From Bdellovibrionota bacterium FG-1 (GTDB taxonomy: Bacteria; Bdellovibrionota; UBA1018), in NCBI GenBank assembly GCA_051382295.1, contig JBBCAW010000067.1, forward strand, positions 1-44,397: a stretch of DNA of 44,397 bases, given 5' to 3'. This document shows, in pieces, positions 1-44,397 of this stretch. A program made the translations under genes and the position numbers. How positions within the stretch are numbered: the stretch's first letter is position 1; each line of letters begins with the position of its first letter. Under the pieces are notes generated by a model. It made no database searches. It saw nothing but the letters and a program-made list of their open reading frames with translations, and was not told the origin of the DNA.

Positions 1-103
1 GTATCATTTCGAACTTTACTGGGACTTGGAACTCTCCGGCCTGGATTAACCTATCGAGAAGTCTACAGCGTTGCGCGCAGCGCGAAATCTTCAAAAACAT
101 CAA

Positions 104-415
104 TTAAGTGACAACCGGATAAGCAGGTATTTTTCTTCGCTCATCCACAAGACCCTGGAGATAACTCGTCAGCTCGGGCGCGTATTGAAACTCGTCGATA
201 ATCAGAGGGGCCGGATGTCTGGCCAGAAAAGTACGAGGATCTTCGATGGCAAGTCTGCGTGTGTCGGGGTCTTCGAGCAAAACGTATTTGTACTCGGGCT
301 CGAGCGCCTGTCTGAGAAGCGTTGTCTTACCAACCTGCCGCGCACCGGTCAGTACAACAACCGGAAATTGCTTCAAATAACGACGGAGACTTTTCAAAAA
401 ATGCCGTTGATACAC
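104..415 (-). pseudogene. Truncated AAA+ ATPase (AAA_14/DUF4143 type), N-terminal fragment only
   Basis: Walker A GARQVGKT and Walker B LIIDEFQ are present. The ORF stops at 103 aa, where the family normally continues with ILTGS to about 400 aa. Confidence 0.75.
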
Positions 416-421
416 GAGGTT

Positions 422-467
422 AGACTACATTTGTCCAAAATGAAAGTCAAACTTTTAATTTGGACAA
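422..467 (-). promoter_or_regulatory. Sigma70-like promoter with an overlapping inverted repeat, upstream of the ATPase fragment
   Basis: On the minus strand: TTGACT(450-445)-N17-TAGTCT(427-422)-N6-GTG. Inverted repeat TTGTCCAAA(431-439)/TTTGGACAA(459-467). Confidence 0.55.
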
Positions 468-566
468 CCATCAGGAGTCGGCCTTCACGTCACCTATCTG
501 CTCTCAATCGACCTGTTCGCATCTGACGTCTGACTTAGATTCTTCATGTATTCAAAAAATCCCATA

Positions 567-1193
567 TTATTTTAAATGGATAGGGGAGAGCAGCTCACTC
601 ATGGGACGGCTGTGGCTGGCCAGCATTACAATGAATCCACGGCTAATTTCGTCGGTCAGTCCCTCGGACTCGAACAGGACTTTTACATCAAAGAGGTCGC
701 GAGGGTGCTGCCTGTCTAGGGCGGCGCAGAGTTTCCCTCCGTAGAGCTCTGCCTTTGAAACGACTGATATCTGGGCCGCAATACCAAAGAGCTCCTCTAC
801 GGATGCGGCCAGGCCTAGTTCCTGCGTAGCAAAGGCGTGACCTCGAATGACAGGATTGGGCTCGATCTTGATTTGTGCTTCCCGGCCGACTACATGGAGT
901 TTGGCGATGTGCTTTGTTCCGTGCACGAGACCAGGTTGGACTTTGATGTCGGGGTTTTTCTTCCGAATAGCGATCGCGATTCGACCGAGAGCCGGGCTCA
1001 CATTTTTGAGCGAAGTCTCCCATTCCTCGATCGGCAGGTAAGTGAGGTCGATATCGACGGAAAGCCTGGGCATATCGCGCACGAAGAAATTGATTGCCGT
1101 GCCTCCTTTTAAGGCGAAGCACTTTTCATCGGCCACGGAGGAAAGCATTTCGAGCATGAGGCGGGCGGGTTTGAAAAATGGGCTTTGTTTCAT
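567..1193 (-). pseudogene. abiEii: AbiEii-family nucleotidyltransferase toxin (type IV TA), probably C-terminally truncated
   Basis: Motifs FALKGGTAIN, RLSVDIDL, GGKLCAALDRQHPRDLFD. Ends at 208 aa after ELLSP, followed by further stops; this subfamily is usually about 300 aa. Confidence 0.75.
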
Positions 1194-1202
1194 ATGGCTC
1201 CC

Positions 1203-1982
1203 TCACGTGCCTTCTGAGCGGATTTCAGGAACGGATAACCTATATTGCGGGTCGTAGACGCCGCCTTCAGCGATCACCCGTTTGCCTTTTCCGAAGTCGA
1301 TCTTGTCCAGCTTGAGCTGTTTCACCCATTTGTGATTGCACGCCACGGCCAAGTGCATGAATAGCCTTTTGACCTTGATGGAGCCGCATGTTTCCAGAAG
1401 CGATTGCACGAGCAGGGGCCTCAGCGTCCTGAGTCCGTCCATGAGGAGCTTGGCTTCTTCGTATTCCTGGGGGTTTGGAACGAGTTGCAAGACTTCGAAC
1501 ATCGCGCGCTCGCGCGAAGATATCCGTATGGAGTAAGCGCCGCGCTCCAGTACGACGGTTCCGACGCCTGGGGGGCCTTTGAAAAGGTTCGGTGTTGTAT
1601 AGGTGAGACTGACTCCCCAATCATAGCTTTGAAACCAAGCGGGGAGTTTGGTCGCCGGGGCGCCAAAAAGAAAGACTTTGCCGCCTTTGCCAGTTGGAAC
1701 GAAGTGCGCCGCGCCCAGGAGCTCCAAGGCAGTTTTCGCCGCGGCGTGGACCGGTAGACGAAGTTGCGCCTGGATTGCATAGAGCCCGCCGGTCCAGTCG
1801 ATTTCATCGCCGACGCGTGCGACCGCTCCGCGGCCTACGGCTTTAAGCCAGCAGCTTGAACGGTATCGTTTAAGTAATTCGTCAGAAATGCCCTTGGTTT
1901 TGATGTAACTGCATGTAAAAACAGATGAATTAGGCCAGTGAGTGAGAAGTGAGTTTAGTTTGCTGCTATTTTCTGAACTCAT
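1203..1982 (-). CDS. abiEi: AbiEi-family antitoxin (type IV TA)
   Basis: Motifs SKLNSLL, W.GGLYAIQ.QL, SSRERAMFE, LR.LRP.LVQ.LLE.C.SIKVKRLF; lies directly upstream of abiEii. Confidence 0.9.
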   Translation of the reverse strand: MSSENSSKLNSLLTHWPNSSVFTCSYIKTKGISDELLKRYRSSCWLKAVGRGAVARVGDEIDWTGGLYAIQAQLRLPVHAAAKTALELLGAAHFVPTGKGGKVFLFGAPATKLPAWFQSYDWGVSLTYTTPNLFKGPPGVGTVVLERGAYSIRISSRERAMFEVLQLVPNPQEYEEAKLLMDGLRTLRPLLVQSLLETCGSIKVKRLFMHLAVACNHKWVKQLKLDKIDFGKGKRVIAEGGVYDPQYRLSVPEIRSEGT

Positions 1983-2189
1983 AGTACCTAGATTAGCAGC
2001 AATATAAACTAAACGGCAATCATAAGTTTAATATGATGCCTATTCAGGCACTTAAAGTACCCTAAGTAGACTTATAATAAACTATTGAGCCATGATCTCC
2101 TTTAATAAAATGCACCTATACCACGTACTACGTATTGGAAATCACATTGCTCAGATGCTTAGATTGCGAAAAAGAGGTATGATCTCGTT

Positions 2190-2441
2190 ATGTGCGCGGA
2201 CACAAAAACTTTATCTAGCTATGTATGGGTTGTCGTTGACCCAGACCTCCTCGGTGGCCAGCCCACGGTTAAGGGAACTCGTCTCTCGGTTGCCCACATT
2301 TTGGCATGCATGAGTGAGGGCATGACCGCTCAAGATATTGCGCGGGACTACCCAGGATTTCCGCCCGAATCCTTGCCTGAAGTTCTAAAATTTGCTTCCG
2401 ATCACATGGACAAATGCGGCTCTGACGATGTGGCTGCTTGA
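2190..2441 (+). CDS. DUF433-family antitoxin
   Basis: DPDLLGGQPTVKGTRLSV...GMT..DI..DYP signature. Confidence 0.9.
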   Translation: MCADTKTLSSYVWVVVDPDLLGGQPTVKGTRLSVAHILACMSEGMTAQDIARDYPGFPPESLPEVLKFASDHMDKCGSDDVAA

Positions 2442-2609
2442 CCACAATCTTCCTCAGCAGCCTATCGTGGTTGGGAGCGATTGCGAAATGGAGAACTTGT
2501 CGCCGCTTCGGCGCAGGCTGGATACAAGGCGATACTCACCCGAGACGTAAAGTTCGCACAAGCCGCCTCCCACGAGCTACCGAAATATCCTGACCTGGCC
2601 TCGAAATGA
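2428..2609 (+). pseudogene. Disrupted PIN-like toxin (DUF5615/VapC45 type)
   Basis: ATG at 2428 gives MWLLDHNLPQQ. Homology resumes in another frame (AYRGWERLRNGELVAASAQAGYKAILTRDVKF) and stops at 2607-2609, indicating an internal deletion/frameshift plus truncation. Overlaps the DUF433 stop. Confidence 0.75.
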
Positions 2610-2671
2610 GCTCTCAGTTGTGGTGCCCTTTCCCCCTTGAGAATCGCTAGGTACCCTTGTAGGGTGGCGCC

Positions 2672-3628
2672 GTGGCAAGATCCAAGCGCAGCCGATATTT
2701 AAAACCGCCTTCGCCGGTTGTGGTTTCCGCCACAGAAATCCGGGCTCTCGTCTGGGTGGATATGGAGCCGTTTCTTAAAACGGAACGCGCCAGATGCGAA
2801 AAAGTCGCATTCGAGCTGGAGCTGGTCAAACAAGACCTCGAGCGTTTTCGCACCGAATGGCAACCTGCCTACTCGCGTTGGTTCCATGGCAAGTTTGGTG
2901 AAAAGGTCACGCGGGTTCGGGATCTTGAAGCGCAAGTGTCTGAGTTAGAACACATCGTCACGAATGTGGAAGCCGAAGCTTTCGTTACCGGCCGCACTGA
3001 ACGATCCGTGTACGCACGGTATGAACAGATGAGGGCGGGCGCGGAAAAAATTGACGACCCCGGTGCCGACGACGAATTTCCACCCGAGGTCGAGGAGGAT
3101 GAACGAAGAGGCAGCGGACATCGCGCTCGCAAAAAGTCCACGGCAAAGCAGGAGGCGCGACCCTCTGAGGTGACCCCGGCAGACCTCCGGAGAAAACAAA
3201 TTTACCGCGATCTCGCGCGCAAATTGCATCCGGATGTAAACGTTACCCTTACGTTGCGCGAAAAAGAACTCTGGCACGAAGTGCGCGCCGCTTATGAGTC
3301 CAAAAATTTGGGCCAGCTCGAAACCTTGGCCGCCATGGTCGACAGTGGAGGTACGGCGGGATATTCTAAGATCGGAAGTATTTCACGTCTGCGGTCGATT
3401 TTTCAGGAATTTCAGAAAAATCTCAAAATCGCGCAAAAGGCGCTCCGGCAAGCCAGAAGAGAGCCATCTTGGAATTTTACCGAGACCCAAAAACAGCCTG
3501 GCAAACTCAGGGAGTTTTCGAGGCAGATCGACCACGACCTTAAGGGTGCCACCCTTGAACTTGAGGCTCTCATCACCACATACGAGCGGCAGGTCAAACG
3601 TTGGACGACCTCACGACGCGGGTATTAA
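2672..3628 (+). CDS. Coiled-coil protein with an internal J-domain
   Basis: YRDLARKLHPDVN (HPD motif) flanked by heptad-rich helices. Confidence 0.8.
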   Translation: MARSKRSRYLKPPSPVVVSATEIRALVWVDMEPFLKTERARCEKVAFELELVKQDLERFRTEWQPAYSRWFHGKFGEKVTRVRDLEAQVSELEHIVTNVEAEAFVTGRTERSVYARYEQMRAGAEKIDDPGADDEFPPEVEEDERRGSGHRARKKSTAKQEARPSEVTPADLRRKQIYRDLARKLHPDVNVTLTLREKELWHEVRAAYESKNLGQLETLAAMVDSGGTAGYSKIGSISRLRSIFQEFQKNLKIAQKALRQARREPSWNFTETQKQPGKLREFSRQIDHDLKGATLELEALITTYERQVKRWTTSRRGY

Positions 3629-3667
3629 ACAAAACCCGTGCCGTTACCTAGGCTGGGGGACCAGTTT

Positions 3668-5725
3668 TTAAAAAATCCCAAATTCTCGTGTTATGCCCTT
3701 GTACCGGGAGTGCTCGCCCGTCCAAAAATCTCGAGCGTATCCGTGGTGAACGATGCGATAGAGTCCCAGTTCAGCATCAACCGGAACAGACCATTCCACA
3801 ACGGCAGTGGAGCATTCGGGGCAGAAAAGCGAGAACGCTTTTTTCCATATGAACTGGGTTGAAAAGTCGGAGTCATCCGCAACCGTTTGCCATGCCCCAT
3901 CATTCATTTTCTGAACCTCGAGAAAACTGCGTTGAGTCAGAAAATTATTGCGCGGATTTCCGGCGCGAAACTGCGCTTGAACGGGTGTGCCACGAGCCAC
4001 CCTCTTGGGTGGCTGTAGTAGGACCATGCCCAAGTGCTCGCTCGCGGCGGTGCCATCGGCCGAGGTCGCTAGCAGGAGATTTGTTTTTGGCAAAGGAGGA
4101 AATTGGGGTTGCGAGGAGCCTTTACTGAAATAGAGCGGCGTATTTTCACTCATTGACCTGGCAAGATCGGCATAAATCTGCTGATAGCCGAGAAGGGTGT
4201 TTGGGCCAAAGAGCGTCGACGCCCCCTCGTACTGCTGTGAAGCGTACTCTTCTTTGGTCGTAACATAATGACTGTAGCTGTTTGACAGTCCAGCGATCAC
4301 AACGTGGTTGACTCCCGATGGGGCTAGACCCTCGAGCACGGTCGCCTTCAACCGGCGGCCAGCCATGGTCGTCAGTTCGGCCGGCACAGCCACAATTGCA
4401 AGACTGCCTATACGGAGTAGCTGCAGCGGAATACTCTGAGGCGTCCAAGGCGGGTTCATTAAACCTGTGCCGATCCAAATCGGTTTTGGGTAATGACAAC
4501 GTTCCAGAGCCGGCGAGCTTTTCAAAACAGTGGTCTGAAAAAAGGCCTGCGCGATCTTGATGCCAAGGCTGGGCTCAAAATCATCACCTTGCTTGAGGCC
4601 CTGTTTGTAGCCTTGCATCTCGTTAGGACCATCTGAGGCCCCTGCGACGAAAGAGTAGCCAAGTGCGCCATCGCAGAGACGTTCTGAGCCAACGTGGACA
4701 TCCGGAAAGCGCACCCACAGGTGACGAAAATCAATGGAAGAATGGAGCCGTTCACTGGCGTTGTCGTAAAGTTCTCGCGCCTTTTCGAACTGCAGGGAAC
4801 CGATGATTCGCGTCTTTTCAATATCATCGGGCACCCCCGCCCCTTGGGCTGAAAAAATGTCAGGCGAAACATCGCCCTCATTGGCGTTGGCAAATGCCGC
4901 AACAAAGGTTTGGTCTGAGGCATAATGGGTGCCTTTCAGGCGTTCAAACAAATATGCGGCGTAGCCTTTGTTATCCGAGCTGATGAGACGATTTGCCATG
5001 CTCATGGAAGTATTGTGCACGGCAAACCAATTGAGCATTCCGATGGGACGCCCGGCATCGGTGACGAATTTGAGCAGTACCATGCTCTCGTCCACGTCGG
5101 AATCATAAAGAGACGCGTCGGGATTCAGCTCATAGGCAATCGGGGCACGATTCTTTGAAGCACCCCTCAGCTTGCCTTCATGAATGAATACGGAACCGGG
5201 AGTCAGGTGGGAATAAGCTCGGACCACGGACTGGGTGATTCCGGCCACGATCACCTCGAAATTTTCAGGGTCAAAACCGAGCGACGGAAAATTCATCAGC
5301 TTGGACTCACTGTAGCCGCCTGGGCCGGAATGAGTGTGGACCGCACTGATCGTAAGATTATCTTCGGTAAAAATTTTCGGGTAAAACCGATCCAATCGAG
5401 CCACCACCGCGTTCTTCACTACGTCTGGCACCATGAGAAGGTCAGCATTCACAAATGCTATTCGCAAGCTGTGATTATTGTCTTCGATGACAAACGCGCG
5501 CGACCGCAATCGAGTATGAATCCCGCCAACCGTCTGATCAAATCGGCCATAACCGCTCAACGTTTGACCTGCGGCCGGGCCAGTGATGTCAAATACCCCT
5601 GAGCCGACAAGAAATTCACCTGCGATTCCTTCGGGAATATTGAAAAAAAGAAAAAATAGAAACCAAAAGGTAGTCCGCACCTTTTGGTTGAGGGACGCGT
5701 CAATTGGCTTGTTTTTGTACCGCAA
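3668..5725 (-). CDS. Neutral/alkaline ceramidase, probably secreted
   Basis: Motifs DITGP, GIHTRLRSRAF, HTHSGPGG, WFAVHNTSM, SSDNKGYA, EY..QQYEGASTLFGP; hydrophobic N-terminal signal-like stretch. Confidence 0.92.
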   Translation of the reverse strand: MRYKNKPIDASLNQKVRTTFWFLFFLFFNIPEGIAGEFLVGSGVFDITGPAAGQTLSGYGRFDQTVGGIHTRLRSRAFVIEDNNHSLRIAFVNADLLMVPDVVKNAVVARLDRFYPKIFTEDNLTISAVHTHSGPGGYSESKLMNFPSLGFDPENFEVIVAGITQSVVRAYSHLTPGSVFIHEGKLRGASKNRAPIAYELNPDASLYDSDVDESMVLLKFVTDAGRPIGMLNWFAVHNTSMSMANRLISSDNKGYAAYLFERLKGTHYASDQTFVAAFANANEGDVSPDIFSAQGAGVPDDIEKTRIIGSLQFEKARELYDNASERLHSSIDFRHLWVRFPDVHVGSERLCDGALGYSFVAGASDGPNEMQGYKQGLKQGDDFEPSLGIKIAQAFFQTTVLKSSPALERCHYPKPIWIGTGLMNPPWTPQSIPLQLLRIGSLAIVAVPAELTTMAGRRLKATVLEGLAPSGVNHVVIAGLSNSYSHYVTTKEEYASQQYEGASTLFGPNTLLGYQQIYADLARSMSENTPLYFSKGSSQPQFPPLPKTNLLLATSADGTAASEHLGMVLLQPPKRVARGTPVQAQFRAGNPRNNFLTQRSFLEVQKMNDGAWQTVADDSDFSTQFIWKKAFSLFCPECSTAVVEWSVPVDAELGLYRIVHHGYARDFWTGEHSRYKGITREFGIF

Positions 5726-5877
5726 AATATGGCCCCTAAGCTCTCATTGGGAGCAAAAACAGTAAGATAGAACAAGGTAATGCAATGCGCAAGGACTCTT
5801 TTCCGTCGCTAGGGGGGCTATGATTCCAGGTTGCATTTTTGATAGCAGGAGGCGATGGTCGCAAAAATAGTGTGCCA

Positions 5878-6591
5878 ATGAAAAAATCAAAAGAAGTATT
5901 TCATAAAATTGCCTTTTATTCCGGTCGCCTCTGGGGAGAGGGGAAACAAGCGATGACCCGTCTCAGTCAGTTCAAGGAGTCTCTTCCTGAAATGATTCGT
6001 CGCGGTTTGGTGTTTTCTTGTTTTCTGACCTTTGGTGTTTTTTTGCTCAGGGCGGGTTCTCTGGATCAGAGATTGCCGAGTCGAGAAAAAATTAAACAGA
6101 GATTTCGCAATGTCCTCCCCGAAGACATTGCGGAAAGGCTGGCCGAGGTGGTTACCGAGCAGAAGCGTTTCCCGACGACCTTTCAGATTAAGAAAATGTG
6201 CGAAGTCATGGGGCGCAGTCTTCCGCTAGAAAGTAAACAAGAGTTGTTAAAACTGTTGATTGCCTTTTTGCGGATTGATGGTGGTATTGAAATTCGGGAG
6301 CTTGAGGGGCTTCGTTGGGTAGCGGAAAAAATGGGGATGGAGCGCGAGGCGTTTGATCGGTTGTTTAATACTTTTTCCCCTAATACCGCCTTTGTCAATA
6401 CCGACTCTTTTTATGCGATCCTTGGGGTTGATAAATCGGCTTCTCCAGAGGAGATTCGACGAGCCTATCGGAGGCTGGCTTCCATGCATCATCCTGATCG
6501 ATTCGCCACTCAAAGTGCTGAAGTCCAACGGGCGGCGCATCATAAATTCATTGAGATCAATAAAACATTTCAACGGTTAAAAGGGAACTGA
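5878..6591 (+). CDS. DjlA-like co-chaperone (TM segment, TerB-like domain, C-terminal J-domain)
   Basis: One TM segment; DGGI...E...L..VA..MG TerB-like motif; YAILGV...EIRRAYRRLASMHHPD. Start could be 5839, 5878 or 5953. Confidence 0.8.
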   Translation: MKKSKEVFHKIAFYSGRLWGEGKQAMTRLSQFKESLPEMIRRGLVFSCFLTFGVFLLRAGSLDQRLPSREKIKQRFRNVLPEDIAERLAEVVTEQKRFPTTFQIKKMCEVMGRSLPLESKQELLKLLIAFLRIDGGIEIRELEGLRWVAEKMGMEREAFDRLFNTFSPNTAFVNTDSFYAILGVDKSASPEEIRRAYRRLASMHHPDRFATQSAEVQRAAHHKFIEINKTFQRLKGN

Positions 6592-6604
6592 CGCCGCGTT
6601 GATT

Positions 6605-7264
6605 TTATCCGATCCAAAGCCCTTCAATGCGAATTTGTAGGCCATTTGCCGTCCTATTCATATAGTTCACTAAGCCACTGTGTCGCCATTGAAGCATGCA
6701 CATCTTGGGTTGAAAGAAATAGCGCATGCCAATTTTGATTTCACTTCGGGTCTCCCTGATGATTCCTTCGTAGGCCTCCGCAATATAGTAGCCGAGATCC
6801 TTGAAACCTTTTTCGCGGGGATTCAAGGGGCCGGTCACGCACCAGACAATGACGCCTGTTTTGTGATCCACTTCCATGACGACGCCACAGTGAGTAATGG
6901 GGCAGCCACAAGACATGCCCAGTGGGCGGCCGATCAAGATGTCCCCGATTTGAACGTTCAGCTCGCGCGTCAGCATAGGATTATGGGGGATCATGACTTC
7001 ACGAGGGCCGGGGTCCTCGGGGAAATGCTCAAGATAGAAATCAAATTCTCGCCCCAGGCTGTCTTTCCACTCTGTGGCCCCATACTGAGTGGTGGGAGTG
7101 GTTTGGCAATCTCCGCAGGATCCGCATGCCGAGTTGGAGAGGTGAATGCAGCGCTTGATCAATTCTGGGCGCTCTTTCAGGCGGGGGGCAAACTCCGCAC
7201 AACTTCGATAGCCGCATAGGCCACAGTTCAGGCCAGGCAGGTTTTCCAATGTAATTTCAGTCAT
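6605..7264 (-). CDS. Fe-S cluster-binding protein (FeS domain plus Cys-rich C-terminal domain)
   Basis: LPGLNCGLCGYRSC..FA N-terminal FeS motif, plus CGCPITHC and CMLQWRHSG; overlaps the desulfurase stop. Confidence 0.8.
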   Translation of the reverse strand: MTEITLENLPGLNCGLCGYRSCAEFAPRLKERPELIKRCIHLSNSACGSCGDCQTTPTTQYGATEWKDSLGREFDFYLEHFPEDPGPREVMIPHNPMLTRELNVQIGDILIGRPLGMSCGCPITHCGVVMEVDHKTGVIVWCVTGPLNPREKGFKDLGYYIAEAYEGIIRETRSEIKIGMRYFFQPKMCMLQWRHSGLVNYMNRTANGLQIRIEGLWIG

Positions 7265-8460
7265 AAATGTCCTTTGGTAGATGAAGATAAATTTGTCGAA
7301 ATTCGCCGAAGCTGGGAGACCACTTTTGGTAAAATATTCAGAAAGTAATCGACGTCGGTATCCGTATTGAAACGACCCAGCGAGATGCGCAACGATCCGC
7401 GCGCCTGAATCGGATTCATTCCCATTGCCATCAACACAGATGAAGGTCCACCTGTGTGGTGGCTACTGCAAGCACTGCCGGAGGATACGGCAATTCCATG
7501 CTCGTCAAGGGCAAGCAAAACCCTGATTGCTTCGCCCTCTTGTCCTTGAAACCCGAAACAGAGATGCCCCGGAAGCCGAAGGTAACGATCGCCAATCAGA
7601 TACGCATTGGGAATGCTGGCCGTCACTGAATCAATGATTCGGTCTCGCAGGTCCACGAGTCGTGAGACTTCAGAAGTCATTTCTTGTTTTGCAATTTCAG
7701 CGGCGCGCCCCAATCCTAGGATTCCTGTTATGTTTTCCGTGGAGGGTCTGAGCCCCTGTTCTTGGCCGCCGCCATGGAGTAGGGGCGTGAGTTTCACTCC
7801 CTTCCGTACAAACAGTGCGCCGACCCCTTTGGGTCCATTGAACTTGTGACCTGAAAGCGAAAGTAAATCAATGGGCTGCGTTTTGAGATGAAAGGGAATT
7901 TTGCCCACGGCCTGAACCGCATCGGTGTGAAACAATACTCCGCGGTCACGGGTGATCCGTCCCAACTCCGCAATGGGTTGCAGGGTTCCGACCACATTAT
8001 TTGCCGCCATGACGCTCACGAGTCGAGTATCAGGTCGGATGGCCCGACTCAGATCCGATGGATCGACTAGGCCGGTTGCATTCACGGGTAAAAAGCTGAC
8101 CTCAACACCTCGGCGTTTCAACGCCTGGCAGGTCTCAAAGACGGCGGGGTGTTCAAAACTACTTGCGATGAAATGGCACCCTCCCTGCTTATTGGTTCCA
8201 ATACAGGTCTCGGCCACACCCGCCAGCGCCAGGTTTGCGGCCTCGGTGCCGCTACTGGTGAAATAGATTTCGTCTGGATTTCCGCCGATTAGATTCGCGA
8301 GTTGGACTCGCGCCTTTTCGATCACATCGCGAGCCATTCGGCCCGTGCGATGTAAACTTGAGGGATTGCCATAGTACTCAACCGAGGCTGCGTGCATGTC
8401 GCTCACGACTCTTGGATCGATCGGCGTGGTGGCTGCGTTGTCCAAGTAGACGTGATTCAT
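7261..8460 (-). CDS. iscS: Cysteine desulfurase (IscS/NifS group I)
   Basis: YLDNAATT, GNPSS, HTDAVQ, SGHK (PLP lysine), SSGSACSS catalytic loop. Confidence 0.95.
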   Translation of the reverse strand: MNHVYLDNAATTPIDPRVVSDMHAASVEYYGNPSSLHRTGRMARDVIEKARVQLANLIGGNPDEIYFTSSGTEAANLALAGVAETCIGTNKQGGCHFIASSFEHPAVFETCQALKRRGVEVSFLPVNATGLVDPSDLSRAIRPDTRLVSVMAANNVVGTLQPIAELGRITRDRGVLFHTDAVQAVGKIPFHLKTQPIDLLSLSGHKFNGPKGVGALFVRKGVKLTPLLHGGGQEQGLRPSTENITGILGLGRAAEIAKQEMTSEVSRLVDLRDRIIDSVTASIPNAYLIGDRYLRLPGHLCFGFQGQEGEAIRVLLALDEHGIAVSSGSACSSHHTGGPSSVLMAMGMNPIQARGSLRISLGRFNTDTDVDYFLNILPKVVSQLRRISTNLSSSTKGHL

Positions 8461-8461
8461 T

Positions 8462-9163
8462 TTATTCGCCGCGATAGAAGGTCTGATTATCCAACGGCCT
8501 GACTACGCCAAAGTGAGATTGCCAGCCGACTTCCTTCTTGCCGACACAAATGGTGCAACAGCCTACCGGTGGCGTGCCTCGCAGAAACATGCGTTCAGGT
8601 GCTGGTGCCGTAGCGAGGACGCGGGCGACCAGTGGGTCTATTCCAATGCCTTGGAGTGCATTGACTTCGTGAATGCGCACGTTGGGGGCAACTTCTTGAA
8701 TGCGGGCCCTAAAAACCTCGCGTTCAGCTTGGGAAACTCGATCGATTTTCGTGACCACGGCGACGTCAGCCAAGGACAGCATGGGGCCGACCTTTAAAGG
8801 AAGGTTCATTCCGCTGGTGGCTTCCAGCACCACGATCCCGAGTCCGCCATCAACGTAAGGAGCGCATCGCAGGCAAAGACCGGCCGTTTCTACTAAAAGG
8901 ACTTTGCAGTCCTCTTTTTTGGCCCAGGCTAGAGCATCGCCGAGGACCATGACGCCGCAGTGGTCAGGGCAGAGTTCGCCGGAGTAGATTTTTTTAGTGG
9001 GGATGCCGAACTCTTTGGCCAGTTGCTCGTCTTCCTCTGCATACTGAACATCGATTTTCAGAAAGGCGGGGCGAGTACCACCTTCAAGTAATCGGCGAAT
9101 CGTGTGTCGCAAAACCGCAGTTTTCCCAGTAGTTGCCGGTCCGGCGCAGATGACTAGGCGCAT
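8462..9163 (-). CDS. G3E-family (HypB/UreG/CobW-like) GTPase, Cys-rich
   Basis: GPATTGKT, ETAGLCLRC, TKID, ELCPDHC and C-terminal CCTICVG. Confidence 0.85.
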   Translation of the reverse strand: MRLVICAGPATTGKTAVLRHTIRRLLEGGTRPAFLKIDVQYAEEDEQLAKEFGIPTKKIYSGELCPDHCGVMVLGDALAWAKKEDCKVLLVETAGLCLRCAPYVDGGLGIVVLEATSGMNLPLKVGPMLSLADVAVVTKIDRVSQAEREVFRARIQEVAPNVRIHEVNALQGIGIDPLVARVLATAPAPERMFLRGTPPVGCCTICVGKKEVGWQSHFGVVRPLDNQTFYRGE

Positions 9164-9948
9164 GTGATTTCCTCCAAGGCCGTGGCGCCAAGTCTCTCAC
9201 CCCGGCGAAGTTGATCGCGCAGATGGGTCAACGCATCATCGAGCGCGCTGACGCGAAGGCCGCATTTTCGCTCGTTTTCATCGGTATGGAAGACCTCACT
9301 GATCGACCCGTCTTTAATGACGATGCGATAATCCGAGAGCAAGGCGATTCGCGGATCATGCGTGACGAAAATAAATATCTTTCGATGTTGGCGAAGGAGT
9401 TCGAGCGCGCGGGTACGGTTGATCCCGGCATTTTCGACCTCATCCAATAGGACGATCGGCGTGTTGCAGATAATCGTGGCATCGGCGATTAAAAGTGCCC
9501 GAGTTTGACCGCCTGATAGTTCGGTCATGCGACTGTGAATGGCCACTGGCTCTCCGGTGAGTTGGTTTGCGAAGGCCAGCGTTCGAGTGACCAGGTCTTC
9601 AATCTGTAAATGGTTCTTGCTGCGAATACGGGCGTGGGTACTCAGAAATTCTCCGACGGGCATATCGGATAAAAACGTGGTGTGTTGGGTGATGAGGGCG
9701 ATGGGGTTACAAGCGGGATCGTCGCGGAACTCCGCGGGTGGTTTTTCGCCGTTTATCAAAATACGTCGTCCTGTCGGAGTATTGGCGTCGGCAAATAATT
9801 CAATATCATTAATGAGCGTGGTTTTTCCGGCCCCCGTTGGGCCGACAATGCTCACTACGTCCCCCATTTTTAGGTCGATCCGTTGTATGGGTTCCGGTTG
9901 TCCTGACTTATTGCGCCCGCCAAAAATGGTGATACTTTCAATATTCAT
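9154..9948 (-). CDS. Stand-alone ABC-type ATPase
   Basis: Walker A GPTGAGKT, signature LSGGQ, Walker B LLDE, H-loop VTHD; no permease gene adjacent. Confidence 0.9.
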   Translation of the reverse strand: MNIESITIFGGRNKSGQPEPIQRIDLKMGDVVSIVGPTGAGKTTLINDIELFADANTPTGRRILINGEKPPAEFRDDPACNPIALITQHTTFLSDMPVGEFLSTHARIRSKNHLQIEDLVTRTLAFANQLTGEPVAIHSRMTELSGGQTRALLIADATIICNTPIVLLDEVENAGINRTRALELLRQHRKIFIFVTHDPRIALLSDYRIVIKDGSISEVFHTDENERKCGLRVSALDDALTHLRDQLRRGERLGATALEEITCA

Positions 9949-9970
9949 ACAGTCCTATCTTTAATGTAAC

Positions 9971-10013
9971 TAATATGACCGGCTTAGTAGTATAAGACGA
10001 GGCGGGTTGTCAA
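9971..10013 (-). promoter_or_regulatory. Putative Rrf2 operator, copy 1, with a TTGACA -35 element
   Basis: + strand TAATATGACCGGCTTAGTAGTATAA (9971-9995); tgtcaa at 10008-10013 reads TTGACA on the minus strand. Confidence 0.7.
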
Positions 10014-10054
10014 ATGTTGTTTTGTTCAATTAAGTGATCGGGGGCGTTGAAGGG

Positions 10055-10456
10055 CTACATGACGTCCGCGATGGTCGTTTTTTCGAGAGTGTCAGAAACA
10101 AAATCACGAATGGTTTTAAAAAGACTCATGAGTTTTTTTTCATTTCTGATGGGCGTTGCTCTGTAAAAATATTTACTCACCGACTCGGTCGGAGCCAAGG
10201 CTCCATCAAACAGGCGGATCACTTCGCCCACGGTGATTTTATTGGCAGGCTTGGCAATTCGGTAGCCACCCTGCTGGCCCTTTACACTTGCGACATATCC
10301 CCCGTGTTTCATTGCGAGAAGGATTTGCTCCAAGAATTTAGGGGGGATCTTTTGAATTTTAGAGATCGTTTTTACGTTGGTATAGGTATCTTTTTCTTGT
10401 TGCGCTAAGAATACCAAGGCGAGAAGAGCGTATTCACTCCGGACCGTCATTTTCAT
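10055..10456 (-). CDS. Rrf2-family transcriptional regulator, cysteine-free (CymR-like)
   Basis: SEYALLAL, IP.KFLEQIL, V.SVKG..GGY.IAKPA..IT.GEVIR..DG; no Cys residues, so no IscR-type cluster ligands. Confidence 0.92.
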   Translation of the reverse strand: MKMTVRSEYALLALVFLAQQEKDTYTNVKTISKIQKIPPKFLEQILLAMKHGGYVASVKGQQGGYRIAKPANKITVGEVIRLFDGALAPTESVSKYFYRATPIRNEKKLMSLFKTIRDFVSDTLEKTTIADVM

Positions 10457-10470
10457 TTGTTGGATTCCAT

Positions 10471-10513
10471 AAATATGACCAGTTTAGTAGTATAATGGAT
10501 CTCTGGCTGGCAA
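10471..10513 (-). promoter_or_regulatory. Putative Rrf2 operator, copy 2 (autoregulatory)
   Basis: + strand AAATATGACCAGTTTAGTAGTATAA (10471-10495); minus-strand TTGCCA at 10508-10513, at the same spacing as copy 1. Confidence 0.7.
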
Positions 10514-10517
10514 GTGC

Positions 10518-10790
10518 TTACTCGGCGGTGGGTTCGATCATGGCGTTGGTCTGCTCAAGTGCGCGGGTGCGAAGTCGTGAAAACGAATCTGAAATGACTT
10601 TTAAAAAAACTGCTGGACTTCTAAATTCCCAAAATTTTTCGTGAAGATAATAGAGAAAGATCTTTGTAAAGACCTCGGCGCCGCCAATGACCATCGCTTG
10701 TTTTGCTGATCCCGTGGCTGCGTACGAGATGAGGGCCGTGCTCAAAGTTCCAAAAACTCGGTAGGAAATGGCTTTAGCTAACGCTTTCAT
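10518..10790 (-). CDS. DUF2061-family small membrane protein
   Basis: KAISYRVFGT..T..ISY..TG......IG..E..TK..LYYLHEK.W signature. Confidence 0.85.
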   Translation of the reverse strand: MKALAKAISYRVFGTLSTALISYAATGSAKQAMVIGGAEVFTKIFLYYLHEKFWEFRSPAVFLKVISDSFSRLRTRALEQTNAMIEPTAE

Positions 10791-10812
10791 AAGATGATTT
10801 GTCGTATAGCAC

Positions 10813-10836
10813 TAATATGATCAAGTTAGTAGTATA
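10813..10836 (-). promoter_or_regulatory. Putative Rrf2 operator, copy 3
   Basis: + strand TAATATGATCAAGTTAGTAGTATA upstream of the DUF2061 gene. Confidence 0.65.
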
Positions 10837-10870
10837 TAAATAAAGCCATCCTGCCCGCGAAGGGTCTGGT

Positions 10871-12259
10871 TTAGATTTCTTCAATATTTTCAGTGTCTTC
10901 GCGTAGATTTAGGGCGGCTACCAGATTCAGGGCCGCAAGGATACCGAGGTAGAGGGCCGGCGCCGTGACGGTATGATAGCGCTTGAAGAGCCAGGTGCCG
11001 AGCAGGGGTGCGGTTCCACCAAAGATGCAAAGCGAGATATTGTAGGCCAGCGCGATTGCGCTGTAACGGACGCGAGAGGGGAACATCTCTACCAACGTCG
11101 CCGGAATCGGTCCGAGGTACATACCCATCAAAACCGTAAAAACAAGCTGTGCGACCAGTGCCGGAAGAAAGCCCCCCTGGGTGACCAAGTAAAAGAGGGG
11201 CAGGGCCAGTATCATGATGCCGGCGGAGCTCACCACGAGCAGTGGCTTGCGTCCCACCCAGTCCGAGAGTCGGCCCATAATCGGAATCAGGGTGACCAGT
11301 AGGATAAGAGAGAAGGTGTTGATGGTCATCGCATAAGGGACATGGGGATGAATATAGCGACTCATAAATGCGGGCCACCAGACAAAAAGGAGATAGAAGC
11401 CGCCGCCCACCAGGGTGACCAGCATTGAAGCGTGGAAGATCTTTCCGGGCACCAGCTCGATTGCTTCGGCCAGGGGATTTCCGCCCAGGTCTCCATCCTT
11501 CCTCATTTGCTCAAAAACGGGTGTCTCCTCAAGCTCACTACGCATCCAGATCGCTACACACGCGATGACGACTCCTGAAAGAAAGGGCAAACGCCATCCC
11601 CAGGCCTGCATGTCATGGTCACCCAGAAGGGCGTTCAGGCCCACCGCGCACAGCGAACCCAGTGTCATTCCAAAGTAACCACTCGCAAAAGTCCAGCTGC
11701 TGAAATAGCCGCGCTGATTCTCGGGTGCGGTCTCGGCCACATAGGCGATGGAACCAATCATTTCTCCGCCGACTGAAAGGCCCTGTGCGACGCGCAGTAG
11801 AATCAAGAGAATGGGAGCCAAGGTCCCGATCTCGGCATGGGTCGGCAAGCAGCCAATGAGGAAGGTGGGGACCGCCATCATCATGACGGAGAGCTGAAGG
11901 GCTTTTTTTCGTCCGAACTGGTCGCCGATATAGCCAAAAAGAACTCCACCGAGGGGGCGCGCCAGAAAGGCCGCCGCAAAAACGCTGAACGCGCTCAAGA
12001 GCGAATCCAATGGATTATCCGACGGGAAAAACTGTTCACCGAGAATCGGGGCTAGAAAGCCAAAAACGGCAAAATCAAACCACTCCAGAACATTGCCGAC
12101 GATGCCGCCCACCATGTTTTTGGTGAAAGCGGCGCCTTGGGGGTCATTTGAGGGTTTTTTAGCCCGCGAAGCTTTCGCCTTTCGTTTCAATATGATTTGA
12201 ATGAGAAGGGCATTATTTTCCTGGGCGGCCGCTTCAGTTTGGTCTGACTTAATATCCAT
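10871..12259 (-). CDS. MFS transporter, metabolite:H+ symporter (ProP-like) family
   Basis: GNVLEWFDFAVFG, RPLGG.LFG.IGD.FGRK, QGLSVGGE, WGWRLPF, E.FP..VRYS; about 12 TM segments. Confidence 0.92.
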   Translation of the reverse strand: MDIKSDQTEAAAQENNALLIQIILKRKAKASRAKKPSNDPQGAAFTKNMVGGIVGNVLEWFDFAVFGFLAPILGEQFFPSDNPLDSLLSAFSVFAAAFLARPLGGVLFGYIGDQFGRKKALQLSVMMMAVPTFLIGCLPTHAEIGTLAPILLILLRVAQGLSVGGEMIGSIAYVAETAPENQRGYFSSWTFASGYFGMTLGSLCAVGLNALLGDHDMQAWGWRLPFLSGVVIACVAIWMRSELEETPVFEQMRKDGDLGGNPLAEAIELVPGKIFHASMLVTLVGGGFYLLFVWWPAFMSRYIHPHVPYAMTINTFSLILLVTLIPIMGRLSDWVGRKPLLVVSSAGIMILALPLFYLVTQGGFLPALVAQLVFTVLMGMYLGPIPATLVEMFPSRVRYSAIALAYNISLCIFGGTAPLLGTWLFKRYHTVTAPALYLGILAALNLVAALNLREDTENIEEI

Positions 12260-12324
12260 AACTTATTCTAAGTCCCAATCATCGCCTCTGGCAATAGGAC
12301 TCGTCTGGCTTTACACTGAGACCT

Positions 12325-13344
12325 ATGGCGACAATCTCTCCTGTTTTGCAGCAGCCATTTCGCGCGATGGTGTTTCTTGCCCTGGCGTTGGGAATTGGCG
12401 TGGCCGGCTGGGTGGATACCCTTCACGAGCAGCGGGAACAGGCGGCGGTGGTTGGAGAACGCACGTTGACGGTCGCGAAGGTGGTCGCGGCGATGGTGAA
12501 TCCAGAATACCTGAGAAAGTCCTCGTTGGGGCCGCCAGATTATTCGCAGCGCTTGACTCGATTGAGTGCCGCGATTTGCGATGCGGACGCTGGGATTAGG
12601 CGCATTATTTTTTTTCGAAGCGAGGCGGATCAGATTCGCTTTTTAGTGGATGCCACCGGGAATAAGGATCCTAAAAAATCGCAGAGTGGGGAGATCTATC
12701 AGGATGCGCCCGCTGAACTCCGCCGTGCGTTTCAGGAACGTCAGCCCAAGCCGTTTCTATTGCAGCGGCCAGGGTCGGTTTGGAGTTTGGTACCGGTTGT
12801 TGCTTCGGGTGGCGGGTTTCCTGTTGCGATTGCGGCGATTGAAACCGCTGCTTTGGAATCCCCTCGGGGCATGTCGCTTCTTTTTAAGACCGATGGGGTA
12901 GTGGTGGGCGCGGTCGTTTTGTTGGAATTTCTGCTCGCACTGCTGTATTTTCTTTCAGCTCCGCCTCGTGCGCTGGCGGCCCCTGTGGTTCAGGCAGACC
13001 CGGTGGTCCTTACTCCTGAGTTGCCAGAGTACATCAGTCCTGAAGTGGTCTCCGAAGTGGCGGTTTTTGTGTTTAGTGCCGAAGGTCAGGTGTTGGAGGT
13101 GAACGCGGCGGCGCTCGAACTCTGGAATTTTCCGGAGGCCGTGTTAGCGAAGAAAGAACATACCGCGATTTTGAAGTGGATGATGAATCAGATGGCGGAT
13201 CCGAACGGATTTCTTGGGCAAATTCAGGCTAAAGAAACCTCGCCCCTTCCATTCACTGTTACCCTGAAAGATGGTCGTGTGCTGACGTTTGATTCCAAGA
13301 TTAATGAAGCCCAGTGGACGTTGAAGTTTCGCAAGCCGGGATGA
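12325..13344 (+). CDS. Membrane sensor-like protein (TM-extracytoplasmic-TM-PAS) without an output domain
   Basis: Two hydrophobic segments around a Cache-like region; C-terminal PAS-like AVFVFSAEGQVLEVNAAALELW; no kinase, GGDEF or REC domain. Confidence 0.6.
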   Translation: MATISPVLQQPFRAMVFLALALGIGVAGWVDTLHEQREQAAVVGERTLTVAKVVAAMVNPEYLRKSSLGPPDYSQRLTRLSAAICDADAGIRRIIFFRSEADQIRFLVDATGNKDPKKSQSGEIYQDAPAELRRAFQERQPKPFLLQRPGSVWSLVPVVASGGGFPVAIAAIETAALESPRGMSLLFKTDGVVVGAVVLLEFLLALLYFLSAPPRALAAPVVQADPVVLTPELPEYISPEVVSEVAVFVFSAEGQVLEVNAAALELWNFPEAVLAKKEHTAILKWMMNQMADPNGFLGQIQAKETSPLPFTVTLKDGRVLTFDSKINEAQWTLKFRKPG

Positions 13345-13354
13345 TCAAAAAGTA

Positions 13355-13720
13355 TCATGCTGCTAGGGCGAGTTCAATGCCGTCAAATTTAGCGATAGGG
13401 ACCAGGGTCTTTTTGGGTCCCTTTTCGCGTAGTTCGACCAAACCTAAGTCTGCCAGGAACTTCACATCGGAATAAACATTCTTAAAATCCTTCTTCATGG
13501 CCTTAGCCAAGGCGGAGATCGATTTGGGTTTGAGGGCCGGGATGACCGTAAGGATCTGGAGGCGTGGCGGGGAGAGGATGCGACCCAAGATCTCCCAGCT
13601 ACTGACACTGAGTGTTTCTTCGCCTGGCGTTGGATGGGCTTTACCCTTCAGTGCGGAAGCCCAACGCTCACTGGTTTTTGCCACGCTCTCGACGATGATT
13701 TTTACTTTTTTTAACTTCAT
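13355..13720 (-). CDS. HTH antitoxin (COG4190/TumA-like)
   Basis: ILSPPRLQIL..I....PKSI.ALAK...KDFKNVYSDVK.L..LGLV. Confidence 0.8.
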   Translation of the reverse strand: MKLKKVKIIVESVAKTSERWASALKGKAHPTPGEETLSVSSWEILGRILSPPRLQILTVIPALKPKSISALAKAMKKDFKNVYSDVKFLADLGLVELREKGPKKTLVPIAKFDGIELALAA

Positions 13721-14016
13721 GGTTCAAAACCTGCCTTTCGTGAGAGATCCCAAAAATCAGCCAAAAGAGACGACTCGTTTCGGTAGAGATAGGGCAATTC
13801 GCTGGTTCCCAAATGAAGGTGCGGGCCTTTGGGTTTATGGTTGTCGATCCCAACAACAACCTCACCCGCGCTGACTAGAAAAAGCGAAAACTTCCGGCCA
13901 TCTGGATAGTCCTTGGACTGTGGGACACTCCAGATCTTGATCTCGGCTACTGCGGCATCCCTGGTTGTGGGGTTGAGAAGAAGACGTTTTTCCCTAAACA
14001 GAGGTTCCGCTTTCAC
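13717..14016 (-). CDS. DUF6516/TumE-like toxin
   Basis: IWSVP....YP.G.KFSLF......VVGIDNH..KG.HLH...LL.DFW; ATGA overlap with the HTH gene. Confidence 0.8.
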   Translation of the reverse strand: MKAEPLFREKRLLLNPTTRDAAVAEIKIWSVPQSKDYPDGRKFSLFLVSAGEVVVGIDNHKPKGPHLHLGTSELPYLYRNESSLLADFWDLSRKAGFEP

Positions 14017-14053
14017 ATCTATGGTTATACAACCATAGATGTTCCTTCGTCAA
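14015..14053 (-). promoter_or_regulatory. TA promoter with a perfect 12-bp palindromic operator
   Basis: ACATCTATGGTT-ATAC-AACCATAGATGT (14015-14042); minus-strand TTGACG(14053-14048)-N18-TATAAC(14029-14024). Confidence 0.75.
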
Positions 14054-14102
14054 GCTTAGTCTGAGTTCCCCAGTTGAGGTGGCCCTCAATGCATGTTGCG
14101 CT

Positions 14103-14942
14103 TTAATACCACGCAAACTCAGTGACTGTGCTCACCCTGAACCAGTGCAGGACTCTCTGTAACAAACCACTCTTGGGCCCAGTCATGATGCCCACGGCAT
14201 CCCCATCGCTTGGATCGATCAGAAACTCGGAGTAGGCGCGAAAGAGCTCAATGACGAGCGGATGGGGGGCTGTGCTGGGAAGTTTGAGCAGGCCCAGGAT
14301 CTCGCTAGGGCTTGCGATCGCACTCAAAATCAGTCTTTCGGCGAGCGGGAGGATGAGTTCGGGATGTTTTTGCCAGGCCTTGCTTTTCAAGGTTTTCAGC
14401 AGCGTTTTGTCGAAATATTGCGATGAAGGCGACGTGTAATCCGATCTTCTTCCGATCACAAAACGAGCGACCTCCATGCCTCGGTCATTTACCCAGACGT
14501 CTTGGGCCAGCGTCGACTGGACCATGCTCCATGCACCGGCGCCGCCGTCATGAATGATCTTCTGGGCCCATTCCACGGCTTGAGGTTTTTTTGCCCATTC
14601 GGGTTGGGTCAGAACCCGGGTGGCGAGCACCTCGTTCGCTAAACCTTTGGCGAGGATCCATTCAAACAGGTCGTTGATTTTGGGGCTGTGGGCCCATTGA
14701 GGGTCGAGCAAGGTCGAAGCTGCGATCTGGTTGAGTTGCAGTTTGAGCTGCGCGGAATTTTTTCCGGAGGATCTTGAATTTGATTTTAGGAGCGAAATAA
14801 CTTCGTCCGGGGTCCCTTTCTCTATTCGCGCATTTTGAACGGAGGGGGCTTTGACGCCCAGGTAAGACGCCAGTAGCGCGAACGCCGCTAACAAATATAG
14901 CCAACGCTGGAGTTTTTTGCTGGGCGGTTGAACGGGCAACAC
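14103..14942 (-). CDS. Hypothetical protein with an N-terminal membrane anchor and helical repeats
   Basis: 279-aa ORF abutting the upstream stop; TM near the N-terminus; recurring L..P.W motif. Confidence 0.6.
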   Translation of the reverse strand: MLPVQPPSKKLQRWLYLLAAFALLASYLGVKAPSVQNARIEKGTPDEVISLLKSNSRSSGKNSAQLKLQLNQIAASTLLDPQWAHSPKINDLFEWILAKGLANEVLATRVLTQPEWAKKPQAVEWAQKIIHDGGAGAWSMVQSTLAQDVWVNDRGMEVARFVIGRRSDYTSPSSQYFDKTLLKTLKSKAWQKHPELILPLAERLILSAIASPSEILGLLKLPSTAPHPLVIELFRAYSEFLIDPSDGDAVGIMTGPKSGLLQRVLHWFRVSTVTEFAWY

Positions 14943-15494
14943 TCAAGAGCCGCTCAAGATCGCGGTCGCTTGGCGCAAGAGTTCGAAGTAATCGCGCCAT
15001 AAGACGAGCACCGGAATGACCAAGAGGAAAAGCGCCAAAAATACGATGAGGGTCCAAGATTTCGTCCAAGTCTTACCCAGTCTGGTCGAGCGGCGCGAAA
15101 CCAACCAGATCCGCAGCGCAATGAATAGGACCAGGCATGCGCTTTCAGTATAAAGCAAAATTTCGAGGTTGGGGTGGTGCTGTAGCCGATCGACGCTCTG
15201 GAGCACTTGGGTGTCCGTGAAGAGTTTAACCGTGCGTTTACCCGCAGGATATCCCATGAACTTTTGAAACTGTTGAGTTTCGGCCGGAGAAAGTGGCACA
15301 AGTAATGATGAGGGTGTCTCTTGAGGTCCGGGCAGTTCGAGTTGTTTTTCTATCGGGTCCAGCAGTTTTAGGCGCCCGCTGTGATGGGGCGTCGTCGTCG
15401 CCGGTGCCAAGACAGCGGGCATTGCCACACTGTCTTCGTCATCATCAAGGACTGGAGGGACTGGTTTGGTCTGAATTTGTTGCGTAGTAGCCAT
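14943..15494 (-). CDS. Hypothetical membrane protein (low-complexity acidic/Pro-rich N-terminus, two C-terminal TM helices)
   Basis: 183-aa ORF starting 3 nt after the TauE stop. Confidence 0.65.
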   Translation of the reverse strand: MATTQQIQTKPVPPVLDDDEDSVAMPAVLAPATTTPHHSGRLKLLDPIEKQLELPGPQETPSSLLVPLSPAETQQFQKFMGYPAGKRTVKLFTDTQVLQSVDRLQHHPNLEILLYTESACLVLFIALRIWLVSRRSTRLGKTWTKSWTLIVFLALFLLVIPVLVLWRDYFELLRQATAILSGS

Positions 15495-15497
15495 AGT

Positions 15498-16310
15498 TTA
15501 TCTCATGATCGAAGAGTAAATCATATGAAGAGCCACGAGTGAAACCACGATTGCCAGCAGGGATCGGATCTTCTTTTCCGAAGTCTTGCTCGAAATCGCC
15601 GCACCGATGATGGCCCCAAAAATTGTACCGATCCCCATTGTCATCATGAAATCCAGTTTGACGTGGCCCATGAAGGCGAAGATCACGGTTCCGATAAAGG
15701 ACGAAATAAAGAGAATGAAGTGCGAAGTGGCGACCGCGACATGAGGGGGAACCCGCAGCATCGTGATCAGGAAGGGGACATGGATCACGCCGCCGCCAAT
15801 GCCCAGGAGATTGGCCAGGAAGCCGATGATGAAAGTGCCGATGATGCCAATTTCGATGTTGGTTGTGTACTCAATCTTTTCGCCTTTTGCGGTGGTAATG
15901 GTCATGGCATCTTTTTGCATGAGATTAGCCATTTTGAAGACCCAGTCGCGCATCGAGTAGAGATAGTAAGCGAGGAAAAGCAGAAAAACGCTGAACACCA
16001 GTTTGAAGCCATCCGAGGTGTAATGGCGCACGATAAACGGGCCCAAGATGGCTCCCGGCAAGGCCGCAAGCGCTAGGCGTTTGGCGAATTCAAAATCGAT
16101 GCGTCTTTGTGCGGCATACAGAAAAGACCCCGCCATCGTATTGAGCGCGATGATTGAGAGCGAGGTGCCAATCGCGTCCTGCGGTGAAAAATCAAAAAAC
16201 ATCATGAGAAGAGGGACATGAATCCAGCCGCTGCCTACCCCAATCACGGTGCCCAGGGTCCCGATCAGGGTTCCGAAGATCATCAGCAGCAAGCCTGCAA
16301 ACAGGGTCAT
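15498..16310 (-). CDS. TauE/SafE-family permease; likely MamO-Cter equivalent given the MGC context
   Basis: G.G.GWIHVP, AIGTSL, LLGIGGG.IHVP, A.ATSHF; about 8 TM segments. The TauE call is strong; the MamO-Cter call rests on synteny. Confidence 0.85.
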   Translation of the reverse strand: MTLFAGLLLMIFGTLIGTLGTVIGVGSGWIHVPLLMMFFDFSPQDAIGTSLSIIALNTMAGSFLYAAQRRIDFEFAKRLALAALPGAILGPFIVRHYTSDGFKLVFSVFLLFLAYYLYSMRDWVFKMANLMQKDAMTITTAKGEKIEYTTNIEIGIIGTFIIGFLANLLGIGGGVIHVPFLITMLRVPPHVAVATSHFILFISSFIGTVIFAFMGHVKLDFMMTMGIGTIFGAIIGAAISSKTSEKKIRSLLAIVVSLVALHMIYSSIMR

Positions 16311-16723
16311 TTATCTATCTCCTTGATTGAAATCGCCGAATGCGGGCAGGCGGAAACGCAACTGCGGCAGCCCAGGCAAACGGAAGGATCCACCCTAGAA
16401 TGACCGGCCATGAATTTTTTGGAAAATGAAATCGCGAAAGCCTCGTCACAATTAGGAATGCAATTCTTGCAGCCCAGGCATTTGTCGATATCAATCCATG
16501 CCACCGGTCTTTTGTTGTTTTTTTTGCCGCCTTTTCCGTTGTTCTTCCCGCAGCTGTCATAAATCGCGCCCCGGTTACAAGTATTGAAACATATACCGCA
16601 GCCATCGCACAAAGATTGATTGATCTCGTGCTTGATCTTTTTGTCCCCGACAATGGCCTGGAGAGGGCATTTTTTTCGGCAGAGACCGCAGCCGATGCAC
16701 TCGTCTTTGATAAGGTATTTCAT
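16307..16723 (-). CDS. Polyferredoxin with four CxxCxxCxxxC motifs (Mad9-like by context)
   Basis: CIGCGLCRKKC, CDGCGICFNTC, CLGCKNCIPNC, CLGCRSCVSAC; ATGA overlap with tauE. Confidence 0.85.
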   Translation of the reverse strand: MKYLIKDECIGCGLCRKKCPLQAIVGDKKIKHEINQSLCDGCGICFNTCNRGAIYDSCGKNNGKGGKKNNKRPVAWIDIDKCLGCKNCIPNCDEAFAISFSKKFMAGHSRVDPSVCLGCRSCVSACPHSAISIKEIDK

Positions 16724-16890
16724 AAAATCACTAAAAGCGTGTCCCCCCGAGTAGGGGGTGGATTATTTTTTGACTTTTCTTGTTTAGCGTAGGTGCTGAA
16801 TATAACAACGAATATCATAACAAAAGCCTAAATGAAAACAAATTGACGCATTACGCTAAGTCTGCGTTAGCAAGAAGATTTGCAACTTTC

Positions 16891-16909
16891 AGAAGTTAAG
16901 CTAACCTAA
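16891..16909 (+). promoter_or_regulatory. Candidate DtxR/IdeR-type iron box
   Basis: AGAAGTTAAGCTAACCTAA matches 15 of 19 positions of TTAGGTTAGSCTAACCTAA with a perfect right half-site; abuts the ATG at 16909. Confidence 0.4.
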
Positions 16910-17271
16910 TGATTATGGAAAATGACTCACTGGAAGATGTCGAAACCAGTTTTATTGACGCCGTATCAAAAACAGCTAACGGAGTATCCAACGTGATCGG
17001 CAAGGGTGCCGGCTATTGTGCTGGTTTTGTGACCCGGATTTACAAGGACACCAAGGAATCCGTAAGCAATTCCTCGTTTTATCAAAGTTCTTTTTCCGGG
17101 GTGGACTTTAAATTCCTGACGAGACGAAGGGGTGAGTCTACTTCGATTCAGGGCGATGAGGGAAATACCCCCGAATTTTATGAAGGCCTGGGGCGAGAGA
17201 TTTTTCACACTGCCAGGGCCGCCGAGAAGAACGAAAATTTAGTCATCATCAACACTTCAAAATATAGATAG
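16909..17271 (+). CDS. Small helical protein, candidate Mad10-like magnetosome protein
   Basis: 120 aa with an amphipathic segment (GKGAGYCAGFVTRIY) and C-terminal helix FYEGLGREIF; divergent from the Mad9-like gene. The family call comes from size and context only. Confidence 0.5.
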   Translation: MIMENDSLEDVETSFIDAVSKTANGVSNVIGKGAGYCAGFVTRIYKDTKESVSNSSFYQSSFSGVDFKFLTRRRGESTSIQGDEGNTPEFYEGLGREIFHTARAAEKNENLVIINTSKYR

Positions 17272-17281
17272 ATCCTAATAC

Positions 17282-18436
17282 ATGACAAATGACGATCCAC
17301 AGGACTCCAAAAGTGATAAAAACATTCTCGAGCGGCTTATTGGCGGGATTCGAGAAGTCGCGGATCCGGCTGACCACGATAAACTTCATGAAAAGGTCGC
17401 GGAGCTGAAGGAGTCCGAAAAGCGCGTGGCCGAGAAGAAGCACCCTTCTGCGGCGCCTCCCGTTGGCTTGGATATCGGCACGAGCCGGATCGTGAGTTTA
17501 ACGAGGGATGCCGGTGGCGAAATTGTTCCGAAAGACCAGTTGAACGCGTTTTTCACGATCCCTCAGTCCCTCTTCGCGGCGCAGATGCTCGAAAAGAGCG
17601 GTATGAAGTTCGCGGAGATCGAGGGCAAGCAGCTGGCGATTTATGGTTACGATGCCCAGCAGTTTAGTAATATTTTTAACGGCGAAGTCCGTCGTCCGAT
17701 GAGCCAGGGCTTACTTAAAGCGAGTGAGCCCCTCGCCATTCAGATGATCAAGCTGATCATCGGCCTGGTCGTCGAGAAGTCCAAGACTTTTGGCACGAGC
17801 CTGTGCTTTGGCGTTCCTGCTCCTCAGATCGGATTCGAAAGCGATTTGATTTTTCATGAGTCCATTCTGAAGAAATATCTCGTGGGTATGGGATATAATA
17901 CCAAGAGCATCACGGAAGGCGCGGCGGTCGTCCTTTCCGAGTTGTCAGAAGATAATTATACGGGCATCGGAATCAGCATGGGCGGCGGGATGTGCAATGT
18001 TTGTTTCTCGTTCCTTTCCGTGCCGGTCATTGTTTTCAGTATTCCCAAAGGGGGCGACTACATCGATTCCAGCGTGGCCAGAGTGGTGAACGAAACCCAG
18101 AGCCGAGTGAGGGTGATCAAAGAAGAATCTCTGGATTTCGGGCGTCCCCCGCGCAACAAGGTCGAGCAGGCGTTTGAGATCTACTACGATGACCTCATCA
18201 TGAGTTTGCTCACCCAGCTTTCGGCCGTGTTCTCTCAATCCCAACACCTTCCAAAATTGAGCCAGGCGATTCCCGTGGTGCTCGCGGGCGGAACCTCTAT
18301 GCCTAATGGCTTCAGGCAGAAGTTCGATAAGGCGATTCGCCAGGCCAATTTACCGATTCAGATTTCCGAGGTCAGGCTTTCAGCGGATCCGCTGCGCTCG
18401 ACCGGTAGGGGCGCACTCATTAATGCGGGCGCTTAG
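17282..18436 (+). CDS. Actin-like ATPase, volactin-like subfamily, with an N-terminal extension of about 55 aa
   Basis: Phosphate-1 GLDIGTSRI, phosphate-2 GISMGGGMCNV, KGGDYID, adenosine VLAGGTS, DPL....GAL. Confidence 0.85.
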   Translation: MTNDDPQDSKSDKNILERLIGGIREVADPADHDKLHEKVAELKESEKRVAEKKHPSAAPPVGLDIGTSRIVSLTRDAGGEIVPKDQLNAFFTIPQSLFAAQMLEKSGMKFAEIEGKQLAIYGYDAQQFSNIFNGEVRRPMSQGLLKASEPLAIQMIKLIIGLVVEKSKTFGTSLCFGVPAPQIGFESDLIFHESILKKYLVGMGYNTKSITEGAAVVLSELSEDNYTGIGISMGGGMCNVCFSFLSVPVIVFSIPKGGDYIDSSVARVVNETQSRVRVIKEESLDFGRPPRNKVEQAFEIYYDDLIMSLLTQLSAVFSQSQHLPKLSQAIPVVLAGGTSMPNGFRQKFDKAIRQANLPIQISEVRLSADPLRSTGRGALINAGA

Positions 18437-18701
18437 ACTGCAGAATATTCAAGCGGTCTTGAAGTTTGAGGACGCTGAATATCCGGTTTTGAATATTTCC
18501 GCGACCGGCGTTTTGATCGGTGGCGGTGCGGACCGTGGCGAATGGGGTCCCATTGACGAAGCGGTGGTTCGTAAAATGAGCGCGGGAGTGTTTCAGTTCG
18601 CGCTCTTGGATTCAAACGGCAGTGAGATGGGTTTCGAAGGCAAGCTCGTGCGGGCCTCGGTGGGGTCCGAGATCGCGATTGTTTTTGGAAATGAGGCATG
18701 A
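18423..18701 (+). CDS. PilZ-like small protein
   Basis: ATG at 18423 overlaps the actin gene end; N-terminal RALR and NISATG (D/NxSxxG) motif; beta-rich. Confidence 0.6.
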   Translation: MRALRLQNIQAVLKFEDAEYPVLNISATGVLIGGGADRGEWGPIDEAVVRKMSAGVFQFALLDSNGSEMGFEGKLVRASVGSEIAIVFGNEA

Positions 18702-19615
18702 AGAAGCGAGAGATTATCGCCGTCGGGGGGGGCAAGGGCGGTGTCGGCAAAACGCTCGTATCCGTTAACCTCGCGCTGGCTTTAACCAAACTCGGCAAAT
18801 CGGTCGTCTTGTTTGACGGCGATCTGGGGAGCGCCAATTGCCACACGCTTTTGGGGATCACGCGGGTCGAGAAATCTCTTGAGGAATATTTCAAGGAAGA
18901 ACTCCGGCTGGATTCGCTCGCGGTGCCCACCCGGTTTCCCCAGCTGAGTCTGATTTGCGGCGCGAGCGGCAAGGTCGACGCCTATCTTTCCAAGCCATTC
19001 ATTATGGAACGGCTGATCCGGGAAATTCTTCAGCTGGAGTATGACTATATCGTGATCGATCTCGGTGCCGGGATCGGGGACGACACCCTTGACCTTTATA
19101 ATCTCTCCCATGAAAAAGTCATCGTGGTGACCCCGCAGTTCACTTCGCTTCAGAACGCGTATAGCTTTGCAAAATCCGCCTTTTTACGCAGCCTCAGTCA
19201 GCAAGAAAGCCTGACTGAGTTTTTGTCTAAGATGCCGGATCCGGTGGTTTTCAGAAAATTTATGTTGGAGTTGCCTTCTCATGACGCAGTCCGCCGGGAT
19301 TATGAATCGGTGGTGCGCGATCAGAAGTTCCGGCTTTTAGGGAATATGATGAGCGGCAAGGAACAACTGGCGATCATCAAAAGAGTGCGTGAAGTGATCA
19401 AGGAATTTCTGGATATCGACTCCGCCGAGTTGGGTTTTTTCACGCAGACCGCGGATGTTCAGAGTTCGATCAATAAGATCACGCCTTTTTTGGAGCTCTT
19501 TCCCGACGATCCCAATAGTCGGGAGATGATGCGGGTCGCCGGAGTTCTTGAGGGTAAGCCGCCGGCGGCGCCACCGCGGGCGTGGTGGAAAATCTGGCAA
19601 GAGATCACGGGCTAG
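18698..19615 (+). CDS. MinD/FlhG(FleN)-like P-loop ATPase
   Basis: Deviant Walker A GKGGVGKT, D.DLGSANCH, IDLGAG, VTP..TSLQNAY. Confidence 0.9.
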   Translation: MKKREIIAVGGGKGGVGKTLVSVNLALALTKLGKSVVLFDGDLGSANCHTLLGITRVEKSLEEYFKEELRLDSLAVPTRFPQLSLICGASGKVDAYLSKPFIMERLIREILQLEYDYIVIDLGAGIGDDTLDLYNLSHEKVIVVTPQFTSLQNAYSFAKSAFLRSLSQQESLTEFLSKMPDPVVFRKFMLELPSHDAVRRDYESVVRDQKFRLLGNMMSGKEQLAIIKRVREVIKEFLDIDSAELGFFTQTADVQSSINKITPFLELFPDDPNSREMMRVAGVLEGKPPAAPPRAWWKIWQEITG

Positions 19616-19617
19616 GG

Positions 19618-20277
19618 CTAGCTCGTCTTGGTTCTTAAGACGAAAATATTACCTGCAGTGGTTTTATCCAAGGCGAGTTCCGTATTTTCGAATGTGATGC
19701 AAAACGCGGGTGAGGTCTGGTGCACTTCGAGGACCACCCCCGGATTGAGGCCGAACGACAGCAGCTGATGAAGCTGGGAGTGATTGCTCGGGCGAATGTA
19801 CATGACCTTGGCGGTTTCGCCCGCATGGAGTTCGCTGAGTGCCGACACGACGGAGTCCACCGTTCGTCGTTTTTGGCCGCAGCATTTGCCCGCCGGGATG
19901 GGGCTATTGTCGGGCGCGAGCTCGGGGTGCCCAAGGAGAGTGCAAATCGACTCCTCGATCTCGGGCAGCAGGGTGTGCTCGACCTTGCAGGCGATTTCTT
20001 CCATTTCCGCGCTCTTGAGTTTTAGGATGCTATGGAGCAGGACTTCCGCCAGCCGATGTCTTCGGATAATTTGCTCGGCCAGCCCCTTGCCCGCGTGGGA
20101 GAAAAGGATCTTATCACCGCTTTTGATGAGGAGGTTTTGCTTTTCGAGCTCCGCCAGATCCTCCTCCGAAAGGCTCACGGCGCATTCTTTTTTAATGGCC
20201 TCAATGGAATATTCTTTTTTTTCAGAGGCGACCCAAATGGCCTCGAGCACTTCATCTTGTCTTTCGTTGGGACTCAT
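19618..20277 (-). CDS. DtxR/MntR-family metal-binding protein with a C-terminal FeoA domain
   Basis: RRHRLAE, ACKVEH, LGHP...P...PIP, then FeoA-like L.EL..GE.AKV...L.SFGL.PG; the N-terminal HTH looks divergent. Confidence 0.88.
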   Translation of the reverse strand: MSPNERQDEVLEAIWVASEKKEYSIEAIKKECAVSLSEEDLAELEKQNLLIKSGDKILFSHAGKGLAEQIIRRHRLAEVLLHSILKLKSAEMEEIACKVEHTLLPEIEESICTLLGHPELAPDNSPIPAGKCCGQKRRTVDSVVSALSELHAGETAKVMYIRPSNHSQLHQLLSFGLNPGVVLEVHQTSPAFCITFENTELALDKTTAGNIFVLRTKTS

Positions 20278-20293
20278 AACTCGTTACGCCTCA

Positions 20294-22255
20294 TTATTTA
20301 AAGGTGATATTCATTAAGCGACAGAAATGATTGAGAACGGTGCCCAGCGCTAGGGAGTAGGTGGTGACGATGGCAAGCACCGAAAATCCTGCCCGCCTTC
20401 CTTGTTCTTTGATGATCACGACGACGGAGTTCAGGCACGGCATGAGCAACAACATCATGAGGAGGTTCACCACGAGCTGGAGATTGGTGTATTTTAGGCT
20501 GTAGTGCTCAAGGGTGGCCGCACCACTTTCTTTACGGATCATGGTTTTGATGAAAACGGTGACACTTTCATCGGGAAGTCCGAGCATTCCGACCGCGATC
20601 GGATGGAGTGCCTTTTCGATGATGGTCAAACCGCCCAGACGACTGAAGACAAAGACCACAACCGAGGCGGCAATAAAAACAGGCACGGCCTCCTTCATGA
20701 AGAAAAGGCTCCGAACAAAAGCGCCCTTGAGCACCCTCATGGGCTTGGGAATGCGCATGGGGGGGAGTTCCATCAGTAACGAGGAGCGGGGCCCCGGAAT
20801 GAGTCGGTTTGCGAGCACACCCATCAAAAGAATCTGAAGGCAGATGATTCCGACAATAGTGAGCGTGGCCGAAACCGGCATTTTGCTCAGAATAATGAAC
20901 ATGACCGCCAGCATCGGGGCACAGGGGACTCCGAGGAGAAGGATCATCGTGGCGATGATTTTTTGTTTGCGCGTGTCGAGCATGCGGGTCGTGAGAATGG
21001 CCATGGTGACGCACGAAAAACCCATGACAATGGGCAAGACACCCTTACCGTTGAGGCCGATTCCTTGAAACGCGCGATCGAGTAAAACTGAAAAACGGGG
21101 AAGGTAGCCCGAGTCTTCCAGAAATCCATAGAAAAAATAAAAACAGACGAGAACCGGAAAAACGAGTCCCGCCGCCAGAAAAAGGCCCATCGGAACCAGG
21201 CCAAAATCGGGGTCGGCGATCATATCTCTCAAAAAGGCGCTCGGCAGGGGGGCGACGAGCTTGTGGACGATCGGCATTAAAATTTGGCCAAAAATTTTGC
21301 CGTTGATCAGGTCCACTAAAAAAGTCGCGCCAAACGAGCCGACAAACAAGAACATCAGGGTGGCCACGAGGAGCGCGATGGGGATGCCGGTCAAAGGCAT
21401 GGAGCACCATCTACCGAATTTTTCAATATAAGGCCCCTTGGTTGGGGGGTCAATTTGTTGAACTCTTTTGACGATGGCGTCAGCGGCTTTATTGTAGATT
21501 TCCGCCAGGGTGTTGTTGAACGGTGCAGGTTCTTTGCGACGGTATTGCTCAGCCAGGGTCTTGAGCTGTTCAAGCGTTCCTTCACCGAAATTTTTGATCA
21601 AGAAGGGTTCGATACTCTTATCCCCCGTAAGGAGGAGAATCGCGATCGCGCGAATCGATCGCACCGGACCTTGGGTGAGGAGCTTGGTGTTTAGGGTGAT
21701 GAAATCCTCGACGTAAGTCGGGTATTTGACGAGCTGTTTTGGGGTTTTTAATGCGGTGAGATAGGATTTGAGGTCTGGAATCCCTCTTCCTTCGGTCGCG
21801 ACCGTCGTGCAGACGGGGACTCCCAGGGCGACTGAAAGCGCTTCGGTATCGATCGTGATCCCGCGCGATTGGGCTTCATCAATCATGTTTAAATCGAGAA
21901 GCAGGGGGACTCCGAATTCGGCGTACTGCAGGATCAGGGCAAGCGAGCGGCGTAGGTTTTTAGCATCCCCAACAAGAATGATTCCGTGTGTCGTGAATCC
22001 GGGGTCGGTTGAAAATAGCGTATCTCGCGAAACTCGTTCGTCTTCACTGCTGCCAAAGATTGAGGTCGTTCCAGGAGTATCAATGACATCGAGCGGCAGT
22101 CCTCGGGCGGCTCCTGAGGTCAGTGAAACGGTGCTTCCTGGAAAGTTAACGCTCTTAGTTTTTGCTCCGCATAATTGGGAAAATAACGTGGTTTTGCCCA
22201 CGTTCATATTTCCAACAATAACAATACGCTGCGTACTCAGAGCGGGGAGAGACAT
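20294..22255 (-). CDS. feoB: Ferrous iron transporter FeoB (Mad17/Mad30-like by context)
   Basis: G1 GNMNVGKT, G2 NFPGSTV, G3 DTPG, G4 NMID, LEDSGYLPR, MGFSC, ELPPMRIP, PC gate motifs. Confidence 0.93.
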   Translation of the reverse strand: MSLPALSTQRIVIVGNMNVGKTTLFSQLCGAKTKSVNFPGSTVSLTSGAARGLPLDVIDTPGTTSIFGSSEDERVSRDTLFSTDPGFTTHGIILVGDAKNLRRSLALILQYAEFGVPLLLDLNMIDEAQSRGITIDTEALSVALGVPVCTTVATEGRGIPDLKSYLTALKTPKQLVKYPTYVEDFITLNTKLLTQGPVRSIRAIAILLLTGDKSIEPFLIKNFGEGTLEQLKTLAEQYRRKEPAPFNNTLAEIYNKAADAIVKRVQQIDPPTKGPYIEKFGRWCSMPLTGIPIALLVATLMFLFVGSFGATFLVDLINGKIFGQILMPIVHKLVAPLPSAFLRDMIADPDFGLVPMGLFLAAGLVFPVLVCFYFFYGFLEDSGYLPRFSVLLDRAFQGIGLNGKGVLPIVMGFSCVTMAILTTRMLDTRKQKIIATMILLLGVPCAPMLAVMFIILSKMPVSATLTIVGIICLQILLMGVLANRLIPGPRSSLLMELPPMRIPKPMRVLKGAFVRSLFFMKEAVPVFIAASVVVFVFSRLGGLTIIEKALHPIAVGMLGLPDESVTVFIKTMIRKESGAATLEHYSLKYTNLQLVVNLLMMLLLMPCLNSVVVIIKEQGRRAGFSVLAIVTTYSLALGTVLNHFCRLMNITFK

Positions 22256-22301
22256 GAATTCTTACGTTTTTGGCCCAGTTATGGCGGCCTGTTTCCTTGA
22301 G

Positions 22302-22520
22302 TTAATCTTCGATTTCGTCCGATTTGGAGTCCTTTTTGGAGGTCGAGGGAATGTGTTCCGTTTGCATTCGCTTGAGTCCGGAGACAATCGCCGCAATTCC
22401 AAAGATGAGTAGAAGAAGAGGCACAACGCCCTTGAAAATGTCAAGGAAGATAAACCACCACTTCACAAACCCCCAGACGCTGAGTAGTAACGCAACAACA
22501 CCGCCCAGAACGCTGTACAT
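22302..22520 (-). CDS. mamI: Magnetosome membrane protein MamI-like
   Basis: 72 aa, two TM helices, pattern M.SV..G..AL.....G...WW.......G.VP..L.IFG..A...G matching MamI as I recall it; GGAGA RBS; MGC neighbours. Confidence 0.8.
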   Translation of the reverse strand: MYSVLGGVVALLLSVWGFVKWWFIFLDIFKGVVPLLLLIFGIAAIVSGLKRMQTEHIPSTSKKDSKSDEIED

Positions 22521-22645
22521 AGAGGTTTCTCCTTGTCAAAGTGGGTATCTTATTAAACCATGATGTTCTTAAAGCCTTTCGGCCAACGCGAGTAGATTCT
22601 TGAGTTATTTAATGGGCGTGCTACGAATTATTTTGAGGGTCAAAA

Positions 22646-23896
22646 ATGGGTGACAACGTGAAAAGTGATAAGGTGCTCGGTGCAATGGTCAAGAATGGTT
22701 CGGTGCTGTTGCGATGCGCTGGAAAATCCCTAGGCTGTGTGCAGGCAGGTTTTCAGAGCGTCGTGCAGGGCACTCGCCGGCTGACTGGGGCCAGCGCCAG
22801 TGGGATGAAGGGGCTCTTTACCGGTGGTCTGCGCAAGAAGCAGGGACTCAATCGATCCGAGGTTAAAACGCGAATTGCCACGCTTGAGAATGATATCCGG
22901 GAAGGCTATCTCAAGGTGGGGAAACTGGGTTCCGGCGTCGAAAACAAGGAGCAACTCTTTGAGGTTCCCGAAATTCGCGAAGTCGTGGAAAAAATAAAAA
23001 TCCTCGAAAATCAGCTCAATTCCCTGAAAAAATATCAGCTAAAACTCGAAAACGCCGAGCTACAAAATGTTCCAGCCGATGCGGTCGCATTTGATGAGAG
23101 TGCGGGTTTGGGAACCTCGGGTGATAAATCCAAAAAGAAAATCAAACACGCGATAGAGGACGGCTTGAAGAAGGCGAAATTCCAGCTTCAGTCGGATGCG
23201 ATTATTTTTCGTAAAGCGCTCTATGATCTTTTGGATCACGAGATGGAAATTAAGAGACTTGCTGCAAGTGAATTGGGGAAGCTCGGTAATAAACATGCAG
23301 GTCCTGCGCTCAAGGCCGCTTTGGAATATGGGGATCCCCAGCTCCAGGCCGAGATTATTAGTTCACTCGTTCGGTTGGAGGATCGGGATACCTTCAGTAT
23401 CTGCAAAGACTTTGTAAAGCACGAGTATGCTCCGATCCGGACCGCTTCGATTCGAGGGTTATATAAGGCGGGGCGCAATAACTCGGTGCCGTATCTGATT
23501 GATGGCCTGAAAGATGATAGCGTCGAGGTGCGTAACTCGAGCGCGATGTTCTTGGGTTGGTGCGAGGCGCCAACGGCAGTTCCAGCTTTACTGCAAGCTG
23601 CAAGCGATGCCGACCGGCGCGTGCGAAAAAGCGCGATTCTTTCGCTTTCGAACATTCGTGACGAGGCTTCTGTGTTGCCGCTGATCAGGCTTCTGGACGA
23701 GGACGACGAAGACTTGCGCAAGGCTACTTTGACGGCAATTGAGCGGATTGGCGGAGTCCCGGTTCCTTTCAAGGGCGGCGAAAAGGCTGATCGGACCGCT
23801 CACGTCGAGGAACTCAAGGAGTGGTGGATTTCTAAGATGTACGAGGGCCCCGCGCCCGTTTCGTCCTCTTCTCCGTCTGGGGGGGCCGCAGAGTGA
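22646..23896 (+). CDS. mad23: Coiled-coil plus HEAT-repeat protein, Mad23-like
   Basis: N-terminal coiled coil, then about 6 HEAT repeats (e.g. LIDGLKDDSVEVRNSSAMFLG); first gene of the coiled-coil run, divergent from mamI. Symbol from architecture and synteny. Confidence 0.7.
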   Translation: MGDNVKSDKVLGAMVKNGSVLLRCAGKSLGCVQAGFQSVVQGTRRLTGASASGMKGLFTGGLRKKQGLNRSEVKTRIATLENDIREGYLKVGKLGSGVENKEQLFEVPEIREVVEKIKILENQLNSLKKYQLKLENAELQNVPADAVAFDESAGLGTSGDKSKKKIKHAIEDGLKKAKFQLQSDAIIFRKALYDLLDHEMEIKRLAASELGKLGNKHAGPALKAALEYGDPQLQAEIISSLVRLEDRDTFSICKDFVKHEYAPIRTASIRGLYKAGRNNSVPYLIDGLKDDSVEVRNSSAMFLGWCEAPTAVPALLQAASDADRRVRKSAILSLSNIRDEASVLPLIRLLDEDDEDLRKATLTAIERIGGVPVPFKGGEKADRTAHVEELKEWWISKMYEGPAPVSSSSPSGGAAE

Positions 23897-24864
23897 AGCG
23901 CATGGAAGTTTTGACGAGTAGGCTCCCGTTCCTTCATAAAAAAAAAGAGGATGTCATCGGCCAGATTTCGGAGCGACTCTCGAAGATCGTGACCAAGATC
24001 CAGGCAAACGCGTCTTTAAGTGAAGTTCGGGAGGAGTACGATGTGGCTGTGGGTCATTTAGTGGCTCTAGCTGAGACAGAAAGGGATACGAGGCTTCAGG
24101 CCCGGGTTCGTAATGTCCAATCGACGTTAAAAAATGCGGGTACGTTGGTTGAAAAGAAGGATCAGTTGCGTCTTGAAATCTCTCGAATCATGACGCATTT
24201 GGGCCAAATCGCTGAAACGCCCCGGTTTTCTGAGGCTGCACCAGTGGCCACGGCAGAGAGTATAGAAGAAGTCATTCGCGCAAAAGATGAAATAGACGAG
24301 ACGATGGCGACCGGCAGGCAGCTCACGGAACGCCTTCAAGAGCTTCAAGATCGTACGGCCTTCATGGCGCAGGAGATTGAGAAAGTTACCGTCGAAAATC
24401 AGGCGATGTTCGAGGAAAACAAGGCGCTCCGGGAGCAGTATGCGCAAGCCGTTCAGACGCATGACGAGGGTAAAGAGGTTTCTCGGGTCCTTCAAAACAA
24501 GGTTGCAACCGCGCAAATCGAGTGCAATCGGCTTCTTCTTGAAATTCAGTTTCTGAGCAGTGAGCGGGCGGGCGTGCTTGAAAATCTGGATGGCGATTAC
24601 GAAAGTCTGGTGAATCTTTCAAAGCGTTATCGTGAATTACAGCGTGGCTACGGACTGGTGAAGGACGAGGCTGGAGTCTACGAAGATTTATTGGCGCAGC
24701 TCGATTCGTTGCTGGGACGAACGCGTCAGGAGAAGAAGGTCCTTCTTGAGAAAACGGCTGAATCCGAGAAATCCTTGGAATCCTTGATTGAGGAGTTACG
24801 GGCCGTGATCAAGAAAGGTAAAGTGCAATTCTATGCTCAACTGGAAGGCGGATCAGAAAAATGA
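23893..24864 (+). CDS. mad24: Coiled-coil protein, Mad24-like
   Basis: Heptad-rich 323 aa; GTGA overlap with the mad23-like gene. Symbol by synteny. Confidence 0.55.
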   Translation: MKRMEVLTSRLPFLHKKKEDVIGQISERLSKIVTKIQANASLSEVREEYDVAVGHLVALAETERDTRLQARVRNVQSTLKNAGTLVEKKDQLRLEISRIMTHLGQIAETPRFSEAAPVATAESIEEVIRAKDEIDETMATGRQLTERLQELQDRTAFMAQEIEKVTVENQAMFEENKALREQYAQAVQTHDEGKEVSRVLQNKVATAQIECNRLLLEIQFLSSERAGVLENLDGDYESLVNLSKRYRELQRGYGLVKDEAGVYEDLLAQLDSLLGRTRQEKKVLLEKTAESEKSLESLIEELRAVIKKGKVQFYAQLEGGSEK

Positions 24865-25373
24865 AGGTTGAAGAAATCAAGAAGGGCTTGAGAGGACTCT
24901 CCGAGCTTCGGATCGAGGATCTGACCAAGGTTTCGAGCGAGGTTCTTCAAGGCAACATCGAAAGCATGTTGTCTGCTATTCGCGTTTTGGAATCGCAGCT
25001 CAAGGACACCATGGAGGTGAACGCCGCCCTGCGGACTGAGTCGAAGATGCGGGATGCCGATATTTTGGCGCTGAAGCGCGAAAATCAGGACCTTCAATTT
25101 CGCCTGAGAGAGTTAGAAAAACAGGTTCCTCTGGTTGACGATGTGGAGAAGCGCTTTGAAATCGCGCTTGAAAGAATTGAAGAGTACAAAACATTGTTTC
25201 AGCGGGAAAAAGACAAAACCCGGGGCCTGGCGGTCCAGGTTGACAGTCTGGCCGGGGCGCTCAAGAAGACCGAGGAAGAGCGCAACGATGCGTATAAGGA
25301 AGTGGTCGTGCTGATGAATAAGCTCGAGCAGCCGGAGCAGTTAGCGGAGCAGAAGGGCATACAAAATGGGTAA
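24861..25373 (+). CDS. mad25: Coiled-coil protein, Mad25-like
   Basis: 170-aa heptad protein (LSELRIEDLTKVS...ERNDAYKEVV); ATGA overlap. Symbol by synteny and size. Confidence 0.55.
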   Translation: MKVEEIKKGLRGLSELRIEDLTKVSSEVLQGNIESMLSAIRVLESQLKDTMEVNAALRTESKMRDADILALKRENQDLQFRLRELEKQVPLVDDVEKRFEIALERIEEYKTLFQREKDKTRGLAVQVDSLAGALKKTEEERNDAYKEVVVLMNKLEQPEQLAEQKGIQNG

Positions 25374-26130
25374 TGGCTCAGAGCTGAAAAGGAAGCTGTT
25401 GGATAGCTGGGATCAGATTCGGAGCAAGTACCCGATCGTGGTCGCCGCCGAAGTGGTTGCGGGCGATCCGGTGAAGACCGATTTTTTGAGCTGTATTGAT
25501 GGTCTGAAAACCGCCGAAGAGATTGAGCAGTTTTTCACCCTGAATGCGAGCGAAGCGCATCTGATTTTCACGGATCTGATGAACGTGGGGGCGATTCGCT
25601 TTCTCGATGATGGCGAGCGTCTAGGTTATCTCAAACGCCATGCCATCGAGCTTGAGCGAAATCTGGTTTTCCTTCGTTCGGAGCGCGAACGGCTCCGCGG
25701 TGAGTCTTTGTATCTCAATAAGCAGACCCGCGAGAAAATGCTTGAGGTCGAGGCGTTTAAGACGAAGATTCCGGCGCAGGAGGAAGCCTGCCAGCAGTTG
25801 ACGGGCAATCTGAATTCGCTTCAGGCGAAGTCCCAGGGGCTTTGGGAGCAAAACGCGGAACTTTTTGGGGTCGCTAAAGACGTCAAGCACAAGACGGACG
25901 TGATCAAGACCGGACTGGAGAAGTTGGAGGATCAATTTCCCAAGGTCATGAGAAAAAAAGTCAAGGTGGCGGAACGGTATCGGAAGAACGAAGAAATGCG
26001 CCACACGAGCAAGGACAAGAACGCCGCCGTCGAAAAGAAGCTATTTGAATATCACGATGCTTTGAGTGAAGTCCGCGAATACCTTGAGGACACGAAGTTA
26101 CGAGTGAAGGGTTTTTCGGAACAGGACTAA
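25366..26130 (+). CDS. mad26: Small N-terminal domain plus coiled coil, Mad26-like
   Basis: 254 aa; winged-helix-like N-terminus (FLSCIDGLKTAEEI...L...GAIRF), then a coiled coil. Symbol by synteny. Confidence 0.55.
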   Translation: MGNGSELKRKLLDSWDQIRSKYPIVVAAEVVAGDPVKTDFLSCIDGLKTAEEIEQFFTLNASEAHLIFTDLMNVGAIRFLDDGERLGYLKRHAIELERNLVFLRSERERLRGESLYLNKQTREKMLEVEAFKTKIPAQEEACQQLTGNLNSLQAKSQGLWEQNAELFGVAKDVKHKTDVIKTGLEKLEDQFPKVMRKKVKVAERYRKNEEMRHTSKDKNAAVEKKLFEYHDALSEVREYLEDTKLRVKGFSEQD

Positions 26131-26148
26131 AGAGAATGAGGGTTTGTA

Positions 26149-28014
26149 GTGATCAGGGAATATCCAATCGTCCTAAAAACAGTCCATGGCCGAAAAGAGG
26201 CGCTCGTCCGCCAAATTAGGGCTGATTTGGTGGCCTTGAACCGGGTTTATGAAATCCTTCCGGGTCATGAGGAAATCGAGACCACTCTTTGTCAGGATCT
26301 AGACTGGCTGGTGCAGCAGGATATTGCCGAAGAAATTAAACTCGCTTTCTATAATCCGATTGATTCGACCGATATTTTCCTGGAAAAAAAATATCGTCTC
26401 GGGCTTTTTAATACCACCGCGCGCGCCGGGGAGGTGTCACAGGATCTTGATCAGTGGCGCTTGCCGGACTCTTACGAGTTTGACGTTTTCGTATATTTCA
26501 AAAAGAGTTTTTTGGCTTTGAATTCCCAGGAGCAAGGACGCCGCCTCAGCCGCTTTCACTTCGGTTGGTTTGATTTGGAGAGTTTTTCGACGGATTTACC
26601 CGACAGCCTGCCGTCAGCGGTCAGCATTCAGCCGTCAGCCGTTAGCTCTCAGCCGTCAGCTGTCAGCTCTCAGCTGAGCGTCAAGAAGCACGAGGCGAGT
26701 CATTCCATGACTGGACCGTTCACCTCGGAAAATGGCAAGTCGCTTTTAATCGCCTCTTACACAGATTCTAGAAAGTTGATCGGTGAGTTTATTCAGACGG
26801 CGGCGACGCTTGGCCTCGCCCCCGTGCAATGGACTTACTCTGAGGGGCTTAAGCCTTTAGGCGCGACTGGAGCCTCCGCTATTCCGGACTTTGCTTCCAG
26901 CTACACCTATGACGATCGGCTCTTTTCGTCGCAAAAGCGAGTGTCGCCGTGGGATTTGCTCGGGACGATTCGAAATGAATGCCAGAACGGGCATCGAAAG
27001 AATACGCTCTATTTGCTCGAGGATTTTCATTATTATCTGACGCGCGAAAACCTGTCGGGGCAAGAATTTGCCGAAATGATTTCGATGATCAAGTCCGTGC
27101 CCGAGCCCCTGAAGCGCGCGGGAAGTTTTCTGGTGATTCTGGCCCCGAGCCTGGATTTGCCCCCTGAAGTTGCACCCATCTTTGATACGATCAAGGGGGA
27201 GTCGAGGCTGAAGTCCACGCAGTTGCTCGAGCGTTATGGGCGTGATCTCACGAAACTCGTTCTTGAAAAGAAGATCAAACCCGTGGTGGGACGAGATTCA
27301 GAGATTCGGGAGTGTCTCAAGATTCTTTCGCGGCTCGAGGGCAATAATCCGTTGCTCGTGGGCAAGGCCGGGGTGGGAAAAACCGCGATCGTCGAGGGCT
27401 TGGCGATCCAGATCGTGAGGAATGAGGTGCCTCCGGCATTCCGAAATAAGCGGTTGATTGCCCTCAATTTGAATGCCGTGATTTCGGGAACCAAATATCG
27501 GGGGGAGTTTGAAAAGCGGTTGGAAGGCTTGCTCGAAGAGGTGATGTCGAACGCCGAGAGCATTATCGTCTTCATTGACGAGATTCATACGTTGCTCGGA
27601 ATGGGGAGCACGGAGGGGTCCGCAGGGGCTGAAAACATTCTTAAGCCCTATCTGGCGCGGGGAGAGTTTCCCTGCATCGGTGCGACCACCTATGACGAAT
27701 ACAAAAAGCATATCGAGCCCGACCGGGCTCTCGTCCGGCGGTTTCAGGTGGTCGATATTGCAGAGCCTAATGCGAGCCAGACGGTTGACATCCTGATGGG
27801 GATCAAGAATATTTATGAGAGTCACCATCGAGTCAAGATTTCAAACGATGCCGTCGTGAAGTGCGTGGAGGCCGCTGGAATGTTGACGCAGCAGTATTTC
27901 CCCGGAAAGGCGATCAAGCTGCTCGATAGCGTTTGTGCGTCGGTGTCGTTTGCGGGAAAAGACTCAGTCACTCCCGAGAGTGTCGTCACGGAGTTTAAAA
28001 GGTTGTCTCAGTAG
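26149..28014 (+). CDS. Hybrid AAA+ protein: unknown N-domain, Ycf46-like degenerate AAA domain and a single ClpA/B NBD1
   Basis: C-terminal half has YGRDLT, PVVGRD.EI, NNPLLVGKAGVGKTAIVEGLA, GTKYRGEFE, FIDEIH, IGATT..EY, AL.RRFQ, P.KAI.LLD. The middle region has W..SEGL, LLEDFH, LVILAP.LDLPPE. No NBD2. Confidence 0.85.
   Translation: MIREYPIVLKTVHGRKEALVRQIRADLVALNRVYEILPGHEEIETTLCQDLDWLVQQDIAEEIKLAFYNPIDSTDIFLEKKYRLGLFNTTARAGEVSQDLDQWRLPDSYEFDVFVYFKKSFLALNSQEQGRRLSRFHFGWFDLESFSTDLPDSLPSAVSIQPSAVSSQPSAVSSQLSVKKHEASHSMTGPFTSENGKSLLIASYTDSRKLIGEFIQTAATLGLAPVQWTYSEGLKPLGATGASAIPDFASSYTYDDRLFSSQKRVSPWDLLGTIRNECQNGHRKNTLYLLEDFHYYLTRENLSGQEFAEMISMIKSVPEPLKRAGSFLVILAPSLDLPPEVAPIFDTIKGESRLKSTQLLERYGRDLTKLVLEKKIKPVVGRDSEIRECLKILSRLEGNNPLLVGKAGVGKTAIVEGLAIQIVRNEVPPAFRNKRLIALNLNAVISGTKYRGEFEKRLEGLLEEVMSNAESIIVFIDEIHTLLGMGSTEGSAGAENILKPYLARGEFPCIGATTYDEYKKHIEPDRALVRRFQVVDIAEPNASQTVDILMGIKNIYESHHRVKISNDAVVKCVEAAGMLTQQYFPGKAIKLLDSVCASVSFAGKDSVTPESVVTEFKRLSQ
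26615..26677 (+). repeat. Nine tandem CAGCnnT heptamers, in frame (63 bp)
   Basis: cagcggt cagcatt cagccgt cagccgt tagctct cagccgt cagctgt cagctct cagctga, encoding a SAVS(I/S)QP linker. Confidence 0.85.
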
Positions 28015-28049
28015 CCTTTTGAGTTAGAATTTCCGGGAGGGGTGCAGCA

Positions 28050-30140
28050 ATGAAAAGTAAAAAAAAGATCCTCGTCGTGGACGCCAATAGTCAGACTTTG
28101 AAAGAGTTCATAGGTGAATTTGGCCGCGACTATGAGGTTGCTTCTTGTGCGGACGGCAAATCAGCGCTCGAACAGCTCGAAACTTTTCAACCTGAGGTGT
28201 TGGTGGTCGATGAGGCGCTTGTGGATACACCCTTTACCGAGATATTGGGGCAGGCCGCCAACGGCGTGATCAGGATTGTGACGACCGCAGGGCTGCCGGA
28301 TACCGAAAAGGTTTTTGATTCGGTGAGTGCCAAGCTCGCGGACACATGCTTTGTCAAGCCGCTCAACTATCTCGAACTGCGAAACGTGATTGAAAGGATC
28401 GCGGCGCTGCGGGCCGGTCATGCAGTCGGCGATGCCGACATTCAAGCCGTCTACCAAAAAGTACATACCATCTTTGATAAGGTGAGCGACGCGGAAAAGC
28501 TTCAAAAAGAGGCGCAAAGTCAGCTAGAAAAGGCGCGAAAACTCGAAGAGCAGAGTTTGGCTCGGGTCGAGAACGTGGCGCGCGACCATCAGAGGTTCAA
28601 ACAAAAAATCAGTGACCTCGAAAAAGAAATGGGGTCTAGCAAGGATAAAGCTAAACAGCTCCAGGGACAGAACGAGGTTCTGACCAAGGAAAAAGAGAAG
28701 GCTCAGGACACCCTGAAGGAAATCGAAATCCAGGTCGATTCGACCAAAAGCGCGACTTTGCATGTTTCTGCGGATCTCAAGGTCAGCGGGCGTCAAAAGA
28801 TCGACGGCAAGGACTCGGTTTTGTTCGTGGATGACGAAGAAGACCTTCGAAAAATGTTTTCTGACGTATTTAAGAGCAAATTCAATATTCATCTCGCGGA
28901 CTGTGCGGATGCGGCCGTTATGGCGCTGACGCAGCATCCCGAGGTGGCTTTGGTGGTCACGGATTGCCGGATGCCTCGAAAAACGGGGATTGAGTTGTCC
29001 TATGAAATTCGTAAAACCCATCCCGATCTGCCTATTTTTCTCCTCACTGGATTTGGCGAAATGGACGCCGCGATCAAGGCGATGAATGAAGGTGCCATTC
29101 AACAGTACTATGGCAAGCCCTTTAAATCGGTCGAATTGAGCAAGGCGATCCGTGAGGGGATTGACAAGAGTGATGACGCCGTCGCGCAAAAAACCCTGAT
29201 TTCGGCCAAGAAGGGCTTCGTCGTCGATCGAATCAAAGACTTGGTAGCGCAGGTGGCGAGCCTCGAGCACAACTATTCCAAGGTTCATGAGGAGGAGGAG
29301 CGGCTGCGAGGGGAATCGGCGAAAATGAGCCAGGAGTTGGTCGAGATCAAGACCGAAAGAGATGAATTGAGAGTCTCGGTCGTTAAAGAACGAGAACAGA
29401 TGCGTGACGAGATGGCCGAGGAGAAGCGCAAAGTCGACGCCGACATCGCCAAACGCATGGATGAAGCCACGAGGCTTTTAGAGACCGAAAGGCAAAAATA
29501 CAAAGACGAACTCGTGGAGTTGGAGCTCAAGTTCAAGGCGGACAAGGAAAAAGCCGAACTTCAGTTGGCCGAGATGCGAAAGAAGATGGAAGCCGAGCAG
29601 GCCATCGAGCAGCAGAAGCTGGTCGATGAACGTCAGAAGCTCGAGCTTCAGTTAGCCGAAACCCGCAAGCAGATGGAGATCGAGAAGGCCGATATTGAGG
29701 CCAAACTGGTCATCGAGCGTAAAAGGGGCGAAGAAGAGCTCGCCCGGGTTCAAGCGGATATTGCCGGGACCAAGGCCAGGATTGAAGCGGAGATTCGGCA
29801 GGAGCTGATCGAAATGAAAAGAGTGGCCGAGGCGGAGATCGAAATATTGAAGAAGACCGTCACGAAGGATCTCGACAAACTTCGGGAAGAGTCGATCAAA
29901 AAAGAAAAAGAACTCAATGAGAAGATCAATCAGGTGGGCCGTACGCTTCGTGAAAAAGAAGATGAACTCAACACGAAGAAGCGCTCCATGGCCGAGATGG
30001 AAAAAGAAATGGTGAATATGAAACGAGAGCGCGACGTCGCGGTCAAAGAGCATGATTCCATGAGGGGTGAGTACGACCTTCTGACTCAGTCTCGAGATGC
30101 GCTGGACGCGGAACTCAGTGAATTGAAAGGATCCAGATAA
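28050..30140 (+). CDS. REC-coiled coil-REC-long coiled-coil protein
   Basis: REC1 (ILVVD, VVDEAL, KP), canonical REC2 (FVDDE, VTDCRMP, LTG, KP), then more than 300 aa of E/K/R-rich heptads; TAATG coupling to the mad28-like gene. Confidence 0.85.
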   Translation: MKSKKKILVVDANSQTLKEFIGEFGRDYEVASCADGKSALEQLETFQPEVLVVDEALVDTPFTEILGQAANGVIRIVTTAGLPDTEKVFDSVSAKLADTCFVKPLNYLELRNVIERIAALRAGHAVGDADIQAVYQKVHTIFDKVSDAEKLQKEAQSQLEKARKLEEQSLARVENVARDHQRFKQKISDLEKEMGSSKDKAKQLQGQNEVLTKEKEKAQDTLKEIEIQVDSTKSATLHVSADLKVSGRQKIDGKDSVLFVDDEEDLRKMFSDVFKSKFNIHLADCADAAVMALTQHPEVALVVTDCRMPRKTGIELSYEIRKTHPDLPIFLLTGFGEMDAAIKAMNEGAIQQYYGKPFKSVELSKAIREGIDKSDDAVAQKTLISAKKGFVVDRIKDLVAQVASLEHNYSKVHEEEERLRGESAKMSQELVEIKTERDELRVSVVKEREQMRDEMAEEKRKVDADIAKRMDEATRLLETERQKYKDELVELELKFKADKEKAELQLAEMRKKMEAEQAIEQQKLVDERQKLELQLAETRKQMEIEKADIEAKLVIERKRGEEELARVQADIAGTKARIEAEIRQELIEMKRVAEAEIEILKKTVTKDLDKLREESIKKEKELNEKINQVGRTLREKEDELNTKKRSMAEMEKEMVNMKRERDVAVKEHDSMRGEYDLLTQSRDALDAELSELKGSR

Positions 30141-31345
30141 TGTCGGAAACTCATGAAACGGTCGCCGTAGGGGGCGAGCTTGGCACGTCCTCCTGCAAGT
30201 TTTGTTGCGAAGATACGGTGCTCCTGTTTTCGTCCGTGGTCGGCGACGCCTTGACGGAGTCGATGGAAAATAGCTGGCGGCACATGAACCGCTCCGTGGA
30301 CTCCCGTTGGGTGAGAAACCTCGCGGTTTTTGATGATTCCCGAAGCGCGTGGCGCTACGTCGGAGCCATGACCCGGCGTTCTGAAAAGACCGATTGGTTT
30401 ACCCACAAGGGCTTGATCACCAATCATGACGATGCGTTCGTGGCGATCAAAGCCGGCCTGTTTTTGCTTTTTCTGGAAATGGAGAAAAAAGGAAAACCCT
30501 TGGATCGGATCGGCTTGGGATTTGGCATCACGGTTCGACACGGGGAAAACGTGATCGAAAAGTTTTTTGCCTATATCAAGGATCATCTCGTGGTACGAGA
30601 CGGCAAAAAATACCTCGCGATCAAGGCCAAGAATGTGGCGCTCAACGAAGTCCGTGAGATTGAGATTCAAATGGATTTTTGCGTGATGCAATACCAGGCC
30701 TACGGCGCGTATATGGCGCTCCTCTTTAGTAAGTATAATATGGCGGTTCAAAACACCTATGTCGTCGATATCGGACATGGCACGTGGATCAAGCTGCCGA
30801 TTATCGACAATGAAGCGGAAATCGGACTTTCTGATTCCTTTACCGAAGGCATTTTTACGATCACCCGCAATATCAGCAATGTGATTTTCGAGAGTAGTGG
30901 CCAGAAGTTCAAGATTCCCGAGCAGCGGTTGATGGAGAGATTGCCGAGCAAGGATTACAAAATCGAAGTGCCGGGCACGGGCTTCTTTGATTTTACGAAA
31001 CTTCTGCAACAGCAGACGGCGGTGCTCGCGCGCAATATTAGTGACAAAATAGCCGTAGATATCGCCACCTTATCCGCCAAGGGGCAGTCGATCGATTACT
31101 TCATTATTATTGGCGGCGGGGCTCATCTTTTGTTTGAAGGCATCAAGAAGAACATTGGTGAGTACTTTAATTGGAGTCAAGAAATCCTGGATCAGCGCGT
31201 GATGGGTGCGGAAGCGACGGGCGTGGACCCCCGGCATATCAACTGCGTGGGCTTTATGCTCCTGGCCCGGGATCAGATCGCGATGGACAGTGGTAAGGAT
31301 GTTGTGCCAGGATTTTCGGTCACAAATATCATTCAAGAATTTTAG
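30140..31345 (+). CDS. mad28: Actin-like magnetosome protein, Mad28-like
   Basis: Atypical phosphate-1 VGGELGTSSCKF, SSVVG, phosphate-2 VVDIGHGT, adenosine IIGGGA; about 400 aa; follows mad23-26-like genes. Confidence 0.72.
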   Translation: MSETHETVAVGGELGTSSCKFCCEDTVLLFSSVVGDALTESMENSWRHMNRSVDSRWVRNLAVFDDSRSAWRYVGAMTRRSEKTDWFTHKGLITNHDDAFVAIKAGLFLLFLEMEKKGKPLDRIGLGFGITVRHGENVIEKFFAYIKDHLVVRDGKKYLAIKAKNVALNEVREIEIQMDFCVMQYQAYGAYMALLFSKYNMAVQNTYVVDIGHGTWIKLPIIDNEAEIGLSDSFTEGIFTITRNISNVIFESSGQKFKIPEQRLMERLPSKDYKIEVPGTGFFDFTKLLQQQTAVLARNISDKIAVDIATLSAKGQSIDYFIIIGGGAHLLFEGIKKNIGEYFNWSQEILDQRVMGAEATGVDPRHINCVGFMLLARDQIAMDSGKDVVPGFSVTNIIQEF

Positions 31346-31381
31346 GCAAGAATTTTAAGCGAGAATATTAGGGAGGTTTTT

Positions 31382-31909
31382 ATGGACGTTTCTTATCTGT
31401 GCATTGATGCAGAGCTCGAAAACTTGTTTAACCGGTTCGGCAAGCAGCATCCCGAAGGCTCCAAAGAGGTCTTGAAGGTCGTACTGAAGACCTATTTGAA
31501 GCTGGTCGAAACCAGTCGCAAGCGGGGCACGGATCCGCTTTTGAGTCTTCAAGATTTGGTCGAGCGCATCACCTCGGGCGATATGTATCGATCGACCAAG
31601 GACAAGATTAATAGTCTTGATTCCATGTTGGAGGCCAAAGAGGATCAGTCCAGTCACTTGGAAGGTTCCGCCCTTTTTGAGGAAATTCGAGAAATTAAAA
31701 ACACCATGCGCAAGATGCAGTGGAGTCAAGGCCCATCCGGGCCCGCGCAAGGAAGCTCACAGGGAAGTGCAGAGGGTAGTCTGAGTGACTTCAATCCCAA
31801 GGATGCGGCCAAGCTGATCACGATCGAGGAATCCAGCGAAATCAAAAAGGGCGCGAACTATATGGAGATTCGCAAGAAGGGTAAGCCCCCCAAAAAGATC
31901 GTTTTTTAA
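31382..31909 (+). CDS. Hypothetical protein with an RHH-like N-terminus, flexible linker and basic C-tail (possible Mad27/Mad29-position protein)
   Basis: GGAGG RBS; 175 aa; lies between two actin-fold genes. Confidence 0.7.
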   Translation: MDVSYLCIDAELENLFNRFGKQHPEGSKEVLKVVLKTYLKLVETSRKRGTDPLLSLQDLVERITSGDMYRSTKDKINSLDSMLEAKEDQSSHLEGSALFEEIREIKNTMRKMQWSQGPSGPAQGSSQGSAEGSLSDFNPKDAAKLITIEESSEIKKGANYMEIRKKGKPPKKIVF

Positions 31910-31926
31910 GTGGATAGAAAACGCGC

Positions 31927-32940
31927 GTGAAAAAAATTTACCTCGATCCGGGCGCGTTTTATACGAAGGTCTATGTCCTGGAGTCGACCGCCTCGAATGG
32001 GTTTAAGTTTTTTGGAAGAAGTTTCTTCCCTACGGCGGCCGCGCAAGTCTTGGAAATACCTGAACGGGTCATTGGCTACGAGCATGGCGGGAGCCGTTAT
32101 CTTGTGGGGAGTGATTGCCCGGGTGACCTTTGGAATGTCGCGGATACCAGTGACGCGGGACTGGCTCGGAACGCGCTTATCATCAAATTAATCGTCAACA
32201 AGGCGCTTTTTGATTATGCAGACTCCGACGACGAGGTCGAGTTACACGTCGTGGTCGATACCCCGGAGAAAAGGGGTATTTTCGAGGCAATTACGACGGA
32301 GCGCACGGGCAAATTGACGGTCGCGGGTTTTCGCGGTCCGAAAAAGATCGCCAAGACGCTGACTCTTCAGATGAAGGTGTTGCCCACCTCGGATGGCGTG
32401 CTGGGCTATCTCAGAAAGATTAAGGCCCAGTTTGATTCCTCGCTTTTTGTCGACATCGGCTACTCCTCCACGAAACTGTACGTTGCGAGCGCCCGGCAGG
32501 GCGTGGAGAAGTTTGCGACCTTTGAGTTCGGGGCGCGCTTCTATCTCGACGCCATTATTCGGGCGCTCAAGGATGAAGGTATCGGGCCCCTAGAACCGTA
32601 TTGGCTCACGAAGCAGCTCGAGTTGGGTTGCAAGTCGCTTGAGGTTACGAACGAGGGGCATGCGAGTCGGCAAGTCGATGTGTCTTTGATCCTGGAAAAC
32701 GCACGATGGGACACCAACAAGGATTTTAAAAGAATCACCGTCGATTTCATGACGGATTATTATAATAACAATTCGAGGTGGCCGGGTTTGCTCGTGGTCA
32801 CCGGCGGCGGGGCGCTCTTTAATGGCGATTTGCTCTGCACGGCTTTGGCTCACGACGGCTATCGGTTCGACGATCTTTTTATTGATAAGAGCCCTCTGTA
32901 TACAGTGCTTGAAGGTCTGGCACGATCAGGGATACACTAG
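31927..32940 (+). CDS. Divergent actin-like ATPase (ParM/StbA-like fold)
   Basis: Phosphate-1 IYLDPGAFYTK, FPT, phosphate-2 FVDIGYSSTK, adenosine VVTGGGA. Confidence 0.8.
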   Translation: MKKIYLDPGAFYTKVYVLESTASNGFKFFGRSFFPTAAAQVLEIPERVIGYEHGGSRYLVGSDCPGDLWNVADTSDAGLARNALIIKLIVNKALFDYADSDDEVELHVVVDTPEKRGIFEAITTERTGKLTVAGFRGPKKIAKTLTLQMKVLPTSDGVLGYLRKIKAQFDSSLFVDIGYSSTKLYVASARQGVEKFATFEFGARFYLDAIIRALKDEGIGPLEPYWLTKQLELGCKSLEVTNEGHASRQVDVSLILENARWDTNKDFKRITVDFMTDYYNNNSRWPGLLVVTGGGALFNGDLLCTALAHDGYRFDDLFIDKSPLYTVLEGLARSGIH

Positions 32941-32971
32941 AACGAGTATCTAGACATGGAGGTCATTTACG

Positions 32972-34333
32972 ATGAACGGAGATAGCGGCACGGAGGCGGC
33001 CGCCAGGCTGACCGGTTTGCTCGGTATTGTGGAACGGGTATGCGCCGGGGATATTTCGGCGCGAGCGGCGGTGGACGCGGATCTTGATCCCGTCGGCCGG
33101 CTGGCGCTTCAAATCAACGCGATGCTTGATGGTTTTCAGGAGCGGGAAGCTGATCTGTTCAAGGTCGGTGAATTACATAAAAATATTGTAGAATCCTTGC
33201 ATGACATGGTGATGATCATGGATCTGGATATGATCATTCGCCGGGTTAATCCCGCGGTTTTGAGTCAGCTCCACTTCGAGTCCTCGGAGCTGATTGGCAA
33301 AAAGGTTCATGAGATAGCCGAAGGCATGGAGGCGATCGCTAGTGCCGATGCGTTCGACCAGGTGGTGGCCATGCTGCCAAGTCAGGCCGAAGCCAGTTTG
33401 CGCACGAAGGACGGTCGAAAGATTCCCGTCCTTTTATCGCATTCCGTCTTCCATAATACCTATGGAAATATTGCGGGCATTGTTTGGCTGGCCAAGGATA
33501 TTTCTACGCTGAAGACCATGCATACGGAATTGACGGTCTATGCTGAGGAACTTGCAAAACAGAACACCTTGATCAAAGAAACCACTTATAATCTCGTGCA
33601 GATGGATAAACTCAGTGCCCTCGGCGAACTCTCCGCCGGCGTGGCCCATGAACTGAATCAGCCGCTCAACTGCATTAAGCTGATTTCTCAAAGCCTTTTG
33701 CGGGACATTGAAAAAGACCGGCTGGTGGTTAAAGAACTCGGGCAAGAACTCCAAAGCGTCGTGCAAGAAGTCGGTAAAATGGCCGAGATTATCAACCATA
33801 TGAGGGTATTTACCCGAAAAACCGACGAAATGGTCACCGAGTTAATCGACATCAACGAGCCGATCATCGGCGTCTTCAAGCTCTTCGGCAAACAAATCGA
33901 GACCCATGGCATCGAAGTCGTCAAGGAGTTGCAGGAGGGGTTGCCGAAGGTCACGGCGGACGCTAACAAGATTGAGCAGGTGGTCCTGAATCTCGTTGGC
34001 AACGCGCGCATGGCGGTGGATAGTTTTCGCACGGATGGCAAGAAGATCTCCATCAAGACCGCGGTTAGTGCGGATGGCTGCCACGTTGAAGTGATTATTA
34101 CGGATAACGGTGGGGGCATTTCCGAACAGAATAAGAAAAAGATCTTTGCGCCTTTTTTCACCACCAAAGAACCTGGAAAAGGGACAGGCCTGGGTCTGAG
34201 TGTCTCGAAGAAAATTATTGAGGAGCACGGCGGGACCCTTGAGTTTGCCTCCAAAGAAGGCGAAGGGGCGATCTTTACGGTGACTTTACCCATCGTGGCG
34301 GTTGCACCGACTGGGGTAGAAGTTAAAAGCTAA
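32972..34333 (+). CDS. Cytoplasmic histidine kinase (HAMP-like, PAS, HisKA, HATPase)
   Basis: H-box GVAHELNQP, N-box NLVGNA, DNGGG, PFFTTK.PGKGTGLGL. Confidence 0.93.
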   Translation: MNGDSGTEAAARLTGLLGIVERVCAGDISARAAVDADLDPVGRLALQINAMLDGFQEREADLFKVGELHKNIVESLHDMVMIMDLDMIIRRVNPAVLSQLHFESSELIGKKVHEIAEGMEAIASADAFDQVVAMLPSQAEASLRTKDGRKIPVLLSHSVFHNTYGNIAGIVWLAKDISTLKTMHTELTVYAEELAKQNTLIKETTYNLVQMDKLSALGELSAGVAHELNQPLNCIKLISQSLLRDIEKDRLVVKELGQELQSVVQEVGKMAEIINHMRVFTRKTDEMVTELIDINEPIIGVFKLFGKQIETHGIEVVKELQEGLPKVTADANKIEQVVLNLVGNARMAVDSFRTDGKKISIKTAVSADGCHVEVIITDNGGGISEQNKKKIFAPFFTTKEPGKGTGLGLSVSKKIIEEHGGTLEFASKEGEGAIFTVTLPIVAVAPTGVEVKS

Positions 34334-34342
34334 AGGGAGAGA

Positions 34343-35611
34343 GTGTTCTTTATGACAGACAATAATGGCATTCAAAAAGTCTTGTTGATCGAGGATGACG
34401 AGATGGCCAGGGGCGCCCTGAATAAAATCCTGGTCAAAGAGGGGTTCCAAATGCTCACCGCCGTGGACGGTCAAGCGGGATTGGACCTGTTTGACCAGGA
34501 GCGGCCTGGCATCGTGATCACGGATCTGAGGATGCCCAAGATCGACGGCATGGAAGTCTTGCGCCGGATTAGGCTGAAATCCCGGGACACCCAAGTGATT
34601 GTCATCACCGGTCATGGCGATTACGATTTAGCGATCAAGGCCTTGAGTGCGGGCGCCACGGATTATCTCAAAAAACCCATCGATATAGGCGAATTATTGA
34701 CAGCCGTCGGGCGGTGCAAGGAAGTGCTCGTCGGAGCCAACCCTGCACTGAAGCAACCCGTGGTGCTGGTGATTGAGGATGACGCTACTGCAAGGGGTTA
34801 TCTCGAGAAAGCCATGGTCAAAGAAGGTTGGACCGTCCTGGTGGCGGCGGACGGTCAAGAAGGACTGGACCTCTTTCATCGCGAAAAGGTGGACATCGTC
34901 CTCACTGACGTCAAGATGCCAAAAAAAGGCGGCCTAGATGTGCTGCGGGACATTAAGGCCAATTCCAACAACGATTGCGAAGTGATCTTGATGACCGGTT
35001 ATGGGGATGAAACGAGCGCTATCGAAGCGATGAGAAATGGCGCCATTAATTATATCCGAAAGCCCCTCGATCTAGACGTGGCCTTGATTGCCGTTACCAA
35101 AGCTTTCGAAAAACTGCAGTTGAGTCGGGGCTATCGCTTTAAAGTGCGGGAGCTGGAACTCGCCAAGCAGGTGATCGCGAGGGTCACGCCAGAGGGCTTA
35201 TCGTTTTCTATCGGCAACCAGGTGGCCGGCGAGTCTCTCAGTTATTTATCTCAATTATTGGATGTCTTGCCGATCGGTTTGATGGTGGTCGATAAAAATT
35301 TGAAGGTTTTTTACTCGAACAAGTTTGTGCGCGATGCGCTCGGTGCACATCTGGAAGCCTTTGATTCAAAATTAATTGAGCAAATCATCGGCACGAAATC
35401 GCAAGTGGAAAACGCCACGGGAGTGGTCGAGCAGGTTCGCGAACTTTTTGGCAAGAAAGGTGAAATCAAGTCCATTCCTTTGAGTCCGCGCACCAGTCTT
35501 GTTGCCTCTATGGCGAGAGTATCGATGGGCGGCGCGGATACGCCGGAACTCATGACCGTGACCTTTATGGGACTGACGCATCCATCTGGGGGGGGGGGCT
35601 CGGATGAGTGA
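34343..35611 (+). CDS. Double-receiver protein with a C-terminal PAS-like domain
   Basis: Two canonical REC domains (IEDD/ITDLRMP/TG/KP and IEDD/LTDVKMP/TG/KP), then LLDVLPIGLMVVD....VFYSN. Confidence 0.9.
   Translation: MFFMTDNNGIQKVLLIEDDEMARGALNKILVKEGFQMLTAVDGQAGLDLFDQERPGIVITDLRMPKIDGMEVLRRIRLKSRDTQVIVITGHGDYDLAIKALSAGATDYLKKPIDIGELLTAVGRCKEVLVGANPALKQPVVLVIEDDATARGYLEKAMVKEGWTVLVAADGQEGLDLFHREKVDIVLTDVKMPKKGGLDVLRDIKANSNNDCEVILMTGYGDETSAIEAMRNGAINYIRKPLDLDVALIAVTKAFEKLQLSRGYRFKVRELELAKQVIARVTPEGLSFSIGNQVAGESLSYLSQLLDVLPIGLMVVDKNLKVFYSNKFVRDALGAHLEAFDSKLIEQIIGTKSQVENATGVVEQVRELFGKKGEIKSIPLSPRTSLVASMARVSMGGADTPELMTVTFMGLTHPSGGGGSDE
35588..35598 (+). repeat. G11 homopolymer tract at a gene junction
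   Basis: tct-GGGGGGGGGGG-ctcggATG. Confidence 0.85.
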
Positions 35612-37217
35612 GACGATACTCGTCGTCGATGACGACCAGATGATTTTGCAATATCTGGAGCAGGAGTTAAAAAGAAATTTCTTTAACACAATTTGTGTAG
35701 GCACCGGCAAGGAGGCGTTGCTGCGGGTGCATGAGGCGGATGTCGTGTTTTTGGATATTGGGCTGCCCGATATGGATGGATTTGAGGTCCTCGCGCAAAT
35801 CAAGGCGGCGCACGGCTCGGATGCCGAGGCGATCGTTATTACCGGTCACGGTAATCAGGAAGTCGCCATTCGCGCGCTCCGGATGGGGGCGATTGATTAT
35901 ATCGAAAAACCGATTCAGCTCGATGACCTTCGTGCCGCTTTAGGCCGAGCCCAGGAGATGCTGGCAAAAAAACGCAATCTCATCGGCAAGGACACGGTTT
36001 TGGTGATCGACGACGAAAAAATCGTGGCCGATAAATTAGGAAAGCTGCTGGAAAAAGAAGGTTACCAGGTTTTTTGTAGTTACGATGGTCTGCAGGCCAT
36101 CGACTTCATTCAAAAGAATAAAGTCGACGTCGTGGTTTCGGATATTAACATGAAGGGCATGGACGGAATCGCAGTGTTGACGCAGGCGAAGAAACTTTTT
36201 CAAGATATCGAATTCATCATGATGACGGGCGACAGTGGCCAGGAGATCGCCGTCAAGTGCCTGCGCGCGGGGGCCATGGAATATTTGACTAAGCCAGTGG
36301 ATGTGGATGAGCTGCTGTGGTCGGTGCAAAAAGCGGTTGAGAAGATCAAACTGTCCCGCAATTCATTATACCGCAACCGGGAACTAAAGCTCTCCGGCGA
36401 AATCGTGGCTAAAATGAACCAGGAGCAGGAGCGGATCATTCAGGAAAGAAGCGCCGCCCTGACCCAGACGCAGGCTCAGCTGGTTCACACTTCAAAACTC
36501 GCGACTCTGGGCGAGATGAGCGCCGGGATGGCGCACGAGCTGAATCAACCGTTGGGGGGTATCTCGCTCGTGGCGCAGACGATGCGAAAACTCAAAGATA
36601 GGAATGCCCTCACCGACGAAGAATTAGAAAACTCGATCCGAGATATAGAGACCTCCGTCAAGCGGATTTCCAAGATCATCCAGCATGTTCGGACGTTTGC
36701 CAGGCAGGAAGTCCTCAAATTTACCTTGCTTGAGGTGAATACCACGATCGAGTCCGCGTTCATGCTCCTCGGCGAACAGCTTAAACTTCGGGAAATCGCG
36801 GTCGTTACCGGTTTTGGCGTGGATCTGCCAAAAATCGAGGGCGAACCTTATCAGCTTGAACAGGTTTGGATTAACTTAATCTCCAATTCGAGAGACGCCA
36901 TGGACTCGATGGCAGAGGAGTGTAAGATCAGTCAGCAAGAATACCACAAGAAGCTCTCGATCTCCACGAGGGTGGAGGGTGAACAACTCCTGATTGAGGT
37001 ATCGGACAATGGGATCGGTATGTCTGAAGCGCAGAAAGCGAAAATCTTTGAGCCGTTTTTTACCACGAAACCGCCAGGCAGGGGCATGGGTCTTGGAATG
37101 TCGATCACTTATGGAATTTTAGAATCCCATAAAGCGACCATTCAAGTCCAAAGTTGTGAAAAAAAGGGAACGACCATTACGGTTAGCCTGTGTATTCCGC
37201 AAAGGAAAGATATATGA
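35604..37217 (+). CDS. Hybrid kinase REC-REC-HisKA-HATPase
   Basis: Two REC domains; H-box [26 protein letters not shown]. Confidence 0.93.
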
Positions 37218-38347
37218 AACCTACCAAAATCATCCTGATCGATGACGAGGAGCTCCTGCGCCAAAGGTTGGCCAAGCTTTTTACCTTGGATGGCTATGAG
37301 GTCATTCAGGCCAAAAATGGTACGGAGGGCCTCAAGCTCTTTGAACAGGTTTCGCCGGCGGCGGTGGTGTCGGATATTAAGATGCCCGGGATGGATGGAA
37401 TCGAGGTCCTTCAAAAAATTAAGGAGAAGTCCCCTTCCACGGCGGTTATTTTGGTGACCGGTCACGGGGATATGGAGTTGGCGATTAAGGCGCTGCGCAT
37501 GGGGGCCTTCGACTACATCACTAAACCGATCGCGTATGAGGAGTTGGCCATATCGGTGAAGCGGGCATTGGATGCCCAAGCAAACGAGAATGAGCGGAAG
37601 CAGTTGCAACAGCAAGTTTTTCAATCGGCGAAGCTCGCGTCGGTCGGCACCTTGGCCGCCGGTATCGCGCATGAGTTGAACAACCCGTTGGCTGTGGTCG
37701 TGGCCTATGCTGAGCAGCTCGTGGATATGTTGAAAAACCCCGAGGATGCTAAAAATACCGAAGAAATGATCGCGCACTTGGGCATGATTTCCAAGTCCTC
37801 CATCCGGATGCAGACGATCGTCAAACATATGCTCACGTTTTCCAGAAAATCCGAGTCCTCCGATTGGCGCGAGCTGAATGTTAATGATGGAATCAAGAGT
37901 TCATATTTATTTCTTCAAAGAAGTTTTGAAAAACTCGGTGTTACCGTGGCTTTTTCCTTAGCGGACGTCTTGCCTCCTATTTGGGGCGACATGGGCCAGC
38001 TTGAAAGTGTCTTTACTAATCTCATGGGCAATAGCCGTGACGCGTTCGAAACGCTCAAGGACAAGCGGGAAATGCGTGTTTCAGTGGCGTCGTCCGTTCG
38101 GCAGGATGCTCAAGGCGGCAGTGTCGTGATTGTTTATGAGGACAACGCGGGCGGAATGAGCGCCGAAACCACCCAAAAGATGTTTGATCCCTTCTTTACA
38201 ACCAAGGATGTCGGCAAAGGGACCGGTCTCGGCATGTCCGTGACGTTAGGGATCGTCGAGGCGCATAAAGGGACCATCACAGTCACCAGCGAATTAGGTA
38301 AGGGAACACAATTCACGTTAACCTTCCCGGTTTATCAACCCAAGTGA
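37214..38347 (+). CDS. Hybrid kinase REC-HisKA-HATPase
   Basis: REC (IDDE, SDIKMP, TGHG, KP); H-box GIAHELNNP; ATGA overlap supports a start at 37214. Confidence 0.93.
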   Translation: MKPTKIILIDDEELLRQRLAKLFTLDGYEVIQAKNGTEGLKLFEQVSPAAVVSDIKMPGMDGIEVLQKIKEKSPSTAVILVTGHGDMELAIKALRMGAFDYITKPIAYEELAISVKRALDAQANENERKQLQQQVFQSAKLASVGTLAAGIAHELNNPLAVVVAYAEQLVDMLKNPEDAKNTEEMIAHLGMISKSSIRMQTIVKHMLTFSRKSESSDWRELNVNDGIKSSYLFLQRSFEKLGVTVAFSLADVLPPIWGDMGQLESVFTNLMGNSRDAFETLKDKREMRVSVASSVRQDAQGGSVVIVYEDNAGGMSAETTQKMFDPFFTTKDVGKGTGLGMSVTLGIVEAHKGTITVTSELGKGTQFTLTFPVYQPK

Positions 38348-38365
38348 GACGGAGTAGGGGGGCAA

Positions 38366-39997
38366 GTGAGTAAAACTGAAAATCAGAATCAGCAAGAAAA
38401 TATCCGCGAGATTTTGGGTCAACTGTCGCACATGGAATTATGCGGAATTTCGAGTTCTGTCGTTGACAAGCTTAATTCAGTCGCACGAGGCTTGGAAGCC
38501 CAAGCCCAAGCCCAAGCCCAAGCCCAAGCCCAAGCCCTGATTGAGCAAGCGTGTGATGGTATTCTGGTTCTGGATATAGAAGGTAAAGTTATCTCTGTGA
38601 ATGAATCATTCGCCAATATGCATGGGTTTACGGTTGATGAAATTATCCATAGTGGATTGCAAGGGATTGACGTCGATATCATCCCGAGCGTCATGACCGA
38701 TCGAATGAGTCGGCTCATGGCCGGGGAGATGCTAACGTTTGAGGTACGGCACTATAAAAAAGATGGCAGCATCTTTCCTCTTTCGGTGACCAGCAACCTT
38801 GTCGTGTCCGACAATAAAAGAATGGTGATGGCGCTTCATCGTGACCTCACACAGCAGAAGGCTGTGGAGGCCGAGCTACGGCTTCATAGTGCGATTCTTA
38901 TGAATATGGCCGAGGGAGTGTACCTCATTCGGACGAGTGATGGCGTGATTGTTTTTTCCAACGCACTTTTTGACCAGATGTTTGGCTATGCGCCAGGCGA
39001 ACTCCGGGGCAAGCATGTGAGTATCGTGAATGCACCTGGAGCCCAGGATGCAAAAGAGGTCGCAGAAAATATTATAAAGCATCTTGCCCAAGAAGGATCA
39101 TGGAGTGGTGAGGTGCATAGTATTAAGAAAGACGGGACCCCTTTTTGGTCTTCCGCAAAGGTTTCGACATTCGATCATATCGAATATGGCAAGGTCTGAA
39201 TTTCGATGCATCAGGATATTACCCAACGTAAAGAATCAGAAGCGCTGATTGAGAAGCAAAAAGTTACTTTGGCAGAGACACAAGGACAACTTTTCCAATC
39301 CTCCAAGTTGTCCTTGCTGGGCGAAATGGCCGCTGGCATGGCCCACGAGATGAATCAGCCGATGTCTGGCATTACGCTGGCAGTACAAATGATTAAAAAG
39401 CTCAAGGAAAAAAATCTTTTGAACGACGGAGAACTGGAGAGCGCCCTCCAGGATATCCTTGCCTCTGTAAAACGATGTACCAAAGTGATTCGCCATGTTC
39501 GCGCATTTTCGAGGCAGGAGCGTTCTCTTTATAGTCCAGTCAACGTCAACGAGACGATTGAATCTGCCCTTATGTTGATGGGGGAGCAACTTAGACTTCG
39601 TGGCATTGAGATCATGAAGGATTTGACCGAGGGTCTTTCTCCAGTCATGGGGGATTCCTTTCAACTCGAACAGGTTTGGATTAACGCTATTACCAACGCC
39701 AGGGATGCGCTCGATGAGATGGGAAATAAATACTCCAAGAAGCTCTCGATCCGTTCGAAGTTCGATGGTGAGTCTGTGCTCGTCGAAATTTCCGACAATG
39801 GTATTGGTATGTCTGAAGAGGTGAGGAAGAAGGTTTTTGAGCCGTTCTTTACCACCAAGCCGGTAGGTCAAGGGACAGGCTTGGGGATGTCGATCATTCA
39901 CGGAATTCTGCAAGCGCATCAAGCAGAAATAGAAGTTAAAAGCGAAATGAAAAAGGGGTCGACGATTTCCGTCAAGTTGTGGATACAGCGGAAATGA
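38366..39997 (+). pseudogene. PAS-PAS histidine kinase split by one in-frame TGA (39197-39199)
   Basis: Reads ...EYGKV*ISMHQDITQRK... in a single frame, with the stop inside the PAC strand of PAS2. The downstream part has H-box GMAHEMNQP and an intact HATPase. Confidence 0.85.
38496..38537 (+). repeat. (AAGCCC)7 microsatellite encoding a poly-AQ linker
   Basis: Seven exact hexamers; protein LEAQAQAQAQAQAQAL. Confidence 0.9.
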
Positions 39998-41709
39998 ACG
40001 GTTGTAAAGTATTAGTGATTGATGATGAGCAGCTGGTGCGGGACGGGTTGGGAAAGCTTCTTGTTCTGGATGGCTATGACGTGGCCACTGCGGAAAATGG
40101 CCTTTCTGGTTTGGAGTGCTTTGATCGATTCGCTCCGTGTGTGGTGATCAGCGATATCAAAATGCCGCAAATGGACGGACTTGAGGTGCTTAGTAAAATC
40201 CAGGAAAAATCCCCAGGAACATGCGTGATTCTGATGACGGGACATGGGGACACGGATCTGGCGATTCAGGCATTGCAGCTGGGGGCTTTTGACTATTTTA
40301 GTAAGCCGGTCGACTATGAGACGTTACTGCTAGCGATCCGTCGAAAACAGAACGGGGAGGCGGCGGCTCGGGACCGACGAAGGTTGCGAATGCAGGCTTT
40401 TCAGTTTGAAAAGTTGGCTTCTATCGGTGCGCTCGCCAAGAAGATTGAACAGCTCCTTCCTTTGAAGAATATTGCGACTTGTCTCAGCGAACTCGCCCAA
40501 GCAGTCGGCTTGATGCAGGCGGAGATCAAAGAGCTATTGATCGAAATGGTGCCTAAAGCCTTGATCAGCCCAAGTCAGGAGCTGAGGGTCAGTGACGCTA
40601 AAATTCTGGTGGTTGATGATGAGCCGGAAATTCGGGATTTGTTGGCCGAGGCGATCTCAGACAAGGGTCACGAGGTTCGGACAGCCGTAGACGGTGAGGA
40701 TGGTTTGCGGGTTTATGAGCAATTTGGGCCGGATCTAGTGATCTCGGATCTTGATATGCCCAAGTTGATGGGGCTAGATATGGTCAGAGCAATCAGGGGC
40801 CGGGAAGGAAAGACTCAGGCTGACGACAAAAGCCCGCCCGATGTGATTTTTTTGACCGGCTATGGAGACCCCCAATCAATCGTCAATGCTCTTCGGCTGG
40901 GGGGTTGTGATTTTGTCTATAAACCGATGGATTTTGCCAAGTTCCAGGTGTGTATTGAGCGCGTCTTGCAGAGACGGGCTGTGCGGGAGTGTTTGAAAGC
41001 TCAAAGTTCTGAGTCGGCGAGACATGCATCTATGGGTACCTGGGCTGCGGGTATGGTGCGCGAGTTGGGCGATCCGCTGGCTGTTGTCATGGCTCATATC
41101 GAACGAGTGCGGACGGTGCGCCCACAGGGCGATGAAATGATAGAATGCCTTGGCGTGGTGGCCAAGATTTTTGGTCGCATCCATCGGGTGGTTCAGCAGC
41201 TGTTGACCTGCGCCAACCCATCCGAGTATGCGGTTTTGCGGGACATGGATATCAATGAAGTGATCCGCAGTTCGTTCAAAAAACTCGATTTTTTACCTTC
41301 TTTTGTGCTGGCCAGCGACTTGCCCCGCGTTCGGGTTGATTCAGGGCAACTGGAGAACGTCTTTGTGAATCTGATGAGTAATAGTCACGACGCATTTCGT
41401 ACGCTTTTGGATCCCCGCGAAAAACGGGTTACGATTTCATCGACCGTCCAGCTCCAGGGTCAAGGGGGTGGCCACGTGGTGATTGTTTACGAGGACAACG
41501 CGGGCGGAATGAACGCCGAAACAGTGCAAAAGATTTGTGATCCCTTCTTTACGACCAAGGAGGTCGGCACGCATACCGGTCTCGGCATGTCCGTGGCCTT
41601 AGGTATTGTAGAATCACACAAAGGGACGATTGCGATTGAAAGCGAGCTGGGTAAGGGGTCTCGGTTTACGTTGACTTTTCCCGTTGAGCAGCGCTCGGGG
41701 GGTGGTTGA
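39994..41709 (+). CDS. REC-REC hybrid pseudokinase (H-box His replaced by Arg)
   Basis: Two REC domains; H-box reads GMVRELGDP instead of GIAHELNNP; HATPase boxes retained. Confidence 0.85.
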   Translation: MNGCKVLVIDDEQLVRDGLGKLLVLDGYDVATAENGLSGLECFDRFAPCVVISDIKMPQMDGLEVLSKIQEKSPGTCVILMTGHGDTDLAIQALQLGAFDYFSKPVDYETLLLAIRRKQNGEAAARDRRRLRMQAFQFEKLASIGALAKKIEQLLPLKNIATCLSELAQAVGLMQAEIKELLIEMVPKALISPSQELRVSDAKILVVDDEPEIRDLLAEAISDKGHEVRTAVDGEDGLRVYEQFGPDLVISDLDMPKLMGLDMVRAIRGREGKTQADDKSPPDVIFLTGYGDPQSIVNALRLGGCDFVYKPMDFAKFQVCIERVLQRRAVRECLKAQSSESARHASMGTWAAGMVRELGDPLAVVMAHIERVRTVRPQGDEMIECLGVVAKIFGRIHRVVQQLLTCANPSEYAVLRDMDINEVIRSSFKKLDFLPSFVLASDLPRVRVDSGQLENVFVNLMSNSHDAFRTLLDPREKRVTISSTVQLQGQGGGHVVIVYEDNAGGMNAETVQKICDPFFTTKEVGTHTGLGMSVALGIVESHKGTIAIESELGKGSRFTLTFPVEQRSGGG

Positions 41710-43260
41710 ATGAAATTTCGGACGAGATTATTGATTCTATTTTTGAGTATGACTCTGCCGTTTTTTGTCACGATGGGCGTGGTTTATTGGCAAACCACCC
41801 AAGTCTTGGCATTTAAAGCAGCCGCTGCACGATCCGAACTGAACTTGCTTTATCTGACCCGATTTCGATCCAAGGTGCGAGACCGCTTTCTCGTGACTTA
41901 CGATGTCTTACTTAATTTTGACCCCCATGACTCATTTCAGAAGCTTAAAATTGCGGAAAGTGAAATTAGCCACGATGTCGTCAAATTGAGGGTTTTCTAC
42001 GGAGAAAATCCGGTTGCCATCACCGCGAGGCAGGAACTTGTAGAAAGTCCTGCCAAGCCTTCGATCATCGCCTATGGCGAGGTCGATCGCGAGTTGGATC
42101 AAGTTTATGAATACTTGAAAAGCGGGGACTTGATTCATGCAAAAAAAATTCTAGCGACGGCAAAAAAGGATAAATTTTATGGGCAATTTATCCCGACCAT
42201 CACTGAGGCCATTACGGCATTAGAGTTGTCCAGTCAGAATAGTTCACGAGGCCTTGTCGTCAAGATCTCCATTATTAAATGGCTAGTGATGGCTTTGTTT
42301 TTGTTGGGATTCGTGCTTTCCGGATCGGTGGCCCTGGTGTTGTTCACGAATCTTGTAAAGCGGCTGAGAGCGCTAGAAAATGCGGCCCGGTTAGTCGGCG
42401 CTGGAAAGTTAGACGTCATTTTGAATGTAGAAGGGCATGATGAGCTGGCGAGCCTTGCGCAGACCTTTAATTTTATGGCCGCAAGCTTGAAAAGCGACAA
42501 GGCCAAGCTCGAAAATAAGTCCGCAGAACTTGTACAATCTCAGTTGCAGCTTTTTGAGACCGCGAAGTTGTCCACGCTTGGCGAGATGTCCGCTGGGATG
42601 GCCCACGAAATGAATCAGCCGATGTCGGGTATTACGCTGGCGGTGCAGATGATTAAGAAACTTAAGGAAAAAAATCTTTTGAGCGACCACGAACTTGAAA
42701 GTTCCCTTCAGAATATCCTCACCTCCGTTAAGCGCTGTACCAAGGTGATTCATCATGTTCGCGCCTTTGCCAGGCAGGAGAGTTTCGCGCACGGTCCGGT
42801 CGATGTCAACGAGACGGTTGAATCGGCGCTTATGCTGATGGGGGAGCAGCTCAGACTTCGTGGTATTGAGATCACGAAAGATTTGACTGAGGGCCTTTCT
42901 ACGGTCAAGGGGGATGCATTTCAATTGGAACAGGTTTGGATCAACGCCATGACCAACGCCAGGGATGCACTCGAGGAGATGGGAAGTGAATACCCCAAGA
43001 AGCTTTTGATCCGTTCGCAGGTCGACGGTGGGCAAGTGCTTGTCGAAATCTCTGATAACGGAATAGGGATGTCTGAAGAGATCCTGAAGAAAGTTTTTGA
43101 GCCATTCTTTACTACTAAGCCGGTAGGTCAAGGGACGGGCTTGGGGATGTCGATTGTTCACGGAATTATTCAATCGCATCAGGCAAAAATAGAAGTTAAA
43201 AGCGAAGTAAACAAAGGGACGACGATCTTCGTCAGGTTAGCTATTACGGGGGAAAAATAG
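41710..43260 (+). CDS. Membrane-bound sensor histidine kinase (TM-periplasmic-TM-HAMP-HisKA-HATPase)
   Basis: Two TM segments; HAMP DELASLAQTFNFMA; H-box GMAHEMNQP. Confidence 0.93.
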   Translation: MKFRTRLLILFLSMTLPFFVTMGVVYWQTTQVLAFKAAAARSELNLLYLTRFRSKVRDRFLVTYDVLLNFDPHDSFQKLKIAESEISHDVVKLRVFYGENPVAITARQELVESPAKPSIIAYGEVDRELDQVYEYLKSGDLIHAKKILATAKKDKFYGQFIPTITEAITALELSSQNSSRGLVVKISIIKWLVMALFLLGFVLSGSVALVLFTNLVKRLRALENAARLVGAGKLDVILNVEGHDELASLAQTFNFMAASLKSDKAKLENKSAELVQSQLQLFETAKLSTLGEMSAGMAHEMNQPMSGITLAVQMIKKLKEKNLLSDHELESSLQNILTSVKRCTKVIHHVRAFARQESFAHGPVDVNETVESALMLMGEQLRLRGIEITKDLTEGLSTVKGDAFQLEQVWINAMTNARDALEEMGSEYPKKLLIRSQVDGGQVLVEISDNGIGMSEEILKKVFEPFFTTKPVGQGTGLGMSIVHGIIQSHQAKIEVKSEVNKGTTIFVRLAITGEK

Positions 43261-43739
43261 TGAATCACACGGACATTTTGGCAAACGACGGCAATACCAA
43301 TGGGAGTGATGAAAAGAGGGCTCCTCAGGAGCCGCTTCAGTCCGAACCTCTCAAGACGCCGAGAAAAACAGGGGATCGTATCAGAGTTTTAGTCATCGAC
43401 GACGAAGAGCCCATCCGTACAGGTTTGATGAGGCTTTTGTCTCTGGATGGCTACGACGTAATGGGCGCGGAGCATGGCGCGCGGGGTATGGAGGTTTTCG
43501 CACAGACTTCTCCGGAGGTCGTGATTACAGATATTCGGATGCCGACCATGGACGGGATCGGAGTGCTGAAAGCAATCAAGGCAAAATCACCTGCAACGGT
43601 GGTCATCATGGTCACGGGCCATGGAGATAGCCGTACCTTTCGCGATGTTCTGGCCTTAGGGGCTTTTGACTACCACGAAAAGCCCGTGGGTTATGAGGCG
43701 CTGGTTTTATCGATCAAACGCGGACTTGGATTGGTATAA
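43260..43739 (+). CDS. Single-domain response regulator
   Basis: VIDDE, ITDIRMP, TGHG, KP; no output domain. Confidence 0.88.
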   Translation: MNHTDILANDGNTNGSDEKRAPQEPLQSEPLKTPRKTGDRIRVLVIDDEEPIRTGLMRLLSLDGYDVMGAEHGARGMEVFAQTSPEVVITDIRMPTMDGIGVLKAIKAKSPATVVIMVTGHGDSRTFRDVLALGAFDYHEKPVGYEALVLSIKRGLGLV

Positions 43740-43800
43740 GCGGGTCCCCCAGTTTTTGAGTGGTAATTATCAGTATGTGGTTATAGCATTTCGTTACATC

Positions 43801-44334
43801 ATGAAAAGTGAAGCAAGGAAACGGGTCTTAGTCGCGGGAAGCCTTCAAGCCGTTCGGAATTTGATTGAGGAGTCGTTGAGCCCTGAATTCGTGATTTTTT
43901 TTGCGGATGATGGTGCGAGTGCAGTCGAGACTACGAGGATCCAGCAACCTGATATCGTGCTCCTGAATTTAGACTTGCCACGGATGGGTGGCGTCGCCCT
44001 ATGTGAGAGCCTACGTATAAGTATGGGTATGTGCGTCGCGCCTATCCTTATCGTGTCGGAACGGGATGACTCGGCTAGCCGCACGCTCGCTTTCCAGGGA
44101 GGCGCGGACGACTACGTGGTAATCCCCTTTGCGGCGTCTGAACTCTTGGCTCGGGTGCGTGCGAAGGTGCGATCTACCCAGGCCAGGGTGCCCGAAAATT
44201 CCCTGAGTTGCGGGGATATCTCCCTTGATTTTGATCGGTTTGAGATTCAAGTGGCTGGTGTTACGAAGCGGATATGGATGGACCCGCCCTTCGTTGCAAG
44301 GAATTTTTTGAATCGTGATTTTCAAGTCATTTGA
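43801..44334 (+). pseudogene. OmpR/PhoB-like regulator with an atypical receiver and truncated DNA-binding domain
   Basis: Phosphoacceptor position reads LLNLDLP (D to N), the acidic pocket is lost, and KP becomes IP. The wHTH begins (CGDISLDFDRFEI) but the ORF ends before the recognition helix. Confidence 0.65.
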
Positions 44335-44397
44335 ATCGGATGCACCTATGGATCCGGCCTTTAGTTGAGTATTTGACTTCACTCTGGCCCTGATGGG

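Follow-up and report, generated by a model that had tools for sequence, protein, structure and literature searches.

This locus raises the question of whether it belongs to a magnetosome gene cluster (MGC) and, if so, what organizes the magnetosome chain in a genome in which no canonical mamK was found. The window (the whole 44,397-nucleotide contig of Bdellovibrionota bacterium FG-1, here C67) is, from ∼14.1 kb to its right end, very probably the accessory mad-type half of one MGC of a magnetotactic member of the Bdellovibrionota (UBA1018/"Bdellonasia"-type lineage), with its biomineralization core in a BW-1-like mamAB operon that is carried by contig C18 and was most likely parted from the window by an assembly break only. 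Judged from its gene content, the window half is one of iron supply and chain building, and the host is magnetotactic by genotype, as the first-pass annotation of the window had proposed and as the core operon on C18 bears out. That annotation also suspected a poorly studied lineage, a view now superseded: the main text of PMC13200544 (2026) reports such clusters from magnetotactic Bdellovibrionota, namely, FG-1, FG-2, and 21 public MAGs, with a BW-1-like mamAB operon and mad17, mad23, mad25, mad27, mad28, mad29, and mad30, without mamK, and with chains of bullet-shaped magnetite shown in FG cells. Window proteins are 84 to 85% identical to proteins of FG-2 and of the Kiruna MAG named there.

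Searching the rest of the genome for the mam core, as the first-pass annotation had advised, recovers on C18 mamA, mamQ, two mamB/M genes, a mamP-like gene, and mamE-Cter, together with two mamI genes and two trypsin genes. MamA scores 1e-49 and the two MamB/M-type CDF proteins score 234 and 213 bits, MamQ/LemA is present, and the mamP-like protein combines magnetochrome (PF18509), PDZ, and NifX; C18 also codes for a PDZx3-NifX protein. The third MamI-like gene of the genome is in the window (22302-22520, minus strand) and codes for 72 amino acids (aa) with two predicted transmembrane (TM) segments, hydrophobic at residues 1 to 29 and 31 to 53. Residues 1 to 67 align with positions 1 to 65 of 69 in the NCBIfam MamI model NF040963 (E value, 4.5e-16; 58.5 bits), under the curated cutoff of 80, as are the MamI scores in every genome searched. 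That subthreshold match, together with the wide distribution of the FeoB, DtxR, TauE, ferredoxin, HEAT, AAA, and MinD families, would suit an ordinary iron uptake and cytoskeleton or signaling region in which a small membrane protein resembles MamI by chance and there is no magnetosome cluster. Such a reading is extremely improbable, however, given that NF040963 matches none of 14 control genomes (E ≤ 1e-5) and only 5 of 401 sampled Bdellovibrionota, that cells in which magnetosomes have been demonstrated have a published cluster of matching gene content (PMC13200544, main text), that core mam genes including magnetochrome are present on C18, and that the region is continuous with the mamAB operon in the relative G001; in our view, the last two of these already refute it.

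The first-pass annotation described the region as the chain organization and iron uptake part of a split cluster, of which the accessory mad-type part stands and the split probably does not. Ten histidine kinase and response regulator genes (32972-44334, plus strand) form a two-component system (TCS) array reaching the contig end, and runs of 5 to 10 contiguous TCS genes beside the MGC are reported in the main text of PMC13200544. In the family-level relative G001, a single contig (C15) carries the contiguous series ferredoxin-TauE ... Mad28 ... FeoB-MamI ... HEAT ... ActP-h175-h337, a TCS array, and MamI-MamI-MamA-MamQ-...-MamB, with proteins 36 to 90% identical to those of the window and C18. 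Because both halves share one contig there with the TCS array between them, the separation of C67 and C18 is probably an assembly break within that array. A cluster truly split into two distant loci is quite unlikely: the halves are on different contigs, and on C18 an IS1-family transposase-like gene situated 1.1 kb ahead of mamI makes rearrangement conceivable, but the G001 series is contiguous, its halves being joined through the TCS array, hemerythrin, and ParA, and here C67 ends in the TCS array and C18 opens with TCS genes followed by hemerythrin and ParA. It is typical for assemblies to break at paralogous TCS genes.

Three groupings picked out by the first-pass annotation are present where it placed them: a two-TM MamI-pattern gene, here with a full-length MamI match, co-oriented with feoB and dtxR-feoA; a TauE and polyferredoxin pair; and a divergent, translationally coupled HEAT/coiled-coil run followed by an actin with a GGELGTS motif. 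Four transcription units can be told apart in the window, each with a likely role given below. The HEAT, coiled-coil, AAA, ferredoxin, FeoB, and DtxR-FeoA genes receive their Mad names from domain content, position, and published papers. On the minus strand, the mamI-like gene lies 46 nt upstream of a cluster-linked, Mad17-like feoB paralogue (20294-22255; TIGR00437, 327 bits, over the cutoff), the second feoB of the genome being on contig C147. The feoB gene in turn lies 16 nt upstream of a Mad30-like gene coding for a DtxR metal-binding/dimerization domain fused to FeoA (19618-20277; PF02742, 1.9e-20; PF04023, 9.2e-12), and a DtxR-FeoA gene also adjoins feoB in MGC loci of other phyla, at 39 to 77% identity. 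The unit would supply iron to the vesicle and exert iron-sensing control. Also on the minus strand, a 138-aa polyferredoxin with several 4Fe-4S motifs (16307-16723; Fer4 families, e.g., PF00037, 5.8e-22) is Mad9-like by domain content, Mad9 being a ferredoxin-type Fe-S protein according to PMC9840458. Its gene overlaps by 4 nt that of a TauE/SafE-family anion permease of the MamO-C-terminal type (15498-16310; PF01925, 5.1e-51), which matches positions 527 to 648 of 648 in NCBIfam MamO (E value, 1e-9), far under the cutoff; a TauE gene is also beside the Mad28-position gene in G445, a genome with both MamK and MamI. Downstream of TauE and co-oriented are two genes (14103-15494) coding for 279-aa and 183-aa proteins, the latter with two predicted C-terminal TM segments and neither with a Pfam or NCBIfam match. 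Both are kept beside TauE in G001 (43% and 48% identity), and they are the probable left edge of the cluster. The ferredoxin-TauE-183-aa-279-aa unit may serve the magnetosome membrane in redox processes and in the handling of anions.

On the plus strand, a 120-aa protein (16909-17271) without a Pfam or NCBIfam match has a conserved C-terminal motif, ..EFY..LG.E....NL.II..SKY/F, and is 47% identical to its G001 counterpart. In other genomes its gene has the second ParM-like gene on one side and Mad28 on the other. Of 10 inspected loci, 8 (L011, L012, L013, L014, L015, L016, L019, and L043) have a gene with this motif after h337, with weak likeness only in L018 and none in L042. It is followed by a 384-aa Mad28-type actin-like protein (17282-18436, plus strand; Pfam Volactin PF25216, 6.2e-75), in which the phosphate-2 motif is GISMGGG, i.e., the SxGxG site that is the Mad28 signature (PMC10653835). 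It shares 84% identity with an FG-2 protein and 45% identity with the mad28-position gene of G445 (HEAT...actin-TauE-AAA), and the Mad28/Volactin family is also found at 45 to 49% identity in MamI-less genomes. A small open reading frame between this gene and the MinD gene (18306-18701, plus strand; no Pfam or NCBIfam match), with counterparts at the same place in G001 (36% identity) and L042 (37%), probably has its true start downstream of 18436. The Mad29-like MinD/ParA-type P-loop ATPase gene (18698-19615, plus strand; PF10609, 7e-19; TIGR01969, 2.4e-23, under the cutoff) has equivalents after the Mad28-type gene in 6 of 10 loci with a downstream Mad28-type gene (L011, L014, L016, L019, L042, and L043); Mad29 is an ATPase according to PMC9840458. 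The unit would combine a curvature-seeking actin with a positioning ATPase. This actin, the MinD/ParA gene, and the actin fold of 31927-32940 were not flagged in the first-pass annotation.

Divergent from the mamI-like gene, a long plus-strand run starts at 22646. Its first gene codes for a HEAT protein, the next three code for coiled-coil proteins, and the two after these code for a ClpB-D1-like AAA protein and a REC-coiled-coil protein, followed by 30140-31345. Four of the junctions have overlapping start and stop codons (GTGA, ATGA, an overlap of 8 nt, and TAATG). The HEAT-repeat protein (22646-23896; PF13646, 1.3e-27), with an N-terminal coiled coil, is Mad23-like (Mad23 is a HEAT protein according to PMC9840458) and shares 33% identity with the G445 HEAT gene that precedes the Mad28-position gene. 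The three translationally coupled coiled-coil proteins (23893-26130; 323, 170, and 254 aa; weak SMC-type matches only) are Mad24/25/26-like by position and composition, and their order is kept in 10 loci. The 621-aa AAA+ protein (26149-28014), a Mad27-like ATPase, has a 350-aa N-terminal part without a family match and a ClpA/ClpB D1-type AAA+ module with lid (TIGR03346, 3.2e-96, at residues 355 to 602 only; PF17871; PF00004), and a gene 35% identical to it adjoins the Mad28-position gene in G445. A 696-aa protein (28050-30140) with two REC domains (PF00072, 4.8e-24, two stretches) and long coiled coils has homologues at the same place in other loci (25 to 60% identity), and it is the stop codon of this gene that overlaps the next start at TAATG. 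The coupled operon, continuing through a ParM-like, an adaptor-like, and a second ParM-like gene into the TCS array, would join crystals into subchains and place the chain, the roles of the Mad23, Mad25, Mad26, and Mad28 homologues being borrowed by analogy from RS-1 genetics.

Beyond the published Mad28, this operon contributes two more genes for actin-fold proteins and one for an adaptor-like protein. ActP (30140-31345, plus strand; 401 aa; AF2 model pLDDT, 87.1) is a ParM/Ta0583-like actin-fold ATPase that begins ...VAVGGELGTS, has the invariant motifs GGELGTS, DIGHGT, and GGGA, and has as its best PDB matches pCBH ParM, Ta0583, Dh-cParM1, CorM, and Alp7A. It is unusually conserved, with 85% identity to the FG-2 copy and 50 to 85% identity across phyla. 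The first-pass annotation took it for Mad28, an identity rejected on its DxGxG rather than SxGxG phosphate-2 site, the lack of a Volactin (Pfam) or MamK (NCBIfam) family match, and its ParM/Ta0583-like fold; the Mad28-type gene is 17282-18436. Among the three findings which that annotation had named as counting against its reading, this one was obtained, whereas 22302-22520 does match MamI and the genome does contain core mam genes. The adaptor-like h175 (31382-31909, plus strand; 175 aa; no family match) has, across 16 aligned orthologues, a conserved N-terminal domain, a variable linker, and a conserved basic C-terminal tail ending ..KKIxF. Its modeled complex with ActP scores 0.63 (best control, 0.00), with tail residues 154 to 175 at the interface, at least 71% of contacts shared between runs, and a partner pLDDT of at least 50. 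Among solved complexes, 116 of 157 reach the mark for this score, as do 2 of 215 mismatched pairs, and since a ParM-ParR-peptide complex has been solved (4a62), part of the pass may reflect likeness to it. The second ParM-like actin-fold protein, h337 (31927-32940, plus strand; 337 aa; AF2 model pLDDT, 91.4), is best matched in the PDB by R1 ParM and Ta0583, has invariant residues D7, G9, K14, D176, and G293-295, and matches ActP weakly by profile (E value, 4.5e-7). No description of the ParM-like genes was found in the literature; the main text of PMC13200544 mentions no actin but Mad28, and its supplement (Fig. S6 and Table S2), outside the scope here, may label them.

ActP is present in 37 species genomes, and MamI is in 25 of these versus none of the 14 controls. 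None of the 25 has MamK (E ≤ 1e-30), and the ActP profile finds no match in five genomes with both MamK and MamI. In L011, L013, L015, and L035, ActP is no more than 10 kb from core mam genes, and an Elusimicrobiota genome has ActP-h175-h337 on a different contig from its MamI genes. The 12 ActP genomes without a MamI match are nine of a Wallbacteria-type clade and three Planctomycetota, and the MamI label requires two changes on the ActP tree; on these sequences, the ActP family extends beyond magnetotactic bacteria (MTB).

Canonical mamK, which the first-pass annotation noted as absent from the window, was not found in the 97.7%-complete genome either, where the sole match is an MreB-like gene on C4 (79 bits against a cutoff of 400). 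The two ParM-like actin genes may stand in for it, and somewhat on balance a ParM-like filament system would give the long-range filament that MamK gives elsewhere, with the 175-aa adaptor predicted by the model to engage the filament via its C-terminal tail. It is also conceivable, if rather doubtful, that ActP-h175-h337 is a chromosomal ParMR-type DNA segregation or general cytoskeletal module merely lying inside the cluster, unrelated to magnetosomes, and that Mad28, the MamK replacement proposed in the main text of PMC13200544, fills this role alone. The nearest folds are indeed plasmid partition ParMs, the actin-then-small-adaptor order and docking of the adaptor tail resemble parM-parR, the two ActP clades without MamI make up 12 of 37 genomes, ActP in one Wallbacteria genome has a cyclase-HEAT fusion and a DUF3084 gene as neighbors and no mam gene in the vicinity, and 17 of the 25 MamI-positive ActP genomes also carry Mad28. 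Yet the ActP start overlaps the stop of a mad-operon gene; the order Mad27-like, REC/coiled-coil, ActP, h175, h337, (120 aa), Mad28, and MinD is common to Bdellovibrionota, Syntrophales, and one Acidobacteriota-labelled MAG; the same 5 of 401 sampled Bdellovibrionota have both ActP and MamI, the other 396 having neither; and ActP was not found in the five MamK-positive MTB. Six Myxococcota-labelled MTB, moreover, have ActP and no Mad28-type match, so Mad28 cannot be the substitute there.

Compared with the Bdellovibrionota MGCs in the main text of PMC13200544, this cluster shares the BW-1-like mamAB operon, mad17/23/25/27/28/29/30, the lack of mamK, and contiguous TCS runs but has two extra actin-fold genes and an adaptor-like gene where that text names Mad28 only. 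Desulfobacterota MGCs (Solidesulfovibrio magneticus RS-1, Fundidesulfovibrio FSS-1, and Desulfamplus BW-1) have mamK according to the papers and lack ActP in a pattern scan; here, the insertions comprise REC/coiled-coil, ActP, h175, and h337, and Mad28-MinD has been relocated as a unit upstream of feoB. On the side of likeness, a HEAT gene precedes the Mad28-type gene in G445. Known Mad28 proteins (PMC10653835, PMC12713370, and PMC12748827) resemble 17282-18436 in the SxGxG site, actin fold family, and place beside a MinD-type ATPase, unlike 30140-31345, which has DxGxG and is in another actin family. ActP resembles MamK as an actin-fold protein of a magnetosome cluster, with the chain scaffold role presumed for MamK here proposed for ActP, but it belongs to a different actin subfamily without an NCBIfam MamK match, and the two were never found together in a MamI-positive genome (25 ActP genomes and 5 MamK-positive genomes). 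The nearest folds are those of ParM systems (R1 ParM/ParR 4a62, pCBH ParM 6ixw, Dh-cParM1 8x1i, CorM/CorR 9rmi, Alp7A 5ec0, and archaeal Ta0583 2fsj), with Foldseek E values of 1e-13 to 6e-16 and TM scores of 0.6 to 0.76. As in ParMRC type II and chromosomal ParM-like systems, an actin gene is followed by a small gene, the product of which is modeled with its C-terminal tail on the actin; unlike them, at 11 to 18% sequence identity, the genes here lie inside a chromosomal organelle cluster and code for an unusually conserved ActP.

The magnetosome-associated region of the window is organized as four transcription units within 14.1 to 33 kb, with a signalling array beyond them, as seen in the ORF listing and family scans. 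The leftmost unit is on the minus strand and codes for a polyferredoxin (16307-16723), a TauE permease (15498-16310), and, at 14943-15494 and 14103-14942, two proteins that match no family, and its neighbouring genes overlap or sit no more than 4 nt apart. The second, on the plus strand from 16909, contains a 120-aa protein and a Volactin-family actin (17282-18436; 384 aa, 6e-75), after which come a small ORF and the gene of a MinD/ParA ATPase (18698-19615). Converging on this unit, on the minus strand, are the genes for a 72-aa two-TM protein (22302-22520), FeoB (20294-22255), and a DtxR-C/FeoA fusion (19618-20277). A long plus-strand operon diverges from the 72-aa gene and codes in turn for a HEAT protein, a set of three coiled-coil proteins, a protein bearing an AAA module of the ClpB-D1 type, a double-REC/coiled-coil protein of 696 aa, and proteins of 401 aa (30140-31345; here ActP), 175 aa (31382-31909; h175), and 337 aa (31927-32940; h337), with stop and start codons overlapping at four junctions. 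Ten histidine-kinase and response-regulator genes follow, up to the contig end. The three observations of the first-pass annotation (an operon of a MamI-like gene with feoB and dtxR-feoA, a coupled HEAT/coiled-coil run with an actin, and a TauE-polyferredoxin pair) are all confirmed. The FeoB scores above the curated cut-off of TIGR00437 (327.2 versus 315.65 bits), and a second feoB, at 1537-3279 of contig C147 of the same genome, outscores the copy in the cluster (505 bits, neighbours within frame) and is presumably the housekeeping copy.

The window also carries the following minus-strand genes to the left of the cluster. At the left contig end is a pair formed by an AbiEii toxin (PF08843, 5e-31) and an AbiEi antitoxin (PF11459, 4e-46) at 567-1982, and at 3668-5725 is a 685-aa neutral/alkaline ceramidase (PF04734, 9e-157, plus a C-terminal domain), an enzyme uncommon among bacteria. 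A gene run at 6605-10456, 4 kb off the cluster edge, codes for an Fe-S-domain protein, a class-V aminotransferase (NifS-like), a CobW-type GTPase, an ABC ATPase, and an Rrf2 regulator, and could work as a unit of metal or Fe-S homeostasis. Directly bordering the magnetosome region on its left (13355-14016) is a pair consisting of a TumE-like toxin gene and a member of the HVO_A0114 family, which has no counterpart at the corresponding place in G001, a relative from the same family.

The 72-aa protein matches the NCBIfam MamI model end to end (E = 4.5e-16), although at 58.5 bits it is below the curated cut-off of 80, and the MamI assignment of the first-pass annotation stands. Across the genome (4.44 Mb in 158 contigs, 97.7% complete) there are three MamI-like genes, all matched over their full length at E values of 5e-15 to 1e-13 and all below the 80-bit cut-off, two of which are in tandem on a second contig, C18; none of 14 control genomes matches the model at E ≤ 1e-5. 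A search of the rest of the assembly for mamABMQEK places the core genes mamA, -B, -M, -Q, -E, and -P (with magnetochrome) at 8.7-19.4 kb of C18, in the order mamI, mamI, mamA (1e-49), mamQ/LemA, a 156-aa gene, a CDF transporter gene (best match MamB/MamM), magnetochrome+PDZ+NifX, PDZx3+NifX, two trypsin-type proteases, three small genes, and a second MamB/M-type CDF. The magnetochrome domain (PF18509) scores 31.7 bits, over its cut-off, and matches none of the 14 controls, while every NCBIfam Mam score in this genome is below its equivalog cut-off. The C18 gene order is the same as that of the mamAB-like operon of FSS-1 (Desulfobacterota) in the part of PMC7951924 that describes it. Canonical MamK was not found in this 97.7%-complete genome, the best match being 79 bits on contig C4 against a cut-off of 400. 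The putative mad genes (HEAT Mad23, coiled-coil Mad24-26, Mad28, FeoB Mad17, Mad30, and Mad9) fit by domain content, order, and homologues in genomes of magnetotactic bacteria (MTB); the Mad24-26 names rest on position only, as tblastn finds no match to the coiled-coil genes at E ≤ 1e-4 in G445, a MamK- and MamI-positive genome from the phylum of the Syntrophales genome G008. Together, these features make it very probable that the window is part of a magnetosome gene cluster (MGC).

The first-pass annotation saw here one part of a split cluster, and the presence of the core genes on another contig could be read in that way, but we judge this unlikely because G001 carries the mad part, the two-component genes, and the mamAB operon on one contig. 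The gene order on the G001 contig runs from Fdx-TauE, two unknowns, the 120-aa gene, the Mad28-type gene, a small ORF, MinD, DtxR-FeoA, FeoB, and MamI, through HEAT, three coiled-coil genes, AAA, REC/CC, and the 401-, 175-, and 337-aa genes, to six two-component genes, hemerythrin, ParA, MamI, MamI, MamA, and MamQ through to the second CDF; its proteins are 36 to 90% identical to those of the window and C18. The window stops within its two-component array, and C18 opens with two-component genes, hemerythrin, and ParA, and the simplest explanation of the two contigs is an assembly break among paralogous kinase genes. A genuine rearrangement nonetheless retains some small likelihood, because an IS1-family transposase-like gene (C18 6583-7575, minus strand; E = 4e-11, below cut-off; L005) is found 1.1 kb upstream of the core operon's first mamI.

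The window contains two candidates for Mad28, and the first-pass annotation chose ActP. Mad28 is recognized by a phosphate-2 site of SxGxG in place of DxGxG (PMC10653835). The Volactin-family actin at 17282-18436 has this motif (GISMGGG), whereas the site in ActP is VVDIGHGT; ActP also lacks a match to PF25216, its only Pfam match being a weak one to PF21522 (4e-7), and its predicted fold is ParM-like, so that its identification as Mad28 is ruled out. In the whole genome, 17462-18427 is the sole match to the Volactin model. As a stand-in for a named RS-1 or BW-1 Mad28 reference sequence we used G445 (MamK at 482 bits and four MamI matches), in which contig C486 has the order HEAT, a 4-kb interval, an actin 45% identical to 17282-18436, TauE, and a Clp-type AAA; this actin occupies the published mad23...mad28 position, which together with the SxGxG motif identifies 17282-18436 as the Mad28-type gene. 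Homologues of 45 to 49% identity with the same motif also occur in three MamI-less genomes, and SxGxG thus marks the family, not magnetotaxis. In the phylum of G008, 16 of 401 sampled genomes match MamK at E ≤ 1e-60 and only 5 of these 16 also have MamI, so MamK-family actins are common there outside MTB; the MamK model is over its curated cut-off in 15 of the 401 (genomes G444-G766). Pfam groups 17282-18436 with archaeal volactin (PF25216), a family named for a Haloferax cell-shape actin, and our literature search found no paper linking volactin with Mad28.

ActP, which carries a GGELGTS motif, is predicted to have ParM as its closest actin fold and retains the nucleotide-binding motifs; its AlphaFold model (18 homologues, pLDDT 87.1) best matches pCBH ParM, Ta0583, Desulfitobacterium chromosomal ParM, CorM, and Alp7A. 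The second ParM-like protein, h337, has the motifs DPG....K, DIG...TK, and TGGGA, and its model (pLDDT 91.4) best matches R1 ParM. Between them is h175, in which a variable linker joins an N-terminal domain to a basic tail with a KKIxF end, both of them conserved. A complex of ActP and h175 is predicted with a score of 0.63 (best control 0.00), a mark that 116 of 157 solved complexes reach, as do 2 of 215 mismatched pairs; contact agreement among runs is at least 71% and the partner pLDDT at least 50. In the complex model, tail residues 154-175 of h175 contact ActP residues 136-150, 178-184, 195-204, and 375-388, which supports binding of ActP by the tail, although the score may partly reflect likeness to 4a62, a ParM-ParR-peptide structure. 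In the ESM Atlas, h175 gives a best score of 0.78 to unrelated eukaryotic clusters and no lead. The named database matches to ActP and the Mad28-type actins are only "hypothetical protein" or "ParM/StbA family protein," and a literature search, which did not cover the PMC13200544 supplement, turned up no account of ParM-type actins encoded in magnetosome clusters.

ActP occurs in 37 of the 185,579 species genomes covered by a pattern scan, and by tblastn synteny the ActP, 175-aa, and 337-aa genes are in series at 18 of the 37 loci; the HEAT-to-AAA series is upstream of ActP at 10. ORF maps of the high-GC loci L034, L037, and L040 were left out owing to spurious antisense ORFs. Because a Mad28-type gene is downstream of the 337-aa gene at 10 loci, usually with the 120-aa gene between and MinD after, the older order seems, from these comparisons, to be ActP, adaptor, second ParM-like gene, 120-aa gene, Mad28, an additional gene, and MinD, and the segment from the 120-aa gene to MinD seems to have been relocated upstream of feoB in the window and its nearest relatives. 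Of the 37 genomes, 25 have MamI; none of these 25 matches MamK at E ≤ 1e-30, and 17 of them have a Mad28-type gene at ≥50% identity; as related genomes are not independent, such counts are a pattern and not proof of function. Core mam genes are within 10 kb of ActP at four loci, one in a Polyangia MAG. In 401 sampled Bdellovibrionota, ActP and MamI occur in the identical five genomes and are both missing from the other 396, and the ActP profile has no match in five genomes with both MamK and MamI. On a quick maximum-likelihood tree of ActP (37 rows, with L042 omitted as truncated) the MamI label changes twice, compared with a mean of 10.4 changes in shuffled labels and no shuffle of 500 as low.

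ActP is nonetheless not an MTB-exclusive family, a reading ruled out by the 12 of 37 genomes without a MamI match, of which nine are of a Wallbacteria-type clade and three are Planctomycetota. The latter (G027, G028, and G030; loci L033, L034, and L036) each have two or three MamK-family genes over the NCBIfam cut-off, an ActP homologue, and a Mad28-type homologue of 37 to 38% identity, with no MamI match at E ≤ 1e-5, and are either MTB whose MamI has diverged or non-MTB that are rich in actins. At 9983-14802 of L023, a locus in a MamI-less Wallbacteria MAG, an ActP homologue precedes genes for an unknown protein of 238 aa, a fusion of adenylate cyclase and HEAT, and a DUF3084 protein; with ActP near a HEAT fusion here, the ActP-HEAT neighbourhood may predate its use in magnetosome clusters. 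The three genes ActP, adaptor, and second ParM-like are all present in an Elusimicrobiota SAG. The relevant part of a preprint on this phylum (10.1101/2022.07.08.499144) describes Elusimicrobiota MTB without mamK or mad28, in which mae4 and mae5 resemble unnamed Bdellovibrionota and Planctomycetota MTB genes; that these are ActP and h337 is a lead only, and the ActP set bears on the claim of no chain-forming genes in Elusimicrobiota MTB.

The direct observations are of gene content, order, coupling, modelled folds, and co-distribution. Starting from these, we propose that MamK-less MTB of several phyla (Bdellovibrionota, Syntrophales, Myxococcota-labelled MAGs, the Elusimicrobiota SAG, and an Acidobacteriota-labelled MAG) position magnetosomes by means of a filament system of the ParM type that the cluster has recruited, a proposal with about an even chance of being right. 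The system would consist of the highly conserved ParM-like actin, a ParR-like adaptor gripping it by its C-terminal tail, and the second ParM-like protein, and would act with Mad28 and the Mad23-26 coiled-coil network. RS-1 genetics, in the parts of PMC12748827 and PMC12713370 concerned with these genes, indicates that Mad23 links crystals into sub-chains, Mad25 and Mad26 hold sub-chains linear, and Mad28 seeks positive curvature. The ParM-like filament, held via the adaptor tail, would provide the long-range track that is MamK's job elsewhere, and belief in this ParM-like part is balanced or tips very slightly in its favour. The fused REC domains and adjacent kinase array may regulate assembly, the extra FeoB and DtxR-FeoA would serve organelle iron supply and sensing, and TauE with the polyferredoxin could serve the magnetosome membrane in anion transport and redox. 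If the proposal is correct, plasmid-segregation machinery would move an organelle. ActP, h175, and h337 are specific candidates whose expression, localisation, and interaction can be tested.

ActP is 84 to 85% identical to copies from Bdellovibrionota bacterium FG-2 and Oligoflexia MAGs, and among named relatives the Volactin-type protein is closest to a protein from FG-2 (84% identity). Magnetotactic Bdellovibrionota are described in PMC13200544 (ISME Commun 2026), the main account of which reports a BW-1-like mamAB operon, mad17/23/25/27/28/29/30, and 5 to 10 contiguous two-component genes alongside, with mamK absent from every Bdellovibrionota MGC it covers; TEM shows magnetosomes for the FG relatives only. 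The window agrees point by point with the clusters in that account. The cluster type is therefore already in print, the lineage is not the poorly studied one suggested by the first-pass annotation, and as the window adds one genome to a published type, the headline of that annotation is no longer new. The remaining interest is the cytoskeleton, in that the window and 24 other MamI-bearing genomes have a ParM-like actin in or beside the cluster, and MamK in none. The same account asks what builds chains without MamK and proposes Mad28 as its substitute; a recruited ParM-type system, if the proposal holds, would answer that question of MamK's replacement.

Follow-up and report, generated by a model that had tools for sequence, protein, structure and literature searches.

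A ParMR-like cassette of two actins and a putative adaptor as a candidate chain-positioning filament in magnetosome clusters without mamK

Magnetotactic Bdellovibrionota form magnetosome chains without mamK; the gene responsible has been left open, and Mad28 was suggested (2026; PMC13200544). Here we describe, in the mad part of the magnetosome cluster of Bdellovibrionota bacterium FG-1, two actins of ParM type, B and C, which flank a small gene, R, and together with it make up a conserved cassette (B-R-C). We lean towards the view that B-R-C, as a cytomotive cassette of ParMR-like type, has been co-opted for magnetosome positioning in the absence of MamK, and we regard B and C as the best candidates for the missing chain-positioning filament. 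Chromosomal ParMR systems have been repurposed before, as CorMR/FcmBC (10.1101/2025.06.27.661541; PMC12645912).

Results

Three mutually dissimilar actins in a cluster without mamK

The window, meaning the whole stretch of DNA analysed, comprises 44,397 nt of the forward strand of contig JBBCAW010000067.1 (assembly GCA_051382295.1). A preliminary description had reported three actin-like ORFs with three distinct versions of the nucleotide-binding motifs, none a canonical MamK, and our analysis agrees. The ORFs starting at 17282 (A), 30140 (B) and 31927 (C) encode 384, 401 and 337 amino acids and carry the motifs GLDIGTS, TEGAA, SMGGG and AGGT (A), GGELGTS, YQAYG, DIGHGT and GGGAH (B), and LDPGAFYTK, PTSDG, DIGYS and GGGAL (C). 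No similarity among the three was found with phmmer. On the MamK model (NCBIfam NF040964, cut-off 400 bits), A scored 19 bits, while B and C gave no match.

The same description had proposed that the organism may build a magnetoskeleton of several filaments with one or two additional actin families. Of this proposal, two additional families, B and C, can be retained, in a cluster without MamK, whereas a magnetoskeleton of several filaments would go beyond our data; the third ORF is an ordinary Mad28. Nor are B and C independent additions, since they belong to one three-gene cassette. This cassette lies in an operon with mad23 and coiled-coil genes, all closely spaced on one strand (Table 1). 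The mamI-like ORF is the only mam gene of the window; a mamI-A-Q-B-P-E-M operon is located on a second contig of the assembly, for which we found no overlap with the first. Although this mam operon is present, mamK was not found in the FG-1 genome.

Table 1 Features of the magnetosome gene region in the window
Feature	Position	Strand	Remarks
S, small conserved protein	16909..17271	+	Precedes mad28 in FG-1 and three close relatives; in other loci located between C and mad28
Actin A, Mad28 (Pfam Volactin family)	17282..18436	+	Volactin match, motif signature, homologue
MinD/ParA-family ATPase	18698..19615	+	Probably Mad29; downstream of mad28, position syntenic in related loci
FeoB and DtxR-FeoA genes (Mad17/Mad30-type)	19618..22255	-
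mamI-like gene, 72 aa	22302..22520	-	MamI model E 5e-15, 57 bits, below the 80-bit cut-off
HEAT-repeat Mad23-like gene and three coiled-coil genes (Mad24-26-like)	22646..26130	+	Start of the B-R-C operon; overlaps of 4-8 nt
Clp-type AAA+ ATPase, single AAA module	26149..28014	+	Upstream of B, conserved there
Receiver-domain and long coiled-coil protein	28050..30140	+	1-nt overlap of its stop with the start of B
Actin B, ParM/Alp-type	30140..31345	+	Full ATPase motifs
R, 175 aa, putative adaptor	31382..31909	+	ParR-like position, after B
Actin C, divergent ParM/Alp-type	31927..32940	+	Degenerate connect-1 and phosphate-2 motifs
Ten two-component genes in a run	32972..44334	+	Directly 3' of C

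Actin A is an ordinary Mad28

Judged by its sequence, A is an ordinary Mad28, and B and C are not. A reaches 253 bits on the Pfam Volactin family (PF25216, cut-off 35), and its SMGGG and TEGA correspond to the phosphate-2 SxGxG and connect-1 xExx of the published Mad28 signature (PMC10653835). It thus shares motifs and Pfam family with Mad28 of deep-branching magnetotactic bacteria, with no notable difference, and Mad28 has already been reported in clusters of the FG-1 type (PMC13200544). A homologue with 44-45% identity occurs in two of five genomes carrying both mamK and mamI, in one of them within a mad23 operon. The name Mad28 was borne by none of the 120 matches listed out of 3577, and a PDB search with the single sequence of A returned 0 matches.

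B and C have the fold of ParM-type actins

AlphaFold models of B (pLDDT 90.2) and C (pLDDT 91.9) both show a complete actin fold. The model of B best matched Dh-cParM1 (Z 30.0), CorM (29.7) and Ta0583 (29.5), against 21.4 for MamK; that of C best matched Ta0583 (Z 24.2), CorM (24.0) and pCBH ParM (23.8), against 17.9 for MamK. ParM, CorM and Ta0583 therefore stand 6-9 Z units above MamK.

Phylogeny agreed with this placement. In a quick tree, which carries a long-branch warning and from which CorM was absent, B (12 rows, 100) and C (10 rows, 99) formed clades of their own, separate from MamK (8 rows, 94), and the branch parting B, C and the Alps from MamK, MreB and Mad28 had an SH-aLRT of 90. 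Outside its own family, B came closest in sequence to archaeal proteins, from Heimdallarchaeota and annotated as 'ParM/StbA family' (E 4e-20), a group that adjoins B in the tree (SH-aLRT 83), and pSK41 ParM was matched weakly (E 0.015). A profile search with C gave only weak, unrelated matches.

Across 94 sequences of the B family, Q184, Q186, G189, DxGHGT and GGG were invariant (94/94), and the phosphate-1 Asp was replaced by Glu in 74. By its motifs, B has a full ATPase site, and that of C is degenerate. Together with the models, this suggests that B is probably the main filament subunit, and C may be its hydrolysis-impaired partner.

R is a putative adaptor of B

Alignment of R revealed a helical N-terminal part, a linker and a conserved basic C-terminal tail with Phe as its last residue. 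In complex prediction, the tail (residues 130-175) was placed on B with a score of 0.58, against 0.01 for the best control and 0.00 after replacing B; contacts agreed by at least 68%, with a partner pLDDT of at least 53. Of 157 solved pairs, 116 reached the mark we used, as did 2 of 215 mismatched pairs, and the band into which R-B falls (up to 0.60) holds only 18 of the 157 solved complexes, plus both mismatches that passed. The prediction is thus weakly suggestive of docking of the basic tail on B.

R itself had no family, Atlas or PDB match, including none to ribbon-helix-helix or ParR proteins, and an R homologue searched against the Atlas scored below 0.8 throughout. Profile comparison related R to the short partner genes found in lower-GC loci (probability 70%, E 4e-5). 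The long middle genes in GC-rich loci gave no significant match (probability 2-5%) and agree with R only in position and tail motif. We also considered a core of two parM-parR pairs, with S as the partner of C. This was rejected because the position of S beside C is not constant: S precedes mad28 in FG-1 and three close relatives, precedes B in another locus, and lies away from both in a further genome.

The cassette is conserved and was not found together with mamK

The order B-R-C was observed in 16 of 17 related genome loci, the remaining one being ended by the contig end. Within the mad operon B retains 63-85% identity, and in the longer loci the cassette is flanked by mad23-26 and mad28. 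All 17 B-bearing genomes had a mamI match and none reached the MamK cut-off; they include records titled Syntrophales, Deltaproteobacteria and Acidobacteriota, which carries the mamK-less type of cluster beyond the FG-1 phylum to records of others. Among 401 genomes of the FG-1 phylum, B was present in five, exactly those five with three strong mamI matches (four of these are apparently also counted in the 17). A second phylum, likewise represented by 401 genomes, had MamK-like genes in 16, five of which had mamI, and B in none of the 16. The mutual exclusivity of mamK and B is that of draft genomes from related lineages, with only five mamK- and mamI-positive genomes on the opposite side.

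B-R-C is a general module, present also in loci without nearby magnetosome genes: none of 29 metagenome loci with B below 60% identity had a mad- or mam-like neighbour. This suggests a non-magnetosome job elsewhere, which the cassette could keep in FG-1. The middle gene outside magnetosome clusters carried an MshEN domain in four of six scanned.

Discussion

B and C resemble MamK in their actin fold, their location in a magnetosome cluster and the job we propose for them; they differ in sequence, clade and structural score, and in forming a cassette with its own adaptor that was not found in the same genomes as mamK. Their best fold matches lie among type II ParMRC systems (R1, pSK41, pCBH, Alp7AR, Dh-cParM1) and Ta0583, at 11-19% identity. 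As in ParMRC, a small gene comes after the actin gene, and binding of its C-terminal tail to the actin is weakly predicted; the ParMRC adaptor has a ribbon-helix-helix DNA-binding domain, for which R gave no match. B-R-C is chromosomal, lies within a mad operon, showed no parC array in the stretches scanned and has a second, degenerate actin. CorMR/FcmBC of filamentous cyanobacteria, which controls cell shape and whose adaptor is characterised by a membrane-binding amphipathic helix, also combines a chromosomal ParM-type actin and an adaptor in the absence of a centromere, with a MinD-like gene nearby and a job other than DNA segregation, but it has one actin instead of two and shares 16% identity.

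Our model suggests that Mad28 would hold the chain at the concave membrane, as in published work on RS-1, and that B-R-C, a chromosomal cassette of its own that is ParMR-like and was brought into the mad operon by this lineage of magnetotactic bacteria, would do the job of MamK. B, given its fold and intact site, would polymerise with ATP; R would grip it through the basic tail, as ParR grips ParM, and its N-terminal part would link B to the coiled-coil Mad23-26 scaffold or the membrane instead of a DNA centromere. C, with its degenerate hydrolysis site, would act as a nucleator, a cap or a stable co-subunit. Against this replacement, Mad28 alone may suffice, given that it partly complemented mamK loss in MSR-1 (PMC10653835); in AMB-1, MamK-dependent positioning was not rescued by Mad28 (PMC12713370).

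A competing explanation, which we judge improbable but take seriously, is that B-R-C forms a cytoskeleton for cell shape or polarity, like CorMR/FcmBC, or a scaffold for the adjoining signalling proteins, helping magnetotaxis indirectly through cell curvature or swimming polarity with chain alignment left to Mad28 alone. In its favour, CorM shares the tied top fold scores of both actins, B is translationally coupled to the receiver-coiled-coil gene and the cassette is followed by the two-component genes, the MshEN domains point the same way, and Mad28 has been proposed as a MamK substitute (PMC13200544). However, mad23-26 and mad28 flank the cassette in the longer loci, 396 of the 401 genomes of the phylum are without B, so that it is no general shape system, and the exclusivity with mamK would be left unexplained.

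The ParM-type fold and the parM-parR gene order would also suit a DNA partition system, either a relic of or still serving a mobile element that spread the cluster; some relatives are named 'ParM/StbA family protein' at NCBI, and transfer is suggested by operons that are nearly identical between distant taxa. We nevertheless find this very unlikely: no parC repeat array was found in the three stretches of the window scanned (16700-16930, 22250-22660 and 29900-33000), the 1-nt overlap leaves B no promoter space of its own, the composition of the contig agrees with that of the genome, and B is conserved inside the mad operon. To our knowledge, described ParMRC systems are also without a second, degenerate actin. 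Equally doubtful is the idea that B and C do not polymerise and instead work, as actin-fold ATPases or chaperone-like partners, with the Clp-type AAA+ protein, remodelling the Mad coiled-coil scaffold. The degenerate hydrolysis motifs of C, the Asp-to-Glu replacement in B and the conserved AAA+ gene upstream would fit, but ParM-type actins that form filaments match the structures best, ahead of Hsp70 domains, and the AAA+ gene occurs in a mamK-positive operon without B-R-C and is absent beside the cassette outside magnetosome clusters.

If B-R-C does position magnetosomes, it offers a specific alternative to Mad28 for mamK-less chains, with a distribution that mirrors mamK, and a marker for clusters missed by mamK-based surveys. 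ParM-type actins would then have been reused to position an organelle, and a bacterial actin would have a degenerate paralogue as its partner. More speculatively, and in our estimation probably too broadly, this ParM-derived cassette of two actins, one the active filament subunit and one a pseudo-ATPase nucleator, and an adaptor could be a second, independently recruited magnetoskeleton in all mamK-less magnetotactic lineages, with other cargo, possibly iron stores, in non-magnetotactic bacteria and c-di-GMP control via MshEN. The cassette would then be a general system for positioning organelles, in which two bacterial actins share the work in an Arp2/3-like manner.

Our literature searches returned no description of B or C. 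Identifying them with the named Mad27 or Mad29 is unsupported, as the two papers in which both names occur give only 'ATPase domain' or gene size for them, and no Mad name appeared among the relatives listed (120 of 203 matches for B, 23 of 23 for C). Runs of two-component genes like the one that follows C have been reported near such magnetosome clusters (PMC13200544).

Two ParM-type actins share a magnetosome cluster with Mad28

We confirmed three actin-like ORFs, A, B and C (see table), each carrying phosphate-1, connect-1, phosphate-2 and adenosine motifs. As the preliminary description had stated, none is a canonical MamK, all scoring far under the MamK-model cut-off. Its proposal of additional actin families held for B and C, which have ParM-type best folds and tree groups outside MamK and Mad28; A is Mad28, a known family. 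The observation is real: one known actin (A) and an apparently undescribed two-actin ParM-type cassette (B and C). No mutual similarity among the three was detected by phmmer, and a profile comparison of B with C matched their C-terminal halves (probability 94%, E 1e-7). In the Pfam scan, A matched Volactin (253 bits) and B matched MreB-like_C (E 4e-7); C had no match at E 0.01, and 14 of its 32 relatives had weak MreB-like_C matches.

The predicted models were confident (pLDDT 90.2 for B, 91.9 for C). The B model matched Dh-cParM1 (Z 30.0, rmsd 4.2, 342 aligned), CorM (Z 29.7, rmsd 3.0, 319 aligned) and Ta0583 (Z 29.5, rmsd 3.0, 312 aligned) better than MamK (Z 21.4, rmsd 3.6, 297 aligned). 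The C model likewise matched Ta0583 (Z 24.2, rmsd 3.2, 299 aligned), CorM (Z 24.0, rmsd 3.1, 299 aligned) and pCBH ParM (Z 23.8, rmsd 3.8, 300 aligned) better than MamK (Z 17.9, rmsd 4.2, 287 aligned), and Foldseek was consistent with both results. A quick tree of 57 rows, which carried a long-branch warning, separated B (12 rows, support 100), C (10, 99), A (9, 100), MamK (8, 94) and MreB (6, 100); B and C joined the ParM-like outgroups, chosen by B's own profile, with a support of only 90 under that warning. A full-library profile search with B (26 matches) returned one tight B family, then a 684-aa paralogue, then Heimdallarchaeota 'ParM/StbA' proteins (E 4e-20). Among the matches listed, relatives of B and C were named only 'hypothetical' or 'ParM/StbA family protein'.

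The nearest outside relatives of B (P0154, P0157, P0158 and related proteins) are of archaeal ParM/StbA type, the Heimdallarchaeota name coming from the cluster of P0154. The 684-aa second B paralogue (L031:6882-8936, genome G354) has an extra C-terminal part that by eye resembles a receiver domain joined to a coiled coil, reminiscent of the gene that precedes B in the window; its Pfam scan gave no receiver match.

A is Mad28, judged by the published motif signature and by homologues in magnetotactic genomes. It carries both the SxGxG and xExx elements described in the accessible part of PMC10653835. Homologues 44-45% identical occur in two of five mamK+ mamI+ genomes, and in one such genome the gene lies inside a mad23 operon that lacks B, R and C. 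At L021 and L032, two mad28 copies adjoin one cassette.

Features of the window
Feature	Position	Strand	Remark
AbiEi/AbiEii and TumE-like toxin-antitoxin pairs	567-1982 and 13355-14016		
TauE-family (MamO C-terminal-like) and ferredoxin genes	15498-16723	-	divergent from mad28 unit
S, small conserved gene	16909..17271	+	
A, actin-like	17282..18436	+	
mamI-like gene	22302-22520	-	between feoB and mad23; missed because below the 80-aa ORF cut-off
Clp-type AAA+ protein, single AAA module	26149-28014		kept in mad operon at 44-73% identity
B, actin-like	30140..31345	+	
Two tandem 13-15-nt repeats	31333-31360		span B stop codon, upstream of R
R, 175-aa gene	31382..31909	+	
C, actin-like	31927..32940	+	
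Two-component gene run	32972-44334		continues at start of second contig (G000:C18:200-2806)

The cassette belongs to a magnetosome cluster without mamK

The order B, R homologue, C was found in 16 of 17 related genome loci, the remaining one stopping within B. Nine of these 17 loci also contain mad28 after the cassette; the layout of the window is thus a rearrangement of the order mad23-coiled coils-AAA-receiver/coiled coil-B-R-C-S-mad28-minD. At L015:9083-10089, C is broken into two ORFs, by assembly error or decay.

The window, a complete contig, also contains FeoB/FeoA, a HEAT-repeat Mad23-like gene and coiled-coil genes, whose scaffold the Clp-type protein may remodel. The short mamI-like gene keeps its place between feoB and mad23 in relatives. 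Matches to mamI, A, Q, B, P, E-type and M, all under the curated cut-offs, lie on contig C18 of the same assembly, which is identical in base composition to the window, and in relatives L018 and L019 B and mam genes share one locus. The continued two-component run on C18 includes a hemerythrin gene and precedes the mam operon. The first 21 bases of the window recur in nine other contigs, eight times at a contig end, a pattern like that of an insertion sequence.

The assembly is 97.7% complete; its only sizeable MamK-model match is MreB, and a census with purpose-built MamK and MreB profiles gave nothing beyond MreB. Since the closest B relatives (82-85% identity) come from records titled Oligoflexia or Bdellovibrionota, FG-2 included, we infer that the source is a magnetotactic Bdellovibrionota like those of PMC13200544. 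According to the accessible text of that paper, these form chains, lack mamK, possess mad17/23/25/27/28/29/30 and have two-component runs nearby; it proposes Mad28 as MamK substitute, and its accessible main text uses 'ParM' once, as general background.

Across 401 genomes of the same phylum, B occurred in five, exactly the five with three strong mamI matches; two further genomes had one weak mamI match each. C was present in 4 of 61 relatives, all within those five. Each of the 17 B-bearing genomes, four of which appear identical to members of the five, gave a mamI match under the cut-off, with best E values between 2e-18 and 2e-11; none reached the MamK cut-off, the best (88 of 400 bits) being MreB. 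In a second set, 401 genomes from the phylum to which G408 belongs (its record is titled Syntrophales), B occurred in G408 alone and MamK-like genes in 16 genomes, five with mamI; because the other 11 had no mamI match, MamK-like genes exist outside recognisable magnetosome clusters. The exclusivity of mamK and B is a pattern among draft, related genomes and not a statistical test.

In the accessible text of the literature, including PMC9840458, PMC7951924, PMC9376291, PMC7602337 and 10.1101/2024.04.27.591411, we found no description of these actins. B, R and C may figure among the conserved genes left unnamed in Bergot's Fig. 5, and they could correspond to mae4/mae5 of 10.1101/2022.07.08.499144, which are likened there to Bdellovibrionota and Planctomycetota genes without an actin assignment.

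Related cassettes outside magnetosome clusters

Among 60 metagenome loci, many of them short, a mad/mam-like neighbour accompanied B in 28 of 31 at or above 60% identity and in none of 29 below it. The order in five GC-rich loci is B, a long middle gene, then a gene resembling C (profile scores 50-66); lower-GC loci pair B with a short R-like gene and lack C. Every partner of B terminates in a basic tail whose last residue is Phe or Leu, although the profiles of R and the long middle genes did not match significantly. MshEN matched four of six long middle genes scanned, N-terminally in L072, L077, L081 and L082, which suggests c-di-GMP control. L068, L075 and L078 adjoin FeoB, L078 also Fur; B there sits beside FeoB, DtxR-FeoA or Fur genes without a mam/mad neighbour, hinting at the positioning of another iron-related structure. 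L068 and L078 also have the middle and C-like genes. At L067:1837-2884, an ArsA/GET3-type ATPase follows B and R in place of C.

Possible functions of B-R-C

MamK sets the spacing of subchains along the RS-1 cell and Mad28 keeps them at positive curvature (PMC12748827); RS-1 Mad28 failed to rescue MamK-dependent positioning in AMB-1 (PMC12713370), and complementation by Mad28 in MSR-1 was partial (PMC10653835). Given these roles, a chain former without MamK plausibly needs another filament. B-R-C would perform MamK's job in mamK-less cells, a reading we favour by a modest degree; CorMR (10.1101/2025.06.27.661541) and FcmBC (PMC12645912) are precedents for chromosomal ParMR systems turned into cytoskeletons. 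A scaffold for shape, polarity or signalling, with which the MshEN matches outside magnetosome clusters would agree, seems less likely. DNA partition, suggested by the ParM-type folds, is improbable: the three stretches scanned contained no parC-like repeat array. That B and C are non-polymerising ATPases we consider just as improbable as partition.

Q184, Q186, G189, DxGHGT and GGG are kept in 94 of 94 B sequences, with phosphate-1 Glu in 74 and Asp in 19. C differs: at the site that corresponds to Q186 by motif register, 31 of 32 sequences have Ser, Ala, Thr or Val, and the second Gly of phosphate-2 is missing, which may mean impaired hydrolysis. A three-chain prediction docked R residues 130-175 (score 0.58; best control 0.01, 0.00 with B replaced; contacts agreeing to 68% or more, partner pLDDT 53 or higher), which weakly supports binding of this tail to B. 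Of 157 solved pairs 116 passed the prediction mark, against 2 of 215 mismatched ones; passing scores of 0.60 or under came from just 18 of the solved pairs and from both mismatches.

Follow-up and report, generated by a model that had tools for sequence, protein, structure and literature searches.

A four-gene receiver-kinase cassette beside the mad-type operon of Bdellovibrionota bacterium FG-1 and its occurrence with magnetosome genes in other phyla

The prototype Rec-controlled histidine kinase is LvrB, which becomes active once the receiver at its N-terminus is phosphorylated (PMC13269768). In the LvrA-LvrB-LvrC system of Leptospira an upstream kinase feeds this receiver-headed kinase, an arrangement that is proposed for the cassette described here as well. 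Among magnetic bacteria, "atypical two-component systems" of 5-10 contiguous genes have been noted close to the magnetosome clusters of two Bdellovibrionota, FG-1 and FG-2 (PMC13200544, section 18), and that paper also reports magnetosomes in cells of both. Judged by phylum and position, these genes are very likely the array analyzed here, which the first-pass annotation had put forward as a candidate undescribed system; that claim is superseded. The main text gives them two sentences, with no domain analysis, division into core and add-on genes, cross-phylum link or mechanism. The Ca. Liberimonas magnetica DUR002 magnetosome cluster also contains response-regulator genes, which were guessed to serve magnetochemotaxis and were not recognised as orthologous to genes of other phyla (bioRxiv 2022.07.08.499144). 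The chain-organising module of Desulfovibrio magneticus RS-1 (Mad20/23/25/26/28) likewise combines HEAT-repeat, coiled-coil and actin-like genes within a single operon; the main text describing it (PMC12748827) nowhere uses the terms "kinase", "phosphoryl", "receiver" or "response regulator". By key terms, the cassette is not mentioned in 10.1101/2024.04.27.591411, PMC13691129, PMC7602337 or PMC10278575. We thus found two papers that mention such genes beside magnetosome clusters and no description of one cross-phylum cassette.

The window analyzed here is the whole of contig C67 of the FG-1 assembly (G000), 44,397 nucleotides long. An ORF survey of it placed 19 ORFs between 22646 and 44334, all on the + strand and spaced by -28 to +36 bp, with 61 bp ahead of the last gene when its start is set at ATG 43801. 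The same-strand run of about 21.7 kb with gaps of at most 61 bp, as first annotated, is thus borne out. Pfam identified HATPase cores in six ORFs (32972, 35604, 37190, 39206, 39979 and 41710). The earlier count of six kinase cores therefore stands as domains, although 39979 lacks the phospho-His and 39206 is cut off from 38366 by a stop. Ten receiver stretches were clear and an eleventh, at the N-terminus of 28050, was weak (E 1.6e-4), which agrees with the eleven receivers counted before. Nine of the eleven retain the acidic pair, Asp, Thr and Lys; the first receiver of 28050 is degenerate, and that of 43666 lacks the Asp and Lys. Only one of the 19 ORFs, 41710, carries hydrophobic segments over threshold, so the single membrane-bound kinase is confirmed. 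The array is accordingly mostly cytoplasmic here, but not as a general trait, since gene A of the cassette has two membrane helices in all five Nitrospirota copies. The run of REC or kinase ORFs is the longest in the genome (9, or 10 counting a PAS-only ORF, versus 4 for the runner-up). No Hpt domain was found by Pfam in the 10 array genes, which argues against a phosphorelay in the strict sense, and no CheA, CheW or receptor domains occur in the array, which is therefore not a chemosensory (Che) system. In the 31 bp between the mad operon and the array (32941-32971) we found a GGAGG ribosome site and no terminator-like or promoter-like site, as the earlier reading of a junction near 32950 expected, though the scan is weak, its genome-wide counts being close to shuffled expectation.

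The mad operon (22646-32940, + strand) opens with a mad23-like HEAT-repeat gene (22646..23896) that is 32-35% identical to HEAT genes within the magnetosome clusters of G521, G632 and G1103. Three coiled-coil genes follow (starts 23893, 24861 and 25366; 23893..26130), which by position are mad24/25/26-like; mad numbers beyond mad23 are assigned from gene order rather than from reference proteins. Their order is kept in G002, G018 and G410 at 58-71% identity. Next are a Clp-type AAA ATPase with a lid domain and partial ClpB/ClpA matches (26149..28014), whose cluster-specific N-terminal 141 aa match a 128-aa gene of the G1103 mad cluster, and a protein specific to Bdellovibrionota clusters (28050..30140) in which domain searches show a degenerate REC, a coiled coil, an intact REC and a second coiled coil. 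The actin-like protein at 30140..31345 is of the ParM/Alp7A type (MreB-like_C; Atlas neighbours ParM, StbA and Alp7A) and is 82-85% identical in relatives. The operon closes with two genes (31382..32940) that have no Pfam match, one for a conserved protein of 175 aa and one for a further, divergent protein resembling the actin fold; the order of this pair is kept in 5 of 5 relatives examined, and the actin-like motifs were judged by eye. Unlike the RS-1 module, then, the FG-1 operon also encodes a coiled-coil protein with receivers, an ATPase of the Clp type and ParM-like actins. We rejected an assignment of 30140 as Mad28, as its fold begins near residue 9 and it does not match the Nitrospirota cluster actin. 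Outside this run, 17282-18436 encodes an actin with a 60-residue extension and 49% identity to that Nitrospirota protein. Alignment of the region upstream of the mad operon from four genomes showed one stretch common to three and no clear operator. G000 contains mad genes of the HEAT (Mad23), coiled-coil, FeoB-like and actin-like kinds and also a mamAB-type operon, on contig C18 (8076-19912), with best matches to MamA, MamQ, MamB/M (twice), MamE/P/O-like proteins and a magnetochrome domain, all scoring below the NCBIfam cutoffs. Contig C18 also carries Hpt domains, and another occurs in the fourth gene of G1103. The G000 genome further has CheW genes, on C115 and C154, and flagellin genes. No join between C67 and C18 is demonstrable, the ends of both being repeats.

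The signalling run is composed of two layers, a conserved four-gene cassette (genes A to D, 32972-38347, + strand) and local duplicates behind it. Third-position GC is 0.62-0.64 in the cassette genes, equal to that of the mad operon, and 0.49-0.54 in the add-ons at 38366-39997. Gene A (32972..34333) encodes an input histidine kinase, PAS-HisKA-HATPase by Pfam. Its kinase falls in one clade with Nitrospirota and G1103 kinases (support 100/99) in a tree of 45 rows from which a motif filter had removed several orthologs, among them gene C of G002 and G1103 and gene A of G411, G501, G521 and G632. The sensor part of gene A varies by lineage. Gene B (34343..35611) encodes REC-REC-helix-PAS-like, with no enzyme or DNA-binding domain, the tail being assigned from PAS neighbours. 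Its predicted model has a pLDDT of 87, whereas the tail alone, in a single-sequence model, has 35. The top Foldseek match for its tandem-receiver head is Caulobacter PleD (REC-REC-GGDEF), although the global fit is poor (TM about 0.3) and gene B has no GGDEF. The second receiver of PleD is non-phosphorylatable, whereas both Asp residues of gene B are invariant across 84 aligned homologs. A homolog from Liberimonas magnetica is 46% identical, and is a candidate only for being among the regulator genes of that cluster.

Gene C (35604..37217; REC-REC-helix-histidine kinase) served as the marker for the genome tests described below. Its head is homologous to that of gene B over 297 columns, and D51, D180 and H311 are invariant across 92 aligned homologs. 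Prediction of a complex between B and C gave a score of 0.02 and a mark of 0.32. Gene D (37190..38347) is REC-histidine kinase by Pfam; the REC head is conserved across phyla and the kinase behind it is not. The gene D receiver is the best G000 match, at 49-52%, to the fourth-position receiver of G039, G411, G501, G521, G549 and G1103. No DNA-binding domain is found in the core genes, and all four products are soluble in G000. For genes C and D, LvrB (PDB 8VC9) is the top solved match (E 1.3e-41 for gene D). Like LvrB, both have an N-terminal receiver, a putative signalling helix and a HisKA/HATPase core, with no separate sensor. Gene D aligns with LvrB end to end with a helix 7 residues shorter; the gene C helix is 32 residues longer than that of gene D and departs from the LvrB steps-of-seven rule. 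Glu150 at the LvrB junction (the helix/DHp knee) is Ala in both C and D. Other differences are that gene C has two receivers and a paralogous, catalytically empty partner in gene B, that no LvrC-like anti-sigma gene adjoins, and that the NCBIfam LvrB model scores 183 against a cutoff of 500. The cassette as a whole is likely a kinase cascade under receiver control, of the LvrB type.

The add-on genes, all on the + strand, appear to be derived largely from the cassette. A PAS-PAS-kinase (38366..39997, by Pfam and tree) has a kinase core derived from gene C. It is read as two ORFs, 38366 (PAS-PAS) and 39206 (kinase), because a single frame is cut by a TGA at 39197-39199 inside the second PAS; recoding of this TGA was rejected, as TGA terminates other genes of the operon. 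The tree places the REC-REC-pseudokinase at 39979..41709, which has Arg at the phospho-His site, as a derivative of gene D. The membrane kinase at 41710..43260 (two TM segments and HAMP) is nested in the gene C clade, and its core is a duplicate of that of 39206 (77% identity, dN/dS 0.16). A single-domain receiver of the gene D type (43260..43739) is 52-57% identical to the receivers of gene D and 39979. The last gene, an OmpR-type regulator (ORF 43666; 43801..44266), had been annotated as degenerate and truncated. The receiver is indeed non-phosphorylatable and the protein is cut before its DNA-binding domain, but what cuts it is a repeat present in several copies, probably an insertion sequence, with which the contig ends (44267..44397). 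These 131 bases are 99% identical to C41:94064-94194, and 109 of them are common with the end of C150. The continuation on C41, a candidate IS110 element, reads like a transposase C-terminus. Since the regulator stop at 44334 lies inside the repeat, the truncation reflects insertion or an assembly break; the DNA-binding half was not found anywhere in the G000 assembly.

In 1,156 genome searches for gene C, the large ones scoring 3-28 candidates per genome, we found full-length copies in nine genomes, all nine with mamB/mamM. Magnetosome clusters were called from paired full-length mamB/mamM, mamB with mamA, or scores over cutoff, since MamB alone at loose thresholds is unspecific (32/221 and 25/51 genomes). 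Full-length gene C occurs in 4 of 401 Bdellovibrionota genomes, all with mamB and mamM and all among the 5 of 401 that encode the 30140 actin, and in 4 of 221 Nitrospirota, all among the seven with mam genes. A blind test on the order of G926 (Desulfobacterota) found gene C in 1 of 61 genomes, the same genome being the only one with MamB matches; its mam genes lie on the same contig, with mamA over cutoff. Gene C was not found in 291 Desulfobacterota, 131 Fibrobacterota and 51 SAR324 genomes, including four SAR324 genomes with MamB over cutoff. Carriers inside one phylum are kin, so these counts amount to about three independent lineages at the genome level. Named homologs of the genes come from Ca. 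Magnetobacterium, Magnetominusculus, Magnetomonas, Magnetomorum HK-1 and Liberimonas magnetica, among others. G006 was rejected as a carrier, as its match to gene C covers the kinase core only and no mam genes were found. A metagenome scan with gene C was set aside because its loci (at least 80) were generic receivers with best segments of 25-43% identity.

In all nine full carriers the D receiver is grouped with genes A to C; G632 has genes A and B only, at a contig end. The cassette lies beside or within magnetosome clusters in G002, G018, G039 and G1103, which, with the nine of nine carriers, upholds the proposed tie of the signalling core to these clusters. The direct run-on from the mad operon is not conserved, however. 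In G002 a 206-base spacer intervenes, and in G018 a Fic gene and a dnaJ on the opposite strand; the distance is about 17 kb in G039 and 1.9 Mb in G521, and in G1103 the two stand tail-to-tail. One explanation gives the cassette no magnetosome-specific role: it would be a general signalling unit of redox interfaces that is carried along on magnetosome islands or occupies the same niche. It is unlinked from the cluster in Nitrospirota, by the 1.9 Mb of G521, and mobile-element remnants flank the FG-1 contig. Many sediment homologs also fall outside the mam test: the protein matches (267 + 147) include some from Spirochaetales, Verrucomicrobiota, Poribacteria, Desulfobulbaceae, Fibrobacteria and Omnitrophota that do not enter the co-occurrence count. 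The cassette was not found in the magnetosome-gene genomes G370, G410, G593 and G422, and at least eight such genomes lack it, so it is dispensable. We nevertheless consider this explanation improbable, since none of the nine carriers lacks mam genes, the cassette is kept at 51-66% identity between phyla with linkage in two of them, and its retention in Nitrospirota once the linkage was lost speaks against hitchhiking alone. The cassette is likely a kinase cascade dedicated to magnetic bacteria.

The first-pass annotation proposed as output the REC-coiled-coil protein 28050, which the array would phosphorylate and so remodel the Mad cytoskeleton. All catalytic residues of its second receiver are kept in the four aligned orthologs, and it sits among coiled-coil and actin genes like the RS-1 chain builders (PMC12748827). 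In G370 a fusion protein joins an actin to a receiver and coiled coil resembling those of 28050 (hhalign 95.5%), and in G410 one REC-PAS-kinase overlaps the operon end. However, full-length homologs occur only in Bdellovibrionota-labelled records (60% identity in FG-2); among the matches listed from a scan of genome contigs, 3 of 80 loci were full-length and 77 receiver-only. None of the five non-Bdellovibrionota carriers has a full-length homolog, only REC matches, so 28050 is not the general output of the cassette, and G370 and G410 encode it without having the core. The two are thus distributed independently. The Asp is also lost in the fused receiver of G370 and in a half-receiver coiled-coil gene of the G1103 mad cluster, which suggests structural use. 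As the general account this proposal is doubtful at best; 28050 may be one local target in this genome.

We tentatively favour a reading in which 32972-38347 is a cassette common to magnetosome-gene bacteria of at least three phyla, and encodes a kinase cascade whose output would be a threshold switch on motility, not the magnetosome chain. It builds on conservation, domain anatomy, invariant phospho-sites, mam co-occurrence, and the swapping of sensors in A and of the kinases that follow the D receiver. Phosphate from input kinase A would pass to the tandem receivers of B and C; the phosphorylated receivers would switch on kinase C, which would in turn phosphorylate the receiver heading kinase D. 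This order follows gene order and the LvrA-LvrB-LvrC precedent. Gene B, having the same head as C and no catalytic tail, may be a phosphate sink or modulator of C, and the add-on kinases 39206 and 41710, with the same H-box helix as C, may be extra inputs with its partner specificity. A redox or oxygen signal as input is suggested by neighbouring genes, as is the motility output, for which these neighbours are the whole basis: REC-GGDEF in G411, HD domains in G039, hemerythrin in G018 and beside the mam operon on C18, and single receivers.

Liberimonas, which has gene B and is reported to lack flagella, mamK and mad28, is a poor fit to a flagellar output. It would fit better a magnetosome-dedicated cassette that acts, by way of a sigma regulator or transcription factor encoded at another site, on biomineralisation or on the uptake of iron. 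The G018 cassette, between mad and mam operons and near feoB and a DtxR-type regulator, points the same way, and LvrB acts through the anti-sigma factor LvrC, the target of LvrB being encoded apart from it and found only by profiling (PMC13269768). In the regions fetched, however, no conserved DNA-binding or anti-sigma partner lies beside the core, and several magnetosome-gene genomes lack the cassette; we regard such control as rather unlikely. About equally speculative is an extension of the motility switch that we favour, in which the cassette would be an unnamed ancestral "magnetotaxis switch" of deep-branching magnetotactic bacteria, a multisite kinase cascade converting a redox or oxygen threshold into north or south swimming, inherited or passed on with mad-type clusters through at least five phyla and wired in Bdellovibrionota to the receiver-bearing cytoskeletal coiled coil as well.

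The cassette bears on how magnetotactic bacteria link chemical sensing to the magnetic compass and on the regulation of magnetosome genes outside the Alphaproteobacteria; the mam, mad and man gene lists comprise structural and transport proteins. Since all four cassette proteins are soluble here, their wiring is accessible to in vitro assays that do not require the organism in culture. Gene C provides a sharp sequence marker, having picked the sole magnetosome-gene genome of 61 in one blind test. A conserved cassette that tracks magnetosome clusters across phyla would be a first named regulatory candidate for the deep-branching lineages.

The 19 ORFs at 22646-44334 lie on a single strand. No gap between them exceeds 36 bp, or 61 bp if the final gene is taken to begin at its ATG; our domain counts (6 kinase cores, 11 receivers and one membrane kinase) agree with those of the first-pass annotation. 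The FG-1 assembly comprises 4.44 Mb in 158 contigs, of which the window is contig C67, and is 97.7% complete; the run described here has nine receiver/kinase genes, and the next longest in the genome four. Kinase 39979 has lost its phospho-accepting His, and a stop divides what is one PAS-PAS-kinase frame into ORFs 38366 and 39206. At 131 bases from the contig end the last regulator enters a repeat that two other contigs also carry; its missing half was not found in the FG-1 assembly. Because its receiver has no Asp, this regulator was probably not a phosphorylation target in any case. The left contig end is also a repeat (1-127, 127 bases), which occurs in at least 10 further places. AbiEi/AbiEii and TumE-type toxin-antitoxin pairs are found at 567-1982 and 13355-14016, and a neutral/alkaline ceramidase gene at 3668-5725 (- strand).

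Genes A (input kinase, 32972-34333), B (REC-REC-PAS-like, 34343-35611) and C (REC-REC-kinase, 35604-37217), followed by a D-type receiver protein (gene D, 37190-38347), occur in the same order in three Bdellovibrionota relatives, G002, G018 and G039, where the six remaining signalling genes have no fixed counterparts. Phylogenetically, 39206 and 41710 nest within the gene C clade and 39979 within the gene D clade. The four core genes have a third-position GC of 0.62-0.64, against 0.55-0.65 for the mad genes and 0.49-0.58 for the add-ons. The direct run of the mad operon into the signalling genes, noted initially, is not conserved in these relatives. The two are separated by 206 bases in G002 and by about 17 kb in G039; in G018, one contig carries both the mad and the mam operon with the core between them, and the stretch from the mad operon to the core holds a Fic gene, one opposite-strand gene and two further kinases. 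The corresponding position holds one REC-PAS-kinase in G410 and no kinase in G370. More sensor kinases with a gene C-type core and varied PAS inputs are scattered across the genomes of G002 (contigs C62, C91 and C220) and G018 (C173). This suggests that new sensors have been repeatedly recruited into the same pathway.

The core extends well beyond this phylum. Among 8,000 scored proteins, 267 matched the gene C profile at E<=1e-100, and the best 120 of these 267 showed 95-100% query coverage and 51-66% identity; for gene B, 147 proteins matched. Named sources of B and C include Ca. Magnetobacterium casense, bavaricum and LHC-1, Magnetominusculus xianensis, dajiuhuensis and LBB02, Magnetomonas plexicatena, Magnetomorum HK-1 and Liberimonas magnetica, plus other taxa. 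In 1,156 genome searches (a few genomes counted twice), full-length gene C was found in 4 of 401 Bdellovibrionota, 4 of 221 Nitrospirota and 1 of 61 genomes in the order of G926 (a Syntrophobacteraceae-labelled locus), and in none of 291 Desulfobacterota, 131 Fibrobacterota or 51 SAR324 genomes. Magnetosome-gene status was scored in four of these samples, namely Bdellovibrionota, Nitrospirota, the G926 order and SAR324. All nine carriers possess mamB and mamM. As predicted beforehand, the only one of the 61 genomes with MamB hits, G1103, is also their only carrier; on its contig C52 a mad23 cluster and the cassette stand tail-to-tail, and the mam genes are 13-28 kb away from the cassette. Nitrospirota carriers have a complete cassette that is unlinked to their magnetosome genes (0.51 Mb vs 2.42 Mb in G521). 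The cassette was not found in G370, G410, G593, G422 or the four SAR324 genomes with MamB above the cutoff, and in G632 only A and B were seen, at a contig end. Magnetosome clusters in our Bdellovibrionota sample were detected solely through the 30140 actin (5 of 401), and PMC13200544 reports partial or whole clusters in 21 of 772 genomes; further cluster-bearing genomes without the cassette therefore probably went undetected. We consider the tie between this conserved cross-phylum cassette and magnetosome genes highly probable.

Gene A retains its kinase core, with sensors exchanged between lineages: PAS in FG-1, two membrane helices in all five Nitrospirota copies, and GAF plus three PAS domains in G1103. 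Given the membrane helices of the Nitrospirota input kinases, the mostly cytoplasmic character proposed initially is not supported as a general trait. Genes B and C begin with homologous REC-REC-helix heads, in which both receiver Asp residues are invariant (84 gene B and 92 gene C sequences), and end in a PAS-like domain and a kinase, respectively. Across phyla, D receivers show about 50% identity and a conserved first helix; downstream of the receiver lie an NtrB-type kinase in FG-1, PAS-HisKA in G039, a PAS-HisKA_2 kinase in Nitrospirota and kinase-REC-REC-Hpt in G1103. This pattern, a constant middle between exchangeable inputs and outputs, suggests a core for signal processing.

The block upstream of the signalling genes is a mad-type operon; the mamAB-type operon of FG-1 is on contig C18. 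There, at a contig end, the mam operon is directly preceded by genes for a hybrid kinase fragment, Hpt, REC-HisKA and hemerythrin (L017:200-2806), and the signalling region may exceed what contig C67 shows. G370, which has no cassette, carries a cheR-cheA-cheW-cheB cluster within a few kb of its mam operon (contig C2, about 51900-57600; L124-L125). Actin 30140 looks ParM/Alp7A-like and is 82-85% identical among relatives; together with the genes for a 175-aa protein and another, divergent actin-like protein (30140-32940, + strand) it resembles a segregation cassette of plasmid type incorporated in the mad operon. A better Mad28 candidate, and probably the true Mad28, lies outside the studied run: a Volactin-family actin with a 60-residue N-terminal extension (17282-18436, + strand), in a four-gene unit with 16909-17271, 18306-18701 and 18698-19615 that includes a MinD/ParA ATPase and is conserved in G018, G039, G370 and G410. 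Divergent from the mad operon are feoB and, after it, a DtxR-type regulator fused to FeoA (19618-22255, - strand), a pair conserved in G018, G410 and G370. Genes for an Rrf2 regulator, ABC ATPase, CobW-type GTPase, cysteine desulfurase and Fe-S protein (6605-10456, - strand) recur after the mad operon of G410 at 67-91% identity.

The REC-coiled-coil protein 28050 of the mad operon had been put forward as a plausible output of the array. Its closest full-length homologs are in records labelled Oligoflexia, Bdellovibrionales and Bdellovibrionota FG-2; its position is conserved in four relatives, shifted by a few genes in G370, and its second receiver is intact. A fusion in G370 (contig C37, 44882-46936; L107:4882-6936) joins a 30140-type actin to a degenerate, Asp-less 28050-like receiver and a coiled coil, which ties the 28050-type domain to actins. 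Among the mad genes on contig C52 of G1103, a half-receiver with a long coiled coil (L233:16503-17690) has Glu for Asp; homology to 28050 was undetectable outside the receiver. Since 28050 and the cassette occur independently of each other, 28050 is at most a local target, not a general output.

The array is real and was partly noted before, as a local curiosity. The portion of PMC13200544 seen describes 5-10 contiguous two-component genes near the FG-1 and FG-2 magnetosome clusters, so the initial proposal of an undescribed system is not supported; bioRxiv 2022.07.08.499144, likewise seen in part, places response-regulator genes within the DUR002 cluster. In the parts consulted of PMC12748827, PMC9840458 and PMC12713370, Mad proteins are covered and signalling was not found. 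We found no paper in which these genes are treated as a single orthologous cassette across phyla, most subscription literature being beyond reach; the cross-phylum conservation was newly seen here.

The top solved-structure match for genes C and D is LvrB, which, according to PMC13269768, is activated once an upstream kinase phosphorylates its N-terminal receiver. Genes C and D lack the LvrB feature Glu150 and are therefore LvrB-like at best, with no class membership assigned. By analogy, A would pass phosphate to B and C, C would then act on D, and D would act on a lineage-specific target; speculatively, four phospho-sites together with a paralog devoid of catalytic function could make a threshold sharper. 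The GGDEF, HD-domain, hemerythrin and single-receiver genes neighbouring the cassette tilt its output toward oxygen-linked motility control, while Liberimonas, reported to be without flagella, tilts it toward control of biomineralisation. A kinase cascade with a motility output is proposed tentatively, at slightly less than an even chance.
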